Assembly (NCBI GenBank): GCA_964036045.1
Contig: OZ038378.1
Location: 53,692,001-53,756,000 of the forward strand
Direction: 5' to 3'
From: Eutreptiella sp. 'Long Island Sound 2002'
Taxonomy: Eukaryota; Protista; Euglenida
DNA length: 64,000 nucleotides
In this document: piece by piece, positions 1 to 64,000 of the stretch
How the letters are laid out: the number at the start of each line of letters is the position of its first letter
Numbering within the stretch: the stretch's first letter is position 1
Translations under genes and position numbers: made by a program
The notes under the pieces: generated by a model
Told to the model about the DNA's origin: nothing
Seen by the model: only the letters and a program-made list of their open reading frames with translations
Databases searched by the model: none

Positions 1-330
1 GTACATTGTTCATGGCAAATTGCCCGAGGGACATGAGATACCAACGGCACACATACCGATTTTCAAGGAAAGATTTTTCCCCTCCCTCCTTGTGGTTGCA
101 GATAGCGTACGAGATATGCTAAATCCGCAGTTTATGGCTATTCCTAGGCTGGCCGGGCCGCACTCTGTTGCCACCCAACTACAATTATCGCCATTGGTTG
201 TGTTAAAGCACCTGTTGTATGAGTATGTACGTGCGTTGTTTCTGGTTGGGACGCAGGTCCGGGAGTGTTGCTGGGGCGGAAGTACTGGCCGAACTGCGCG
301 CGATGTTTGTGGATGAGTCCTTGCACATAA
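1..330 (+). pseudogene. Academ-like (DUF6589-type) DDE transposase, part 1 of the outermost host element
   Basis: LKHLLYEYVRALFLVGTQVRECCWGGSTGRTARDV aligns with PKNLLHLYIPAALLLGNLVCECKCDG*STGTGRTARKV at about 40380-40490. It continues at 35731 once element X is removed. Confidence 0.65.
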
Positions 331-473
331 TGGGATGTGCTTTTCTAGGGCGTGGTGCGGACCCCCCCCGAATTTGGGGGTTACATGGGTGCACTATGAT
401 GCAACAATGTGCCTTCCATGTCTCGTTTGCTCAGTATTCCACGATTGTGTCACTTTTTGCGATTTAGTCTTTT

Positions 474-592
474 TGTGCTCTAACTAGTTAGAACGGGTTT
501 AGAGCACTAGGTATCACGGGGGTTATCGCGCGATAACCTAGGTATTGCGCTAGTTATCGCGCGAAAATGAGTTATCGGGGGGGTTATCGCGC
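474..592. repeat. X-family palindrome block (GTTATCGCGCGATAAC / CTAACTAGTTAG)
   Basis: Several copies seen directly; the same motifs recur at 27791-27915, 34070-34195 and 35405-35525. Confidence 0.85.
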
Positions 593-869
593 TTCGTTTG
601 CTTTTATTCCATGTTTCCCCTCTTCGTCTTAGCTCTCAAATTATTGACAATGGCCCTTGCTGCTCCCGACGCTTGGGGTGTGTCGCTAGAAGGTGTGCGT
701 AGAACCCCCCTCCCCCCTTTGGGTACCACTAGAACCACGATGTGCAGGCGTTTACAATGCCTATCAGTCACAGTAGGAGTTCCTATAAGTGTCCTAAGTC
801 CAAAGCAAGCCTAGCTTGTGAAGGGCCACACGCTATGTTGAAGTTCCAAAAATGACCAAAAGCGCACAA

Positions 870-1028
870 AGTTGGGTTCCAGCACGGGTTCCGACGCAAA
901 AAGGGGGGTTCCAGCAGGGGTTCGAGCAGGGGTTCTAGCGCAGAAAGGGGGTTCCAACATGGGTTCCAACAGAAGGTTGCAGCGCAGAAAGGGGTTCCAA
1001 CAAGGGGTTCCAGCAGGGGTTCCAGCAC
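870..1028 (+). repeat. E1/E2-type intergenic block of GGGGTTCCAGC-like short repeats
   Basis: Many degenerate copies; similar blocks at 9965-10190, 11990-12132, 13880-14045, 55380-55540, 57720-57900, 59240-59370 and 61100-61255. Confidence 0.85.
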
Positions 1029-1065
1029 CTTTGTTTCACCTTTGTTCCCTTCCATTTCAGCCCAC

Positions 1066-1784
1066 ATGCCTTTGTTGGCCCCCTTGGTCGACTGGGCCAA
1101 GGCTGCCCGGGCTGCCGTGGGCACTCGGGGCTATGTTGGCCCCGATGGGTTGGGCTGCACCGACCTCGCCGCCCACCCCGACACCAAGGTGGCGATCCCC
1201 TCGGCACCACCATTGCCCGCATCTGCCTCACGCGCCCCCTTCTCGCCGCCGACAAGCCGCCTTGCGCCCTCACCGACGGGCTGCAGGGGGTCTTGGAGGA
1301 CAACCCCGCCGTGCCGATCCTGCAGGTCCGGCTGCATGCGGACGACGTGGATGATGTCATCCAAGCCTGCACCGGGAGGGCGAACCCCACTATCAACAAG
1401 ATGCAACGGTGTCATGTGGGCGCCATGTGGGGACGGAGGGCACCACGCTTCTCTTCGCCGCCCACAAGCCCACCACCACGAAGGCCGCGAACGACAAGTA
1501 CCCCTTCAAGCACCCCCACCTCGACACCCTCCGGTACATGCGGATAGCAAGCCCGCCATGGCCCTGCCCAACTACTCGCTCAGCAGCCACTCCCCCTACC
1601 GTTGGAAGCCGGAGCTCGTGGGGTTGACTACGCCGGTGCCGATGGAGAGCGAGGACGCGGTCTTGCCCCTCCCCATGTGCCACGCCTTGCCGCTCATTGG
1701 GACAAGCGAACCGGTGAAGCAGGTGGAAGTCTTCCGGGAAGCGAACGAGGAACTCTCGGAGTTGGGTCGGACGGGGCACATGTT
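1066..1784 (+). pseudogene. E1 cargo gene 1, N-terminal domain (frameshifted), fused to the dioxygenase at 8551
   Basis: YSLSSHSPYRWKPELVGLTTP...LPLPMCHALPLIG matches YSLATSTPLHWRPNDRYGLTTP...LPFRMRHPLPLIG (56017 ORF) and YSLCKCTACEWDGDGRGLTLP (46460 ORF). Confidence 0.75.
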
Positions 1785-1974
1785 TGTACCCTTCGTGAAC
1801 CGGTCGTTTGAATCCGAGTTTCACGGTACCGTGAATTTCACCTATTTTTGCTGTGTTTTGCTCGTAACTTGGTGCCACTGTGTGCTTTTGTCGTGCTATC
1901 TTGGCCCAAAGTAAGATGCAACAAATAGGTGCAATTTAGAGGTTTGGATTAGCCGCATGGTTCAACACATTTGG

Positions 1975-2130
1975 TGAGATTCGCGTGAATGTGAAATTCA
2001 CGCACCCAAATTCTCGCATAAATTGGCGCTAGATTCAAAGATTCACGAGAATGTAAAATTTGCACGAATTTGGTACGAATTGCGTACGAATTTCGTACGA
2101 ATTTGGTACGAATTTCGTACGAATTTACCC
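1975..2130. repeat. B-specific palindrome block (AAATTCGTACGAATTT, TCACGTGA)
   Basis: Multiple copies; repeated at 4020-4195, 6120-6260 and 8210-8300, in each case between genes of B. Confidence 0.9.
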
Positions 2131-2192
2131 TCATTTCCACTGTTTCGCTTTCTCACAGCTGTCAAAGCCTTTCGTCGCATTCTCTTTTGACC

Positions 2193-3919
2193 ATGTTCCA
2201 GCAGACTATGTCCCAGCTCGCCAGCCTGGCCTCGCGCCTCGACCCCGTAGCCGACACCCTCGCCCACTACCAAGCCCTCCCCGTCGCCCACCATCAATTG
2301 GAGGAGGCGACGTACCTGTTGGGCGCACTGGGGGTGGATGATGTTGTGGGCTGGGCAGCATCCCTCGACCCCTCCCCCGAGGTCATTCACATCGACGTGC
2401 GCAGCCCCTCCTGCAAGTCCTACCTGGGGGGGAGGGGCTGGGCCACAACGTTGTGGAGGGAACTGCGCTACCAAATCCCCTCCCTTAAATTTCCGCATCT
2501 GACCCCTCTACCTTCCAGCGTTGACGAGCTTCTCAATTCCATGCGCACTAACCGTGCGGGGAAGCATAAGGACGCCCACGTCCAGGTGTACCCCACCACT
2601 AACCTGGTCCATAACCCCCCCTGCGACATGGTGTGCCTGCAGGATCTTGCCGCAGGTGCACCGGCCGACCACTCCTTTTTTCTCTTCTCGTGGCACCTTG
2701 CCAACGCCCGGTGGTGGGATGATTTGGGCATCGCCCCTTTCCATCCCACCGTCCCCCCCCAGGTGTACATCCCCGACATCACCCACCCCACCTTCTACAC
2801 TACAACTGCGTTGCAATGGTACCGTGGTGCCTCAATCCCCCCCCCTTTCATTTCAAGTGAACCCCCCCTCCGCACTGAACCCCTTCCCGACCCCCCTCAT
2901 GGGATGATGGGCAACCCCGACCCCGCCCCCGACACGGTTGGCCCCTCCCAGCCGCCCCTCAACTTTGTTGATGGGAACGGCTACATTGTGCTTCGGGGGC
3001 TTGTGGAAGCACGGGATTGCGAGGTGGGGTGAGCAAGAGCACCTTGGGCCCGGGGGTGGGGGGGCCTCTCTTCAAGAATTTCCACCCTCACCTCACCAAA
3101 AGTGTGCCTTAGGTTGGGGACCTCCACCCAATGACGCCAGGCAGCGTCATCGTGGCGAGTGTGGGGAGTGGGGCCCAGCTCCCCCACTCCGATGTCGCCA
3201 CCCACCCCGAGGTGCTCCCCCCCAACAGCAGGGACATCTCGGGGTGCCACCTGAGTACCTTCCTGTGCTTGTCAGAGGACTACCAGGTGGCGGTGCAAGC
3301 GGGGACGGCCCTAGGGGAGGCGGGGGAGGCACGCTGGGACACCATTCAGGTGCAGAGGGGGGACATGTTGCTGATGGTGGCCACTCGCCGCGACCATGGG
3401 TTGCGTGCCCTCCCCGACTCCAAGGATGGGCTGTAGGGGGCTGTTTTTAACTTGTGGACCCCCGACGGCGTGCACAAACACCATCAGCCCAACACCACGC
3501 ACCTGGACCCCACTCCCCCCAAGGAGGCCCCGGACGTTGCTGGCGATTTGTCCAGCTAGGACTTCCCTAGCGTGGACCAGGTGTTGTGGGTGGGGAAGGG
3601 GGCGGTTGGGAGAGTAGGGTTGTGGGAGGGGAATGCTGCCCAGGCCCTCTTCGCCGACCCCCCCCGGGAGTCGGTCCCGGCCGGCCCCCCCACCTCCCCC
3701 TTCCACCCCACCTTCCTCTCCTGGTCGGCCCCGGCCTCCGACCTCGCCGTCATCGAGGTCGGGGAGCAGTGCATGTTCTTCTTCGTGGGGCGCGTGCACC
3801 AGCCGGAGGTCTGCAAGGGGGACAATGCCGATGCGGAGGCGGAGATCCACTTTGCCATGACCGGCATTGCTCCCCCGGGGCGGCCAACCACACTGTGGCA
3901 TCCGGCGAACACGGCCTGA
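2193..3919 (+). pseudogene. B cargo gene 1: N-terminal domain plus PhyH-like 2OG-Fe(II) dioxygenase
   Basis: NFVDGNGYIVLRGLV resembles a PhyH N-terminus. SGAQLPHSD gives the HxD motif; QRGDMLLM...RDHG gives a distal His. In-frame TAG stops at 3434 and 3557 and a frameshift near 3030-3060. Confidence 0.65.
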
Positions 3920-4275
3920 GCGTGGCGGTCGCCCAAGTGCGCGAAGGCCGGGGCATGGGCAATCACATGCCCATGTGAGTGCAAGGTGTGCTTGCTTGTG
4001 TGTTTGCTTTGTTCAATGGCAAATTGGATGAAATTCACGTGGAATTCGTACCAAATTCGTACGAATTTTGTTCGAATTTCGTACCAATTTCACGTGAATA
4101 AATTTCTGTGAATATTGAGGCAATGTGGAATTCGTACGACATTGGTACGAATTTCGTACGAATTTCAGACGAAATTCTGTGAATTTCGTCCAATTTCTTC
4201 GTTTTGTCGTTGCATTGCTCCATGTTTGCTCGCCCATTCTCAATTGGTGCCTTGCACACTTCTCCCCTTCTGTAG

Positions 4276-5728
4276 GTCCCGTTCTACGCGTGGTCGCCGG
4301 ACATTCGGCACCACACCCGGCGCCGGTACAAGCCCCGGCCTCGATTGCCCGAGGAGCACGGCGAGCCGCCCGGAGGCACCGGTGGTGGACGGACCCCGAG
4401 CGAGTCCGGCAGTGGGCGCAGTGTGGGCTCGCGGCGCTCTGGACGTTCTGCACGGACCGGCAGCGAGGCCAGCACCGTTGCGGGGCATGTGCCGCGCGAG
4501 CTGGTCGTCCCCATGCTGTCCCTCGAAGACTTGGGCACTGTCCACACCGAGTCCTCCCCGGACCGGGTCACCCTGGCGCCCAGGCAGCCGGATCCGGCCT
4601 GGACGCAGAAGGTGCCGCCCTGGCCCGATGGGGGGCAGCGGCATCTCTCTGCCGTGTGGGACATGGTCTTGCACCCCCGGGGGGTGCAGGGCACCCTCCG
4701 CATCTCCTTCCCCTGCCGCATTGTGGTCATGGGGGGATCCAACCTGCCCAAGGGGCAAGAGCTGGTGGGCCTGTTTGCCTACAGGCTTGTGAGCGGGCAG
4801 TGGCGGGTGTAGACCGGGGTGGCGCGGATTGGGGAGGAGGGGACGGCGACCACGGCTGCGGTCTTTGGGCTGAATGTGGTCACGGGGTGGGACAAGCGGA
4901 GGCCGGACTGGGTGGACGTCGCATGGCTTGGCATGCGCGTCCATGTGGGGAGGCAGCGGAAGATGGGGGTTGATGACGTCATTGACGTCGAGGGGCAGGA
5001 AGAACCCCCCACCCCTTGGGCCCGGAAGCGGAAAGGCCACCCCCCCCAAGGGGACACCGAGCCCCCCCCCCCCCCCTCAAAAGCCCCGCGTACGGCCACC
5101 CCGGCGGAGCGGGCAGAGCGGGCGGAGCCGACGGCGGGGCGGGGGCACAGGGGGGCGGTGCACAAGTGGGTGCAGCTGCAGTAGAAGCTGCAGCGGTCGG
5201 GGGCCTGGGAGGCGCGCGCGATCAGGGCGGAGGCCGCCAACCGCGACCTACAGGCCCGCCTGTCCAGAGCCATCTAGGACAGGCAGGACGCCGAGTCGCG
5301 GTTGGTGGACGTCACCAAGGAGCGGGGCCGCCCAGCCACCACGGTGAAAACTCTGGAGCGCGACCTGGCGACGGCGCTCAAGGCAAAGCCACCGGCACAT
5401 GCAGCACAGGCAAGGGAGGGGCCTGAGGGTGCCGAGGCCCCCGGGTGACAGGCGGGGGGGGGGGGGCAGTTCCGCCGGTATCTGGTACCTTCCGGCCGAG
5501 GCATGCGCCGGCCAGATGTCGGCGGTGTCCACCGGCATGCGGATGGCCATGATGGTCAGTGGCCAGCAGGCCGATGTGGATAGCGTGGCCCCCGACGCCC
5601 CGAGGGTGAGTGCCGCACGGGAGGAGGTGCGCCGGCAGTACCCCCCCCCCCCCACCCCCTCACTCCCGCGCTATGGACCCCTCCTTTTTGGAGGCGCTGG
5701 CGGAGCAAAGCTCCCAGGGCTCCGCTAA
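4276..5728 (+). pseudogene. B cargo gene 2: beta-rich domain followed by coiled-coil
   Basis: Long frame after a ctgtag acceptor, interrupted by TAG at 4810, 5182 and 5275. C-terminal EARAIRAEAANRDLQARLSRAI is heptad-like. Confidence 0.55.
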
Positions 5729-6314
5729 CCGGAGCTCTGCTCCAGGGGGGGGGGGGGGGTAGCTCACCCTTTTACTTCGGGACCACCCGTCCCTCTTCTC
5801 CACGGACGTTATTTGTACATTTTTATATATGAATGTATGTACAAATATCCTTTCCCCCCCCCCCCCCAAGCATGGGCAGTTTGAGTGACATGTGGGGCAC
5901 TCACCCCCCACTTTGCGACATTTTCTTCAGCACTGTTTGTCTTTTATTCGGGATCTTCTATGCCCCCTGATGTGTTACACTGTTGACTGTGTGTCAGCCG
6001 GAATGATGACCATTGGACTGGGTGTGTGGTAAACCATGAACTCCATCCTTTGCTTGCTTTGTGAGGACCAACGAGGGCAAAAGGATGAGTCAAATTTTCT
6101 CTTCGGCAGAAATTCTCTGACAGTCACGTGAAATTCGTACAAAATTGGTACGAATTTCGTACGAATTTCACATTGCCTGAATATTCACACACATTCATTC
6201 ACGTGAAATTCTCATGAAATTTGTACGAATTTTGTATGAATTTTTGTGTATTTCGTCCAATTGCGTGCGAATTACACTAGATTCCCACAAACTTTAGTTA
6301 TCCGGGACAGGGGG

Positions 6315-7918
6315 ATGGTAGAAACCTGCGATAAATGCCTCCCCCATTCCACAGGTCTTGTACCTCACACCATGCCGCGGCCCAAAGAGCCATTCCATTT
6401 GTTAGCGGGTCGTACACAACGAAGGTGCCTACAAGAGCTCCAGCAAGTTGTTACCAAGGAGCTTGCAGCACCCTACACCGTCAAGTACCTGCCCGACACG
6501 GGGCAAATAGTGCTTACCCCCGAAACAAGAGTTGTACTGACCGTCCAGCCTCAGCCCACCATGGAGGATAGGTTGATTATGGCCGTTTGGCGGATTTGGT
6601 CATTGCACCTCTCTAGGACGGAGTCGCGGTACCTAGTGGGGAGCATGACGTACAGTGTGGTATGGGACCACGTGTACGGCATGCTTCGGCAGCTAGCGTT
6701 ACCGGAGTCTCGGGCGTTCACTGCCCATACAGGAGACGACACGGCCATCCATGGTTCGGCTTGCTACCTACCTGACCGCATCGGCCACCTGTTCAAGTGT
6801 TGACCACCCCCAACCTGGGACATCATGCAGCCCGGGGACCGACGGCTCCATTGCTTGCCTATTGCGGTGCACGGTACATCGAGGCATGAGGCCTCGCACG
6901 TCCATCGCACGCTTGGTGGCACCGCTAGCCCGAACCAACTATCTAGTTGGTGGCTATTAGGGGTCAGTGAAAAGTGGGAGACCCTCTACGCGGCCTCCCA
7001 AGAAATTGATTTTGATGACGAGTTGCACAAGGCCGCAACCGTAAGTTTTAAGAATACGGGAGGGAACGATAGGCAGTCCCTTTTTTTTTGTGTGCAGAGG
7101 GGAAAGCACGGGTCCTCATGGCGGGCTGCCAAAACAGTAAGGCAGAATCCCCTGGTGCCACCGTGTGTTGGGTCTGCATGCGTAACCGTGCTCTGTGCCT
7201 TGCCACCTTTGGCATAGCAAGTGTGATAGACGGCAATCAGGAAGGGGCTGTTGCCATAGGTGCTATATATGGGACCATTACGAGTGATAGGCGAGTGCCT
7301 GATTCTGGCCTCCATGGGGTCCTTCGTGTCCTATTTTGTGGCATCAACGGGACACGGGACCTAGTTGTACAATTGACAGGGAAGGCACCGGCCACCGTGG
7401 CACGCACCATGCTGCAACTGGTTCTAGATGAGGCATGGCTTGCTGCACGAACTTGCACCCGTGCCTCATTAAATAATGACAAGGCAAACAGCAAGGAGAA
7501 GGTGAGGATGGAGTGTGCTGCTGCCATCCATTTCATGCGGACAAGGGTTGGGATAAGATAATAGATGCTTGCCTACAGCAGCCTAGTCTGAGGCAGGCAC
7601 TAAGTAGGGGGAAAATGTTGGGAGTCGGTGTGCAAAACGTGGTGGGAGAATTTTGCAAGCATGTGTGTATACGCGTGGCGTTACGCATGGTTCTCCGGGG
7701 CCGACTTGGGGCGGCTCCGGAACTATAGCATAGCCATGGGCGCTGCCCGGAATGAGCTGCAGTGGGGCACACTTCTGTGGACGCATCTTTGGATCGACCA
7801 CATGTATTATTTTGCAAAGAAGTGGAGAATCTTGTCAAAGTTCTCCTGCTTTGCCACGGAGGGAAGTCACCGGAGGCTGAAGCGCATGTTGCGCAACACC
7901 GGGGGCAAGTGGTTGTGA
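6315..7918 (+). pseudogene. B transposase, RAG1/Transib-like DDE
   Basis: PRPKEPFHLLAGRTQRRCLQEL (NBD-like), PIAVHGT, LCAEGK...CWVC, PDSGLHGVLRV, WTHLWIDH...FSCFATEGSHRRLK. Several frameshifts. Confidence 0.72.
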
Positions 7919-8550
7919 ACAACCACACCATTGCTGATAGCCTTTGGTTGCATGGGTGGAACGGACCAAAAGGGCACAACATGGGCAAGGGCCCATAAGT
8001 GTACAAACATATGCAAGCAGTACAAGAAGACGGCTTCTAACCGACATGCAGTACCTTCAAACTCTACAGTGGCGGTTCCGGTGTCGCAAGAGACGGACAT
8101 GAGATCACCACACAAACGTAGACCACTGTTGCCTGTGACCGGGATGGATGCCGGGACGCCTATTAGGGGTGTGAGGACAAATCAGGGGTGGCACACCGGT
8201 AACAGCTGAGTAAAATCACGTGAATTCACGTGAAACTCGTACGAAATTCGTACGAAATTTGTGCGAATTTCGTACGAATTCACGTGAATTCATGTGAATC
8301 GGCTACAGGGTTACCGGGTTTAGGCACCTCTCGTTTTGGGCACGGTTCGGGCGTGATGGATGCTTTCGGGGCGGGACCTTCATTGCATGATCCGTAATGA
8401 AGCTGGGGGAAGAATTTTGGCCCCTCAAATCCCTCGGAAGGATCCAGAAATATGGCGTTTTCCCCCGACAACCTCAAAATTTGGGTAAATTCACGTGAAA
8501 TTCACGCAATTATTCAAACGGCCACTTAAGCCCCGTTCACGAAGGGTACA

Positions 8551-9941
8551 TTCAAGGACGGGTTCCTAGCGAGGGATGGCGACTTGCTGGCGAACATGAA
8601 GATCGAGGCGGACAACGTAGGTCACAGGTGGGTCGGCATCTTCAACGTGGCATGGCCAAGCCCAAACCGGCCACCCGATCCAGGTGACAGGGCTGCGGTG
8701 TACGCGGTGTTTCGGACGGACAAAGGGGGTCAAGAAGGTCTTCAGCTTCCTCACGTTGTACTTTGGGCGCAAGGACTTGTGCAACGCCTCTCTACGAAGT
8801 ACCCGGGTCTGTTCTTGGTGAAGGTTGGGTACCTTCGGGCAACGTCGGATCAGCCACAACTATGGCATCGGGATCTTCCGCTGGAGTTGCCAATCGTTGG
8901 GGTGGAGCACGCCTTCTCCTGCTTCATGCCTGTGAATCTGGACTGCCCCATGGACGGCCGGGAGAACATGTTCGTGTACGGTTCAGGCTCTGGTGATCCC
9001 TATCCGTGCCAGGAGGTCTTGATGAGTATGGTGGCGGGCGACCTGTGGATACTGAACAGTTACGTCATTCACCGTGGTGGGGCTGTCCCGAGACATGTGC
9101 CGCCTGGATCAACCCGTATCATTGCCTTTGCCGCCATTGCCACACACCGCGTCGACTACGAGACCCCCATGCCGATCATCCCGCCTCCCTGGGCTGAAGC
9201 CCCCGCGCAAAAAACCGTCGCCACCGTCCCCGAAGGTCGTGCACTGTACAGCAGTGCAGTGCAACCGCGTGGTGAAGGCCGACCCGCCAGGGAAGTGTTT
9301 CGCCTTTGACGAACGTCCCCTTTGTGCTCCAAATGTCGGGCAACTCTTTGAAGACTGTCAGCGGGATTCTGGCTATCCTGCAGTGGAGGCCGCCCCTGGA
9401 GCTGCTGTGGAGGCCGTGGCGATGTCAGCCGAGTGAGCACAGGAAGTCGATGAGGACCTGGGGACGCAGAAGATCGTGGAGGAGGATCTGTGCGGGTTTG
9501 CGGCTTTGGTGATGATGCCCTTGGACCAGACGGTGCTGTACACCACCCATCGCCCAGGGCCACTGGCGGCAGAGATTTCTGCTCGGCTGGTGATCCACGC
9601 GTCCGCCCAACCCTCCGCCCCCGAAGATTGTCCCCTTGGCCCCTTTGCCCGGGGAGGAGGAGTTGGAGGCCCCGACCACAAGCAAGTTCCACATCATCGC
9701 CACGCAGCCGGGCAGCCTAATGGTGGTGCGAGAAGGCCAGGTGGGTGGGATGGCAGTGGTGGAGGACACCTCGGACCCCCCGGTCGCCCAAGTACTTGGA
9801 TGGGATGTTGCCGGCACCCACCCGCGCGTCGTTGCCACGTCTCTCCTGGTCCAATCGGGGCTTCTGGTGGCCAACCCTGAGCGCCTGAAGGAGTACTGGT
9901 GCCTTGCCAACAGATATGAGCCTACAGTGTGGCGGGGCTAA
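8551..9941 (+). pseudogene. E1 cargo gene 1, C-terminal part: PhyH-like 2OG-Fe(II) dioxygenase, Cys-rich segment and C-terminal domain
   Basis: QPQLWHRD...AGDLWILNSYVIHRGG...RIIAF. The C-terminal TSKFHIIATQPGS...LLVQSGLLVANP matches TSHFPLVKTNPGT...ILVESGLVLENP at 57326-57729. Confidence 0.75.
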
Positions 9942-10229
9942 GGCTTTAGGCACAGCAGGCCTCGGGGGGGGGGGGGGTGCTGGAAGGTTGCCGGAAGGGT
10001 CGGTGGAAGGGATTCCAGCGCTCGAAGGGTCTGCTGAAAGGGTGCCAGAAAGCTGCTGGAAGGGGTTCCAGCACTGGAAGGGTCCGCTGGAAGGGTCCGC
10101 TGGAAGGGGTTTCAGCGATGGAAGGGGGGTTCCAACAGGGTTCCAGCCAGGGGTTCCAGGGCAGTAAGGGGTTCCAGCAGGGGTTCCAACAGGTATCGTA
10201 TCACGCGTTTTACCTGCATTTCGTCCTCT

Positions 10230-11374
10230 TTAAGGCTACAGTGGATGTCTGGCCTGAACTGGTACAACGGGACGAGTCGGTGGCCGAGCCCGAGGCGCGA
10301 GGGGATAGTGCAGTATTTGTGGTGGACAGCGTGTCGGTCGCGTGGCTGGCCCGTGAGGTGGTGACTTCGCCAACGAGTGCAGCAAGGAAGCCGGGGGCCG
10401 TGGCCCAGCTCATGTTCCAGTCTGGTCAAACGCCGTGATACAAGGTTTTGGAGCTCAATGTGGCGATAGCGAGCGGCTAGAAGGTGGTGTGCACGTTTCC
10501 GGTGCGAGTGAAGGGTGTGCAAGGCAAGAAGCGAGCTGGGTACATCTTTGGCGTTGGAAAAGGGTTGCATGGATCTTGGTGGTACCAAATGTACCATGAG
10601 GAGGATGGGCGGAGCGTGTGGTATGGTCTGCGGGGGTTGCAAGGCGTTGGAGGAGATGAGGTTCCGGAGTCCGCCATGAAGGTGTTCGCTGCCTGGGTGA
10701 GGGAGCGCAAGAAGACTTACGTTGGTGGCCGAGGGCACACAAGGGGCGCTGCGATTGAGGTGGAAGGAGACGACGATGATGCCGACGACAAGGAGCAGCC
10801 GAAGGACAAAGACAAAGACAAAGGCAAGGACAAAGCCAAGGACGAGCCAAAGGAGAAAGGCAAGGACAAAGGCCAGCGCAAGGACAAGGACAAGGACAAG
10901 GACAAGGACAAGGATAAGGACAAGGACAAGGACAAGGACAAGGACAAGACAACCCGGGCATCTCAGTCACCGCAGTCGCAGTCCCAGCAGTCCCAGAAGT
11001 CCCAGCAAATGGTTGACGCTTGGGCTATGGCTGAGGAGGTGGTACAGCGGTGCAAGGACTCCTTGACGCAGCAGATGAGAGTGACCCTCATAGATTGCGT
11101 CCCTTCGGCAGTGGCAAAGGCGATGTTTGACGCCTTCAAGAGCAAGGCAGAGACACTGATTGGCCGGCTGACCAAGCAGCTTGAGACGGAGCGCACGGGA
11201 CAGGCGAACGCCAAGGCCCAATTGCACAATGAGCGGAAACGGGTCAGGGAGTTGGAGCTGGAGAATGAGAGCATGAAGAAGCAGCTGGTGGAGAGCAACA
11301 CCAAAACGGCCGAAGCAAAGCAACACGCAGAGCAGCTGTTGGCGGTGATTGCGGGCAATTACAAGAAGGCGTAG
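10230..11374 (+). pseudogene. E1 cargo gene 2: coiled-coil protein with KD dipeptide repeat
   Basis: ORF 10484-11374 with (GACAAG)n encoding KDKDKD at about 10800-10948 and a heptad-rich C-terminus. Upstream frame broken by stops. Homologous in position and sequence to 57930-59056. Confidence 0.65.
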
Positions 11375-11377
11375 GCA

Positions 11378-11580
11378 CTGGAGACGAGACCTTTTGGGAC
11401 CTGGAGACGAGACTTGTCGGCACCTTTTGGGACCTAGTGATGAGACTGGTTGGGACCTGGAATAGGAGACCTGTTGGGACCTGGAGAGCACACCTGTTGG
11501 GACCTCGAGAGCACACTTGTTGGGACCCGGAGAGCAGATCTTTTGGGACCTGGAGAGCAGACCTGTTGGGACCTGAGATA
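11378..11580 (+). repeat. Tandem repeat of about 20-22 bp (TGTTGGGACCTGGAGAGCAGACC-like)
   Basis: About 9 degenerate copies directly after the stop codon of the coiled-coil gene. Confidence 0.85.
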
Positions 11581-12161
11581 ACACCTGCATGTGCATGTGC
11601 ATGTACGTGGTGCGCTGCGATGGTGCTGACGGCAATGCGCCACCTTGAACGGAAACCTTTTTTGGTCTTAGCTCCTAGGTTGCGTGTTACCTCGCGTAGG
11701 ACATTAGTTGCGATGTGCACGAAGTGCCTAAGGTGGTGTCACGAGTGGGAGGCTTCACATAGCCTACCCCTTGGGGACGTCACCAAGGTTTACGCCCTAT
11801 ATGCATGCATTCATTCAAAGTTTTGATATATTATATCATTAGCCTGTTTGATTCTGGACTGAGGGGGGTGGTACCATGGGGTGCAACACATGCATACACT
11901 ATACGACATTGCAAAGTGTTGACCATGACGTTGCACTCTGCCTGTGCCTGGTCTTTGGGCTCAATGAGAGGGAAAGGCAAAACAAGGGGGGGGGGCAGTG
12001 CTAGAAGGGGGTGCTGGAAGTGGTGCTCGAAGGGGTTCCAGCGCTGGAAGGGTTCGCTGGAAGGGTCCGCTAGAAGGGGGTTCCTGTGCAGAAAGGGGTT
12101 CTAGCAAGGGGTTCCAGCAGGGGTTCTAGCGGTCACACCTTGCCCGTTTGTCACAGAAACC

Positions 12162-13702
12162 ATGGAGAGGGCGGTTGCCGCACTTGTGGGTAGCATTCCA
12201 CGGCTCAAGCCATACACGCCCATCAAGGGGAAGGCCCGAGCAGAGCGGCGGCACCACATACAGACCATCATGCGGGAACTTTTAGTGGATCCGGAGGAAG
12301 TTGTCGTTGAGGGTGGTGGGGGCTTGTACATCCGTTTTGCCGGGCACGACGGCGATGAGTACCCTCGTGTAGTGCGGCCTATCGGACAATGGGCCACCGG
12401 TAGGAGATTGAAGTTATCAATACGGCAGAGGTTGGCCCTCTCGCCCGAATGCACGCGCCGCGATCTTGCCGAAACGTCACAAGGTTAACACCGTACTCCA
12501 CCACAACCTACACTATCAATGGCCCCATTATGATCGAGCGGCGGTGCGCAGCGACAGCAACACTAGAAGGCCTCGTTTTTACGCAATTGAAAATAGCTGA
12601 GACCCTAGGGGAGTTTGAAGTGGAAACCGAGAAGATTTGGATTTGAATATGCCCTGATGCAACGTCATTGTGGCACACATCGGTCACTAAGATCGATGTT
12701 TTTGTTACCTGCTAGGCCCCGGGGTTTTTTGCTGCACGGGACATCCACAAATTGGTGATGTGGGTGTGCACGGATGGGCCCGATGACGCCGCACGGCTGC
12801 AGGCTTTAGACGAGGATGCGGGCCTAAATGCCCAAAGCATCCACCTGCAGGAAAGTTGTACATTCCGTGTCAAAAACGAAACCAAAAAGTTTCAATGTAA
12901 TATGACCGGGGAGGGGAAACTAATGATGGTGACGAACGGGGGTGGGGGGGAGAAGTGTTGGTGGGACTGCCTCGATGCCACCGGCCGATAGAGGGCACGG
13001 TAAACAAAATTCAATGGGGGTCATTTCTTCGAAGTGTGTGTATTCGCATTGGAGACTATGCACACGCAGGTTGTAGGGTAACCAATGCTTTCAAGAAGCG
13101 CCGAACAGAAACTTTTACCACGTTAACAGTGGGTGTTCTTGGAGTGCGGTGAATTGCTAGTGAGTTTGCCAATACATGGTCTACCCTTTTAGCAGATGTA
13201 AAGCATGTGGCTCCTGCTGACAGGCTTTTTCAAAGACCACTAAGGCAGGGCAATTTGATATGAGCACCTCCGTGTTGTCCTTGAGAGACCCTAAGTACCA
13301 TGTTCGAATTGTACATGGCCTCAGGAACCATTTTCCTGACACCATGTTTGGTGGTGTCCTCTTGTGGATACTTATTGAAGTGTTGCTCGCAATATACTCA
13401 GCCTATATGCCTTGTGTAGGCAAAAGACACCATTGACCAATGGTCAGGTGCAAGAGGCCAAGACTCACTGCCGTAAAATCGGTGAGGCATGGCTTCGATT
13501 GGGTTGGAATTCAACCCCATGGGTCCACTGGACAGTGGCCCATTGTGGAGCGGTGCTCCAAAAGTATCGTAACCTTTATGCGTTCAGCAGTATACCTGCG
13601 GAACACAGGCATAAGCCTTTCAAACTCGCCTTTCAAACAGCATCCGTGGGTGGTGCCTTCGCCGCCCACGCGTTTCATGACGTGGTCTCACCCATGTATT
13701 GA
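12162..13702 (+). pseudogene. E1 transposase, RAG1/Transib-like DDE
   Basis: ICPDATSLW, CTDGPDD, MTGEGKLMMVTNG...KCWWDC, IGDYAHAGCRV, STPWVHWTVAH...FSSIPAEHRHKPFK. Colinear with 59394-60950 and 47731-49300. Confidence 0.75.
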
Positions 13703-14235
13703 ACGTGGAGACCCTTGACGTGGGGTTACGACACTGAGCGGCCCTGCAAAGGCTTGTTCTTGGCGAGGCCACAAAGGACCGAAGAAAAAGGCACTGCATG
13801 TACGCTTGAGAAACCAAGTTTGAACCCGGTGGATGCATTTAGTGCCCTTCTTGCAAAAATCCTTTGCGCACAAACCCCCCCGCAGAAAGGGTGCAGAAAG
13901 GGGGTTCCAGCGCACAAAGGGTGTACAGAAGGGGTGCCGAACGGGGGTTCTAGCGCACAAAGGGGGGTGCACGAAGGGCGCACAAAGGGTGCAGAAAGGG
14001 TGAAGAAAGGGTGCTAGAACCCCACTTCCAGCAAAAGGGGGGGGTGTAGAAAATCCGGCAAAACGGACCGTTTCGGACAAAAGTGAAAATCAGCCACCAA
14101 AAGGGGCATAAACATGTGGTGATTGGCCCCAAACCACTTTCTAACCACACAAGGTGGTGCGGCTGGGGTAATCATGCAAAAAGGGCGCTAGAAGGGGGGG
14201 GTCTTTGCGCACACCTTCTAGCGACGCACCCCACT

Positions 14236-15154
14236 TGATGCGAGCACCATCAAAAGCCCCTTGGGGTACGTCGCCTTGGTGGTCCGCAGGGGTTCACGGG
14301 CGTTTCTGTGTTTGTTTGGGATTAATGACCCCCCCCCAACGCAAAAGCTATTTCTTCCTCAGGCTCTGCTTCGTTGATGAAGCGACGGGGGAATACATTG
14401 GGTGGGAGATGTGGCAGAAGCTGGGCAGGGGGTCGGACATCCACCAAATGGGGGGGTTACGACCCCGCCCAAAGTGTGTGTGATGCAACCGGTTTGAGGG
14501 CTCAGGAGTATGCGCCCAAGGGGGGAAGGCCCACAAAGCGGGGGCATGAAGTGGTGGTGGTGGAGGCGGAGGAGGGCCACCCCCCCACCCCTAAGGGTAA
14601 AGCCCCCACCCCCGCCCCTAAGCCATCGAAGGTGGCCAAGGTGGTAGCCCAGTCCCCCCCCTCCCCCCTTGATGTGGGGGGCTTGCATGGCCGCCACTGT
14701 GGCCACCCACGGGATGGACGCTTGCAAGACTTTGGTGGAGCAAGCAACCGTCACGGGGGTGGAGGCCCCATAGGATAGGGGAAGGGCAGCCGACAGCAGG
14801 TCGGCCTTGTCAAGGGCACAGAAGGTCCAGGGCAACACTTAGTGTGCCCTGGACCGTTCCCTTGAAGTGGCCAACAAGAGGGGGGAGGAGTTGGTGGCGC
14901 TGAGGGGGGACCTGAAGGAGGCCAACGAGGGGAGACAAAAGGCCGAGGTGGAGGCCCCACAGCTGAGGGTGGAGGTGGAGGCGTTGCGCAGGACGAGGAA
15001 TGACCTCCAACAGCGCTTGGGGGTGGCTGAGGCACAGCTGAGGGTGGAGGCGGAGGCGATGCGCAGGACGAGGGATGACCTCCAACAGCGCGTGACTGAG
15101 GCGCAGGTGCGCAGCCTCAACTCCACCCTCAGCGCCACCTACACCGCCCAATAG
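14236..15154 (+). pseudogene. Coiled-coil cargo gene of element X (5' part at about 600-673, split by E1)
   Basis: ORF 14867-15154 has a duplicated QLRVE(V/A)EA(L/M)RRTR(N/D)DLQQR heptad unit. Across the E1 empty site one frame reads WPLLLPTLDASTIKSPLGYVALVVRRG. Confidence 0.5.
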
Positions 15155-15195
15155 GCAGGGGTGTAGAGTCAGGGTAGCAGCACGAGTGGGAGTCA

Positions 15196-15389
15196 ATGAC
15201 TCTGGGTTTGCTGAGGGGGTTGCCTAAGGGCATTTTTCGGGCGGAGGAGCGATATGGGGCCCCAGGGGACATGTGCCACTTGGACCTCGTGGGCAGCGGA
15301 AACCGCAACCCCTCTAATTGTAAGTTGACTAGGGTGGTTGCTGCTACCTTGCGGCCTCCCCTCACCCCCTTGGTTGCGGGGCTCAATGA

Positions 15390-15390
<1 letters not shown>
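15196..15390 (+). pseudogene. 5' part of the X-borne TET/JBP-like 2OG-Fe(II) dioxygenase
   Basis: The frame ends ...LTPLVAGLNED at the (TA)n tract; a plausible continuation (RHAPTWFTWCRFQ) lies at about 27325 after the last (TA)n. Confidence 0.4.

Positions 15391-15455
<65 letters not shown>
15391..15455. repeat. (TA)n microsatellite
   Basis: Directly visible. Confidence 0.97.
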
Positions 15456-15943
15456 TCCTTTGGCTACAGGTACGCATTTCATAAAGTCCGGTCTTCCGGT
15501 ATGCCCGGTCTTCAGGCTTCGCGCAGTTCATTCTAGCAACACTTCTACTTTACGCCGGTTTACGCAGTTTATGCAGTTTATGCAGACCGCACAATTTATG
15601 CAATTCGTGTGGGAACACAGAAGACCGGTCCTGGCCGGTCCGCCCGGTCTGATCTGGTCTCTGTACTAATTGCATAAAACCCCTTAGACCGAGCGGTCCG
15701 ATCAGTTTGCGCAGGTCATTTCACTCGAAAGTGTACGTGCGTTTGTGTGTGTGTGTGTGTGTGTGTGGTGTATGTGTGTTTGTGTGTTTGCACGTGTGTG
15801 TTTGTTTGTGCCACATACCAATACCTTGCATCCCCAGCCAGAGCCGTTGAGGGGTGCCCGCATTCGGGGTCGTTACCTCTATTATACGGCGGGAGCTTCG
15901 CAATGGCGCACTTCCCCCCATGCCGTATGACCGTCCTTCAGCC

Positions 15944-17293
15944 CTACTGATGGTACTTCGCAAAGCAATCAATGTGCAACGAAACGCCACAAGCTTGGCA
16001 TTTTTACATCGACGTTCGGCCCGACAGCACACACATGTGCCTCGCTTGGCACGGATAGGGAGGTGCTTTGCCTGCACCTCATTTTTTCGGGCAGGAAAGA
16101 TGTACCGCATGAGACGCCACTGCCAATTGTGCATGCTTTCCACTGGGGCACAAAGTTTCAACGCTTTGCACGAGGTAAAAGCGTTGGTGGATGCCGTGCG
16201 CAGCAACATGCCGTTCAAAGCCTTCCACTAGTTTGGAAACCGCTGCTCCACCCGATGCTGCAAGCACAGCTGGTTCCACACATCGACCCCGGGTGCAAAT
16301 GTGCGGTAGTTGGCCACAATGCTGGGTAGGCGATACCTACGCTTCCGCCATACATGGGGGCCATGGTGGCACTTGGTGACCAAGGGCACAGCCCGGGCGG
16401 CCTCTTGCCCACCTTTGGGCTTTTGAATATGCTTAGCGCATACCCATCCTCCTTGTGAACCACTGTGTTCACCTTCTGAGGCTGTAGCCCCTTGCTTCCT
16501 TGCTCAACGAGATCTGCCGATTAGGGGATAAGCATCAAGAAGGGTCGAGACTGTGTCGCTAGAGACCTAGCTGTACCATCGGAACCAAAGTAGGTGTCCG
16601 CCACCAACACCCGGTCGCTGGGTGCCACATCATGCCACAGTTGCACAATGTCCGTGGGGGTGTAATGGCTAGCATAGGTGGTTGGAGGTGGGGGGGTTTC
16701 ACGAGGCATTGCACCACGATACAAATAAAATGCCAAACGTACCGGTCCTGAGCATCACACACGAGATACAATTTTACCCCCGTGGTATGCGGTTTCCGAG
16801 GGATAAATTGTCTAAATAGGAATAGGCCCTTGTGTGGGACGATAGATTCATCGCGACATATAATGTCACCTAATACCCACCCATTGTGCCATTGTTGGGT
16901 GCACATCTCAATCAGACCATCCACACCCGGATCCGCGAAGCGTTGCAACTTGTAGAACGCCCCAGGGTCCGGGAAGGGGTACTCCATGTAGGGGTTGTAG
17001 TACATGCTGTCCCTATCCCATAGGTCATCAATGCGGCGGGGTTGTAGCATTCCGAGACCTAATCGGAAAAGGATGTAGCGGGGTAGCAAGGGGACCAAGT
17101 GGGCATGCCCCTTGGCGCGGAGGCAAATGTCCCTGCACGCCATGATGGGCCGCATCATGTACTCATACACCGTGACCGGTGTGTCCGCGGCGCGTGTACC
17201 CTCCAATAGGCTGGTGCCTCGTGCAACACTTTGGGTGAAGTCATACAAAGCCTCATTAGGATCCAATGGACGCGGTTGCCAATCCGATTGCAT
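15944..17293 (-). pseudogene. piggyBac-type transposase (DDE_Tnp_1_7) with C-terminal Cys-rich domain
   Basis: CRDESIVPHKG...RQFIPRKPHTTGVKLY, VLVADTYFGS, PSIVANYRTFAPGVDVWNQ and CVCC...KCQACGVSLHIDCFAKYH*. Frameshifts and stops. Confidence 0.9.
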
Positions 17294-17699
17294 AGTGATT
17301 TGATTGCAGTAGAGGGAAAAGGAAATTTGCTGCACAAACTGCACAAACTTCAGGAACAGGCCACACCACCCCGTTTGTTGCACTTTACTCGAAGACCGCT
17401 ACAGACCGGTCCGCACCGGTCCTTGGACAAACTGCACCAACTCATCTAAACTGTCCGGTCCGAGCAGTTTATGCAGTTTATGCTGGTTGTTCAATTTTTC
17501 TATTCTTTACCTGTTTTCTCTATATTGTCTACCGATTAGCTACTTTTTATTTCTATTTCTATTTCTATTTCTTTAGCAGGGGGGGGGGGGGGGGCATAGA
17601 GGGGGGGGTGGCCTTTTGCTGATAGACTGAGAAGGTCACATGCAATGGGCATTGTAGCAATTCGTTGAACAAACAACATGGGTCGGCAATGTTTGAAGA

Positions 17700-20450
17700 A
17701 AGTGTTGTAGAAGCGAGCACCACCAACGGCATGGCTCACCACGGCACCACCATGGAAAAGCGGTCCGGGGTGCTTTAAGCAGTGCCCGGGACATCAGAGC
17801 CAAGGCCAGCATCAACACCCGCATCACCACCAGCCGGACCGGAATCATCGGAACCATCGGGCTCATCATTGTTTTTCTTAGCATCCAATTTAGCTTGCAA
17901 TTGGGCCTCCATTTGCCTTTGCTTCAGGAGGAACATCTGGTTCACATTGGTGTTCCTATTCTTCGTGTACCCGCGCACAAAGGCCACCTGCAGCTGCAGC
18001 CCCTGAGTGCTTGCGTCCTCAGCCTGGAAAAAATGCAACAAAACGCACAAACTGCACGAAGCGCTTGGACCGCGCGGTTCGTTTCAGTTTATGAGAAGAC
18101 TGGTACGAACCGGTCCGGACCGGTCCTTGTACAAACCGCGTAAAACGATCCAAACGGGCCGGTCCGATCATTTCGAGCAGTTTATGCAATTGATACAGTT
18201 CACACCTGTTGCTCGGGATCAATTTCCTCGTTCGAGTCTGTGTCCTCTTATTTCGGGGCTTCTTCTTCCTGTTTTTTCTCCTCTTCTCTTGTCTCCGTCT
18301 TTCCTCCATTGCCTGAGTTGGCGGCTTCCACTCGCACTTGCATTGTTATGTTGTACAACGTTACGTTAGCCCATGCAATGATAACCACAACCCCGCAACA
18401 TGGCAACAAACCTTCCCGCTACGCAAGGCATCCAACTCTTCTCGGAGCCGTTGCTGCTCCCTCTTCATCCGCTCCAACTCCTCCGCCCGGTCGCGCATAA
18501 GCTAGTCCGCCTGCCCCTGCGCTTCGCGCGCCTCTTGCTTCTCGCGCGCCCGCTCCAGCTCCCGCCTGTCTCTTTCGGCCTATCATAAGCAACGAAATGG
18601 GACAAACTGCATAAAGCGATCGAAACGATCGGACCGGACAGTTCATTTGACTTGGCACAGAAACCGGTCTGGACCGGTCTTGCACAAACAGCATAAACCG
18701 ATCGAAACGATCGGACCGGACAGTTCGTCTCAGTTGACACAAAGACCGGTGTGGACCATTCTTCGAACAAACAGTTCAAGCTGCGACAGACTACAAAAAC
18801 AGACCTCTTTCAAGGCCCATTGATGCTTTGCTTCCTCCATTCTTTCCCATTGGCGGGCAAACCAAGGGATGGACTGGATCTCCGCCAAGAGCCCTTCGGT
18901 GCTTCGGGTGCTCTCCAACGGTTCCTCCTAGTTGGCATCCGGCAGCCCCTTGTGGTGCAGCTATGGGCATAAAGGGTTAAGAAAACGAAAGGAACAAGAC
19001 AGGTCGAGGGGGTGGGGGGGACAATTTTTTACATGTATAATCTTATGCTGCGTCCGACAAAGCTCACGGCGCAGCAATTTGTAGCGGTTCCGCACGTCCG
19101 CAGTCCACATATCCTCCAGCGGGGGCGTGAGGAGGTCGAGCAACCGCTTCGCTGGGGACTGGTGCGGACGGGGTGCACCGGTAGCGCCGGTCACGGGATT
19201 GCGGCGGGGGTTGGATCGGGATGAACAGGAGGGGCTGGGGTCGCGCGGCGGGGAGTAGGGGTCGTAGTCCCCGTGTTCCTGGTTTTCTTTCTTCACCCAT
19301 GAGCCTCGGCACTTCCCGATGTTGCGCAAGAGGTCCTTTGCAGAAAAACAACACAAAAGGGTATAAACGGGTCGAACCGGTCGGACCGCTCAATTTAGCG
19401 CGTTTTATGCAGTTTGTTCAAAGAACGGTCCGGACCGGTCCGGTCCGGTCTTTACACGAAGTGAAATGAACGGTTCTGTCTCGTCTGTTCGATCAATTTG
19501 TCACGTCTTATGCAGTTGGCGCAGAAGAAGTACACACCTGCATAATCCTTGTACTTGTAGGCTTCACCGCGGAGCGTGGGCACACCGTTCGTTGGCGAGG
19601 GGATGTACTCGCTCCGCAGAAAGAAGTGCCAGCGCAGCAGGTCGTTGGGGACCTCCAGCACCAATCTCAGCGCGGCCACCAATTGCTTCTTGGTGTACAT
19701 GTTGCTCCTCAGGCACAACTTGACATGGGTCCCCACGGAGTCTATTGAAACCCCGTATTGTTCCAACCCATTGTTGACCCGAACCACCTCCCTGTTGGTG
19801 AGGGTGGCATCGTCCTCCTGTGAGGCCTTGCGCCCCCTTTTTGATTCCCGCCTTTGATTGGGGTCGTCCTCCTCGCTATCCTGCTCCTGGAAAAATTCTT
19901 GTTACAAAGTTTTCTTACGCCTACCCTTTCCCTTTTCCTATTTCTTGAGTTTCTCCTCCTCTTCGCTCAACGAGTTCCTCCTCTACAATCGACCCCTCCA
20001 CTCCCTTGTTCTCGTCCTCCCCCTCTTCATCCTCGTCCTCCTCGTCACCATCCTCCTCCTCATCCTCGTCCACATCCACAAGCGTCTTGGACCTCTTTGC
20101 CTGACTCCCCGATGCCCGCTATTGCACCCTCTCCTTGGGGGTCTTTGCCTTGGCACCCTTCTAATTCACCCAACTTCCCACAACCGTCTCGGCCTCAAAC
20201 ACCACATCCCCTTTGTTCTGTTGCCTCTTGACGTTTCCATTTTTGTCTTCCGTGTATTCTTTGGTGTTTGTGAGGGTCACCTTCCCTTTTTCCACCTTGG
20301 ACACCAACCCACTGAAACGGGCTTCGTGTGAGCCTTTCTTCAAGAAAACTACCCAGTGCCCTTTCTCAATGTTCTTGAAGGACTAGGGGACCACCTTAGT
20401 ATCCTTGTTGGCATGGGGGAGGGCTTGACCGGGACCCCACAGGCATGGCA
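17700..20450 (-). pseudogene. Accessory spliced gene(s) of element D, function unknown
   Basis: Coding-like exons at about 17780-18025, 18790-19335, 19560-20343, with pyrimidine-rich AG acceptors (ttttttccag, tttttctgcaaag). Includes a charged low-complexity segment. Confidence 0.45.
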
Positions 20451-21129
20451 AGGAAGAAACTGAAGCAAAAAGGTGGAAAAACCTCTTGAACATTAGAAAA
20501 AAGCACAAGCTGCACGAACTGCACGAACCGGTCGGACCGGCCCGTTCATTTCACTTTAGATGAAGACCGGTCCAGACCGGTCTGGACCGGTCTGCGTACC
20601 AGCTGCGCGAAATCTCCTAAACGGAATGTGCTACACGGCAAAGCTTATTAACCTGTCATAGTGGCCTAACGTCCTTTGGGGAGCATGCCTACACAAGCAT
20701 AGCAAAGCAAGGAGAGTGCAAAACACCTGCACCACCATAAATTGCACTGTAACCGCTCGGTTCATACTAGTTGAAACGGAGACCGGTGTGGACCGGTGTA
20801 GACCAGCCTCTCGACAAACTGCATAAGGTGATATCTCACAATGGCTCTACATTTACATGCCCATCATGCAATGTTAAGGTGTTCCAATACCATGAGAACC
20901 CTGGGGAAACATCCATGCAACGTGTGGAGTACATGGTATGTGTGTGCACGCTCCGTAGGTGCGTTGTATGTGCATGTTGTTTGAAGTGTGGTGAGCTGCG
21001 CAAACTCATCGGACCGCCAAGTTCGTTTGAGTTGGTACAAAGACCGGTCTAGACCGGTCTTGTGGTCTGCCGAACTAGTCTACATGTAAAACTCTAATCC
21101 TCCATTGAATCATCAAAAACCACCAAAAC

Positions 21130-27183
<6,054 letters not shown>

Positions 27184-27233
27184 TACACACACACACACAC
27201 ACACACATACACACACACACACACACACACATG

Positions 27234-27323
<90 letters not shown>

Positions 27324-27324
27324 T

Positions 27325-27803
27325 TGCACACGCCATGCACCAACATGGTTCACATGGTGTAGGTTCCAAATTGCTCACCCCCAAGGGACTGAGACCATGG
27401 GCCTTCACGCCCATTTGGTGATGGGGCGCCCATGGCGCTGATTGTGTGTGTGGGGTCTTTTAGGAGAGGATATTTTCTGGGTGTAGACTGGTGGCCTGCT
27501 GAATCCCTCCCTCAGGGACAAAAAGCGGCACATCCGTGTGTACACGTATTGAGGTTTGGGGGTGGGACTAACAAGGCCAAACCCCAGCCCGACGACACGG
27601 GAGCCCCAGTGTTGTTCAACAACCGGGCACTACACGCTCCATTGCCATGGGAGGGTGAGCGATTTAGCGTGATTTTCTATAGTGCAGGGGGGTTGCTGCA
27701 TTGCACGCCTACGTGGCGGCAGCAACTTGTGGACCTTGGTTTTAGGCCGCCCAATGTGTTCTCACCCGTCAAGGTAGTGCGCACCAACCTCTGCTCTAAC
27801 TAG
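27325..27803 (+). pseudogene. TET/JBP-like 2OG-Fe(II) dioxygenase remnant (3' part)
   Basis: FTWCRFQ...TMGLH, frameshift, GDGAPMALIVCVGSFRRG...GAPVLFNNRALHAPLPWEGERFSVIFY. The H...H...RxSxxFY pattern is typical of this fold; the Asp of HxD falls in the frameshift. Confidence 0.55.
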
Positions 27804-28629
27804 TTATTGTGGTAGTTATCGCGCTCTACCTTGGTGCTCCAACTAGTTATCGTGCTGGGTTACCGCGCCCTAACTTAGTTATCGCGGGGGTTATTGCGTG
27901 GGTTGTTGCGCGTGGTTTTTGAGGCCGTTGCGCCGAAACCGCAGAGTAGGATGCGGATAGAGTAGGCCACTGTATTGGCCAGCACTCCGTTTTACCCCAC
28001 GGCCGTGGGCCTGATCTGTTGCACACTTTCGATTGTACCCCCCTACCCCCTGGCAATCCCCCCCATTGCAATCTGCCCCCCCTCACCGGGGAGACCGCCA
28101 CCTCCATGTTTTTCAAGTTAACATGTATTGTGTTGGTTTGTGTTGCCCATCAGCTTTACGCATGGCCTTGCATTGCTTTCCCATTTCTTCAAATCAGGCA
28201 TTTGTGTGTGTTCTGTGATATTCTCTCTCCAAAGGTGTTGTATGGGTGTGTGTGGGATGCGCTGTTCTGGGGCGTGGTGCGGAACCCCCCCAGTTTTGGG
28301 GGTTGTTAATATTCCTTTGTCTACGACATAAATGACGAATTGGGTCCTTCTACGGGACGGGAGAAACACCCTTGCTTTTACAACGCTTCCGGGGGTTTTT
28401 GAGGAGGCCCGATGCACTCTCGCATGAGTTTTCATGCCGTTCATCCATTTTGAAGGAGAGACGCACTTTGCATGTTGCCTGTGCCTCTGCTTCCATCGTT
28501 CTTAGCGTTGTATAGGTGCCGCCTGTCGGCCGCGTTTTTCGCGTCTCGCTTTGGTGCTTTCACATGTGCTTGTAGAGGTATGTTTGCTTCGTCTGCCGCG
28601 TTCTATTGGTCTTCCCCGTTCCCCATGAG

Positions 28630-29389
28630 GCCCTCTTCTCACAAAATGCCCACCCCACTGTACCCCAACAACTGCAAGCAGTGGCCGAAGCTTGATGGGT
28701 TGTTGGAGAAGTGGAAGCCGAAGGAGGCGGGCCAGATGAGCTTCGTTGTTTTCTAGCTAAAAGCGCAGGCATGTATGTGCCCGCAACATGCAACGTTCGT
28801 TGTCCTCGTTCGTTTTGTCCGTCACTTGCTTACTCGACAGTGCCTCTTGGTTCCGTTGCCCATGCTTTCCTACTCGTGATTGCATTTTTTTGGCACAGCG
28901 GGGTGCTAGTGCGGCTGTGTCAAGCAGAGGGCCAAGAAGCAGAAGAAGGTGCCGGATGGTTGGGATGCCACCAAGAGCTTCTACTTGACCACCGTGCAGT
29001 TGTAGCAGGTCAAGGTGCCGAAGGCCGCGAAGAAGGGGGGCCTGCACCAGGTTTGCGACTGCCGTAGCAAGGAAGATCAGTGGTTCAAGTACAAGAGGGT
29101 ACCTCAATGCGTTGCAAGTGTGCCTCTCGGGTCATGGTGGCCTGTGCTGTGTTTTCCTCGTTTCGGACGTGCTGTATCATTGCCTCCGAACGCGCTTCTG
29201 GGATCGTTTTGCGCGTTATCCACGTTCTGCGCGTTCCGGTAATCTACCTCCACCGCTGCTTCTGGATGCACGTCTTGCGTTTTTCGTGTTCCGTACGTTC
29301 TTTGGGTGTTGCAGAAAGACCGGTTTTGGGCCTGGGCGGAGGACACGCCGCAAGGGGAAGAACAAGAGGCGGAGGAGGAAGACAAATCC

Positions 29390-29426
<37 letters not shown>

Positions 29427-31540
29427 GCAGCGGCAGGAGCAAGGCCAGTGCCGTCGCCAGCACCAGTTTTAGGCCACGCTCACTACCCGCCCCTTACGAC
29501 CGAAACGTTTGCACTTTGTCGCCTTTTCTGTGTCTTGTTTTTGTGTCTATGTTTTCCATGTGTCGCTTGTACTGTAATAGGTGGTGAATGATAGTTATGC
29601 CTTTCTTGCGTGTCCTACATACACACTTTGAAACTCCAATTCAGTGTCTCTATTTGCCAAGTTGCCAAGACCTGGGCAAAATTTCCGCTAGCCCCCCCGG
29701 ATAGCAAAAAAGGTATACGTATTTTGATGTCTTGATGTTCCTGGGCGAAATTTCCCCCAGCTCCGCCTCTTCTGCAAAATGTATAGGTCAAAAACACCAA
29801 TCAGTGATCCTCGGCGAAATTTCTTCCAGCCCCCCCCTTTTGTTTCTTTGCTTCTCTTGTGCGTGATATGTTGCCCCTTCCCTCACTGTCACATAGGCCG
29901 GGCAGTCCATAAAGTTGAACCTGGGCGAAATTTCTTCCAGCTTGCCTTGACACCCATTATCCAAAAGGTGGTACCTCTGTTGGGTTCTGCTCACTGACTC
30001 TTAGGGGTGCTTCTGCCAATGTGGCTGTGAGACATGATTGATGTGCTGCTTTCTTCAAGCAGCCGTTACATTTGTGTGTAACACTGAAAGGTTTGTCCTA
30101 TTGAAGAAACCTTCTTTCTTCCTCTGCTCCTCCAGTATGCATACATGCTTATTGTGTTTTGACACCTAGGATGTGGTTACATGAGAATGGCATTTCAGGT
30201 AAATAGAGATACTCATTTTTTCCTACCAGGAGCAAGGGGTCCCCTAGGTGCAAAATTCATACCTTGTTTTTTTTTGGGGGGGGCTACAGTATGGCCCCGC
30301 GGAGCCCAGCCTGTGGGTAGGGGGGTGGGCAGTTAGCGTGGCCTAAGCCAATGGCAGTGGTTGTGCACCCACTCCGGAGAAGAAGGCTCCAAGGTGTACC
30401 GTTTTGGAGAAAGACAAGGACAAAAAGACGGAGAAGCACAAGGAGAAGGAGAAGGACAAGGAGAAGGGCGGGGAGGTAGAAGGAGAGGCGCTGGGGCAGC
30501 AGAAGATGGAGCTTGCAGCGGCGGCACACGAAGTCGTGGTAGCGGAGGGTGCGAAGGGGACGGAAGGGAAAGTGAAGGAGAGGAAGTCGAAGGGCCAAGA
30601 GAAGGGGAAAGAGAAGGCGGGTGGTCTGGGCCAGGTGGCCTTTAAGATCAAAGGAGCGGTGGGTCCTCAGAAGTCCGTGCCGGCGAAGACGACTCGTTGT
30701 GAGCACTACAAAGAGAGCACGCAGTTCATGAACGACATGCAGGTGTTATTCATGTCCCATGTGTTGTGTTTTGCATGCCTCCAACAATGCTTCCCGAGGC
30801 GTTCGCCGCGTTATGCGCGTGATTTGCGTTCCGGTTTTCTGCTTCCGCTCATGCCTCTGGGAGCGGTTGCACTGCCCTGCACGCTTTTGGCGTCCCCTGT
30901 ACAGGGCCCCGCGCCGATAGGGACCGGAGCATCACGCCGATGAAGCAGAGGAGGTGGCCGGTTCCCGTGAAGACTGAAGAGACCGAGACGGAATTTGCCG
31001 AAGAGAATGTGATGCTGGAGGTAGGTGTGAGTTACATTCGTTTTTTGTTAGCGGGCACGTTGCGCGCGTTGCGGTACTGTGCCTCCGACCATGCTTCTGG
31101 GAGCCGTTCGCCGTGTTATGCGCGTGATCTGCGTCGTTTGCGCCCTGCTTCCGCCGTGCTTGTGGAATAGTTACGCTCGTTATCGCCGTTCCGCGCAATG
31201 CGTTTGCTGCCCACATTCTGCCGTAACACCCCAGTAAAAAGGTGACGGCCGTCGGAACTGGTTTCGAGAGTCCAGTGACGTCGCCGACGCCGGGTTCAAT
31301 GGAGCCCGCGGCCACCTGGCCGGATGCCGACGAGACCGTCGGCCGTAAGGCGTCCGAGGCCCCCCCCCCGCTGGCGCCCGCATGGGGCAGCCCAATGCCA
31401 GCACCCCTTACCCAAAGCCCCCCCACTTGTGGCGACACGGGGGTGGCGCTTCGTGGCCGGTCCCTTGGACCGGCCACAAACGGCCCCACAGCGCTTAGAC
31501 TGTCAGTTGATTATTACACCGCGAGAGGTCCCAGCCAACC
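28630..31540 (+). pseudogene. Spliced accessory exons of element E (Lys/Glu-rich and Ser-rich segments), function unknown
   Basis: GT donors (aagagg|gtacct, atgcag|gtgtta, ctggag|gtaggt) and AG acceptors; (CAG)n at 29393-29430; K/E-rich exon at 30404-30740. Confidence 0.45.
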
Positions 31541-31766
31541 GGCATGGCGGGAACGGGGAGAGATGACATTAGCACATACACGCTTTGTTTGGAAAAACAA
31601 TGTGACCCACCGCTTTCTGCGCTGTCTGCGTTCTCTGTGCTTTGTTTTGTGCGCCTCTCTGGGTGCGTTGTACGCGTTTTCGGCGTTATGTACGCTCCAG
31701 TTAGTGTGCCTCCGAACGTGGCTCTAGAAGCGGTACAACCTGTGATCCGCGTATTTCCCTTGTACT

Positions 31767-33371
31767 GTGTCTCTCATCATTGTTACCAACATCATTTTAG
31801 TGCACTTTGAAATGGCCCTTAGTCTCTCAGCTGGTCGCCTCCACAAGGAGGATTGTGCTACTTCAATTGAGTACGGTTCACGACCTGGGGAGTCGAAACT
31901 TGATGAGCTGGACACGGATGGTACATGGGACTACATGATGAAGCCCATTGTGGATGCCCAAGAGGCCGTCCTCCCAGCTCGGGAAAGGGACGACCTCATC
32001 CCCCTGGTACCACGGTACCACACTTTCTGTCTATTGCTGGGCATGGTGCGGCCCATGCAGGTAGATGGTGTATGGGACCGTGATGGGTTGGTGTACAATG
32101 CCTATCTAGCACGCTTGCTATTCCGGGGGCAATACTATGATCTGCACAAACATTGTCGCCCGGATGTGGTGGACCTTATTGAGGCGGTTAGTGCCCATTG
32201 GGCTGCAGCATGGACCATGGGTGGCGCGGCCACGGGGGATGAAATCCTAGTGCCGCATATGGGCCTTAGGGCAAGCCCCCTAAAGATGTACATTGTGCGG
32301 AAACCGCACAACACCGGCATCAAGCTCTATCGGTTGGCTAATGCCGGTACGGGGTACATCGTGGACGTGTACTTTTACACTGGCCGCCGCGGTGTCCTCC
32401 GCCGACACGGTTGTTGTGCCGGTCACCTCAACGCCCGACAGCTTATGGCCATGTGGTCAACTCAGCTGTCAGCTTACACGGTCCTTGTAGGGGACTCATT
32501 CTTTGGGTCACGCGCCACCGCACAACGGCTTGCGCGTGTAGGATGGCCCTTCATCACCATGGTGCGAAAGCTCGGACACGGCCGGTGTCTAGCAAGGCGG
32601 AGACACCATCCACGCCGGGCCGATTGGTGTGGCCACGGTTGACGGCCACAACTACGCCCTGCACGTGTACAAGCAGCTCAAAACCGGAGGCGAGCCCCCC
32701 AATTGGTGCCCATCCTGTCCAACGTGTGGTACGCTGCACGTGGGCCCTCTCACCACACGGGCCACAAGATCCACCCCGTCGTTGCTGCGTACCACCAAGT
32801 GGCATGAGGGGTGGACTATGACAACCGGATGGCGTTGCACATGCGCCTCTTGGGAACCCAGATGTCCTGTTCGCAAGCCGTGCGAGGCTTCTTGCTGCGA
32901 TACGCCGCGGCCAACGTGTTTGCAACATGGTGCGCCCTAGAAAGGTGCCGTGGCGCGGATAGCATGTGGGATTGGCAGTGGGCCCTTCTTCGTCGCCGGT
33001 ACTGTACCGATGTGCAGCCGCGATGCACCATCCAGGTCCCCGTTGGCGGCGCCCAACTCCGTGCTTGTGCACATTGTGGCAAAGGCTGCACACAATACGT
33101 GTGTAGCGGATGCCCGGACACCCCGTTGCATGTGCAATGCTTGGTACCCGTGCACGGGATCACTACGACGGGCACGGACGCCGAGGAAAGCGAGCCGCCA
33201 ATTAGCCCCGAGACTCATGACGGGGACGCCGGGGAGCACGACCCGGAAGTGGATGGCGAGGCCGAGGAGGAGCCGGATAGCGATGAGGAGGAAGAAGAGG
33301 AGGAAGCGGAGGACTCTAGGGGGAGCGTAGAGGACGACACGTTGGAGACCTTCTGCTTGAGCGTGTTGTAG
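31767..33371 (+). pseudogene. piggyBac-type transposase with Cys-rich domain and acidic tail
   Basis: TGDEILVPHMG...VRKPHNTGIKLY, VLVGDSFFGS, GVDYDNRM and CAHCGKGCTQYVCSGCPDTPLHVQC. Homologous to 15944-17293. Confidence 0.9.
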
Positions 33372-33944
33372 ACGGGGTGGCGGAGGCGGCCGTGGTGGGA
33401 TCGAGAAGGTCATGGCCGCCAAGCCTATGCCACCCCACCCATGGGGGCTAGTGCGAGTCCTAGGGGGCACCAACCGAGTAGGCTGGATACCGAATTGTGA
33501 GGACGCCGCCCCGCCAACATAGTTGTGCTGTGTTTTACGCGTTTTCCGCATACTGCGCGTTCCGGTTTATTGCTTCTCCCTGTGCTTGTGGAAGCTTTGT
33601 CCTCGTTTTCTGCGTGTTCCGCATTCCGGAGAGTTATCCTCGTCCGGCGCGTTCTCCTAGCCTACGGGGATAACGTACTAGCAGGTATGGTGAGTGGGGG
33701 CCCCAAAATGGCGCTTCTGGATACAAAGGAATATGGCCGGAACCCGGACTTTCACATGTTACATGGGTGCACTATGATGTAACAATGTGCCTTGCCGAGA
33801 AGTGGAGGAACATTTTTCAGTTTTCCTCCATCCCAACATCCGTATTACAGGAGGCTCAAAAGCTGTTTCAAGGCTTGGTCTTTGGTGAGGCCAAGTATGT
33901 CCCTCCGCCACATGCACCATTGCATGTCCATGAAAACCCTTGAG

Positions 33945-35730
33945 CAAGGGCTTTTGGGACTGGAGGCAGCCAAGGCCCTAGACATTGAGGAGTTTGTGTG
34001 AAGAAAGACCAAAAATGCTTTGTGCCAAGTGTTTTGTGTTTTTTGTCCTTGTGAGGGATGGAGGAGGGGTGCGCGATAACCCCCCGCCATAACTGCGCGA
34101 TAACTGAGCTATCGCGCGATAACTAGTGCTCTAACTAGTTAGAGCAAGGTGCTCTAACTCTGCTCTAACTCTGTTCTAACTCTGCTCTAACTCTTTGCCC
34201 CCCCCCCCCCAAAACCACCCCTACAATGTGGGTTGTGTTGGAAAAGAAAGGGGATCGGGTTTTTGGGGGTGCCGAATCCATTTTTTTAGGTGATTTGCCC
34301 CCAAATTGAGGCTAGGTCGGTGTTCCGGAAATTGTGCTCTAACTAGGGGTTCCGCACCACACTCTAGAATGTTGCATCCCATGATGGTCAAAAACATTTG
34401 TGTTGGATGAAGCATAATGCCATCAACGCAAAAGTCACTTCACACATGTTGTCTTTGCTTACATCGGTGGAGGGTACCACAGTTTGCCTTGAAATACCCT
34501 TGCCATCCCCCCCCCCCCCCATGGCAGACTGTCACTTGGCGACGTTTTGCAACGGAAGTTTGCAAGGGGGGTACCACCATGCCTAACCTGGGGACCCCCC
34601 TGGTATGTGGCCAAGGTGAGTGGAGGGCAGACTGGGGTCCATCAATGTTCAAAATTGGCTCCACTCCACTCGCATCCCCAGTTCTGTTGCCCTAAGATGT
34701 GGATAGAACCGGCCTTTGTATGGGCCACTACTTGGTTTCACTCCACAACATTGGGCCTGATCTGTTGAACACCATGCATTGTACATCATGCCTAACCTGG
34801 GGTCATCTTTGGTGTGTGGCCAAGGTGAGTGGAGGGCAAAATCGGGTCCATCCATGTTCCAAAGTGGCTCCATCCGCATCCCCAATTCTGTCGCCCTAAG
34901 ATGCGGATAGAACAGGCGTGTGTATGGGCCAGCACTCCGTTTCACTCCACTGCGTTGGGCTTGTCTTGTTGCACACCTCCGATTAGACACCATGCCTAAG
35001 GTGGGGTCACCTGTGTGGCCAAGGTGAGTGGTGGGCAAAAAGGGGTCCATCAATGTTCAAAACTGGCTCCACGCGCATCCCCAGCTCTGTTGCCCTAAGA
35101 TGTGGATATAATAGGCCTCTGTATGGGCCCGCACTTGGTTTGACTCCACAGCTTTGCGCCTCATCTGTTGCACACTATCAATTGTGCACGATGCCTAACC
35201 TAGGGTCATCTCTGCTGTGTGGCCAAGATGATTGGAGGGCATAACGGGGTGCATCAATGTTCCAAACTTACTCCACCCGCAAGGGCTTTTTGGACTAGAG
35301 GCACCCAAGGCCTCAGACATTGAGGAGTTGGTGTGGACCAAGACCACAAATGCCTTGTGCCAAGTGTTTTACCTTGTTTGTCGCAGTGAGGGATGGGGGA
35401 GAGGTGCGCGATAACTACCGACGGAAAGTGCGCAATATGTCAGCTAACGGGCGACAACTAGTGCTCTAACTAGTTAGTCTAAGAGCAAGGTGCTCTAACC
35501 CTGCTCTAACTCTGCTCCAACTCAAAAGAGCACTTTGCCCCCCCCCCCCCCTCCAGAAACCACCCCTACAACGAGGGTTGGGTGAGGAAGGAAAGGGGAT
35601 GGGGTTTTTTTCAGGGTGTCGAATCCATTTTTTTTTTGGTGGTTTGCCCCAAAATTGAGGCCAGGTGGGTGTTCCAGAAATTGTGCTCTAACTAGGGGTT
35701 CCACACCACGCCCTAGAACGGCGCATCCCA
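33945..35730 (+). repeat. Two copies of the X right end (33945-34381 and 35280-35730) around a tandem repeat of about 200 bp (34575-35280)
   Basis: Direct similarity seen by eye. Units start CATGCCTAA at about 34578, 34787, 34991 and 35190; a related unit lies at 27940-28035. Confidence 0.85.
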
Positions 35731-36360
35731 AATAACGCACCTTGGGTCACCCCACGAGCATAAGATTGACTATGTCCGTTCAATAATGGGTGCCTGGTCC
35801 CTTTGGTCGCACTGCCTTGAGGTCTGCCTCCACAAGCTTTCTAGGAGACACCTTGTTAGGCATTGTTGAGCCGGGTAGTGCATCACGTTGCATGCAACGT
35901 GGGTGCAACCACGTTATAGCACTGTTTTGACAAGCATCTGCTGGTAGCACCTGCTAGCACCGAGGAGCGTGACAGGCTGCTGTTTGCTATCCCCGCTGGC
36001 ACTGTTCCTCATGTTGAGACGAATGTGAGGGTGCTAATGCATGCAATCACACGGGATGTTGTGCCATTGCCGCGTTGCAGCGCGCAAAAGGCAAAGGTTG
36101 CGGTTTCTTGGCTCCGGCTTGAGGATTCTCATTTTCCGCCACTGCCGCCACAACCCATATCCCCGTCCCATTTTTCTGACCTTGCTGTGAAGTGTTTGCA
36201 AATAGTGGTCACCTGAGTGACGTTAGTGACGAGTTGATTGCCACATTGGATGCCCACGTGCCACTTCGAACAGCATGACAACGGGACAATCATGTTGGCA
36301 TCATGGCACACATTCTTTACCAGAGCATTCTTGTGCGGCGCTTTATGCCTGTGCGACAAC
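35731..36360 (+). pseudogene. Academ-like transposase, part 2 (continues 1-330)
   Basis: DYVRSIM and AF*ETPC*ALLSRV...VRVLMHAITRD align with TYVRTL and CYAEVPLEAMLSRL...LRRFLLAITTN at about 40540-40830. Confidence 0.65.
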
Positions 36361-36379
36361 CTAGGGTGCCAAGGGGGGG

Positions 36380-38393
36380 GCTAGACTATTGCTCGAGCCC
36401 GTGTCCGTAAGGCCTGGCACAATCCTATTGCTTCAGATGGAGGATATTTTTGGTCTGCTGGTGCCCCCGCAACAGGCAGGATTTATTAAGGGCAAGGACA
36501 TGTATGAAAAATCTGCCCCACTGTAGGAGCTACTAGGATTTCATGTCGGAGGGTTTTCTACTATCAGTTGACTTTGAGAATGCGTATAACATCATAACCT
36601 TTGAGCATGCCCAAGTCATGTCTCAGTTAATGGGTTTGCCAGCAGGGATGATTGCATGGATGATGCGGCTCCTTCAGTCTCCAGTGGTTCTGTATACAGG
36701 GGGTAATCATTGCTGATGTGTTGTGGTCGCCTCGTGAGGGAATCAGGCAGTGGGACCCCTTCTCACCAGCACTGTTTGTACTATTGGCTTCTGTCATTAT
36801 GCGGGTGTTGCAATCAGTGCACCCCGACCTGCACGTAGGCATGTATGATTTGGTTGTGTACATGTCCTGCTCGTCTACAGATGCTGTAGTCTTGCTAGAA
36901 GACATAGTCCATGCCTTATACACCTTTGGACTACACACAGGATTGCGCATGAATAGCTCAAAGTGCAAAGTTTTGTTCAACGGACTGGACTTGCAACAAT
37001 TTGTATAGTCGCTGGGACTAAAGTTTGCGTTGAAAATCAAGTATCTGGGTGTCATGATTGGTCACGTCACAGAAAAAGATATGTGCGCATCGGTAGTGTC
37101 AAAGTCGTTCATTAGGTATAAATAGTGCGGGATTTGGACTTGACAAGATCCGAGGAAGTGCAACTGTTAAAGGTGTGGATCTATCCTTTGTGGATATTAC
37201 CGGCCAGGGTTTGCTATCAAAGCAAGCAGATCATTCAACAGATGTGTACCACGGTACAGACAGCTTTGGGAATACATTTAATTTGTGGGGATTGACTTTG
37301 AAGGAGTTTGGTCATTCGTTCCGGCATGGGGGTTTTGATCTGGTTTTGCCACGGAATTTTTTGCTTTTCCATCACTCTTCCTTGTTCCTACACTTCTTGT
37401 GTAAGCCTCACCACTTTGCACCGCAGTGTACGTAGATTTTTGAGGGATGAGTAGACTCAGTCGGGCTTTCTTTAGAGCCGGCACACTTTTCCGCCCTGCA
37501 GATGGGTTTGGTGCCCTGGGAGTCCCTGAATATGACAGGTTTGTCATGTAAAGCGTATTCATAGCTGAGGAAGTCATTGCCACGAGCCATCAATGAACCT
37601 GTGACAATGGGGAACATCCCACTTCAGCATAGTGCCCTGTTAACGAACATGGGTACTCATATTATTCTGCATGTCTAGCTCGGGAGGGTTCGGTCACAGT
37701 TGCAAGCTTGTTGCACAACCCATGGAAATTGGGACCGTTTCCACTTCCAACCACGCCAGCCATTATTCTTACAAGGAAACAAAGTCTGAAGCGCAAGCCA
37801 ATCTGTCACCAATTTAATGGGCTTCAGTCCTTTTCCAGGGCTCATTGAAGACCTTTTTTCCCACACTCGTTTCAGCTGAGGCTCCTTCAGGTCGCCAGCT
37901 CCAGGAGGAATGGCGTTTATTTAATAAGTTGATTTTCAATTACCATGCACATAGCAGCAAAGAATTCATTAGGGAGAGTCTCTGCTCCAAACTTAAGGTG
38001 GGTGACAGGTCAACGTCGTGGCTTCCAGGACAGCGGCATCGTGCCTTGTGTGGGGACTTTGACATGGTATCCCATGCCTTATACAACTGCAAGTTTTTTC
38101 TACTTGCTTGTGACACCATCTCAAAGTGCTTGGGAACGTCAGTACACCAAATCTCACAGGACCACACGCGAAAACACTATCTACACCCCAGGGACCCCTC
38201 TTGTGGGCAGCTCGACAGGCGAGCTGGCATGTACGCAATGCGGTGCGCCTGTCACCCCGCTCAATCAATGCGACGCATTTTGTCAAGACTTGGTGGGGTA
38301 TCTTACAGACTTGGTTAGCGTTGCCTGGACTCAGTGTTAATAGGGAGGAGGTGGGGAAAGTCATGACAGTGTTACAGAGTTTCCTCAGGACAG
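36380..38393 (+). pseudogene. 5'-truncated non-LTR retrotransposon: reverse transcriptase and zf-RVT remnant (tail continues at about 49815-49900)
   Basis: QQAGFIKGKDMYEN, LSVDFENAY, GIRQWDPFSPALF, NSSKCKV, KYLGVMIG, then KLKVGDR...LCGDFDMVSHALYNC and LWAARQASWHVRN. Confidence 0.9.
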
Positions 38394-39152
38394 TGGGGTG
38401 CAGCCAAGGAAGGGTGGCCTAGGAACTCCCCGTAAAATGACAGTAGTTCACCGCTCAAGTACCGGACCACACTTATGTGGGGTGTTTTGGGTGTCAAAAT
38501 AAACGTATAGGAACTATCACGACCCCGGTGTCGGACCAACTTAGACGGCCCAAGTTGCCCGGCCCGGTAAATCGGCCCAAAACACCCAAAAAGGGCCATT
38601 TCGGCCGGTGGGAAATTTCATAGCTTTTTTTTTAGTCATTCAGACGCGTACCTAAATTTGACTGCTTGACAGCCTGTTTTTGTGGTTCTCATATCCACGC
38701 ACACAAACCCAGGTGACTACGCATGGTCAATTTTTACGATTCAGTGAACAAGTTTTGCTTTGTGTTGTGTTGTCTTTGTCCACCTGTGTACCCTTCTCTT
38801 GGAATTTGGAAAAGTGTCTAGAACCAAACACTCTTTGAAATCCCACCCCCGTCAAACCCAGTTTTTGAGGTCGCAGTGTTTGGTTCCAGCCAAACTAAAC
38901 AATTTACACCTTTTCAGGCGGGGGGGGGGGGGGCTCACCAGGTGTTTGTTCCCAGTGTCAAACGTCCTCTGTACACCCCCATAATATGGAGAATGTGTCT
39001 GTTTCCAGACATTTTGGTGAAATTCCGTGATTGCGATACACATTTTATTGAACGGTGTTTGGTTCTAGACACTCTCCTCCTATTGTTTGGTCACTGAGCA
39101 GGTTTGTTTCGTTGTTGTTCACCGTTTTGTTTAGTCTGGTCCTGTTCCACTG

Positions 39153-41202
39153 TTGATGAGCCAGATGATCAGTGCTGCAACAGATCCCTTTGGTCTCCTG
39201 CGTGACTTCTTACACGGAGCGAAATATGGTACACCGTTGGAGCTTATCGATGCCGCTTTACGCGATGAGGAACCACGTGCAGCCCTGCTTGTGGACTTCT
39301 ACACACACATGAGGGTCAACCGGCCAACCAGACGCAGTATGGCAACCTTGACTAAAGCTCATGGGCAATCATTGTGGCCAAGGTGGTATGGAGTGTTTGC
39401 ACGCCAGGTGTACAAGGTGATGCAACTCTGTAGGAAGATGGCCCTGCCAAAGGAAAAGGCTGTTGGCTCACTGCTAAGTGCATCCAGGGGGATGCGGAGA
39501 CAGTTGTCAGAGGCAGGTTTTGCTGCGGGCCGCTTACCGCCTTTGCAGCAACAGGCACATGCCAGAACAAACGCCATCTGGAGATCAATGGCAGGGAAGC
39601 AGGTGGTGGTGCAATTTGACAACTGGTATCGCAGACGGTACTGCAGTGACCCGGTACGACCTGATTGCTGTTTGAACGTCACTACCATTTAAGTGTTGCA
39701 TACAACTGCCATTGCTATGTACCCTCGTTTCCCTACACTTGACGATCTTCTCCAACGTATCCCGCAAACAGCACAAACCATAGTAGCCAGTTTCCGGGAG
39801 TTTTCATGAGCGGTGGACGCTTTGAGGCGAGATCCAGCGAAGGCCCAATATGTACGGGTTCCACTAGATGTGCACCGAGACAACATTCGTTCACTGCAAT
39901 GGTACCCCCCGACGCCAGCGGACCTGGTCTCCAGCTCCAATGAGGACTTGCTCCACATCATGGAACAATGCCTAGCCATTCAGGTTCACACACGCCATGT
40001 CATGCCCCTCTTGATGGATGAAAATATATTCTACAGAGTTGCCATGTTCATGTACAATCGGACATACAACCCCTTTAACTTGGCCGAGTAATATGCCACT
40101 GTCCCAATGCTGTACGGCTGCTGGCACCCTTATAAGGATGTGTGTACCATGATCCACGGTAAGTTCTTCCCCATATTGGGGTACCTTGGGCAGCGAGTGC
40201 CCGCGGTAGATGACGAGATCATGTGCCACCCGAAGCTGTTGCACGTTGAGAAGCAACTTTGTGCCCTACTGTTAGCCACACACAACGTTGAGGACCGCAT
40301 CGTACACAAGGAGACTTCAATTATGCAATTTCCAAAGGCAGTCTGCAAGCTACCACTGGTATGGTTGAGTGGACCGAAGAACCTCCTGCACTTATACATT
40401 CCGGCTGCGCTCCTCCTTGGAAACTTAGTTTGTGAATGCAAATGCGATGGTTGATCAACGGGGACAGGCCGTACAGCCCGCAAAGTATTGGAGTTGAGTT
40501 TGGTATTGATTGTAGCCTTCACAATGGACACTGACCGCAACATCACCTATGTACGCACCCTATATGTTGCCCTTCTGTTTTGGTTACCCTCGAATGACAC
40601 CCTTGGGCTGTTGTTATGCTGAGGTGCCCCTAGAGGCCATGTTGAGTCGTCTCGGATCTAGGTGCCGTGCATACCCCCAGATGAAGACTTTTGACCAGAC
40701 ATTGGACCTGTTTTTGAGCATGGCACTACCAAACCGAGGGGAAAAGAAGCCACGGGGGCGAATTCGCAGTGGACTGGTTGCCATTATGTCGTCACGGCTA
40801 CGCAGGTTCCTGTTGGCCATTACAACGAACCGCATGGTCCATGTTCAATGGAACAGTGGAAAGAAGGCAGCATTTACCGCTGTCCCTGAGGACTTGAAAT
40901 TTCCAGCGCAACTAGTGGACAACGGAGGTGAGGCCCTGTACCAGAGACTGTTGACTAGATCCCTCTCCACAGTGACACATGCGGCGCGTTCGCCCACGGA
41001 TGACGTCTCATGTCTGTTGAGAATCATTCTTTCAGGCAGAGACCCCGCCGATCATGCAGGCCGAGATGCACAGGCTCAGCGGGTGCGGCATGCAGCAATT
41101 GCGGTAGCAGATGATGGCGATGAGGCCCCGGAAGCTGCAATTGTCTCGGATTCAAGTTCACACAGGTCTGTGAGGGACTTGATAGTGGAGGTGGACACAT
41201 AG
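39153..41202 (+). pseudogene. Academ-like (DUF6589-type) DDE transposase
   Basis: VVVQFDNW, LLMDENIFYRV, LYGCWHPYK, YVRTL and EVPLEAMLSRL, an order resembling the DN / D / GxxH / E motifs of Academ-type transposases. In-frame stops. Confidence 0.55.
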
Positions 41203-42045
41203 GACGATGAACCACCACCTGTTGTCCTACGGCAAGAAATGGAGGAATTTGAGGTTGTGAGTCTCGAGGATGATCCGATGGACTGCTAACATCCCACCCA
41301 CGTGGCCAAGATGTGTCAAAGGTGTGTTTCTGGCACCAGACACAGGGCTTGAGTTGGTTACTACAGCAACGAGGTACCTGAGCAGAGGCCACTATTGTCA
41401 ACCAACACAGCGCTGGACTGATGAGATGCGCGCGTACGTGCACTGTTGCATTGCTGCACATCCCTGTTTCTCCGCAAAACCACAGCATGCGACCTTGACC
41501 AACCGAATACCCGGTTCAGGACGCCAGCAGCATAAACACTGCATGCGCGTGTGTTTAGAAGTAGATACCAACTGTTTGCGCCCCATCCAGTGCCCGGAAA
41601 AGTACATGCCTGTTTGGAATGAGACAATTAATCGTTCTGCACCCGTTTCATATCGTGAAGGCAAGCTGTTGTGTCTGGAACCACACAGACTTTGTTTTTT
41701 GCCCTCCATTGTCTTCAAGGTCATCTGGTCTATTTCTCGGAAATGCTAGAATCACATTGGGTAGCCTGCTAAGTCGGAACTATACTGCATATGTGTCTAG
41801 AAACAGACACTGACTGTTTATGCCCTATCAATTGCCAGAACATTACATGCTTGTTTTGAACCACACAAAAAAATTGTTTCGCACCGGTTGCACACTCCAA
41901 CAGCAAACTTTTGTGTCTGGAACCAGACACACTGTGTTTTTTACACCCCGTTGTATTAAACATGATGTGGTATGAGTGTGGAAATGGTATGCTCACGTCG
42001 GCAAGCGTGGAATGTTGAAATCACATTGCCCAACGGCCCGCCCTT

Positions 42046-42992
42046 GTGACATTTTGCGTCTTGCGCCCAGTTGGTTCCAACATGTGTGACCTTACGCAAG
42101 GTAGCAGTAAACCCTCTGCAGACCCCTCAATTGATCTGGCATCCCATTTCAGTGGCGTGGACGATGCCCCATCCAAGTCCAAACTGAAACGTGGTGACAC
42201 ACCGAAGGGAAAAGATGTTCAACTGAAAATTGGTGACCATACCGAAGACCAGGAGGTCCTTGTGCCCATCAGCAGACTGCAATTGGACAAAAAAAGGGAG
42301 CATGGTCAAATGAGAGTGCTGGATTCAAGATCTTGTCCAGGGCAAGATGACAGAGCTACGCGAGAATCCACCAGGTGCAGCAAAAATCCGAAGCATAGTG
42401 TGGCGTGGCGTAGTGGGGCAGTACTGGATCTTATCGGGGCAGCATATCGCAGAGGCCTGTCGACGAATCGCAAGGGAGTATATGAATGCCCATTTGAAAC
42501 TGCCAAAATGGTCAGTGCAATTTCTTGTTAAGTGGTTCGTACGGATGTCACTCTGCACATATGGGAGTCAATCGCTGGCATGTCACAAGTACATCGACTG
42601 TGCCAGTGCACTGTGACACTGCATGCTACCTTCCCACACCGGGGAAATATTCCGCGCCTGTGACGTCCATCATGATCTGCCCGTTGTCCTGCGTGACTGG
42701 CCGCTTCATTTGTGTGTGTGTGGGGCATTAACTGCTGTGACCACACGTCGTATTAGAGGCTGTGCAGTCTGCCACGACCTTGCCAAAGCTGTCTACACGG
42801 ATGGAACTCCTGCGTGTTGAGCTGGACCGCGATGAACTGGAGGAGAAATCCATACGAGAACACCTGGGAGTGCTGTACGTGAAGGGTGGCTACACAATGA
42901 AAGAGGGGACACTGGTATGCCTGCGCCTGCACAGGGTGGAAGTATGCGAATTGTGTGGTGGTAGCCAATTTTTGAACGACAAGGCTGTTTAG
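42046..42992 (+). pseudogene. Element C accessory gene, unknown, Cys/His-rich C-terminus
   Basis: Chain of overlapping frames (42046, 42347, 42623, 42762 ORFs) with coding-like composition ending VCELCGG. Confidence 0.4.
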
Positions 42993-43269
42993 CAGACCGT
43001 TGTTTGGTTCCAGACACAAGACGACCTGATCTTCGTTTCATGGGTGTCAATAATTAGGTGTTGTCTGGTACCACACACAACAGGAGGAATTCTGCTTTGA
43101 CAGGCCGCATTAGTGAGTTGTTGTCTGGTTCCACACAAGGAGGTCCAAGCACACACTTTGACGAGGCTAAAAGAAGTTGTGTCTGGTTCCAAACGCAAGC
43201 GGGACACGGTCTGGTCTGCGAACGATCCAATTGCGCCAAATGTCTGTTATGAGAAGCAACAGAACGTAA

Positions 43270-44348
43270 GTGAAGTCTGCTTATGGTAGAAATACATCAG
43301 GTGTCTGGTTCCAGACAGATGTGACAACCTTCGTTGTTGCATGGGACAACTTTCCTAGCCAGGCACGCATGTGCCGTGTTCGCTCTGCAGTAGACTGTCG
43401 GAAAACTCTGGTTTCCGATTGCCGCCTGGGTGCAAGTGATGCTCTCGATGGATTGGAGAGGCGTGGACTGCCAGTAAAGTTGCACTTTTGGAATTGCCTC
43501 GCAGGCCTCGTCCCACCTGACCTTGAGGAGGTTACGCAGTACCTGGGCTCCAGCAATGTGTCACTGCCAATGATTACAAAGAAGGCAAAGCAACTGAAGG
43601 CTCCACGTTTGTGGGAACATCATTTGTGCCACCTAGACAACCACTTGGTTGACCCCAGTCGCAAAACGCTTGCAGAACGGGCCCGTTGTGCACAGTGTCT
43701 CTTGTCGAAGAGCCATGTCACCTTCAAGACGTACCCTTGGAAGTGGTCTGAGCAGAACCGCTGGCCCCCGTGGAAGTATGTCGTAACTGCTGCAATCTGG
43801 AGTGACCCCACGTATGCTCCCCTCCGTGATGCCCTTCGGCGTCCCCTTGTGAACCCCGATATCAAGATTGCTGCTGATGTCAACTTCATCACCGTGAACG
43901 TTGGCTCTGAGGCCCCAGAGGCGGGGGTGACTGACAGCAAGTCCGTGGATGGGGTCATGCATATCACAGGGATGGCACCTGGTACTCCGCTGCACTCTAC
44001 GGTGGCCAACATGCCGTATTGCTGATCGTCGTTGAAGTTCCTAAGGGACATATGGAAGGCATCCATTCTGTTTTCAGTCGCAATTCGGTGTCTGGGACGC
44101 TTGTTCCATTTGTTGGCGAGGCTTGTGACGTCTTGGAAGTGCTAGATGGTCTCCGAATGTTGCACGACAACGAGGGTTTGACAACAATTCACGTGGCTTG
44201 CTTTATTCTGGGATCTCTCACACAGCTGTACTCGATGGGATTCACTGAGGTGTGGGTAGTCTCCAAAATTCTGCTACCCAAGAAGGTATTACTGTCAGCT
44301 CCTGCTACCTGCTGCCTGCTACCAAAGTCACGTTGTCTGCACCGTTAA
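43270..44348 (+). pseudogene. Element C accessory gene, unknown; homolog at 61400-62600
   Basis: WKWSEQNRWPPWKYVVTAAIWSDPTYAPLRDALRRP aligns with WVWSESDQWPSWDAISKASMWSADEWESFRIILAKP. Confidence 0.6.
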
Positions 44349-45859
44349 ATCCTAAAGTTTGTCTGGAACCAGACACTTACGAGGCAGAATGCGTCCTAAG
44401 AGGGGTGAATTGTGGGAAAGTGTGTGAAACCAGACCACATCTGCTAGTCCAGCTGCACCAATAGGGGTGTCACACTCACTGTTTCCTTATAGAGGTGCCT
44501 CGCTACTTTGCCTTTTCTCGTGATCCGTTGGTGAACCAGCTGTGTACGGAGGTTGTTGGGTTTGTCATGCACCACCTGGCAGATGCAGTACCCTAAGAAG
44601 GAACTACCCTGTGGTTCTTGGTTATCAGTGGTTCTGTACAGCTGGCCTGCAGTCTGGCAGTGCGCATGCCGGTACCCATCAGTGTGGTGTTAGGCTCGCC
44701 CACGGAGCAGGAGTCTATTGCAGACGTTGGTGCCCTCGTATGCAGCAATTTACGCATCGCTGATGGGCTCAGCCCAATTCCCTGGAATGTTTGAAAATTT
44801 CACGGAGGGTTGCCCTATGGACTCCAGCTGTGTGCCTGAGAAGGCAGAGGGGGAGTAGGACTTTGAAGATAAAGTGGAAGACGTGGGCGCCACCCCAGAC
44901 AATGCTGCGTATTGTACACCGAAGCAGGCACGGGGCCCTGGCAAAAAAGGTGGTCGCACATGGAAGGGAGACGAGAACAAAGCCTCCTCATCCCAGACAA
45001 AAGGCAAAGGTAACAAAAAAGCCGAGGCATCACCTCCTTATGAGCCTGCAGCCGCGGGATCCGATTCTCAGTCGTCTGCTTCCAAGAGGGCCAAGATTGG
45101 GTTTCGGGCATGGAAGGACCGATTCAATGGCTCCAAGAAGAACTAAACCTGCATTGTTGCAGCTGCTGTGGTTGCACAGTGTTGTTGTAAACCTGCTTAG
45201 TGACCACATTATCTATGCATAACATGTAATCATTGTGGCACCTTGTTGGCGTGTCAGTCCGCTCCCTTGGTCCCAGTGGTCCATTTTGACGATTTTCCAT
45301 TCACCGACACGCGGCTGACAGTCCTTTGTCACTTTTTTATGACATTTTGTTGCGGACCACGATTGCTTTTGTGGAACACGGTACTTTTTCATCAGGTTAC
45401 TCGTCTTGTGTGTGGAACCAGACAATTTTTTGTGATTACTATCCCTATGTAGCAGGTTTTGGTATGATCTGTCTGTTTCCAGACAAACTTCAGTATTTCA
45501 CTGTCTGCTAGACAAAAATTTGAGTAACATGGTACGCGTCGACGAGTAGTGCCTCCGCTGGTGTAGTGATATTCAAGCGTGCATAGACACACATGCATTC
45601 TGTGGGCTTCCTCCTCAGAACTTGACTTTTTTCTGCATATTTCACAGGGCCTAGCCTCAAGTTGGTTTTGTGCGCAAAGTGCCAAAAACCTATATGGGGG
45701 TAGTCAAAAACGAGGGGAAACAAACGTGCGCTGCTTGTTGCTAAAATTTCAGCCGTGTAGAACGCGTTTTTGATGACCGTCATGCGGTGACATTTTTGTC
45801 GGGGGTCCATGGGGGGGGGGGGAACTTGGGCCGTCTAAGACCAAGGGAGGCCTTTTTTT

Positions 45860-45985
45860 TTCGGGCAGGAACCCCCCTAGGAGCCCCTTCCTAGACCCTC
45901 CTTGCACCCTTCCTGGATTCCTTCTTGGTAGGAACCCACCTTCCTATACAGGAACCCCCCCTTCCTATGACCCTTCTTGTCCCTC
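45860..45985. repeat. E3 subterminal CCTTCCT / AGGAAGG blocks (inverted copy at 49480-49625; also 47450-47670)
   Basis: CCCTTCCTATGACCCTTC at about 45958 is the inverse of GAAGGGTCATAGGAAGGG at about 49484. Confidence 0.8.
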
Positions 45986-47218
45986 AAAGGCAGCCTGGTT
46001 TTCCCAATGTCTGCTCGTCCCTTTGCTTGGGATTGGATGGCGGCCGTCACAGGTCCCGCCGGTGCACGTGGTTGCTCCCTTCCGGAGGGGCAAACGTTCC
46101 ACGACACCCCGATGCCAACCAACTCTGCCTCGATTTGGCCGCCGGGCACGACCGTTGGCCGGGTGCGCATCACCAAGTCCATCCTCCGCGACAGGGACCC
46201 CTATGCCCTCTCGGACCTCATTGCGGAGACGGTGCGCTGCAACCCCGATATCACTGCCTTCCACGTGCGGCCCAGCTGAGCGGACTACCCCTGCTTGCTG
46301 GAGTCCCTGTCCACCTGCTTGCCCAGCGACCACGCCCGGATCCACAACCACTACCCTGTGGATGGGGAGCCGCCCACCACCCTCCGCTTCGCTTCCACGA
46401 AGCCCAAGCCCGCCACTTTCGCTAAGGAGGGGTAGTACAAGGAGGCAGCCAAGAGAAAGTTGTTCCTCTTCCATCCGCGGCCTTCCGGTGAGGAGACCCT
46501 CACCGTCTACTCCCTCTGCAAATGCACAGCGTGCGAGTGGGACGGCGACGGCCGCGGGCTCACCTTGCCGAGTGCCTATGCGGCCAGCGGGCTGCTTGCC
46601 CTCCCCGTCACCTCCACCCCGCTCTTTGTGGCGTACGACGACCCCCTGTTGGAGCTGCCGAGTGACTCCCCCACTGCCGTGAAAAGGGACCTTAGCTAGC
46701 TTGCCAGCCTGCAGCACTTGTTCATCCGGGGCTTTTTTGCGGTGTATGAGGTGGAGGAGGCGCACAAGGAGGCATTTGCGATCGCCGAGGAGCCCTGGGC
46801 CTGCATCTTCAACCACGACCACCCAGTTGCCGGCCGAGCCGAGGACCCGCCGGACCGCAAGATGGTGTGGGGGAAGCCGGAGGACATGTCCAAGCATCCG
46901 AATGGGGAGGAACACATCCACATTCTAGACCTGCCGCGCTTGACGGCCATGGTCACGCAGGTGAAGGCCAAGCTGGAGGCGATCTTGGGCAAGACGCTGC
47001 ACGTCATGACGCAAGGGTACATCGAGTCCATCACCCGCGCTCGACAACTGCCGCACCGCGATTTTCCACCATTGTCACTTCATGTGGATGGCATCGCCCT
47101 CTCCGTGTCTTGGGCACTGTTGACGGATATCCTCGACGATGATGTTTGCGCACAGGATAGTAGTCACGTCGTGCGCAGGGCGCGTAAGGTGGTGCCACGA
47201 GCGGGGTGCTTGACATAG
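45977..47218 (+). pseudogene. E3 cargo gene 1: N-terminal domain plus truncated PhyH-like dioxygenase
   Basis: PPGTTVG, DLIAETVRCNP and YSLCKC...GLTLP match the E1/E2 domain; WACIFN...RARQLPHRD gives the HxD motif. Confidence 0.7.
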
Positions 47219-47730
47219 CTTCACCCTTGGGGGCACCACCGAGATTTCCAAGTTTCATGTCATGAATTGCCAGCTCTCACTTCAAGCTCATTGATTCCTT
47301 CTTTCATGGACGCATTTGCATGGCATGTGTGAGTTGGAATGCAGCCAGGGATGCATTGTCTTGCCCCCATGTGACAACGGTGTCTAAAGGGACCCGGGTA
47401 GCATTTGTTGTGGTTGCGATAGGGGCAGCACACCGAAACACCAGGTACACGAAGGCGGGGGGGTTCGTGTGCAGAAGGTGTCTAGGAAGGGGTACAGGAA
47501 GGGGGTTCTTGTATGGGAAGGGGGGAGGTTCCTGTGCAGGAAGTGGTCCAGGAAGGGGTCCACGAATGGTTTTCTTGTACACGAAGGGGGGTTCTTGTGG
47601 GGTTCACGGGACAATTCCTGGCCAGAAAGGGGGGGGAGGTTCTTGTGCAGGAAGGGGGTTCAGGTGGAGTTCCTGTGGCACTTCTTGTGCACATCTTGCC
47701 CTCACAATTCTTGGAAGGTTTTCATTTTAA

Positions 47731-49300
47731 ATGTATTGCAGAAAGGCCGTTGCCAATTTTGTTGCCAGCGTTGTTCGTGCGACCCGGTATTGGGATCTGG
47801 AGGTTGATGCACGGCGACAGAGACGGAAATACATTGGTGACGCTGTGGGCGCTGTGCTAGGAGATGACGACATCGTTGTGCGCACAACCGGTAACAGTAT
47901 AGTGAAGGAGTCCAGCAGCCACGAGGTGCGCGCTGACAACGAACAGCATGTCTTCGAGGAAGGGATCCAAGTGTTGCGAACGGCACACCACATGAGCCTT
48001 TCCACGCGCAACATTTTACAATTGGAGGGCAATTGTACACGAAGGGAGTTAATGGAGGGACGCCGCAAACTGTTGCCATATGTCGCAACGGCCCTGGAGG
48101 TCTCCTTGGGGGTGGTATCGCACCGATCTGCTGCTGTATGTCCACTCCTTGAAGTAGTGCAAAGCCAGCTGACATTGAGTGGGGTGTGCGGTACGTTTAA
48201 CATCTATCAGCAAGACCGCCTCTTGATTATCATTTGCGCAGGTGCCACACCACTGCGGCAGACCTCGGCCACCAAGTGCGACATCCATGTGACCGTTTGG
48301 TCAGAGGGTGTAGCGGCTGCAGGCGACATGCAACGCTGGGCGACGTGGTGGGCGCTTGATGGTCGGGATGACACGCTTTGTCTCCGGGCCATTGACACCA
48401 AGGCAAACCTTAATCAGGATGTTTTGGATGTTCTGTCCGCTGTGGATGTTTGGCACTTGGGGAATTGCCTCCCCAGTGTATGTGCCTTGACAGGTGAGTG
48501 CAAAGCCATGCTTTCGGCCAATTATCACAAGGGGACATGTTGGGTGGGCTGCCATTGCATTGATTCTTTGGCACGTGCCAATTTTGTACCGGCCCAATGC
48601 AGGTGGGGCTCATTTTTGAGGGCAATTGGACCATGCAACCGCGTTGGTGGCGTGGAGCATGGCTCGTGTCGTATTGCGAACGCAATAGTGAAGCGAGTCA
48701 ATGAAACATTGAACGATTTGATTGAAAACGGTGCACCCGACGTTGCCCGTGCTGCAAGGGACACAGGCAAAGCTTTGGGTTCGGAGCCTCACAAGCTTTT
48801 GGATGAAGTGAAAAACGTTCCTCATGCCGAGCGGTTCTCTCCCCGGCCAACCAAGGCCGGAAAATTTGATATAACAGGTGGCAAAATATTTTTTGAAGAC
48901 AGTGCATCACATGGCGGAGTTGTGGCCGTATTGCGGGACAACCCACCCGACGTCGCCTTTGGTGGCGTTAATTTTTTCCTATTGCTGAAGCATTTGTTGT
49001 TATCAATGCATCGAATGCACGCGCTTTGGCGCAACACGCATTGGCTGACACAAGCCAAACTCAACGAATTGGAGTTTGCGAGTGACCTTTTGGGGGAGTG
49101 TTGGGGTAAGTCGCAATGGGGTGTGACCGCTTGGGTACATTGGGCATGTGTGCAAAACGCATATTTTGTGCGTCGCTTTGGGAGTTGGTACATTTGTCAC
49201 AGTATTCGGACGGAATACAGAAACCAACCGTTCAAGCGGCATATTAAAACTCGATGCGCGATTGGTGCCTTCTGCGACTCGCAACACACGCCTCGGAATG
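47731..49300 (+). pseudogene. E3 transposase, RAG1/Transib-like DDE; open frame but the catalytic Asp positions look substituted
   Basis: CAGATPL, ALDGRDD, LTGECKAM...CWVGC, RWGSFLR, VGGVEHGSCRI and VTAWVHW...TEYRNQPFK. Confidence 0.72.
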
Positions 49301-51584
49301 AGGCACGTGGTGCACACCGACACACTGAGTGTCGGTGTGCAATTGTGCGAGGCGTGACAAGGCCGCGGTGTAGCCGTTGTCAAGCGACGCAACTAGTGGG
49401 TGGACCAGTGCCAACATCATTGTGGTGGCACAAAGCGATTCAGGCCCTAGCGAACGGATTTGTGTGCTATTGCCTCGGGACAGGAAGGGTCATAGGAAGG
49501 GTCTAGGAAGGGGGGTTCCTGCGCAGGAAGGGGTCTAGGAAGGGGGGGGTTCCTGCCCAGGAACCCCCCTAGGAACCCCCCTTCGTGGCCACCAAAAGGG
49601 GGGTTCCTAGGGGGTTCCTACCCAAAACGGGGTTTACAAGAACACCCCAAAATTGGGCATCACCAACCCGGGACCCAACGTCTCCCAAAATAGGCGCATT
49701 GTAGGTGCGGTGTTTGTGTTCAAGGTCTTCGGGTGCCGTCGTACCGTGTAGGAGTAGAAAAACCGTGGGAAGGGAGGCGGGGTTCCTAGGCCATCCTTCC
49801 TTGGCTGCACCTCAAGGACAGTGGTTATAGGGGGAGCCTTAAGCGCAGTGCGAGCGCAGTGCAACTATTGGGGCGTTTGGCCGTACTAGAGACCCATGCT
49901 TTGAGATACTAGGGGCCCCTAGGGGCAGCATGGTGACCCCTAGTAGAGGTTTTGACTTTCGATTTTGTCACCCTTTGTTGGGGGATCCCCGATAATGTAG
50001 GGGTGACGTATCATTTCGGCCGTCTTTTGGGCCCCATCCTTCCGGTGCTATTGAGGAAACCGGGACAATCTGTGAATCCACGCTTTGATACTAGTAGGAT
50101 TCACCCGATTGGACTGTGTACAACCGAAAGTTTCAACGGCAAGCTCAAAACAAGTGACGTTATGTGGCACTACACGCAATGCCGTTTGCCACTCTCTTCA
50201 TTGTGTTGATGCTTTAGATTATATCTGTGCAGAGTCGCGAAGAGCCATTTCCACTTAGGGGGACAAGCACGCATCAGACGACCAAAGATTCCATTGGGAA
50301 GCGGAAGTATTGAAGTAAGTCCGATTCTCTGATACAAGGACGCGATTAAGGCTCCTTTTGTGTTCTTGAGGGTGGCGACCAATGCGCCGTTCATGGCTTT
50401 TACAGTTGTGCATGATGTGTATTATGTAAAGGGAAGGTAAATTGCAACTTTGTTGAGGTCGGGCAGTTTGGGTGACCTAGTTCTAACGGCGTTTCCAAGG
50501 GGTGTGCTTTGGGGCTCTTCGGGGGAAACATAATCTAAAAGTAGCATGTAGTGTGCGCGCAGCGCAAAGATTCCCCCATACACAGCAGTGTCCTGAACCC
50601 GGCCATCTTCACCGAACCCCAAGCAACAGAAAACACATCGCCGAGAGCCCCGCAAGCTTGAACATGTAGAACAAGTGAAGACGTTATTGCACTCTCACGG
50701 AAGAAAGAAGGGCCAATCTGGACAGATGGATCGTAGGGCAGACCGCAGGTTGGGAGGTCCTGGGTGGGGGGGTATGGAGTGTATTTTCCATTGAGACCTG
50801 GAGTGAATGTTTCAGAGGTTGTGCCGGTGGGGGAGCCGCAAACCATTGGAAGGGCCAAGCTTAGGGCAGTGTGAAGGGCGCTCAATGAAGTGACCCTGTT
50901 GCAGCCGGCGGCTATTTTGTGCGATTCGAAGTTCATAGTAGATGTATGCGAGACATCACAATTAAGCAGCATACACACCAGCATCCAACTAGCATGTTAT
51001 AGTAATAATAATAATAATAGTGATGGGATAGTAATAGTAATAATAGTAAAGTAATAGGATGAGTGCGGGGATTGGCCTCCGGGTTCTCCCGACGCATCGG
51101 TACCACTTTCGGGTCACGGGTTCTCGTCTAACCATGAGGCAGGGTATCATCAAATCTCAGTTTGGACAGTCGCACTCACGCGGGGGGGATGTCTCCTCGC
51201 TTCTGTACGCGACTCCCCCCCCCCCCCCCAGTAGAAGTGGGTCAAAGGCCCCTAGGGGGGGGGGGGGGGCTAGCCGCCGAGGAGGGCCTCCCTAGGGGAC
51301 TAGCTAGTCGCTGCTAGTTGCTAGGGGGGGGGGGGGTTGGGGGGGAGGGTTTAGCAGAGGTCTAGTCCAGTCTGGCAGAGACGCGGTGGCCTAAGGGGTT
51401 ACTCTACAACAACGGAGGCCTCCACTCTACCTCCTCACCATTGCAATGGTGGTTGCAGGCGCCCACACCCCCTGCCTGGGGAGGGCCGTATATATATGCT
51501 GGTCTCTCCGACACGGCCCATCACACCGGAGAGCAGCTGGGTGCCTTGCAGGTTGCCCAAGCCTACGAGGCACCCGTTTGCTTT

Positions 51585-51775
51585 TTTTTTTCCTTTGCCG
51601 TGCACACAAGTACCGCTCTATATGAATGGTTTTTTTTTCCTTCGCCGCATACACAAATGCAGCTCTGTGGGAGTAGGTTTTTTTTCCTTCGCCGTACACA
51701 CAAGTACCGCTCTATAGTAATGGTTTTTTTTTTCCTTCGCCGTATACACAAATACAGCTCGTTCCGTCCCTTTTT
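51585..51775. repeat. Tandem repeat of about 45 bp (TTTTTTTCCTTCGCCGTACACACAAGTACCGCTC-like), 4 copies
   Basis: Directly visible. Confidence 0.85.
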
Positions 51776-51829
51776 TTTTCCACTACCCCACGGCTCACTT
51801 AAAAAGTTCTCCCTCCGACGACGAGTCGG

Positions 51830-51996
51830 AATCAGAGACATTTGTATTCCGCCGCTTTCGGGGCCTTGTCCATGACAAGTCCATTTTCCTGCACTGCCCT
51901 ACACTCTCCAAAGGGCGTGAGCGTTCCGCACCTGATGACGCCTCAGTGCAGGAGGAGGACGAGGAGGAGGAGGAGGAGGAGGAGGAGGAGGATGAG

Positions 51997-52031
<35 letters not shown>

Positions 52032-52560
52032 GGAGGAGGAGTTAGAGGGGTCCCCAACATTGGTAGGGGGATTTGCCGAAGGCGGGCCCATTGCCACATC
52101 CACCTGCGCATCATCTGCTGTTTTTTTCTTCTCTTTCTTCTCATCATGTGCAGTCCAAGCGAGGACAACATCGCGCTCTGAGGCTGGGGCACAAAGGGTG
52201 GCGGGGGGCGCGACATCGTGATGCCTGCATCGAAGTGCATCTTCATGCCGTACAACCGCACGGGAACGCCATTGAAGCGATAGCCACAGCCGCACACTTC
52301 ATCTGTGCAACCACAATCGCCCGTTTTGGCATGATCACTCCCGCATTTTCCTTCGCAAGGTACAAGTCTGGGCTGAATACCAAAATCGATGCCCGCGGAT
52401 TCGGGTGCATTGGGGCACGGATCGTGAGGATCGCAACCCGTATGGAACGCAACCTTGCAAAGCAAACATGCAGCTTGGCACCCCTTCTTGCCGCAGATGT
52501 GGCAAGCGGTTTGGAGTAACTTCTTCTTTTCCTTCTTTGCTGCACTCATGGGTGAGAAAG
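51830..52560 (-). pseudogene. Zn-finger / Cys-cluster protein with poly-Ser tract
   Basis: CHICGKKGCQAACLLCKVAFHTGC (PHD/C1-like) and PCEGKCGSDH...CGCTDEVCGCG; (GAG)n on the plus strand at 51950-52045. Confidence 0.5.
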
Positions 52561-54329
52561 AACTGCACACACGAAACAGGGAAACACATGCGGGATTCCG
52601 TGGAGCACAGGCAAGAAACATGGCAAAGACGTATCCAATGCAACTCCTGTATTCGCGATTCTTAATGACCATGCCACCCAGACAGTGCCTACTCCCGTCG
52701 CTCTGCGGCGAATGCTTTCCCGGGTGCCTACTCCCATCGCTCTGCGGCGAGTGCATTGGTATTGCTTTAGGTTTCGGCACACACGGGTTTGGGTTTGGGC
52801 ACTGCCTGGTTGGAAGTTTTGTGACACGGGGAGCCGCCCCTTGCCGCACTTACCTAAAAAAACACGGAGGAACGGAACTACGCAACAAAACACAACGCAA
52901 CGCAACACAAAGCAAAGCAAGAGAAAGCAAAGAAAGAAAGAAAGCCCCTTTTTGCCTCCTTCTCGAGCCGGGGAAAAGCTCGAGGCAGTGATCTCCATAC
53001 CCCTGATTGCCTCCTCCTCGAGCCGGGGTATTAAAGCTCGAGGCACGGATCTTCAAGTGCCGGTATCGGCGAATTGGACACAAACAACAAACAACACAAA
53101 CAACACAAGCAACAAAGCGTGGATTCAAAGATTGTCCCGGTTTCCTCAATAGCACGGGACGGTTGGGGCCCAAGAGAGGGCGAAAATGCTACATCACCCC
53201 TGCTTTCTCCGGGGTCGCCAACAAAGGGAACAAAATCGGAAGTCAAAACCTATGCCGGGGGTCGCCATGATGCACCACGCAACGAAGCGTGCGTTCAAAG
53301 ATTGTCCTAAGTGTGCCCCCTTAGCGCACCCCCTGCATTCTCGGGGGTCCCCAAAATTTTGGGGCGCCTTCGGCGCCACCCTATGTATGGCTAGTAGCCA
53401 TTTACCCTTGGTAACTAAGTGGGCCCGGAGGGGGGGGGGGAGTCGCGTACCGGGACCGAGGAGACGTCCCCCCCTGTGGTCGCACTTTTTGTGGCTCCTT
53501 GCGTACCCATTTCCCACGGACATCCTCATTCAGCAATCCATCGTACTTTCTTTTCAATGAAGCCTTTTTAGGACTGCTGCTGGGCGGCTTCGGCATTACT
53601 TGGCTTACTGAGATGTCCTAATTGCCAGCAGGCTCCAAAGTGGCACGGAGATCCTTGGGTCCACCCCTGGACATCGCAACATAGTACTCTTAAAAGTAGG
53701 CAAATGACGGTGTTGTAAACAATAATCAAGTCAAAAATAGGCACAAACCATAGCGAAAAAGTAGATTCTGGTTCCCCGCCCACACAACCTCTCAGGACTC
53801 TTCATGTGCAATACCACCGGCATCCAGGTCCATTAAAACTTGTGCGTCCAAACTTTCAGCCAATAGTATAGGCTCAGGTGCCTCTCATAAGACTCCACAG
53901 TGATAACCCCTTGTCGCAGCACTACCCCTCGACCACGCCCCCCCCCCCCCATTTCCGCGTGCCCCCTGTTGGCATCCGCTGGTTTTCTTGAAATCAGGTA
54001 CCACACCCACCAATGTGGTCCTCCGTGACTTAGCGTCCAATGTGTTCAATGTTTCCATGGTGTCCAAGGCTTACATTACAAACATTCTGCCTCAATGCCT
54101 TATGGTCATTTATTGGCTCACTAGGCTCTGGCCTCATGGGCTGAAGTACTCTAATAAACAAGTTCATGTATCAAATTCAGTGAGAGAGTCCTGGTGATGG
54201 TGAGCCTATGTGGTATAGTGGCAGAATGAGCTGTTGCTCAGGTGTTGCTATGGCCGATTGTGGTGTGCCGACAGGCGTCCCCCTTTGAGACAAAACTACC
54301 ACCGATTCAGGCGTCCAGTGCACACAATC

Positions 54330-55012
54330 ATTATGTCCTCATGTCATTGGTGGTTGCGCGCGGTCAATCTGTACGTCTGGTGCGTGCTGCGACTCCCTGA
54401 CCATTGTGTCCAACAACAGTGCATTGACCGTCCACAATGGACTTCGCATGTGTCCTTGCCGTGCCAACCGATGTACTGCATCTTTTTGTGTGAGCCCTAA
54501 ATGTGAAGGCACATGATATATGGACACGTGTGTACCATACACCTCAAGCAAAATGAGGATTTGCTTCCAGTGGTCTGTGTGTTTCACTAGTCCTGCGGTC
54601 GTTCGCCAATCATTCCTTTGCCACTTCTGTGCCTGACCGCGCACTTTTGTTTGTTCACTGATCCGTTGTACTCACTATTTCTTTTAGCTGGCAACTACCG
54701 GGTCCTTGGGGGCCAGCATGTGTCATTTGCCCTAGTGGATATATGGAACGAGGCTGCAAGGACTAGCAAAGGGGTACCGGAGTGGTTGAGCAATGTGCCA
54801 GTTGAGGTTATTAGTACGGAGTGTGGTGTGCAAAAACGACAGGGAATTTCTGCTGACCACAATGCCATAAAATAAGCATTAATTTCAGCTCTGCGCAAGT
54901 GTGGCAAGCTCGGGTTCTCCACCAGTGGTTTGTGTTTGTGAATCTGTGTTTGTGTCTCTGAATCCGAACAAAACACTGACACAAGATACCCTCTGGAAAG
55001 ACCGGAAACCAA
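54330..55012 (-). pseudogene. RNase H domain of a degenerate retroelement
   Basis: RRAEINAYFMAL and KWQRNDWRTTAGLVKHTDHWKQIL...HVPSHLGLTQKDAVHRLARQG follow the RNase HI motif order. Confidence 0.85.
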
Positions 55013-55587
55013 TTTAGAGCTTTGTGGAGTTGGCTAGCGTCCATGCAGGTCCAAGTGTTGATGCATTTGAAGCCAAAAGTCATGAAAGTATGATGATTTT
55101 TCCATGTTTACCAATCTTTACACGGTGCGGAGCACTTTTACACGAGTGGCTGAATTTTCCTCGTGTATGACAGATGTTACCCCCTTTGCCATTGGGTGCG
55201 CCGCTGGAAGCGCTCCTCTGGAACCCCCCCCCCCCCTTTATAGGACACTCGTTGGGTGGGGGCTACCATGCCACGTCCCCTCACTAAAGAAATATGTTGC
55301 TCCTAGTGTTTGTTAGTGAAGATAACAGGCTGTACCATTGCCCGCTTGCTTGATTTAAGATTGGTTCAAAAGTGCTGAAACCCCCGCTAGAACCCCTTCG
55401 AGCACTTCACTAGAAGGGGGTTTTAGCGCTAGAAGCGGGGGGTTCCAGCGCCGGAATCGGGTTCCAGCGGGGGTTCCAATGGGGGTTCAAGCGGTGGAAC
55501 GGGGGCTCCAGCAGGGTTCGAGTAGGGGCTCTAGCACTCGTTCTACCTCCATAGTCGCTGCAGTCCACTCACGCTTCTAACACTATT

Positions 55588-57729
55588 ATGATTTTCACCT
55601 TGTTCATGGACCGCTCGAATTTTCCGGTTCTTACATCTTGGCTTGACAATGCCCTTGTGGGGAATCGTGGATATTCAGCCCTTGTTGCTTGTGAACTTCA
55701 AAGTCTCACAGCTCGAACCACAGGTGCTGCAGTTATTTTCAAGCCCACCACCACCGTTGGTGCGCCCAAGTGAGGGGGTCGATCATGCATGATTGTACTC
55801 CTTTGTGTGGTGACCGATTACATCACCGACGTCATGGACAAAAACCCCCAAGTTCCCATTTTTCAATTCTCCCTTCATCCGAAATACGTGGAGGATTCGC
55901 ACCTCAACATCGCCTCTGGGCTCCCCACCAACTCCAACAGCACTGTGAAGCTGCATGTGGGGGATGACTAGTCCGGCGAAGTCCTCTTTGCTAAGAGGCG
56001 CCCCACAAGCAATAAGATGGGCAATGACAACTATTTACTCCCCCAACCCACAACTCACACACTCCACTTCCTCTCCCTCAAAGACGCACATAGACAGATG
56101 CTCATCTACTCGTTGGCCACATCCACCCCGTTACATTGGAGACCTAACGACCGCTATGGCCTTACCACCCCCACCATGATGTCCACTACCGACGAGCAGC
56201 CCTTCCTGCCTTTTCGTATGCGCCACCCCCTTCCATTGATTGGGAGCAACTAGGAGGTTGTCTCTAGGTCGCCCTTGGCACACCCACCAATGAGAACCCC
56301 AATGCCATCGCCAACTTTGGGCTTTGCCCCTACCGTGGTAACTTTGCCCACTTCCCGGTCCATAACGCCACCCAGGACGAGTGCATCACCGTTCCGGGTC
56401 ACAAGTGAGGGTCCGTCTTCAACGAAAATGTACCGGCTCCAGGTCGTCAAGAAGACAGCCCTGGTCGATGTGCGTGCTATAGCCGCTTGGGACTGCCACT
56501 ACTGGATGAAGAGGGGATGGAGCTGCCGGCCTTGGGCGCCCTCGCCAAGGAAGTACAGTGGGAATTGCAAAAAGTGAAGGAGTTTGAGGATATTGTGTTT
56601 TTTGGGGCTAGCTCTCTCCGCGCTACCAATGATAGGCGGCAACATTGGCACCGGGATCGCCCCTTGACACACAAGACTCAAGGGAGAGCCCTCTCCATAT
56701 TTGTGCCGTGCAACGTAGATACTCCCGGCGATGCCTCTTGTGGTCGATATGTGCCTTTCTCCCATAAGGGTGTGCCGAAGCCCTTGTACGAGTACCCGCT
56801 AAATATGGATGTTGGGGATATGGTCATCTTCACGTCAGAGTTGATTCTCTGTGGCGGGGCGTTCCGGTGGGGCTACTTGCAGGCACTCCTCGGATCATTG
56901 CCCTCATTGCGCTGGCTAATTACAATTTGCACTACAACAACACCGTGCCGATTTCCCACCCACCATGGGCGCATGCCGAAGCGCAGGTACAAGCATTGAC
57001 GGAGAAATGTTGGCGCAATGGATGCCGCAAGAAGGTCCCACGGCCCCCGCCCGTATGCTTCATGTGCCACAAGGTCCCACTGTGTCAAATCCATGGAACT
57101 GTAACTTGCTCCGCCTACGATGCAACACTTACCGCCCCCCCGAACTCTTTGCAGTGCTTGCTCAACATTCCTCCCTTGGTAGTCTATCGCAAGGTTCTTT
57201 AGCATCCGTGGGACCAAGTTGTGTCTGTAGGTTCGCCGACAGATGCCTCATGCCGCTGGGAAATAGTGGAGTTATGACACAACACCTGCCAGAAGCCCCC
57301 GGCGCCTATTAGCCCGCAACAGCCCGTGGATGTGCAAGCAGCACCATGCCTCCCGGAAAACGGCCCTTTCGGACCAGACACCCATGAGGAGGAGTGCCCA
57401 CCGCAACCCACTTCCCACTTCCCGCTGGTCAAAACAAACCCCGGCACCATCCTCATCATCTGCTCAGGACAGTTTGGGGGCACAACCAAACTCCGGACCC
57501 TGATGGGGATGAACTATGTGTCCTACCATGGGATCAAGTACCAAGGGAGACGCAAAATGTCGTGGACGCCATGATCCTTGTTGAATCTGGCCTCGTGCTG
57601 GAGAATCCAAAGGAGGCGGGCGAGTACCTGTGCGCATGCCAACATGTCGCCGTCGGTAGCTCTCGTGCGGTGACATCTCATTTTGATTTGTGGTTGCAGA
57701 TTGCATACGGACACCGTGCGCTGTGCTAG
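55588..57729 (+). pseudogene. E2 cargo gene 1: N-terminal domain, PhyH-like dioxygenase, Cys-rich segment and C-terminal domain
   Basis: RRQHWHRD...VGDMVIFTSELILCGG (distal His apparently lost); CWRNGC...CFMCHKVPLCQIH. Colinear with 1066-1784 plus 8551-9941. Confidence 0.75.
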
Positions 57730-57929
57730 AAGGGGTGCTGGAAGGGGCTTGCAGCGCTAGAAGGGTTGTTGGAATGGGGGGGGTTCTAGCGCTAGAAGGT
57801 GGGGGGTTCCAGCGTTGGAAGGGGGGTTCCAGGGCTCGAAGGGGGGTACCAGCTGGGCTTCCAACATGGGTTCCAGCGCTTGAAGGGTGTTCCAGCACTC
57901 ACTTTAAGGGGTTCAATCTACAATGTATG

Positions 57930-59056
57930 ATTGGATCGTTTATATACCACCTTCCTTTTGTGCTCAGGCCACACTGGACATCTAGCCGTTGCTGTCTCTG
58001 GTGGACGGGAGCAGCAGGAAGCCTAGGAGCTCCCAAAAGTTCAGATTTCGCTAAAGGGTCCGGTTCCGAAGCCCAAGGTTGTGACGCCCGACATTGGTGG
58101 GGAAGTGGACATCCAGGCGATAAAGTGGGCGGCAACCGTGGGTTTGAGTCCAGAGGACTAGACCCAGAGTTTGTTTCTGAAGGGGAAGACTAATTGGTAC
58201 CGATGCCTAAGTTTGCGTGTTAAGACTCAGCAACCACATTTGTTGGTACTCCGTTTGCCTTTGCGCATCACACACAATCACAAACCATCACGCCAAGAGT
58301 CATTTTTGTGTGCGACCGCCACAACATAGGCACACAGAGCATAAGCCTACCAGCTGTGGGATGCTTCAGCAGATGAGTGGGACGTTTGGCACTCTTTGAA
58401 GCGAGTTGCCAATGTATTTTCCTGCGGAAGTGCAGAGCCATGTGGACAAGTGGGTTGCTGAACGTGTTGCGGAGCCGTTAACAGGGTGGGGCCACAAGGC
58501 TGACCCCTGGGTTGTTGAGGAGGATTCTGCAGAGCTTGCCGAAGGTGTCCCTAAGGGTAAGACGGCCGCGAAGGTAGAGGGCAAGCCCACAAAACCCCCG
58601 ACCAACCCCGCCCCCAAGGCCAAGGCCGCCAAGCCCACACCCCCTGTCAGCGCCCCCCCTGCGGACCCGGCCCCCATTCCATTTCCCCTGGAGGAAACGC
58701 TGCGGGGCATTTCTGATGGCGTGGTGCACACAGTAGAGGGAAATGTGCAAACCACATTGAGACATATTTTTCCTTCTGCCATGCGTGAGGCTCTGAAGGC
58801 AGAATTGGCAGCCAAGGCGACCCGTGAGGTGCAGAAGCTTCGTGGGGAGCTCGCTGTAGCTATGAGTCAGGTAAAGGCCGCAGAGAAGCGAGCACAGGAG
58901 CTCCAAGAGACACAACATGACACCAAAAGGCAAAAGCTAGAGTCACAGGGCGAATTGAAGCACATTTCAAGAAATGTGGGAGGAAGAGAAGGACCGGTCC
59001 AACAAGTACCTCTCAATTTTGGAGAAGCAAAAGTGAAGAAGTTTCGCCTCGTGTGA
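57930..59056 (+). pseudogene. E2 cargo gene 2: Pro/Lys-rich linker plus coiled-coil
   Basis: ORF 58406-59056 (KAELAAKATREVQKLRGEL...). Upstream LFLKGKTNWYRCLSLRV resembles LMFQSGQTP*YKVLELNV of E1. Confidence 0.6.
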
Positions 59057-59393
59057 GTGAGGGTGCGGATATATATGGCGCCCTTTTGCACTGTGCCACA
59101 TGTGGGCCACTTGAGATGCGGACTGACAGATGCCAAAAAAGACACCCGAAAACTTTCTTGGTGCAAAGCGTGCCAGGGGACACGGACCCTAGTAACTGCT
59201 TTAAATGATGCATGAGCTGGTAGTATTTGACACCGTTGAAAAGGTCGTTGGAAGGGGGTTCCAGCGGTGGAAGGGGGGGGGGGTCCGGCGCTACAAGGTG
59301 GGGTTCAAGCACTTATTCTAGCGGGGGTTCGAGCGCCGGAAGGGGGTTCTAGCGGGGGTTCTAGCGCCCATTCCTAGTCTGTGGGTGTCTTAA

Positions 59394-60950
59394 ATGGACA
59401 AGGCTTTGGCAGCGTTTACGCAAGCAGTACCTCCCCTAGCGGCCTATTCGCAACTCAAGGACCGCGCACGACGTGAGAGGTGCGTGCTCATTGACACAGT
59501 CCTGGCAGCACTTTTCGTGGGGGGCACGCCGCTAGTTGAAGAAACCGCGGATGGGCTTTTCATCCGTAGCAGCATGTACTTTGAAGGGGAGGACAGCCAG
59601 GCCTATCGGGCTGTAGTTCGCGTCTCGAAATACGCCGTGGAGTCCAACGTCTCGATCCCGCAAATATTGAGGTTGTCACAGCAATGCACGCAACGCGACC
59701 TTCGCAACCCGCAGCCCCGCTTGACATTGTACACGGCGGAAACACCGACCGTCACCGGGGGGTCCATGCACCATAGGACTGCAAAAGTGACACAGCTGAA
59801 GGATGTTGTGGTAAACCAAGTTCAACTGGCAATGGCCGAGGGTAATTACAAACATAATGGGACTAAACGATGCATCTGGGCGGTTGTGGTGCCCGATGGA
59901 ACTCCTTTGTGGAAAACTAGTGTTTCAAAAGCGGATTTCTTTGTCCATTTTTGGGAGGAGGGCGTGAAAGGTGCTGGACACATTGTCCGTTGGGCAATGT
60001 GCCTGTGCATGGACGGGCCCGATGACGCTGGCTGTCTCCTAGCTCTGGACGACATAGGCCAACTCAATAAACCAGTACATTGCTGTGTTGCAGAGGGACA
60101 CCACATTTTTCATCGATGGCGATTCGTGGTGGTTCATGGTGTTCCTCTCTCGGGATAGCAAGTTGATGGCCGTAACAAACGGCCCGGGAAAATGTTGCCG
60201 TTGTGACGATGTTACTATTGTACGTCCATTGGACCATGTCTTCAAACCTGTTCGTTGGGGCTCCTTCTTGCGGAGTATCAAGGCGGACCGTCGGGTGGGA
60301 GACGTGGTCCGTGCTGCCTGCCGCGTGACATGCGCTTTCAAGAAGCGATTATCTGATGATATTGCCCGGTGGTTGGTTGGGGTGGTTGGCCAACGTGCCA
60401 TGGCCCGTGAATTTCATGAAATTTCGGGTGAGATATTGCATTCCAGCCGCGGAGCGAAAGGACCTTTTGCCTGAAAAGGCAAAGGGGTGAACATATGACA
60501 TTAGCACGGTTGGACTTTTTTGGGACCAACCCGCAATTCAACAACGGCTCACGGTATTCCTCCAAACGCACTTTCGAGGTATTATTTGCAACGGTGTATG
60601 TATTTATGTTCTTGTTGCCGCTTTTTTTGCGCGATTTTGGTGCACTTCACACACAATGGCGCAAAAAAGAATATCTTCTTGACGTCGAGGTGGCCTGTGC
60701 CAAAGCTTTGTGTGTAAGCATTGGCACATGTTGGCAGATATAGGGGTGCAAGGCCACTCCATGTGTCCATGGGACTGCCGCCCACTCACACTACTTCCTT
60801 GCCAAATATCGCACTTTATATCTATTTTCCAATGTACCCGCCCAATACGGGCACCGCCGATTTAATACGCAGGTGAAAAACTCCATGCGTGGATGGTCGC
60901 ACCAAAAGCCACGCGTGTGGAAATGAGGCTTGCGCCATGTGCTTCACATG
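59394..60950 (+). pseudogene. E2 transposase, RAG1/Transib-like DDE
   Basis: VVVPDGTPLW, CMDGPDD, LSRDSKLMAVTNGPGKCCRC, RWGSFLR and ATPCVHGTAAH...FSNVPAQYGHRRF. One frameshift near 60090 and some stops. Confidence 0.75.
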
Positions 60951-61399
60951 AAGATTATGCAAATTGGCTTGCGGCACTACATTGCATGCAAGGGCTGTGC
61001 ACTATTGAAAAGACAAGGGCGTTGAACTACAAGGACATTGTCCTGCATCGATGAGCTGAATTGTAATCGGTTTTTGCCACCAGTGCGCGTTTTGGTGACG
61101 TTGGGATGTGCGCCGGAAGGGGGGTTTTCGGCACGTGAACCCCCGTTGGAACCCCCTTCCGGCGCTAGAAGGGTTCGTTGAAAGGGGGTTCCATCGGGGG
61201 TTCCACCGCTGGAAAGGGGCAAAAAAAGTTGCCGGAAGCCCGCGAGAAGGGGGTTACAGCACTACTTCAAGCACTTTTTGCGTGCCCAAGTGCTCCGCAA
61301 GGACTGGGTGACCACGAACACCCAAGTGATGTGCATGGTAAAAATTTGTGCTAGAAGAGGGGGGTGCTGCAGAGCGCTTCCAGCGGCGCACCCCAAATG

Positions 61400-62600
61400 A
61401 GGGGTACCCTGGGTCTTGGTCCTGATTCCATTGGTGAGATTTTGGCCGACATGGATTGCACAGGGTGTACTGCTGGTGGATTGTCTGCCCTACTATGCAC
61501 AATCAAAAGGGATCACACATGGGAGTTGGTGTTTTGCATCCTGAGAACCAAATCGTGCATGAATCTAGACGTATGTTATAGTACTGCAACACTTTTTCGT
61601 TTTTCGACTGCTGGTTGTTTTGCTGAACTGTGATGCCTTAGGTAATCATGAGGCGCCTGAGAAGGTAAAACACCTACTCAAAGATAAGTCTCGTGCCAAC
61701 AAGGTGAATTTGGGTAAGTGGGTGTGGTCTGAGTCCGATCAATGGCCAAGCTGGGATGCAATTTCCAAAGCTTCGATGTGGTCTGCTGATGAGTGGGAAT
61801 CTTTTCGTATTATCTTGGCAAAGCCTGGTATCCGACCTGCATTGATCTCGTCTGCTGAGGACAAGGAGAGGACTCTTACATTGGGAGACGGGGACAAGCA
61901 GCGAGTTTCAATTGTAATTCTGTGGCACACAAGTTGGGCGCGTTGAACTACAACATGTTATGTGAGGCACACCAATGCCGCCTTTTCGTTTTTTCTTTTC
62001 AATCATATAGGTTGCTTCCCACCATTTACTTCAGATTCTTGTTGATGTGGCGGAGGATGTGAGTGACCTTGATGTGCATCCCCTACTGGTTACAACATTG
62101 GAGAAGAACAGAGCCCTAATGTTTTCCAGCGAAACAGGCGCCCGTTAAGGTTGCTATGCATCCATTCAGGGACCTTGAGGCCACCAGTGGTTTGCAGTTT
62201 CTTACTTCACATTTGTATGACTTTGAAGGCACGCACCCTGTGCACCGGTTCACTGAGCACACCTTTGTGATTGCTGTTCCCGACTGCCTGCCCGGTAAGG
62301 TGCCCAACTATGTCTCGTATACAAGGAAAGCACTACAGTGCAACATGTGCCTGTCACTTGTCGGGTGGGTGCTGCGTGAGCTTAACATTGTTCCCTGTGG
62401 TGAGGAGCACGAGGTCCGGTTGTTGTTTGTGACTGCACTGCCTCATCCCCCTGCAGTGTTGGCCACGTGCCTGGCATGTGCAGTGAACGTTGCCGTTGCA
62501 TTCAACGGGAGGTTTGCTGGTCCGGAAGAGTACTCCTTGTTTGTCAACAATGTCTGCAAGAATTTGATGCAACCTATCTGATTGATTGGGACTGCGTCTG
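61400..62600 (+). pseudogene. Accessory gene of the outermost Academ-like element (homolog of 43270-44348)
   Basis: WVWSESDQWPSW...ASMWS motif shared with 43270-44025. Confidence 0.55.
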
Positions 62601-64000
62601 TAATGCGTTGCTTCGTAGTGATGTACAAATGTTTTGGACTTTTGTTGTTGGTAGTCCGGGACGGGATGGCGATGGGGCCAAGGATCAGTCTTCCGATGAT
62701 TAAATTGAGCTGGCCGATAGGAAGGCAGTCATGCCGTCAAAAGGCCCGAAAATTACTGCTGTGCAGCCCCCCGCACCAAAGCCCAAGGCTGCTCACTCTA
62801 ACGGGAAGACCCTTGGTAAGACCCTTGGACCCTTTCATCAACGGGTGCAACAGGCCAAGGCCAGTGCAAACAAGCCGAAGCGCAAGTAGGATGTATTTGT
62901 TTATATGTTTGTATCCGTGTGAATGCTCCGATTTGCTGTTTTTGACAAAAAGTGCTTTGCAGCGGGCTTTTGTCATCGGAACGGATATTTTTACCCCATT
63001 TATGCCGGGTTTGAATATGAAAGCGCGTTGAAGCGCGCTTCATTGCGATTTCGCCTTTTTTTGATGCCCTTTCAAGGGCCATGTATGTGGAACTAGTTTG
63101 TTTGAATTTGGATGTGCCTTTGAGCGCCATGTATTGCAAGAATGCTTATTGGACTTATCAGAATCTTATTGGACATCATTTTGACGGGGTGCATGGTGGA
63201 ACGTCACTGCGGTACCATGTTGAAACATGATGCCTTGCTATGTGTTTCTTCTCGTCCTTGTCTGACAGGAGCACGAAGCACGAAAACAATCGTCAAAAAA
63301 CCCCAAAAAATTTTACGCGCTGCGGGGGTTGAAAAACACCATTTTTCTCTTGGGGTTTAGGTGGGGGATTTCTATTTTTTGAGAACGTGCGTAAGCGGCC
63401 GCCCAAGTAACACTCCTCCGCCGGCACCAAGATACCCATAGCACCGTGCCGGCCTCGCACCTGGAGCGGCCGTCGAGGTGATACATGCCGCGGGCTGTCA
63501 CAAATCTCGTGTTTTTTGGGACCGCGACGTGGGCATTGTCGTGGCCATGGTCTTGGCATTCGGGTTCTGGTGAAAGGGTCTTTCTCGTAATGTCAAATGA
63601 CTTCACTCTGCTGATCAAGTACCTAAAGGATTCTTATAGTTCTCACTAGCCACCACGTAAGATTGTGGGGTTGTCTTGGGGGGGTTGATCCCCTATTTTT
63701 TCTCCAAAATTTCTCCTGCAATCATACGTGTCCAAATTGCTTGCTTTGGGGTCTTGTTTGTACGAGGCCCAATGTGTGTTCGGGTTTGGGCCATATTTTG
63801 TTCTGTGACAAATGGTAGAACCTCCCCCACTGGCACCTGGTGGAAGATATGCCCTACCTTGGCCATGTGGAAATGACCTCCAATATACAAGACATGGATT
63901 GCACCACTAGGTAAGCGCCTTACCACCATTCCCGCTTTTGAAGCCTACGTGGAGCATGCTTTGAGCGATGGGGGCGTCCGAATTGCCGGCGATCAACATG

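What the first reader, a model, noticed from the sequence alone, without database searches (positions are those of the whole stretch)
674..61395. Candidate new family of giant multigene TG...CA transposons: dioxygenase, coiled-coil and RAG1-like transposase
Seen: E1 (674-14233), B (1785-8550), E3 (38394-49814) and E2 (55193-61395) have TG...CA TIRs and the same plus-strand order: N-domain/PhyH-like dioxygenase, coiled-coil gene (absent in E3), DDE transposase. Short-repeat blocks separate the genes. Their proteins are clearly diverged yet colinear, so this is an old, diversified family and not a recent duplication. Related ends bound X and X'. Known: cargo-bearing DNA transposons that couple TET/JBP dioxygenases to KDZ or Plavaka transposases occur in fungi and algae. 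Inference: a fixed three-gene module pairing a PhyH-type dioxygenase with a RAG1/Transib-like transposase is not a combination I recognise and may be an undescribed group.
Basis: partly seen in the sequence, partly recalled or inferred. Interest (0 to 1): 0.95.

Follow-up and report, generated by a model that had tools for sequence, protein, structure and literature searches.

The report
RAG1-like transposons carrying a dioxygenase
The window holds five decayed copies of a family of 4-7 kb cut-and-paste DNA transposons. Their transposase folds like RAG1/Transib, the enzyme lineage behind antibody gene rearrangement, they carry a PhyH-type dioxygenase gene, and I found no description of the family in Pfam or in the papers I could search.

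Summary
E1, B, E3 and E2 have real TG...CA inverted ends at the stated coordinates and the same plus-strand gene order, and arrays of short palindromes lie before and after every gene.

Corrections:
- The elements are 4.1-6.8 kb, not giant. E1 is long because B sits inside its first gene. E3 is long because it holds an unrelated 7.3 kb transposon.
- The target duplication is 2 bp.
- All window copies are dead.

The transposase matches no Pfam family and no PDB sequence. A confident AlphaFold model (pLDDT 85) matches only RAG1, RAG1-like and Transib structures (49 hits, E down to 1e-8). It has the D, D, C(2)C, H(4)H, E motif order of the CACTA-Mirage-Chapaev-Transib (CMCT) group.

Gene 1 is a PhyH-like Fe/2OG dioxygenase with a conserved HxD...H...R motif and a Cys-rich tail.

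The family is large: 695 clusters in public data, almost all from metagenomes. Its 11-nt terminus is conserved in relatives from other samples.

The module is not fixed. The coiled-coil gene is optional, one distant relative has the order transposase then dioxygenase, and element X' carries a piggyBac-like gene.

Verdict: a probably undescribed lineage of a known kind. Repbase and Dfam were not checked. The host is unknown.

The parts
674..14233 (+). E1. The element proper is 6.8 kb (674-1784 plus 8551-14233), interrupted by B. TIRs at 674-699 and 14208-14233, flanking CT/CT.
   Evidence: TIR alignment. Paralogous copies L005 and L006 align across the B insertion point at 84-88% identity. 2-bp TSD.
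886..1026 (.). E1 block 1, a palindrome array about 40 bp upstream of gene 1.
1066..1784 (+). E1 gene 1, N-terminal part (YSLxS...W motif), cut by the B insertion.
   Evidence: ORF translation; alignment with intact paralogues.
1785..8550 (+). B, a 6.8 kb divergent family member nested in E1 gene 1. TIR TGTACCCTTCGTGAAC, TSD TT. Blocks at 2035-2148, 4010-4198, 6099-6273 and 8212-8303. Gene 1 about 2193-3450 (HSD motif at 3131-3436). GC-rich gene 2 about 4200-6000. Transposase remnant 6315-8209.
   Evidence: empty site in L005/L006.
8551..9309 (+). E1 gene 1, C-terminal dioxygenase domain (WHRD ... IHRGG ... STRII).
10003..10190 (.). E1 block 2.
10481..11374 (+). E1 gene 2: a KD-rich low-complexity region followed by a coiled coil. 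No known domain.
   Evidence: Missing in copy L006.
11989..12141 (.). E1 block 3, directly upstream of the transposase.
12150..13731 (+). E1 RAG1-like transposase pseudogene, read in 6 frame segments.
13895..13965 (.). E1 block 4, between the transposase and the right TIR.
28253..34381 (+). X', a 6.1 kb family member. 36-nt TIR beginning TGGGATGCGC, TSD TG. Internal repeat blocks. piggyBac-like ORF 31767-32993 directly after a block. About 95-aa C-terminal remnant of the RAG1-like transposase at 33731-34013.
38394..49814 (+). E3. The element proper is 4.1 kb (38394-38540 plus 45837-49814). TIRs at 38394-38431 and 49778-49814, flanking AG/AG.
38541..45836 (.). Foreign 7.3 kb transposon nested in E3. 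It is not part of the family. TIR CTTAGACGGCCCAAGTT, TSD ACCAA.
   Evidence: empty site in L003
46007..47218 (+). E3 gene 1 (N-domain plus PhyH-like domain), frameshifted. Preceded by block 45860-45975.
   Evidence: Intact paralogues P0351 and P0352 hit PhyH.
47457..47700 (.). E3 block upstream of the transposase.
47731..49506 (+). E3 transposase, an uninterrupted 591-aa ORF (P0001). It has G171, E256, G307 and Q475 at conserved D, D, D and H positions, so it is probably inactive.
49506..49640 (.). E3 block after the transposase stop codon.
55192..61395 (+). E2, 6.2 kb. TIRs at 55192-55215 and 61372-61395. Blocks at 55421-55535, 57708-57884, 59218-59377 and 61147-61226. The TSD is not preserved.
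55955..57202 (+). E2 gene 1, frameshifted. PhyH-like domain at 56487-56999 (distal His replaced by Leu), Cys-rich tail at 56867-57202.
58406..59056 (+). E2 gene 2, coiled coil.
59394..60974 (+). E2 RAG1-like transposase pseudogene, read in 4 frame segments.

Best explanation

Shown. Each element has roughly 25-40-nt inverted ends, 5'-TGRGGTGCGCC...-3' (TGTACCC in B), and a 2-bp target duplication. It carries one to three intron-poor genes on one strand: a PhyH-type Fe(II)/2-oxoglutarate dioxygenase with an N-terminal domain and a Cys-rich tail, an optional coiled-coil protein, and a DDE transposase with the RAG1/Transib fold and the D, D, C(2)C, H(4)H, E motif order. Every gene is bracketed by a 70-250-bp array of lineage-specific palindromes, which ends 15-60 bp upstream of the start codon. 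The inner part of the TIR repeats sequence from these arrays.

Inferred.
- The transposase cuts at the conserved terminal 11-mer. As in Transib and RAG, it probably nicks the DNA and forms a hairpin, then joins the ends with a 2-bp stagger.
- A DNA-binding part of an element protein recognises the palindromes. This marks the ends, as the nonamer does in an RSS or subterminal repeats do in CACTA elements, and co-regulates the genes as separate transcription units.
- Because the arrays are alike, genes behave as cassettes that are lost, gained or reordered by recombination between arrays.
- The dioxygenase most likely helps the element escape host silencing by oxidising a chromatin or nucleic-acid mark. 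Its substrate is unknown.
For: Mobility.
- More than 100 gene-1 paralogues (60-85% identity) and 22 E3-type transposase paralogues lie on Mb-size contigs; every copy whose locus I fetched is in one assembly, ERZ25074135.
- Full or deleted copies carry the same TIRs.
- Matching 2-bp flanks occur in 6 of 7 elements: CT, TT, AG, CG, CA, TG.
- Empty sites are seen for B and for the nested element.
- A related family is 99.7-99.9% identical at four different flanks across samples.

Transposase.
- The model has pLDDT 84.8 and pTM 0.78.
- Foldseek returns only RAG1, BbRAGL and HzTransib at E<=1e-3.
- Motif columns in A3: D171 in 23 of 26 residue-bearing rows, D256 25/26, C270 27/28, C274 27/28, H470 22/25, H475 23/24, E495 21/23.
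- H470 and H475 lie 25 and 20 residues before E495. From my memory, RAG1 H937 and H942 have the same spacing before E962.

Dioxygenase.
- PhyH is the only Pfam hit in seven members. L008's protein scores 27.9 bits and P0364 22.5 bits against a cut-off of 22.
- H325 and D327 are invariant; the distal His and the Arg are conserved.
- Weak PDB profile hits are all PhyH-type enzymes aligned on both motifs.

Arrays.
- The same layout with different palindromes occurs in L007, L008, L009 and L011 from other samples.
- TIRs and arrays share 9-mers within lineage groups.

Cassettes. L006 lacks gene 2, L008 has a permuted order, and X' carries a piggyBac-like gene.

Silencing context. CpG observed/expected is 0.57-0.80 in all loci. 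TET/JBP dioxygenases in fungal transposons are a precedent (PMC12730594).
Against: - No copy in the window can be active, so nothing about the mechanism is shown directly.
- Hairpin chemistry is inferred from the fold alone.
- The termini are TG...CA, not the CA...TG usual in this group.
- Sharing between TIRs and arrays is only group-specific. E1 and E2 cross-match, X' shares no 9-mer with its own arrays, and L008 shares one.
- PhyH enzymes are not known to act on DNA or chromatin. The window's own gene-1 copies score below Pfam's cut-off or not at all.
- L008 is a short-read contig, so a misjoin through the repeats cannot be fully excluded.
- Repbase and Dfam were not searched.
Confidence: 0.75

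Rival explanations
1. They are ordinary members of an already described CMC lineage (CACTA/EnSpm, Mirage or Chapaev) or of Plavaka that happen to carry extra genes, so there is nothing new beyond the cargo.
For: The 2-bp TSD fits Mirage and PlavakaA. B's TGT...ACA ends fit PlavakaA (PMC12730594). Several genes plus repeated protein-binding motifs recall CACTA TnpA/TnpD. The C(2)C and H(3-4)H motifs are shared by the whole CMCT group. No CMC structure is in the PDB, so a RAG1 best hit is expected for any CMCT member.
Against: Eleven diverse members, including P0001, give no Pfam transposase hit at E<=1. The termini are not CAC.... No paper with this gene combination was found.
Confidence: 0.2
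2. The multigene elements are accidental strings of smaller one-gene elements, with each repeat block being the end of a separate unit, and do not move as one transposon.
For: Blocks flank every gene and resemble the inner TIR. Gene content and order vary between copies. The family of P0208 (a metagenome transposase from a related family) may be transposase-only.
Against: The terminal TGRGGTG 11-mer occurs only at the outer ends. Whole multigene units recur as paralogues with 2-bp duplications at the outer ends only. B inserted as one 6.8 kb unit into a site that is empty in the paralogues.
Confidence: 0.05
3. The dioxygenase is a passenger host gene with no role in the element's life cycle, for example a metabolic PhyH enzyme captured once.
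For: Known PhyH-family enzymes act on small molecules (FtmOx1 and AusE). Cargo capture is common in large DNA transposons.
Against: The gene is present in E1, E2, E3, B and L008. It has the same three-part architecture and diverges as much as the transposase does (24-31% against 26-48% identity). Its catalytic residues are kept across lineages. Its gene starts directly after the element's own palindrome array, like the other element genes.
Confidence: 0.15

Closest known systems
Transib transposons / RAG1 (including BbRAGL ProtoRAG)
   Same: Whole-length fold match of the transposase. D, D, C(2)C, H(4)H, E order, with the two His 25 and 20 residues before the Glu. Bipartite ends: a conserved terminal motif plus an inner recognition motif.
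   Different: 2-bp rather than 5-bp duplication. Ends are TGRGGTG...CACCYCA, not CAC...GTG. No sequence-level hit to RAG1 or Transib. No RAG2-like gene. Additional dioxygenase and coiled-coil genes. Internal palindrome arrays.
CACTA/EnSpm, Mirage, Chapaev (CMC)
   Same: Short duplication (2-4 bp). Shared Zn-ligand motifs. CACTA has two proteins and arrays of short subterminal binding motifs.
   Different: Termini do not start with CAC. No Pfam Transposase_21 or related hit. Arrays lie between all genes, not only near the ends.
PlavakaA (fungal; Kojima 2025, PMC12730594)
   Same: 2-bp duplication and 5'-TGT..ACA-3' ends, as in B. Member of the CMCT group. The sister lineage PlavakaB carries a dioxygenase.
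   Different: Plavaka carries TET/JBP, not PhyH. No Pfam Plavaka hit. Most members here end in TGRGG. The host here is not shown to be a fungus, and relatives come from aquatic metagenomes.
TET/JBP-carrying transposons (KDZ, ESTA, EnSpm, hAT, Helitron in fungi)
   Same: A DNA transposon that keeps a Fe/2OG dioxygenase gene next to its transposase. The host genome is CpG-depleted.
   Different: A different dioxygenase family with no known DNA substrate. The anti-silencing role is only an analogy.

Membership tests
Transib superfamily | Transposase with the RAG1-core fold | tested here: met
   The 49 best PDB matches are all RAG1, BbRAGL or HzTransib, E 1e-8 to 7e-4. The next is Hermes at E 0.046.
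Transib superfamily | 5-bp target site duplication | tested here: not met
   2-bp duplications in 6 of 7 elements, one proven by an empty site.
Transib superfamily | Termini 5'-CAC...GTG-3' (RSS-heptamer-like) | tested here: not met
   Ends are TGRGGTG...CACCYCA, or TGTACCC...GGGTACA in B.
Transib superfamily | Detectable sequence similarity to Transib/RAG1 | tested here: not met
   No Pfam family at E<=1 for 11 members. No PDB chain with the single protein or with the profile.
CMCT group (Kojima 2025) | [quoted passage not shown] | tested here: met
   CWxC at 270-274 and HWxxxH at 470-475 between D256 and E495, conserved in 22-27 of 30 aligned sequences, or 88-96% of the rows that have a residue at that column. 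Definition from PMC12730594.
CMCT group (Kojima 2025) | 2-5 bp target duplication | tested here: met
   2 bp.
CMCT group (Kojima 2025) | 5'-CA..TG-3' termini (stated as 'in most cases') | tested here: not met
   TG...CA. PlavakaA is the known exception with TGT..ACA.
CACTA/EnSpm | CACTA termini, 3-bp duplication, Transposase_21-type domain | tested here: not met
PlavakaA | 2-bp duplication with TGT..ACA termini | tested here: inconclusive
   Met by B only. The other lineages end in TGRGG...CCYCA. There is no Pfam Plavaka hit, and no phylogeny was possible.
PhyH (PF05721) Fe/2OG dioxygenases (gene 1) | Pfam PhyH match at or above the curated cut-off | tested here: met
   The L008 orthologue scores 27.9 bits over profile positions 2-204 of 213, and P0364 scores 22.5 bits (cut-off 22). 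Five further members, including E2's ORF, score 15-21 bits with PhyH as the only hit. E1's copy gives no hit.
PhyH (PF05721) Fe/2OG dioxygenases (gene 1) | HxD...H iron triad and a 2OG-binding Arg | tested here: met
   H325 and D327 are invariant. The distal His in IHxGG and the Arg in GSxRII are conserved. E2's copy has lost the distal His.
PhyH (PF05721) Fe/2OG dioxygenases (gene 1) | Double-stranded beta-helix fold | not tested
TET/JBP-carrying transposons | TET/JBP dioxygenase domain | tested here: not met
   No TET/JBP Pfam hit in any gene-1 protein.

The most novel reading that the evidence does not exclude
This is a large, unrecognised deep branch of the RAG1/Transib lineage living in microbial eukaryotes. 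Three things would set it apart.
- Its ends are built like a recombination signal: a conserved cleavage motif plus a lineage-specific binding motif.
- The same binding motif, repeated in arrays, organises the element into exchangeable gene cassettes.
- A PhyH-type dioxygenase has been recruited for a nucleic-acid or chromatin substrate to counter host silencing.
Probability: 0.25. Interest if true: 0.85.

Novelty: new variant of a known kind. Interest (0 to 1): 0.65.

Why it matters
- Transib/RAG1 relatives are regarded as a small group. One broad survey recovered only 35 Transib transposases (bioRxiv 10.1101/2021.09.26.461848). Here a RAG1-fold transposase family has 695 clusters at 50% identity in public data, and Pfam does not detect it.
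- If it is a separate deep branch, it widens the known diversity from which V(D)J recombination arose. It would give new, possibly active, natural enzymes for studying how end recognition and hairpin chemistry evolved.
- The palindrome-bounded cassette layout is an unusual organising principle for a eukaryotic DNA transposon.
- A PhyH-type dioxygenase kept by a transposon would be a second, independent case, after TET/JBP, of mobile elements carrying an oxidising enzyme. That makes the idea of transposon-encoded anti-silencing testable outside fungi.

Tried and rejected
- A first AlphaFold run on a 6-sequence alignment failed (pLDDT 33). The 149-sequence alignment fixed this.
- I first read GDxVHxxxRxxN as the second catalytic Asp motif (CACTA style). 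The model's strand order and the alignment place D2 at TGDGK instead.
- The 7-bp flank match at E3 (AGGACAG) is not the duplication length. The target was a short tandem (AGGAC)2AG, and five other elements show only 2 bp.
- No PDB sequence hit with the single protein or with the profile.
- Viral structure library: no meaningful match, TM<=0.24.
- The search for related loci found nothing in viral or JGI metagenome contigs.
- Host identification failed. There is no Rfam RNA in the window. Twenty flanking ORFs gave no informative Pfam hit. Accession searches in papers found nothing for ERZ25074135 or GCA_046766215.
- The second ORF of L002 is unrelated to gene 1.
- X and X' share no DNA similarity, and no family-type ends were found for X.
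- The gene-2 proteins of E1, E2 and B show only marginal similarity (best E 0.031), so their homology rests on position and composition.

Full report
**What is in the window**

The window is eukaryotic and rich in transposons. GC is 53%, CpG observed/expected is 0.72, ORFs are fragmentary, and there are no Rfam RNAs.

The four stated coordinate pairs are true terminal inverted repeats:
- E1, 674/14233, about 26 nt.
- B, 1785/8550, 16 nt.
- E3, 38394/49814, about 33 nt.
- E2, 55192-3/61395, about 24 nt.

A 24-nt E3 end pattern occurs only at E3's two ends, against 0.00 expected by chance.

Translated comparison within the window shows the claimed colinearity:
- Gene 1 of E1 against E2: 34% identity over 157 aa.
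- Transposase of E1 against E2: 33-47%.
- Transposase of E2 against E3: 31-36%.
- Transposase of E1 against E3: 31-40%.

B's third gene is a distant member of the same transposase family (about 25% over 269 aa, E 5.7e-5, plus eight further hits on its C-terminal part).

**True sizes and nesting**

B lies inside gene 1 of E1. Two paralogous E1-type copies from other contigs of the same assembly read straight through the insertion point with a single TT. B is therefore one 6.8 kb insertion with a 2-bp duplication. E1 proper is 6.8 kb.

E3 contains an unrelated 7.3 kb transposon at 38541-45836, with its own 17-nt TIR and a 5-bp duplication. Copy L003 shows the empty site. E3 proper is 4.1 kb with two genes.

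E2 is 6.2 kb. The elements are therefore mid-sized, not giant.

**Target duplication**

Matching 2-bp flanks are seen in six elements:

| Element | Flanks |
|---|---|
| E1 | CT |
| B | TT |
| E3 | AG |
| L005 | CG |
| L006 | CA |
| X' | TG |

Only the degraded E2 fails. E3's 7-bp match arises because it inserted into (AGGAC)2AG.

**The transposase**

E3's 591-aa ORF (P0001) has no Pfam or PDB sequence match. Its close relatives are other copies on Mb-size ENA contigs, those traced lying in ERZ25074135, plus one 40%-identical protein from a different sample.

A profile search of 1.84 billion representative proteins found 695 clusters with E<=1e-3 and 76 with E<=1e-30. The ten I looked up are unnamed and come from ENA, JGI or Logan; one cluster member is in an NCBI assembly. 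Ten diverse full-length members have no meaningful Pfam match, and the profile has no PDB sequence match. Pairwise identities among representatives are 26-48%.

With a 149-sequence alignment, AlphaFold gave a confident model (pLDDT 84.8, pTM 0.78). Foldseek against the PDB returned 49 matches at E<=1e-3. All are mouse or zebrafish RAG1, amphioxus BbRAGL or Helicoverpa Transib, with TM 0.31-0.51 (normalised by query length; 0.41-0.51 for the RAG1 chains) over about 500-630 alignment columns. The next hit is Hermes at E 0.046 and TM 0.18.

The alignment shows this motif series:
- CxDATPLW, with D171 on the first strand of the RNase H-like core.
- TGDGK, with D256 after the fourth strand.
- CWxC at 270-274.
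- HWxxxH at 470-475.
- SSIPxExRNxxFK, with E495.

This is the D, D, C(2)C, H(3-4)H, E signature that Kojima (PMC12730594) uses to unite CACTA, Mirage, Chapaev, Transib, Plavaka, ESTA, Lanisha and RAG1 as the CMCT group. The two histidines lie 25 and 20 residues before the Glu. As I remember it, the Zn ligands H937 and H942 of RAG1 lie at the same distances before E962.

Because no CMC transposase structure exists, the fold match places the family in CMCT but not specifically in Transib. The family fails three Transib criteria: 5-bp duplication, CAC...GTG ends, and sequence similarity.

None of the window copies is functional. E1 and E2 need 6 and 4 frame segments. P0001 has G, E, G and Q at four conserved D, D, D and H positions.

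**Gene 1**

Full-length paralogues (470-600 aa) were recovered. PhyH is the only Pfam family that hits them. It hits E2's ORF, P0351, P0352, P0364, P0366, P0357 and the L008 orthologue, with E from 3.4e-6 to 0.03. Two of these score above the curated cut-off, and two cover almost the whole PhyH profile.

A profile search of the PDB gave only sub-significant hits. Ten of the thirteen are PhyH-type enzymes (FtmOx1/verruculogen synthase, AusE) and one is an unnamed oxidoreductase (9wyc); the printed 9wyc alignment covers both the WHRD and HRGG motifs.

An alignment across E1-, E2- and E3-type proteins and L008 shows the following:
- An invariant HxD.
- A conserved distal His and Arg.
- A shared N-terminal domain (YSLxS...W...GLTxP).
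- A C-terminal Cys/His-rich tail.

B's copy keeps a PhyH-like start (FVDGNGYIVLRG) and an HSD motif.

The assignment as a PhyH-like Fe/2OG dioxygenase is therefore reasonably supported. No fold prediction was possible.

**Gene 2**

Gene 2 is a charged, low-complexity protein that ends in a coiled coil. It has no domain hit, and similarity between lineages is only marginal. It is absent from E3 and from the E1-type copy L006.

**Palindrome arrays**

Every gene is preceded by a 70-250-bp array of short palindromes, which ends 15-60 bp before the start codon. A last array follows the final gene.

- In E1, E2 and E3 the unit is TTCYNGCGCNRGAA with G/C-run spacers: 18 hits against 0.36 expected, all inside the arrays.
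- In B the unit is TTCGTACGAA: 19 hits against 0.72 expected, 18 of them in B.

Relatives from unrelated metagenome samples have the same layout with other palindromes:

| Locus | Palindrome |
|---|---|
| L008 | TTACTGCGCAGTAA |
| L007 | AGTAAGCGSCGCTTACT |
| L009 | CCGGACAGGG..CCTGTCCGG |
| L011 | TTCCAGCGAA..TTCGCTGGAA |

The outermost 11 nt of the TIR (TGRGGTGCGCC) is conserved from the window to L008 and to the family of P0208 (a metagenome transposase from a related family). The inner 30 nt shares 9-mers with the arrays of the same or a closely related lineage. B shares 9-mers only with B. E1 and E2 cross-match. X' shares none with its own arrays, and L008 shares one.

I read this as bipartite ends, a conserved cleavage motif plus a lineage-tuned binding motif, with the same binding motif reused in front of each gene. 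This is inference. It is analogous to the RSS heptamer and nonamer, and to CACTA subterminal repeats.

**Variation of the module**

Within the source genome the order dioxygenase, (coiled coil), transposase is kept (E1, E2, B, E3, L003, L005, L006).

In L008 a left TIR is followed by array, transposase, array, dioxygenase, with no intervening end. The order is therefore not universal. The caveat is that L008 is a short-read contig.

X' (28253-34381) is a further member. It has a family-type TIR, a 2-bp duplication and internal arrays, and only a 95-aa remnant of the RAG1-like transposase. It also has a piggyBac-like ORF placed directly after an array.

X has a 36%-identical piggyBac-like ORF between arrays of GACCGGTC palindromes, but I found no family-type ends.

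**Activity elsewhere**

The P0208 family occurs with an identical protein on 14 contigs. The six contigs fetched come from six samples, one of them from Baltic Sea project PRJEB22997. These copies are 99.7-99.9% identical in DNA and have four different right flanks. The gene contains a GT-AG intron. Some lineages have therefore moved recently.

**Comparison and novelty**

The nearest known relatives are Transib/RAG1 by fold, Mirage and PlavakaA by duplication length and ends, and the fungal TET/JBP-carrying transposons by the logic of a dioxygenase cargo (PMC12730594).

No paper that I could search describes a PhyH-type dioxygenase in a transposon, or a RAG1-fold transposase with these ends. 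Repbase and Dfam were not available.

I rate this a new variant of a known kind: a probably undescribed CMCT lineage with a new cargo and an unusual cassette architecture.

The host remains unidentified. Relatives are common in aquatic metagenomes.

Noticed in passing
window 28253-34381 (X'), plus 35695-35730: X' is a member of the same transposon family: a 36-nt TG...CA TIR, TSD TG and internal repeat blocks. Its main ORF is piggyBac-like (DDE_Tnp_1_7, 31767-32993) and starts right after a block. Only about 95 aa of the RAG1-like transposase remain (33731-34013). A second, solo right end lies at 35695-35730, in a duplicate of 33931-34391.
   Followed up: partly
window about 15600-21060 (X): A second piggyBac-like ORF lies on the minus strand (16105-17383, 36% identical to the one in X'). 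It sits between arrays of GACCGGTC-type palindromes spaced 1-2 kb apart. The layout resembles the family's, but no TG...CA ends were found.
   Followed up: partly
window 38541-45836; related piece at 61638-61886: An unclassified 7.3 kb transposon is nested in E3 (TIR CTTAGACGGCCCAAGTT, 5-bp TSD ACCAA, empty site in L003). Its ORFs have no Pfam hit. A related coding fragment lies just right of E2.
   Followed up: partly
window 47731-49506: E3's transposase ORF is uninterrupted but has G171, E256, G307 and Q475 where the family has D, D, D and H. It is an intact-looking but probably dead gene.
   Followed up: yes
window 21100-27200: A complex region of inverted and direct copies of a 1.3-1.6 kb unit (80-90% identical), interspersed with long (AT)n and other microsatellites. 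It was not classified.
   Followed up: no
L010-L015 (P0208 family; L011 870-3559): An identical 475-aa transposase occurs on 14 contigs; the six fetched come from six samples, one of them a Baltic Sea metagenome. The copies are 99.7-99.9% identical in DNA with four different right flanks, so this relative has moved recently. The gene has a GT-AG intron (L011 1466-1680) that contains a 56-bp tandem duplication.
   Followed up: partly
L008 394-4781: In this distant relative the order is left TIR, array, transposase, array, PhyH gene. This is the reverse of the cassette order seen in the window.
   Followed up: yes
window and loci L001-L006: CpG observed/expected is 0.57-0.80 at 53-60% GC. This suggests cytosine methylation in the host and is relevant to any anti-silencing role of the dioxygenase.
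   Followed up: no
E1-type paralogues aligned past window ~9200 (E1's own copy has lost it); E2 56867-57202; L008 gene 1 C-terminus: Gene 1 ends in a conserved Cys/His-rich motif (C..C, a spacer, then C..C...LC..H....C..C) that looks like a small zinc finger. It has no Pfam hit.
   Followed up: no
L016 (NCBI GCA_046766215.1, JBJNVX010094302.1): One family member lies in a GenBank assembly. Its organism could not be looked up here, but it could reveal a host.
   Followed up: no

Follow-up and report, generated by a model that had tools for sequence, protein, structure and literature searches.

Subterminal repeats that bind the transposase are known from Ac/Ds, En/Spm (the TNPA sites), Tol2 and piggyBac. 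In bacteria, the ParB-like regulator KorB reads palindromic operators across the intergenic regions of its own element, RK2; phage Mu has an internal enhancer/operator that acts in transposition as well as in gene control. Repeats of the subterminal kind have also been described for piggyBat (PMC11707139). The VANC proteins of Arabidopsis were proven to bind the target repeats of VANDAL (Mutator-like) elements and to cause loss of their methylation (Hosaka et al. 2017, PMC5735166). In red-algal Plavaka elements, tandem inverted repeats adjoin PAG3, a protein that joins a ParB-like domain to a 2OG oxygenase and that its authors propose to bind and modify its own element (preprint 10.1101/2025.02.11.637652). 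In our analysis, VANC/VANDAL is the closest proven parallel to the arrays of the window studied here (a stretch of 64,000 nucleotides), and the Plavaka PAG3 arrays are also close. We consider it reasonably probable that the arrays of this window are family-private recognition half-sites, read by a DNA-binding protein that each element encodes.

Arrays and their confinement to single elements

An earlier note on this DNA had claimed a motif of its own for each element, and exact counts find every motif that it named. TTCGTACGAA and TCACGTGA occur seven times each, every copy inside 2092-8491, and ten of the 11 copies of GACCGGTC lie inside 15623-21052. All 11 copies of GGGGTTCCAGC are in E1 or E2 and nine of the ten copies of AGGAAGGGG in E3; GTTATCGCGCGATAAC and CTAACTAGTTAG occur once and three times. 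The palindrome of C, with up to three mismatches, has 16 matches, all inside 38814-45486, against an expectation of 0.04. Core half-sites exceed the Markov-1 expectation 5-150 times, and 90-100% of them lie inside the cognate element. Over 175 kb (the window and eight loci of the same assembly), motifs occur at 1-2.6 per kb within their cognate elements and at 0-0.02 per kb elsewhere. The claim of private motifs thus holds, and scatter independent of the elements, the contrary outcome that the note had named, is not seen in these 175 kb.

The signatures quoted in the note are real, but they are only fragments of longer units. The half-site pair of E1 and E2 is GCTGGAA, a run of 4-8 G and TTCCAGC; that of B is GTACGAA, a single A or T and TTCGTAC, set on an 11-bp lattice. 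E3 has the arms CAGGAA and TTCCTG, and D has GACCGGTC with a second unit alongside. TRF returns the motifs as units of tandem arrays with periods of 9-13 bp, and the distances between repeats are multiples of about 11 bp (11, 22, 33, 43-44, 53-54 and 65-66 bp).

These arrays fill the subterminal regions and nearly the entire intergenic gaps (Table 1), starting 0-110 bp past a stop codon and ending 0-100 bp ahead of the next ATG. In B, E1 and D, repeated copies of the motif occupy the two subterminal regions immediately inward of the terminal inverted repeats (TIRs), and subterminal units recur in the gaps between genes of the same element. The note had placed arrays in nearly every intergenic or intronic gap, and not only near the ends. 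In B and E they do lie between genes, and the internal blocks of D may sit between genes or in introns; B gene 1 has a single clear intron (~3024-3112), which is array-free. Arrays recur in the gaps of B, E1, E2 and D, but X has only one internal array.

B spans 1786-8549, with borders set by the colinear copy L004 and by a perfect 15-bp TIR. The TIR sequence is found at the two ends only, which makes the internal arrays units of the binding type rather than spare ends. The first array of B stops about 65 bp ahead of the ATG of gene 1 (2193). E1 runs from a TIR start at ~674 to an end at ~14233, D covers 15452-21137 (border from the copy L007), and E3, with its 3' end at 49811, has an intact transposase ORF of 591 aa (47731-49503).

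Table 1. Arrays and related features of the window, by element.
Element	Feature	Position	Strand	Remarks
B	5' TIR, 15 bp	1786-1800	+	perfect partner 8535-8549; L004 homology begins here
B	array 1, 5' subterminal	1975-2127	.	11-bp lattice, GTACGAA/TTCGTAC half-sites
B	array 2, gene 1/gene 2 gap	4021-4190	.	left units, 37-bp centre, right units, conserved tail
B	array 3, gap gene 2/transposase gene	6110-6290	.	centre is the reverse complement of the array 2 centre
B	array 4, 3' subterminal	8216-8300	.	then unique stretch, units 8484-8512, TIR 8535-8549
D	block 1, left end	15480-15650	.	GACCGGTC and GCAGTTTAT units, 3' of the piggyBac-like transposase gene
D	block 2	17330-17490	.	immediately upstream (minus strand) of transposase ATG ~17293
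D	block 3	18060-18140	.	
D	block 4	18600-18780	.	82-bp composite unit, 2.1 copies
D	block 5	19360-19450	.	separates two coding segments kept in L008
D	block 6	20505-20595	.	
D	block 7, short	20775-20805	.	
D	block 8, right subterminal	21000-21062	.	element end 21137
X	internal array	27793-27879	+	GTTATCGCG and CTAACTAG units
X	further arrays	477-584, 34072-34184, 35407-35503		
C	palindromes	38814-45486	.	18 bp, 16 copies, five clusters (38814-39072, 41326-41930, 43000-43318, 44359, 45408-45486); copies ~60 bp apart within a cluster
E1	array 1	860-1030	+	GGGGTTCCAGC-type units ahead of gene 1
E1	array 2, gap gene 1/coiled-coil gene	9975-10195	+	GCTGGAAGGG units, then GGGGTTCCAGC units
E1	array 3	11995-12132	+	immediately 5' of transposase gene
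E1	array 4, 3' subterminal	13880-14030	+	
E2	array 1	55385-55480	+	
E2	array 2	57722-57912	+	
E2	array 3	59243-59368	+	26 bp ahead of transposase ATG (59394)
E2	array 4	61110-61260	+	
E3	5' array	45862-45970	-	CAGGAA arms; top strand carries the C-run
E3	internal array	47445-47692	+	stops 40 bp ahead of transposase ATG
E3	3' array	49480-49625	+	overlaps transposase stop codon

Transposase lineages and the evolution of the motifs

The transposases of D and X match DDE_Tnp_1_7 (Pfam PF13843) with scores of 41.1 and 33.5 bits (cut-off 22.4), and on this match both elements are classed as piggyBac-like. Those of B and E are homologous to each other and have no match in Pfam and no sequence match in the PDB. 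An alignment of 18 sequences (A7) gives them the triad D178, D254 and E508, with C277 and C280 after the second D and H483 and H488 before the E. This order of catalytic and zinc residues (D, D, E; CxxC; Hx4H) appears to be that of RAG1/Transib. A language model gives a weak lead to RAG1 as well (0.89), and the structure model is unusable (pLDDT 33). The earlier note had counted three unrelated transposase lineages with the same design; at least two superfamilies stand, the third being C, a putative Academ-like element.

The arrays also persist among distant relatives, which keep motif and position or alter the motif in concert. B-type elements, represented by L004, share 40-55% protein identity and no nucleotide similarity with L006, and each has four arrays in matching gaps; the second array of B, for example, has its counterparts at 9975-10119 in L004 and 10085-10187 in L006. 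All four arrays switch symmetrically, from TTCGTACGAA in B to TTCGCGCGAA in L006, and L009 (42% identical to the B type) has a different 11-bp palindrome ahead of its ATG. Other motifs remained the same over comparable distances. E1 and E2, with proteins 33-49% identical and no match by blastn, have one motif; CAGGAA is common to E3, L001, L002 and L003 (40% identical); and D and L008, whose transposases are 56% identical and which share no nucleotide similarity, both have GACCGGTC, in blocks colinear with conserved coding segments. Among the sequences compared, motif changes track the transposase tree and the element lineage.

Further support comes from a 40-bp block of the 3' array that is identical in E3, L001 and L002, whose coding sequences are 72-87% identical. 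Between the recently diverged copies B and L004, arrays are conserved at 88% and coding DNA at 86-93%. That arrays are no better conserved than genes at this distance would be expected of dead copies and is neutral evidence.

Possible functions of the arrays

The privacy of the motifs, their identity at the ends and inside, their concerted change and their helical phasing fit element-specific binding arrays, as the earlier note had supposed. In such a model a dimeric protein encoded by the element would coat the arrays. The binder would most simply be the N-terminal domain of the transposase, because the transposase is the only kind of protein common to all families; in B and E a putative dioxygenase accessory protein might bind instead, or in addition. 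The coiled-coil protein, which the note had offered as the other candidate, is excluded as a general binder because its gene is missing from D, E3 and B. An element so equipped would mark its own DNA, gathering its ends for transposition and also controlling, or keeping open, its own genes and chromatin. A purely transpositional role of the internal arrays is not obvious, since subterminal sites usually occur at the ends only and transposition can be inhibited by additional ones. The B copy L005, which keeps both ends but neither internal array, would also count against the model if it was mobilised. Separately, the host may impose a need for arrays of this sort.

A special case of an element-encoded binder, with another protein as binder and an effect on chromatin rather than transposition, is that the arrays guide the element's putative 2OG-Fe(II) dioxygenase, or some other accessory protein, to element DNA. 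There, a base modification such as 5mC would be removed or rewritten, or a mark of the hydroxymethyl-U or base-J type made, and genes would be kept open or transcription boundaries set. We find this rather unlikely. B gene 1 has an HxD motif, E carries an HxD gene too, and E2 has a weak match to PhyH (E 8e-4, 20.1 bits, below the cut-off of 22). A symmetric site, CG or CWG, is part of every motif, and changes of CCAG to CTAG or of CG to TG are seen in many units, as would be expected of methylated sites. VANC proves that such a system can exist (PMC5735166), the Plavaka arrays adjoin PAG3 (preprint 10.1101/2025.02.11.637652), and in Leishmania base J is found at pairs of T with a spacing of 13 bp, close to G-runs at transcription starts and stops (PMC4344527). 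Yet D shares the design and no oxygenase gene was detected in it. B gene 1 itself has no Pfam match and no detected homology to its counterpart in E, and its N-terminal domain has no ParB match in Foldseek or a PDB profile search and an unusable AlphaFold model (pLDDT 39). In a bolder version, which we regard as unlikely, the arrays at every gene boundary would form a private address code. Its reader would be the transposase, RAG1-like or piggyBac-like, or the dioxygenase that accompanies it; the enzyme would rewrite a base modification there, and the element would set the borders of its transcription units and escape silencing. If true, the base-J boundary marking of kinetoplastids would have a euglenid counterpart, owned by mobile elements. 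The RAG1-like enzyme may also invert or excise single gene cassettes by way of the internal arrays.

Could the arrays lack a function of their own? Every gene is bracketed by arrays with inverted arms, and the internal arrays of E1 and E2 consist of 3'-type units followed by 5'-type units, as if they were end remnants of fused single-gene elements, or sites of cassette swaps, with no present function. Cargo varies by subfamily (two genes in E3 and L002, three in E1 and E2), and contigs of DNA runs link array to array (2104 to 6182 and 4006 to 6131, for example), joints that are ambiguous because the arrays repeat one another. We hold this origin to be very unlikely: gene order and array positions survive deep divergence, the motif of the internal arrays shifts along with that of the terminal ones, which idle relics would not do, and the TIR terminus is missing from internal arrays. 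The sole clear deletion copy, L005, a B copy that retained both ends and lost both internal arrays, has its breaks within genes rather than at arrays. Replication slippage in non-coding DNA, producing neutral minisatellites, would account for the differences in unit number among copies, where gaps make up 15-23% of array columns. It is hardly credible as a full explanation, given that array position and motif persist where all other non-coding similarity is lost, that motif changes are symmetric and concerted, and that the arrays are strictly confined to their cognate element. The earlier note had also considered convergent use of a host transcription, splicing or insulator signal. On this view host factors would act on the arrays as promoters, terminators, polyadenylation or trans-splicing signals, or insulators, which any multi-gene unit would need in this genome. 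Arrays do adjoin stop and start codons, two or more unrelated superfamilies of transposase share one design within the same host, and the G-runs of E1 and E2 are always on the coding strand. A single shared signal is nevertheless disfavoured, and we judge it highly improbable, because the sequence differs in each family and follows the element's own phylogeny. Moreover, the first arrays of E3 and L002 break the G-run rule, the centre of the third B array is inverted relative to that of the second, and the elements do not share a folding potential (z is -4 to -13 in B against +0.6 to -2.5 in E1 and E2).

Two other designs were rejected. Integron-like cassettes do not agree with the constant gene order of B, L004 and L006, of E1 and E2, and of D, L007 and L008. 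A CRISPR array does not agree with units that are abutting or overlapping half-sites, or with the degenerate palindromes of C, which lie scattered between ORFs along 6.7 kb.

Comparison with described systems

If a protein of the element reads the arrays, each family would be a natural matched pair of a DNA-binding domain and a short site. Between close relatives a single symmetric base pair changes (TA or CG in the middle of the decamer), and this would make a clean system for the study of recognition codes. Self-addressing, so far proven for plant VANDAL only, would then have arisen in RAG1/Transib-like and piggyBac-like elements of a distant protist, and the repeated capture of dioxygenases by transposons would be linked to a defined DNA target. 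The private motifs are also good markers to delimit and classify the very many decayed transposon copies of this genome.

The likeness to KorB on RK2 and to phage Mu is one of layout; these are bacterial systems with single sites rather than arrays. With subterminal transposase-binding repeats the arrays share short, repeated, family-specific sites that are found inward of the TIRs and point in opposite directions at either end; in the known systems such sites are bound by dimers. However, known arrays stay within the terminal few hundred bases, whereas here they also lie deep inside, between genes (the second and third arrays of B and of E1, and six internal blocks of D). As in the Plavaka elements with PAG3, inverted-repeat arrays that vary by family flank accessory gene 1 in B, E1 and E2. 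In EnSpm/Plavaka they are reported beside PAG3 only, whereas here they stand at both ends and wherever two genes meet, and they also occur in a piggyBac-like element in which no oxygenase gene was detected. VANDAL elements use a MULE transposase, unlike the RAG1/Transib-like and piggyBac-like ones found here, where domain searches with Pfam gave no known homologue of VANC; the motifs here, for the most part palindromic or built of inverted arms and set on a lattice of ~11 bp, are putative binding sites. What the two share is the arrangement and its evolution: family-private tandem repeats in the intergenic and terminal non-coding parts, motifs that differ between related families, a fast turnover of unit number and a concerted evolution of the units.

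Nested elements and their transposases

The window is made of DNA transposons nested in one another, and we set their borders by comparison with other copies in the same public assembly (see table). B is bounded on each side by GTAC (window 1786-1789 and 8546-8549), the tetranucleotide that also forms the core of the B array unit; at the borders it may be a duplicated target site or belong to the terminal repeat.

Element borders in the window
Element	Position in the window	Copies and terminal features
B	1786-8549	Colinear with the B-type locus L004 (7610-14620) at 82-89%; perfect 15-bp terminal inverted repeat
E1	about 674-14233	26-bp terminal repeat; B lies within E1
D	15452-21137	89% identical to the D-type locus L007 over 5.7 kb
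E3 3' end	49811	Alignment A1

The copy number of the B family is very high: short contigs in their thousands, from contig-level, DNA-like runs under two organism labels, match B (window 1975-7974) at an identity of at least 90%, and the word depth summed over these contigs is highest at the three arrays. Array-to-array joints in these contigs were set aside as evidence because the arrays repeat one another. One B copy (L005 7486-10449) has an internal deletion that joins the equivalents of window positions 3380 and 7315, with breakpoints inside genes and away from arrays. This copy lacks internal arrays, and its deletion junction is not shared by the other members of its cluster, which is no guide to whether it was amplified. 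The same locus also holds an element rich in GTTCATAA/ATTATGAA units (31 copies). In the window itself, positions 21137-26450 contain several copies of another repeat family with its own 11-bp units (TTTTTGACCCA, CAAAAATGGGT), amid long runs of (AT)n and (AC)n.

D and X encode piggyBac-type transposase domains that score above the Pfam cut-off, and sequence and profile searches of Pfam and PDB gave no match for the proteins of B and E. The transposases of B (window 6315-7918; L004 12350-14143) and E are homologous (hhalign probability 93%, E 3e-7, 321 columns), and belong to a family with 885 relatives in a large protein library. An alignment of 18 sequences (A7) shows conservation of D178, D254, C277-x2-C280, H483-x4-H488 and E508, a series that matches the order and spacing of the catalytic and zinc residues of RAG1/Transib; a language-model search also gave a weak pointer from these transposases to RAG1. 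AlphaFold models were of unusably low confidence (pLDDT 33 for the E3 transposase and 39 for the N-terminal exon of B gene 1), and Foldseek found no match with the latter model. The cargo genes of B showed no detectable homology to those of E. The earlier note, a first reading of the sequence by eye, placed the array design in three unrelated transposase lineages; it is present in at least two unrelated superfamilies, and C, a putative Academ-like element, would supply the third lineage.

Array anatomy and confinement to elements

That reading gave each element a palindrome or short repeat of its own, and all the named motifs were found where it placed them. They are parts of tandem arrays with a period of 9-13 bp, in which the complete site consists of two inverted arms. 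The B site joins GTACGAA to TTCGTAC through one A or T, forming an 11-bp lattice; the E1/E2 site joins GCTGGAA to TTCCAGC through four to eight G; and the arms of E3 are CAGGAA and TTCCTG. In D, a composite block some 80 bp long combines GACCGGTC, which recurs in steps of 10 bp, with a 9-bp unit and a third conserved segment. Sites of B, E and X repeat at distances of 11, 22, 33, 43-44, 53-54 and 65-66 bp, those of D at 9-10 bp and those of C at about 60 bp, and therefore lie on one face of the helix.

The motifs are largely confined to their own elements. When at most three mismatches are allowed, the C palindrome of 18 bp is matched 16 times, always within 38814-45486 (0.04 expected), and core half-sites occur at 5 to 150 times the Markov-1 expectation, 90-100% of them within the cognate element. 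In the 175 kb formed by the window and eight further loci, motif density is 1-2.6 per kb in cognate elements against 0-0.02 per kb in the remaining sequence, which argues against a scatter of the motifs across the genome independent of the elements; TTCGTACGAA, for example, occurs 39 times in B-type copies and never outside them.

The elements follow a common plan: a terminal repeat, a unique stretch of 130-190 bp, arrays alternating with genes, a last array, unique sequence and the other terminal repeat. Arrays thus occupy the gaps as well as the element ends, as the earlier reading held, and intergenic gaps are nearly all array. The next start codon lies 0-100 bp from the end of an array, the gene-1 ORF of intact B-type copies extends into array 2 (the gap between genes 1 and 2), and the E3 transposase has its stop codon inside the 3' array. 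Internal arrays of E1 and E2 have 3'-type units followed by 5'-type units, and in those of B a centre of 37 bp separates left units from right units, after which comes a conserved tail. The centres of B array 2 and array 3, the latter preceding the transposase, are reverse complements of each other (window 4094-4124 and 6172-6202); those of L004 are oriented as in B, and the flip must therefore predate their split. Because the 15-bp terminal repeat of B is found at its two ends only, its internal arrays consist of units of the subterminal type rather than of spare ends. In E1 and E2 the G-runs keep to the coding strand, a rule that the first arrays of E3 and of its relative L002 break.

The motif of every family includes a symmetric CG or CWG-type site. 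Array units often differ from their consensus by CCAG to CTAG in E1/E2 (window 860-1030, 11995-12132 and 57722-57912) and by CG to TG/CA in B (e.g. 4021-4190), the expected outcome of deamination of methylated CWG and CG.

Conservation in distant relatives

In close copies, arrays and coding DNA show much the same similarity, and the arrays have many insertions and deletions of whole units. This comparison is uninformative, since the copies are dead and decay neutrally, which accounts for the similarity; the informative comparisons are the deep ones. The proteins of L006 are 40-55% identical to those of L004, with essentially no nucleotide similarity, and its four arrays lie at matching places, the decamer TTCGCGCGAA replacing TTCGTACGAA in all four by a symmetric change at the palindrome centre. 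L008, whose transposase is 56% identical to that of D, retains GACCGGTC in five blocks, and these are colinear with coding segments that both elements share. E1 and E2 have one site in common despite protein identities of 33-49% and no blastn match. CAGGAA arms are common to E3, L001 and L002, as is an identical 40-bp array block, their coding DNA being 72-87% identical. Relatives from other assemblies and metagenomes also carry arrays: a 10-bp array abuts the ATG in L003 (40% identical to E3), a different 11-bp palindrome forms an array about 70 bp upstream of the ATG in L009 (42% identical to B-type), and the contig of L011 opens with three or four 10-bp units.

Neutral slippage, the alternative raised in the earlier note, does not predict this pattern of deep conservation. 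Nor does a reading of the arrays as functionless relics of fusions.

Two of these loci hold further elements. L006 carries a second element on the opposite strand (600-6450), in which a GGGCGAAATTTCGCCC-type palindrome is clustered near 630-700, 3640-3720 and 6070-6430; its arms end in GAA, which makes it one more such variant. L008 10655-12644 has 23 densely placed copies of the X-type unit CGCGATAAC, adjoining a second, weak piggyBac-like ORF; the X family thus also has same-motif relatives elsewhere.

Putative readers of the arrays and published parallels

Two kinds of reader had been proposed for the arrays, a protein encoded by the element or a signal of the host. The motif differs by family and tracks the phylogeny of the elements, which favors a putative element-encoded reader and argues against a single host factor. 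The transposase is the sole kind of protein common to all families; the coiled-coil gene is found in E1 and E2 only, and the dioxygenase-like gene in B and E only. A common role as hairpins or cruciforms is unlikely: the folding of B arrays far exceeds that of shuffled sequences (z -4 to -13), but the folding of E1 and E2 arrays does not (z +0.6 to -2.5). For arrays read by an element-encoded protein at every gene boundary, possible roles are avidity or the gathering of ends, self-regulation of the element's genes, and guidance of an accessory enzyme.

Our literature search found no paper on these euglenid elements or their arrays, and the parallels come from other systems. Base J of Leishmania, which is placed at pairs of T spaced by 13 bp close to G-runs at transcription starts and stops (PMC4344527), may be taken as a lead only. 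The piggyBat transposon has three subterminal dimer sites, the third of which restrains activity (PMC11707139). In red-algal Plavaka elements, tandem inverted repeats lie beside PAG3, a ParB-like domain fused to a 2OG oxygenase (preprint 10.1101/2025.02.11.637652). Finally, VANC21 of the Arabidopsis element VANDAL21 binds a 9-bp motif and removes DNA methylation at the bound sites (PMC5735166).

Follow-up and report, generated by a model that had tools for sequence, protein, structure and literature searches.

To our knowledge, the ways in which transposons recognise their own DNA and escape silencing are understood in detail for no more than a few plant elements. En/Spm (with its TnpA 12-mers), Ac and Hermes carry multiple short subterminal repeats that are bound by the transposase, some of them arranged as inverted pairs, within a few hundred bp of the ends, and the subterminal repeats of Spm double as promoter control sites. 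As for ParB and its sites, parS of P1 adjoins parB according to the annotation, and sopC of F consists of twelve 43-bp repeats, each with a 16-bp inverted repeat. In Arabidopsis, the motifs of VANC in the Mutator-like elements VANDAL21 and VANDAL6 accumulate as tandem repeats upstream of the transposase gene and in the introns of the accessory genes (Hosaka et al. 2017, PMC5735166). The VANC motifs differ between related families, their specificity comes from site density, and both binding and demethylation have been shown experimentally (PMC5735166). In the Plavaka element of Bostrychia moritziana, the accessory gene PAG3, whose product combines a ParB-like N-terminus with a 2OG oxygenase, adjoins tandem inverted-repeat arrays (Petroll et al. 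2025, 10.1101/2025.02.11.637652). Its authors only infer that PAG3 binds, and may modify, its own element (10.1101/2025.02.11.637652). A protein of Ectocarpus Sola1 is ParB-like and carries a DNA methyltransferase, and such proteins possibly form a new class of accessory proteins (PMC12477816).

The window, by which we mean the whole 64-kb stretch of DNA analysed here, is repeat-rich eukaryotic DNA. Our analysis showed that an 18-bp palindrome, GTGTCTGG-WW-CCAGACAC, recurs in it at steps of about 60 bp and that all occurrences are within one element. The palindrome GTGTCTGGWWCCAGACAC, searched with up to 3 mismatches, matched the 64-kb window 16 times where 0.04 would be expected, and none of 100 shuffled windows reached 16. 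This confirmed the regularity that a preliminary description of the same DNA had pointed out. The units that it had named were all recovered (43000, 43061, 43121, 43179 and 43301; 38814, 38876, 38995 and 39055; 41671, 41793 and 41913; 44359; 45408 and 45469), and one which it had placed in brackets, at 43241, proved to be a real unit that has decayed here, an intact TGTCTGGTACCAGAC being still present there in other copies of the same subfamily. The decayed units at 38942, 41550 and 41610 are good in the family consensus. All 16 matches fall between 38814 and 45486, inside a 7.3-kb transposon that extends from 38540 to 45839, and the spacing in this copy is 58-62 bp. Genome-wide, the exact 18-mer has 151 occurrences, against 1 for the reversed control. 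The view that the units are not protein-coding, previously argued from their different reading frames, was right, though for the simpler reason that they are located in introns and intergenic DNA.

The CRISPR-looking run that drew attention to this DNA (42995-43320) is one cluster of a transposon design that has published parallels and is informative in detail. The element is a cut-and-paste transposon with terminal inverted repeats (TIRs), and the copy in the window is dead. Its TIR pair (38540-38565 and 45814-45839) begins with CTTAGACGGCCCAAGTTGCC. We aligned 19 copies with their flanks, 18 of them fetched from the genome, and identity rose from about 0.5 to more than 0.95 exactly at 38540. 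Every aligned copy starts with CTTAGACGGCCCAAGTTGCC and has its own 5-bp target duplication, and TIRs together with 5-bp duplications were observed on at least 15 copies. A genome search found at least 70 related places in the 2.28-Gb genome, with dozens of copies at 85-90% identity.

Two genes make up the element, a DDE transposase gene and a multi-exon accessory gene, and a single palindrome of 16-18 bp, repeated at a fixed interval of about 60 bp, fills nearly all of the internal non-coding DNA. Counted in the family consensus, it forms five clusters with 21 units altogether (Table 1). Fifteen of these units are deep inside, within introns or between the two genes and as far as 3.6 kb from either end, and the outermost 200-350 bp of the consensus element contain none. 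In the window copy, cluster 1 is 275-533 bp from the left end and stops 84 bp upstream of the transposase start codon, the solo unit and cluster 2 follow the transposase stop and precede gene 2, and cluster 5 is 354-432 bp from the right end.

Table 1. Features of the transposon copy in the window (positions of the window) and palindrome units of the family consensus
Feature	Position	Strand	Units	Remarks
Whole transposon copy, decayed	38540..45839	+		TIRs of ~26 bp; 5-bp duplication ACCAA
Cluster 1	38814..39072	.	38814, 38876, 38942 (decayed), 38995, 39055
Gene 1, DDE transposase	39156..41289	+		Stops and frameshifts in the window copy
Solo unit 41326 and cluster 2	41326..41930	.	41326; 41550 (decayed here), 41610 (decayed here), 41671, 41793, 41851, 41913
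Gene 2, exons 1-2	42082..42914	+		From homology to sister ORF2 and consensus reading frames
Gene 2, extra short intron	~42521-42768			Bounds approximate; no family palindrome
Gene 2, intron b	42915..43390	+		GT at 42915, AG at 43389-43390
Inverted segment	42958..43374	.		Window copy (W), L028, L029 and L030 versus 13 other copies
Cluster 3	within intron b		43000, 43061, 43121, 43179, 43241 (decayed), 43301
Gene 2, exon 3, decayed	43391..44285	+
Gene 2, intron c	44286..44494	+		AAG/GTAT ... AG/GTGCC
Palindrome pair in intron c			44359-44376 and 44420-44437
Gene 2, last exon	44495..45146	+		Basic tail
Cluster 5	45408..45486	.	Pair 45408-45425 and 45469-45486
Consensus units, left			4	275-525 bp from left end, stopping 84 bp short of the transposase ATG
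Consensus units, inter-gene gap			1 solo and 6 arrayed
Consensus units, intron b			6
Consensus units, intron c			2
Consensus units, right			2	357-435 bp from right end

Gene 1 has a consensus ORF of about 711 aa, and tblastn with intact copies maps its homology to 39378-41283. As judged from the fold matches of the modelled core of its sister orthologue (from the sister family described below), gene 1 is the transposase of an unnamed family with a P/hAT-like fold. The AlphaFold2 core of this orthologue (123-560, pLDDT about 80-90) matched the P element transposase at Z 10.1, with 276 residues aligned, and then Hermes (Z 9.0), Transib (Z 6.6) and RAG1 (Z 6.5); the top 16 rows of the fold search were all DDE transposases. 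The N-terminal 70-120 residues are helical, modelled with low confidence and unalignable between the two families. The ESM Atlas assignment of gene 1 to DUF6589 (0.94) was set aside, as Pfam gave no confirmation, and the superfamily is not settled by the 5-bp duplication together with this lead. No match to Pfam was found for any ORF of the window copy, for the best copies or for the sister exons. A search of ORF1 against 5.8 billion proteins for relatives outside the genome returned only copies from the same species and eight proteins at 28-37% identity, and a metagenome scan with the distant protein match P0015 gave no match. Nine metagenome matches to the shared TIR pattern were taken as chance; no transposase accompanied them, and three were GC-rich contigs sharing 21 nt.

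The reading frames labelled ORFs 2-4 appear to be exons of one gene, since homologous peptides flank canonical splice sites in the comparison with the sister family. Intron b has the donor CTG/GTATGC and the acceptor CTCTGCAG/, lies at the position of sister intron 1 between homologous flanking peptides, and contains the CRISPR-looking run entirely. At the position of intron c, the sister family has no intron. Public gene calls for this genome read through the gene 2 introns and translate the palindromes, and therefore need correction. Database searches with gene 2 were made exon by exon and not with the joined protein. Searched singly in this way, the later exons gave no Pfam or PDB-sequence match and no detectable oxygenase or methyltransferase domain; a weak AAA-like lead came from the ESM Atlas (0.83).

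The N-terminus of gene 2 is weakly ParB/sulfiredoxin-like, by evidence that is coherent but weak. A 38-sequence profile of exon 1, built from a search of 1.84 billion proteins, matched seven different sulfiredoxins at E 0.05-0.1, which is below significance. All of these matches fell on the same 55 residues, with GGQH aligned to the GG(C)HR core. Ten long matches from that search of 1.84 billion proteins were without a ParB_N domain, the N-terminus had no match in Pfam, and hhalign of exon 1 against P1 ParB gave none either. A PF02195 search over the genome misses this family; what it found were small contigs and a single unrelated locus. For exon 1, AlphaFold2 gave a model with a pLDDT of 35, too poor to use. 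No HTH was identified in gene 2, and the GERRxR arginines are absent, the motif being GGQH. In true ParB, the DNA sequence is read by a domain other than the Srx-like one.

Information content in the family consensus is 1.64 bits per position for the 18-mer, as against 0.24 for the spacers and 0.11 for the background. The perfect 16-nt core TGTCTGG-WW-CCAGACA is present in 16 of the 21 units, with symmetrical half-sites and a centre that is always A/T. Among six variant positions of the consensus units, one is RNA-tolerable, and none is compensatory or wobble-biased. Although the spacers of different clusters are unrelated, the mean of 13 adjacent steps is 60.2 bp (SD 1.5). When aligned to each other, the spacers are near random between clusters (28% identity, with a null of 25%) and show kinship by tandem duplication within clusters (37%). 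Cluster 2 has a 242-bp higher-order repeat of four units, and cluster 3 a two-type repeat of 119-122 bp whose spacers are 92-100% alike. Comparison of the arrays among copies revealed gain and loss of units: the length classes of cluster 3 (309-311 bp with 4 units, 415-431 bp with 6 units, 535 bp and 655 bp) indicate that units are gained or lost in two-unit blocks of about 120 bp. The earlier suggestion of an old 60-bp tandem repeat, in which the palindrome alone is conserved, is thus correct for the origin of the arrays. Weak shared spacer positions about 22-36 nt after the palindrome start (0.59-0.77 bits) suggest that the common period could be partly inherited from one ancestral 60-bp unit.

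After insertion, the copies have decayed from the consensus by 4.3% in the palindrome, 5.0% in the spacers and 3.4% in the ORFs. Uniform decay that includes the palindrome was therefore found in dead copies but not in the master sequence of the family. Since dead copies lose the palindrome like the rest while the consensus keeps it, the constraint appears to have acted on active master elements and not on inserted copies. C-to-T decay in dead copies amounts to 5.1% at CG and 5.2% at CWG, versus 1.9% at CHH and 2.4% at CCG. This pattern may be the footprint of CG and CWG methylation, and is an indirect hint that copies are methylated. Each palindrome of this family contains two CWG sites, and that of the sister family two CWG and two CG sites. 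Together with the CG/CWG decay, these sites make a link between the palindrome and methylation control plausible.

Part of intron b that includes cluster 3 is inverted in four copies, the window copy among them (Table 1). In global alignment, this segment scores 303 with the reverse complement and -17 when the orientation is left unchanged, and the inversion is also seen as opposite-strand BLAST matches. Both breakpoints are in intron b, outside the palindromes; as they lie 43 and 56 bp outside the nearest ones, inversion through palindrome-mediated recombination was ruled out. On non-array DNA, the four inverted copies group as a single clade, and each has a target duplication of its own. The inversion therefore arose once, inside intron b, and the inverted master kept transposing. 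This inverted subfamily (A) has two private spacers that are absent from all B copies; their length is unchanged, and the palindromes on either side stay in phase.

A sister family was found in the same genome through P0015. It is very young: its copies are about 99% alike with intact ORFs, in an element of 6.5 kb. It has a transposase that is 35% identical (E 1e-92), a related TIR (CTTAGGCGTCACAAGTTGCC) and a homologous second gene. Its palindrome is a different one, of 20 bp, CTGGCCGAAATTTCGGCCAG, which is present in 13 perfect copies at steps of 70.1 bp (SD 1.2): five are ahead of the transposase and three behind it, two introns have one each, and the 3' side has a single unit and a pair. 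One sister copy has lost exactly one 20-mer. The sister intron homologous to intron b holds one sister-type unit, versus six own-type units here. Because the homologous intron carries each family's own palindrome, the palindromes appear to have been replaced in concert between the families. Intron c and the second intron of the sister family are at non-homologous positions, yet each has the palindrome of its own family. In this comparison of only two families, the periods of 60 and 70 bp are separated by one helical turn, and CTGG...CCAG frames the palindrome in each. A probable third family was glimpsed with P0014; family specificity as described here rests on two families.

Compared with the Plavaka element with PAG3, the element is alike in being a DDE transposon with TIRs, with an accessory gene (weakly Srx-like here) and family-specific inverted-repeat arrays. 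The hosts differ, a red alga in that case and a euglenid in this one, and our element has an unnamed P/hAT-like transposase and a 5-bp duplication. In Plavaka, the arrays adjoin the accessory gene, whereas here they are also in introns and near both ends, at a strict step of 60 or 70 bp. PAG3 has a fused effector domain, but none was detectable in gene 2, and the likeness to ParB is much weaker here. VANC is similar in that a short motif is dense in the non-coding DNA of its own family, introns included, and in both cases there is tandem-repeat turnover. However, the VANC motifs are asymmetric, 8-9 bp long and in one orientation, whereas those described here are palindromes of 16-20 bp at a fixed step. 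There is also no relation to VANC or to Mutator transposases, as the proteins belong to no Pfam family and the fold is nearest to the P element and Hermes. Binding by VANC is experimental, while the sites in our element are predicted from sequence.

The ParB/parS systems also have arrays of palindromic dimer sites near a ParB/Srx-fold gene (weakly Srx-like in our case), and the geometry of sopC is very similar. Unlike ParABS, the element has two genes only, with no ParA partner, recognisable HTH, GERRxR patch or Pfam ParB_N match. Its sites are in five clusters along a transposon, in a eukaryotic host with mitotic segregation.

We consider it probable that a dimeric protein encoded by the element docks on the palindromes, which would be DNA sites specific to the family. 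Selected dimer sites that are read as DNA are suggested by the same half-sites in all clusters, the A/T centre and the lack of compensatory variants, and also by the tolerated inversion, the kept spacing and the concerted replacement between families. Phased protein-binding sites, one of the three possibilities named in the preliminary description, accordingly have the most support as an explanation for the persistence of palindrome and period; the binding itself we infer. The binder would be the gene 2 protein as the candidate, or, as an alternative, the N-terminus of the transposase. New sites would arise by tandem duplication of blocks of two or four units, after which the palindrome and the spacing would be retained while the spacers drift or are replaced. 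A dimer of the accessory protein or of the transposase N-terminus would bind the sites, and their density may serve the recognition of the element's own DNA. The main candidate for its purpose is control of the chromatin or methylation state of the element, as by VANC in the VANDAL elements; such control has likewise been proposed for algal transposons and their ParB-like accessory proteins. As a second possibility, the protein could help to assemble the transposition complex.

That the arrays are a functionless minisatellite, kept by slippage at hairpins, gene conversion or recent duplication and without selection, seems very unlikely. The clusters clearly expand and contract by tandem duplication, as the length classes of 309-655 bp and the 92-100% alike spacers of cluster 3 testify, the palindrome is lost at a neutral rate in dead copies, and the loss of exactly one 20-mer in a sister copy fits as well. 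This reading covers the growth of the arrays but not their selective retention. Five clusters with near-random spacers share a perfect core and step, palindromes remain where spacers have been replaced, and the same architecture with another palindrome exists in an independent family. Conversion confined to 16-18 bp amid unrelated 42-bp spacers is also implausible. A CRISPR-like adaptive array or store of foreign spacers can be discounted almost completely: the geometry of short palindromic repeats with dissimilar spacers of about 42 nt, which had prompted the comparison, holds, but the identity does not. The genome, of 2.28 Gb, is eukaryotic, the array occupies part of a transposon gene's intron, and its spacers belong to the element consensus, recur in other copies and are related by tandem duplication. 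Gain and loss proceed in duplicated 120-bp blocks and not by polar acquisition, the repeat is an 18-bp palindrome and not a CRISPR repeat, and the neighbouring ORFs (DDE transposase and orphan accessory gene, with no Pfam match) include no cas-like gene.

The two other alternatives assign a function to the palindrome, in RNA or in transposition alone. RNA hairpins of 7-8 bp in the primary transcript could guide processing or splicing, or be cut into small RNAs. The units are all non-coding, in stretches whose RNA is probably made and later discarded, the folding energy of single units is -11.3 to -16.2 kcal/mol, and the tolerance of inversion would fit too, a palindrome being identical on either strand. 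We nevertheless regard the hairpin array, also named in the preliminary description, as unlikely and without positive support. Pairing is kept at only 1 of 6 variant positions, with no compensatory changes, and the sequence itself, beyond pairing, is identical in all five clusters. The whole intron is no more structured than shuffles (z -1.3), no Rfam match was found over 38400-46000 at E up to 0.1, one intron of gene 2 is without the palindrome, and the strict 60-bp step has no obvious RNA rationale. Quite unlikely, in our estimation, are sites that serve the transposase only, as enhancer-type sites for synapsis or cutting in the style of En/Spm, Ac and Hermes and with no role in chromatin or gene control. 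Like those cut-and-paste elements, this one has multiple short repeats (putative binding sites here); clusters 1 and 5 are a few hundred bp from the ends, the sister arrangement is alike, and the unalignable helical N-terminus of the transposase resembles the expected fast-evolving DNA-reading domain. However, the units are mostly deep in the element, and they are long perfect palindromes at a fixed step. Since the map spans the internal non-coding DNA and spares the outer 200-350 bp, the sites are unlike classical subterminal transposase sites.

For the docking sites, a more far-reaching idea is that the arrays are helically phased loading platforms, from which a ParB/Srx-like protein would polymerise, coat the element and shield its own CG/CWG cytosines from host methylation. 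We hold this to be doubtful. If it were true, the element would be an independent protist counterpart of plant VANC anti-silencing, and palindrome and protein would co-evolve as a private identity tag of each transposon family.

The two families offer natural experiments: an array has been inverted yet the element spread, spacers were swapped while sites and spacing were kept, and the sister family switched both palindrome and period. The sister family, whose genes are intact, whose copies are about 99% alike and whose 13 sites are perfect, is a direct handle for EMSA, ChIP and methylation tests. Should the binder be the ParB/Srx-like protein, Euglenozoa would join the red, green and brown algae in which this newly reported class of ParB-like accessory proteins occurs, and the class would also be found with a different type of transposase. 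A euglenid transposon lineage, with thousands of candidate copies, would provide a very clean case of self-marking with private sites.

Two inversions have touched the same palindrome array in this transposon family, which suggests fragility of these array regions. The second, found in family copy L025, is larger and independent; its flipped block comprises the entire cluster 3 together with exon 3 of gene 2, with one breakpoint in intron b and the other immediately upstream of intron c's two palindromes. Long runs of G (11-14 G) occur in the family adjoining the right TIR, in cluster 1 and in the palindrome-free intron of gene 2, and their lengths differ from copy to copy.

Coordinates of the features in the family and in its sister family
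Feature	Sequence	Position
Decayed transposon copy	window	38540-45839
Copy with the second inversion	L025	G000:C3:14800333-14808092
Run of 11-14 G adjoining right TIR	window	45813-45823
Run of 11-14 G within cluster 1	window	38920-38933
Run of 11-14 G in palindrome-free intron of gene 2	consensus	~4160-4175
Private intron of gene 2	window	44286-44494
Private intron of gene 2	L044 (sister family)	~1500-1630
Degenerate palindrome in transposase coding sequence	L031-L038 (sister family)	~1145 bp from left end
Place of the missing palindrome (unit 3)	L032 (sister family)	flanked by units 277 and 398 from element start

The two families have introns of gene 2 at non-homologous positions, and each of these private introns holds the palindrome of its own family. 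Either such introns are gained and lost fast, or existing introns have been invaded by palindromes. In the sister element L032, a single palindrome is cleanly lost (or absent), as unit 3 of its array is without the 20-bp palindrome and nothing else is missing. The sister palindrome was also found as a degenerate copy (18 of the 20 bases) in the transposase gene, where it translates as LAEIEA; the residues at that place in the window family are unrelated.

Since the public gene calls of this species (P0034 and P0046-P0054) run through the introns of gene 2 and translate the palindrome, for example as GRNFGQ or LAEISA, gene 2 is mis-annotated in public protein sets. True Pfam ParB_N matches, with scores up to 59.8 bits, were confined in this assembly to small contigs (C1777, C1888, C1287, C1322, C999, and others), which may be of bacterial or organellar origin; the sole exception was a weak match at C1:5002265.

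Comparison of 19 family copies (the window copy and L013-L030) showed C-to-T decay of 5.1% at CG and 5.2% at CAG/CTG, versus 2.4% at CCG and 1.9% at CHH, with A/T transitions at 2.5%. The most frequent mutations of the palindrome were CCAG to CTAG and CTGG to CTAG. This decay footprint is an indirect hint that transposons of this euglenid undergo cytosine methylation at CG and CWG sites.

Follow-up and report, generated by a model that had tools for sequence, protein, structure and literature searches.

The window analysed here, a single stretch of 64,000 nucleotides, is repeat-rich and eukaryotic-looking, and translated self-comparison revealed four related elements within it (E1, E2, E3 and B), whose genes lie in rows on the plus strand with short repeat arrays between them. 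All coordinates of elements and genes given below refer to the plus strand unless another strand is stated. The element type is a 6- to 7-kb DNA transposon that has terminal inverted repeats (TIRs) as well as three genes: an oxygenase (gene 1), a coiled-coil gene (gene 2) and a CMCT-type transposase (gene 3). The oxygenase gene is part of this three-gene unit and hence transposon-borne, as the first-pass annotation had proposed. The decayed element E2 (55175..61406, ends approximate) has imperfect TIRs at 55167-55247 and 61347-61417; TGT begins its left end at 55175, and its right end is eroded. Element B (1785..8550) lies inside gene 1 of E1 and is bounded by 5'-TGTACCC..GGGTACA-3' and a 2-bp target site duplication (TT). 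Excision of B yields an in-frame stretch matching the E1 protein, and this empty site confirms that the E1 gene was split by the insertion at 1785-8550. A TA target duplication (ESTA-like), the initial reading for B, was dropped because the TT duplication restores the E1 frame. The right end of E1 lies near 14266; at its left end and at both ends of E3, TGT..ACA termini were not resolved on inspection. The protein P0246 joins an N-terminal domain from a further gene-1 family to the beginning of B gene 1; this and the B-in-E1 insertion, two cases only, hint that related elements may be a frequent landing site of B.

The remainder of the window was surveyed with Pfam on 264 stop-free frames of at least 90 aa (140 of 159 on the plus strand and 124 of 151 on the minus strand), a set from which the block of simple repeats at 21-27 kb and a number of redundant frames were excluded. 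Apart from one weak PhyH match inside gene 1 of E2, the scan detected two IS4/piggyBac-type transposase fragments as well as reverse transcriptase and RNase H fragments. The former are a broken DDE_Tnp_1_7 pair at 16562-17398 (minus strand) and 31746-32642 (plus strand), with Pfam E-values of 2e-10 and 4e-8 and approximately 39% mutual identity; the latter are weak and lie at 36664-37008 (plus strand) and 54342-54671 (minus strand). The region 21300-26700 contains (AT)n tracts, direct repeats at 1270 and ~1600 bp spacing, and a 647-bp inverted repeat. Two segments outside the four elements, 43633-43905 and 61638-61886, share a weak translated similarity (26%, E 8e-6).

Gene 3 is broken in B (6315..7915; C(2)C, H(4)H and E motifs), in E1 (12105..13800; homology and motifs) and in E2 (59394..60990, end approximate; homology to gene 3 of E1 and E3, and motifs), and it forms a 591-aa open frame with substituted motif residues in E3 (47731..49506). 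CMCT transposases have C(2)C and H(3-4)H motifs ahead of the catalytic E. On inspection, such a Cys pair, an H(4)H and a downstream E are recognizable in all four elements; H(4)H was noted in B, E1 and E2, and the spacing of the Cys pair is C(2)C for B as well as E2 and C(3)C for E1 and E3. Pfam transposase models gave no match at E up to 5 to the E3 frame or to one E2 piece, and gene 3 had no PDB match among solved transposases. The motifs seen by inspection and the ends of B, whose 5'-TGT..ACA-3' termini with a 2-bp duplication agree with those that a fungal survey ascribes to PlavakaA (PMC12730594), suggest that the elements belong to Plavaka; this membership is graded as suggested and not as established because gene 3 has no Pfam or PDB match. 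Gene 2 is low-complexity and coiled-coil-like, as in the E2 fragment at 58400..59056, and E3 lacks most of it.

Every gene is flanked by arrays of CG-centred palindromes. In E2, these arrays are located before gene 1 (55421..55500, of the TTCCAGCGCTGGAA type), between genes 1 and 2 (57749..57885), before the transposase (59259..59341) and in a subterminal position (61157..61214). The palindrome unit is specific to the family, namely TTCCAGCGCTGGAA in E1 and E2, TTCCTGCGCAGGAA in E3 and AATTCGTACGAATT in B, and all units have CG at the centre. Spacers and element ends contain 34 near-perfect 14-bp palindromes in 4410 bp (200 shuffles: mean 5.7, maximum 13), and the genes contain 39 in 20790 bp. 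CpG is depleted window-wide (0.72), and the spacers are not spared (0.67).

Gene 1 of E2 (55588..57729), the copy that was originally flagged, comprises an N-terminal domain (55606..56270; 64-73% identity to E2-family proteins), a PhyH-type DSBH oxygenase domain (56271..57007), a Cys/His cluster that is a predicted zinc finger from its E1-profile alignment and conserved C/H columns (57002..57130), and a frameshifted C-terminal CP..H/CxC domain with the CxC at its end (57223..57657). The HxD motif (56649-56657) and the 2OG Arg (56891-56893) are present, and the codon of the distal Fe-ligand His is CTC (Leu, 56847-56849), which leaves the HxD..H triad incomplete. The reading frame is interrupted by five in-frame stops (55771, 55969, 56251, 56406 and 57200) and changes near 56270, near 56861 and at 57.2-57.5 kb; around the stop at 55771 the stretch is locally out of frame, as a relative suggests. 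The Pfam PhyH model (PF05721) scores this copy at 20.1 bits (E 8e-4) against a curated cut-off of 22. It had been presented as a conserved oxygenase copy; it is a dead pseudogene of a real gene. Contigs of three runs contain many variant E2 copies (their depth is not a copy number), most of which lack the stop at 56251 and have a base inserted near 56270. A run presumed to be RNA contained one contig of partial fit, evidence neither for nor against expression. The distal His is kept in two of the four other E2-family proteins that cover the site.

Among the copies in the window, only E1 has H, D, H and R all present. Its gene 1 consists of a frameshifted 5' part with the N-terminal domain (1066..1784) and a 3' part with the intact catalytic residues, the Cys finger and a frameshifted C-terminal domain (8551..9940). 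The E3 copy (45992..47218) contains the N-terminal domain and the first half of the oxygenase, and its remainder is missing: at 47150-47480 the gene stops after HxD and runs into sequence resembling the end of the E1 gene 2 region (11711-11995), a break that by this alignment is an internal deletion. In several database copies, gene 1 is fused to the transposase. Gene 1 of B (2193..3960) is a broken remote homolog with HxD at 3185 and His at 3395, and it has neither the 2OG Arg nor the middle Cys finger.

A six-frame scan located four and only four occurrences of the motif Q(L/H)(W/P)H(R/S)D, at 3176 (B), 8857 (E1), 47045 (E3) and 56640 (E2), in agreement with the first-pass annotation. The homology that it had claimed for all four copies was recovered by profile for E1, E2 and E3. 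The E1-family profile scored 75.6 bits on the E2 N-terminal domain, 59.3 on the oxygenase, 44.6 on its tail with the Cys cluster, 25.3 on the C-terminal domain, and 19.8 bits on E3; none of 300 shuffles reached any of these scores. For the final E2 piece the score was 0.2 bits, reached by 1 of 300 shuffles. The same profile did not detect B, for whose three pieces 148, 42 and 69 of 300 shuffles scored as high. With a diverse profile, B was seen weakly, with its domains in order (hhalign E 0.049, 0.0018 and 0.0067, against 0.35-0.71 for five off-diagonal pairs). By profile comparison, E1, E2 and E3 are homologous in their N-terminal and catalytic domains, and B gene 1 is a remote relative of them. 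The Cys/His cluster and C-terminal domain, described earlier as additions of E1 and E2, are real in both, but the Cys cluster is also present in the E3 family and the C-terminal domain in B. Similarly, the N-terminal domain is shared by E1, E2 and E3, but the GGRGW of B aligns approximately 45 residues downstream of the family G-x-R-G, and the motif match is therefore coincidental. In B, the N-terminal domain at 2410-2560 runs strand, GGRGWA, helix, strand, helix, an order that resembles motif A of GNAT enzymes. This GNAT reading and a SET-like reading of the E1 N-terminus were both set aside, the motifs not being conserved across the gene-1 family.

Database searches placed these broken copies within a large protein family. 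With the E1 oxygenase frame as query, 609 candidates yielded 110 proteins and 1895 candidates yielded 14 longer ones; except for the window's own, all are listed from ENA, mostly on contigs of hundreds of kb to Mb. Their mean identity to the consensus is 83%, and the catalytic residues are kept in 76/78 (H), 69/79 (D), 66/75 (H) and 55/74 (R) rows, a pattern of decay in dead copies whose ancestral gene was intact and ~700 codons long. With a mixed query, 200 matches were obtained, and the 120 listed come from the E3 and B families. A cluster of 193 members is headed by an open B protein of 677 aa, and 6 of the cluster's 14 other members among the matches listed measure 666-703 aa. In the B family, Q replaces the 2OG Arg in 22 of 23 rows, and the Fe ligands are kept in 26/28, 23/28 and 23/23. 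A profile search of 1.84 billion representatives returned 340 matches at E up to 0.001, and the best 150 of them belong to the gene 1 family, including long proteins from other sources that are candidate transposon cargo; ordinary host metabolic PhyH enzymes, named in the first-pass annotation as the contrary outcome, are not the closest homologs. Three relatives of 200-224 aa, P0357, P0379 and P0403, consist of the oxygenase alone; they lie on metagenomic contigs of up to 23 kb and are possibly the source or a derivative of the transposon cargo. They were not found in the viral contigs scanned, where the search for gene 1 relatives gave one spurious locus and nothing else, and a metagenome scan gave one distant PhyH-like gene without the shared architecture. 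A quick version of the tree left 19 of 33 inner branches open and placed B on a long branch; no conclusion is based on it.

Conservation was assessed in a diversity alignment of 45 hand-picked sequences, 11 of them long. The long proteins are 18-42% identical and have the N-terminal domain, oxygenase and Cys/His finger in common, with the C-terminal CP..H/CxC domain in most. The catalytic residues are retained at H364 (36/38), D366 (35/38), H429 (36/39) and R441 (30/37), and all four occur together in 26 of 34 scorable rows; the expected retention across diverged elements thus extends to deeply diverged families. A second Cys/His cluster is also conserved, so that two clusters are kept alongside HxD..H..R. 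Because these features persist in hundreds of relatives, including intact ~700-aa proteins 18-42% identical, we conclude from the alignments that the gene 1 protein was under purifying selection. A codon comparison of E1 with E2, related to the dN/dS test that the first-pass annotation had proposed for the copies, fits this conclusion. Over 270 codons, the two agree at 142 first, 157 second and 99 third positions, and of 107 residues that are identical, 62 are encoded by different codons. The transposase gives a similar picture. The comparison was protein-guided and accordingly biased.

The predicted structure of the catalytic domain shows the DSBH fold with PhyH-type topology, and the modelled fold is closest to the PhyH-type enzymes AsqJ and FtmOx1. 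An earlier model, built from the decayed copy P0123 with a shallow alignment, had a pLDDT of 41 and no Foldseek match. PhyH enzymes lead both the fold and the profile matches, corroborating the original PhyH-like assignment, and TET/JBP chains are absent among the fold matches listed. In Pfam searches of 60 members, PF05721 matched 11 at E up to 0.5 (best 4.9e-7), and the Tet/JBP model matched none at the same threshold. The ESM Atlas placed the oxygenase in a cluster with PhyH in 25% of members (0.94) and gave no usable match for the N-terminal domain. The domain-by-domain searches proposed earlier were thus informative for the oxygenase but returned nothing for the N- and C-terminal domains in Pfam, PHROGs, NCBIfam and PDB-profile searches. 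Fold searches of the full protein were filled by oxygenase-domain matches and imply no new fold for these domains. Phage P1 ParB, a single ParB sequence, aligned with the N-terminal domain at an hhalign E of 0.53, and the ParB G-x-RR patch occurs in 0 of 24 N-terminal rows. AsqJ, FtmOx1 and PHYHD1 (PF05721; we take the human protein to be structure 2OPW) share 12-19% identity with the oxygenase; these are stand-alone small-molecule enzymes, whereas the gene 1 protein is multi-domain and transposon-borne.

The reading that we tentatively prefer, at slightly less than an even chance, is that gene 1 encodes an anti-silencing oxygenase acting on the methylated DNA of its own element. By analogy, the intact protein would be a catalytically active PhyH-type Fe(II)/2OG oxygenase; either its N-terminal domain, its zinc-binding domains or the protein encoded by gene 2 would recognize the family-specific palindromes and recruit it to the arrays; its substrate may be a methylated base, such as 5mC in the central CG of the palindromes; and oxidation would keep the three promoters open, allowing the element to escape host silencing. 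Against this reading speak the nearest solved structures, which act on small molecules or peptides, the gene 1 domains, which are not basic, and the successful B family, which does without the Arg. It is possible, though somewhat unlikely, that the enzyme instead serves the transposon by hydroxylating or demethylating a protein, be it the transposase, a histone or a silencing factor; its Cys/His domains would then bind proteins. Scans of Pfam, NCBIfam and PHROGs revealed no recognized chromatin-reader domain, however, and a protein substrate assigns the palindrome arrays no role.

We consider it improbable that gene 1 encodes a hydroxylase captured from metabolism or acting on small molecules (a free nucleotide, for instance, or a metabolite), which would either benefit the host or merely be carried along. 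The natural-product oxygenases FtmOx1 and AsqJ are its closest solved relatives, and the short oxygenase-only proteins on metagenomic contigs would fit such an origin, as would the roughly even decay within one family (mean 0.83 identity to consensus; Arg 55/74), but dead copies would be expected to decay in this way once inserted. That four domains have been kept in four transposon families whose transposases are diverged also speaks against passive carriage, and none of the 20 clusters of distant relatives (2 on contigs of 0.7-0.8 Mb, the other 18 on contigs of 0.8-23 kb listed by ENA, JGI, Logan or NCBI) carries a named host enzyme, the names being at most 'hypothetical protein'. Equally improbable is a non-catalytic or non-canonical scaffold, such as a modified-base binder or transpososome cofactor. 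In its favour, the young B family amplified despite its missing Arg and middle Cys finger, and some long members (P0406, P0416 and P0337) also replace the Arg or Asp. Against it, H, D, H and R rank with the most conserved columns in an alignment of families 18-42% identical, and B retains all three Fe ligands.

The anti-silencing oxygenase could be taken further, as a third DNA-base-oxidising lineage on the PhyH scaffold, independent of TET/JBP and AlkB, which would be aimed via the unclassified N-terminal domain at its own CG-centred palindromes and would write or erase an epigenetic mark sequence-specifically; we regard this extension as doubtful. If true, a sequence-targeted base oxidase would be useful as a tool, and if the substrate is a small molecule, the gene would be a curiosity of cargo capture. 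Since the family offers intact, diverse and well-modelled proteins and a candidate target in each family's own palindrome, PhyH-type DNA or chromatin modification on behalf of a transposon is directly testable.

Among known systems, VANDAL/VANC anti-silencing, in which a mobile element's own factor reportedly acts at its own repeats, provides a functional analogy alone, not a demonstrated sequence or fold relationship. The same holds for the ParB-activated phage T-dioxygenases, which in the consulted part of their description resemble gene 1 as oxygenases needing a partner domain (PMC13229309). We found no description of exactly this gene family in the literature searched, which lay outside subscription journals, Repbase and preprint supplements. 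The concept of an oxygenase-bearing, self-modifying transposon is nevertheless already in print, since both fungal TET/JBP transposons and the red-algal Plavaka gene PAG3 have been published. According to the consulted part of the fungal survey, 11 DNA transposon lineages including Plavaka, EnSpm and ESTA carry TET/JBP genes, and the TET-positive Plavaka families are all PlavakaB (PMC12730594). The window elements resemble them in carrying Fe(II)/2OG dioxygenase cargo, and B shares the PlavakaA TGT..ACA ends with a 2-bp duplication; in contrast, the window oxygenase matches PhyH and has three extra domains.

The closest counterpart is PAG3, described in the consulted part of its preprint as a putative ParB-like domain (E 0.29) fused to a 2OG oxygenase with 2OPW as the best HHpred match, with tandem inverted repeats adjoining the gene and a self-modification hypothesis already proposed as a prediction (bioRxiv 10.1101/2025.02.11.637652). 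By description only, the two systems share an EnSpm/Plavaka-type element (a suggested assignment in the window), an N-terminal domain joined to a 2OG oxygenase, and inverted-repeat arrays, and tandem inverted repeats are likewise present next to gene 1. In contrast to the red-algal elements as described there (17.4-19.1 kb, with PAG1 and with PAG2, an adenine methylase plus SET protein), the window elements measure 6-7 kb and carry a coiled-coil gene; a PAG2-like companion (N6-adenine methylase plus SET) had no Pfam match in the 264 stop-free frames, which broken genes could escape. The PAG3 N-terminus is called ParB-like, whereas the N-terminal rows of the window families lack the ParB G-x-RR patch, and that description gives no zinc fingers, whereas the gene 1 protein has predicted Cys/His clusters. 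In the literature compared here, as far as consulted, the transposon oxygenases with a biochemically studied relative are TET/JBP, and the red-algal PhyH-like cargo is a prediction. To these systems, the present analysis adds a compact three-gene element whose PhyH-type protein has four domains and two predicted zinc sites, a young B subfamily lacking the Arg, palindromes that differ by family and accompany every gene, and a broad range of intact relatives.
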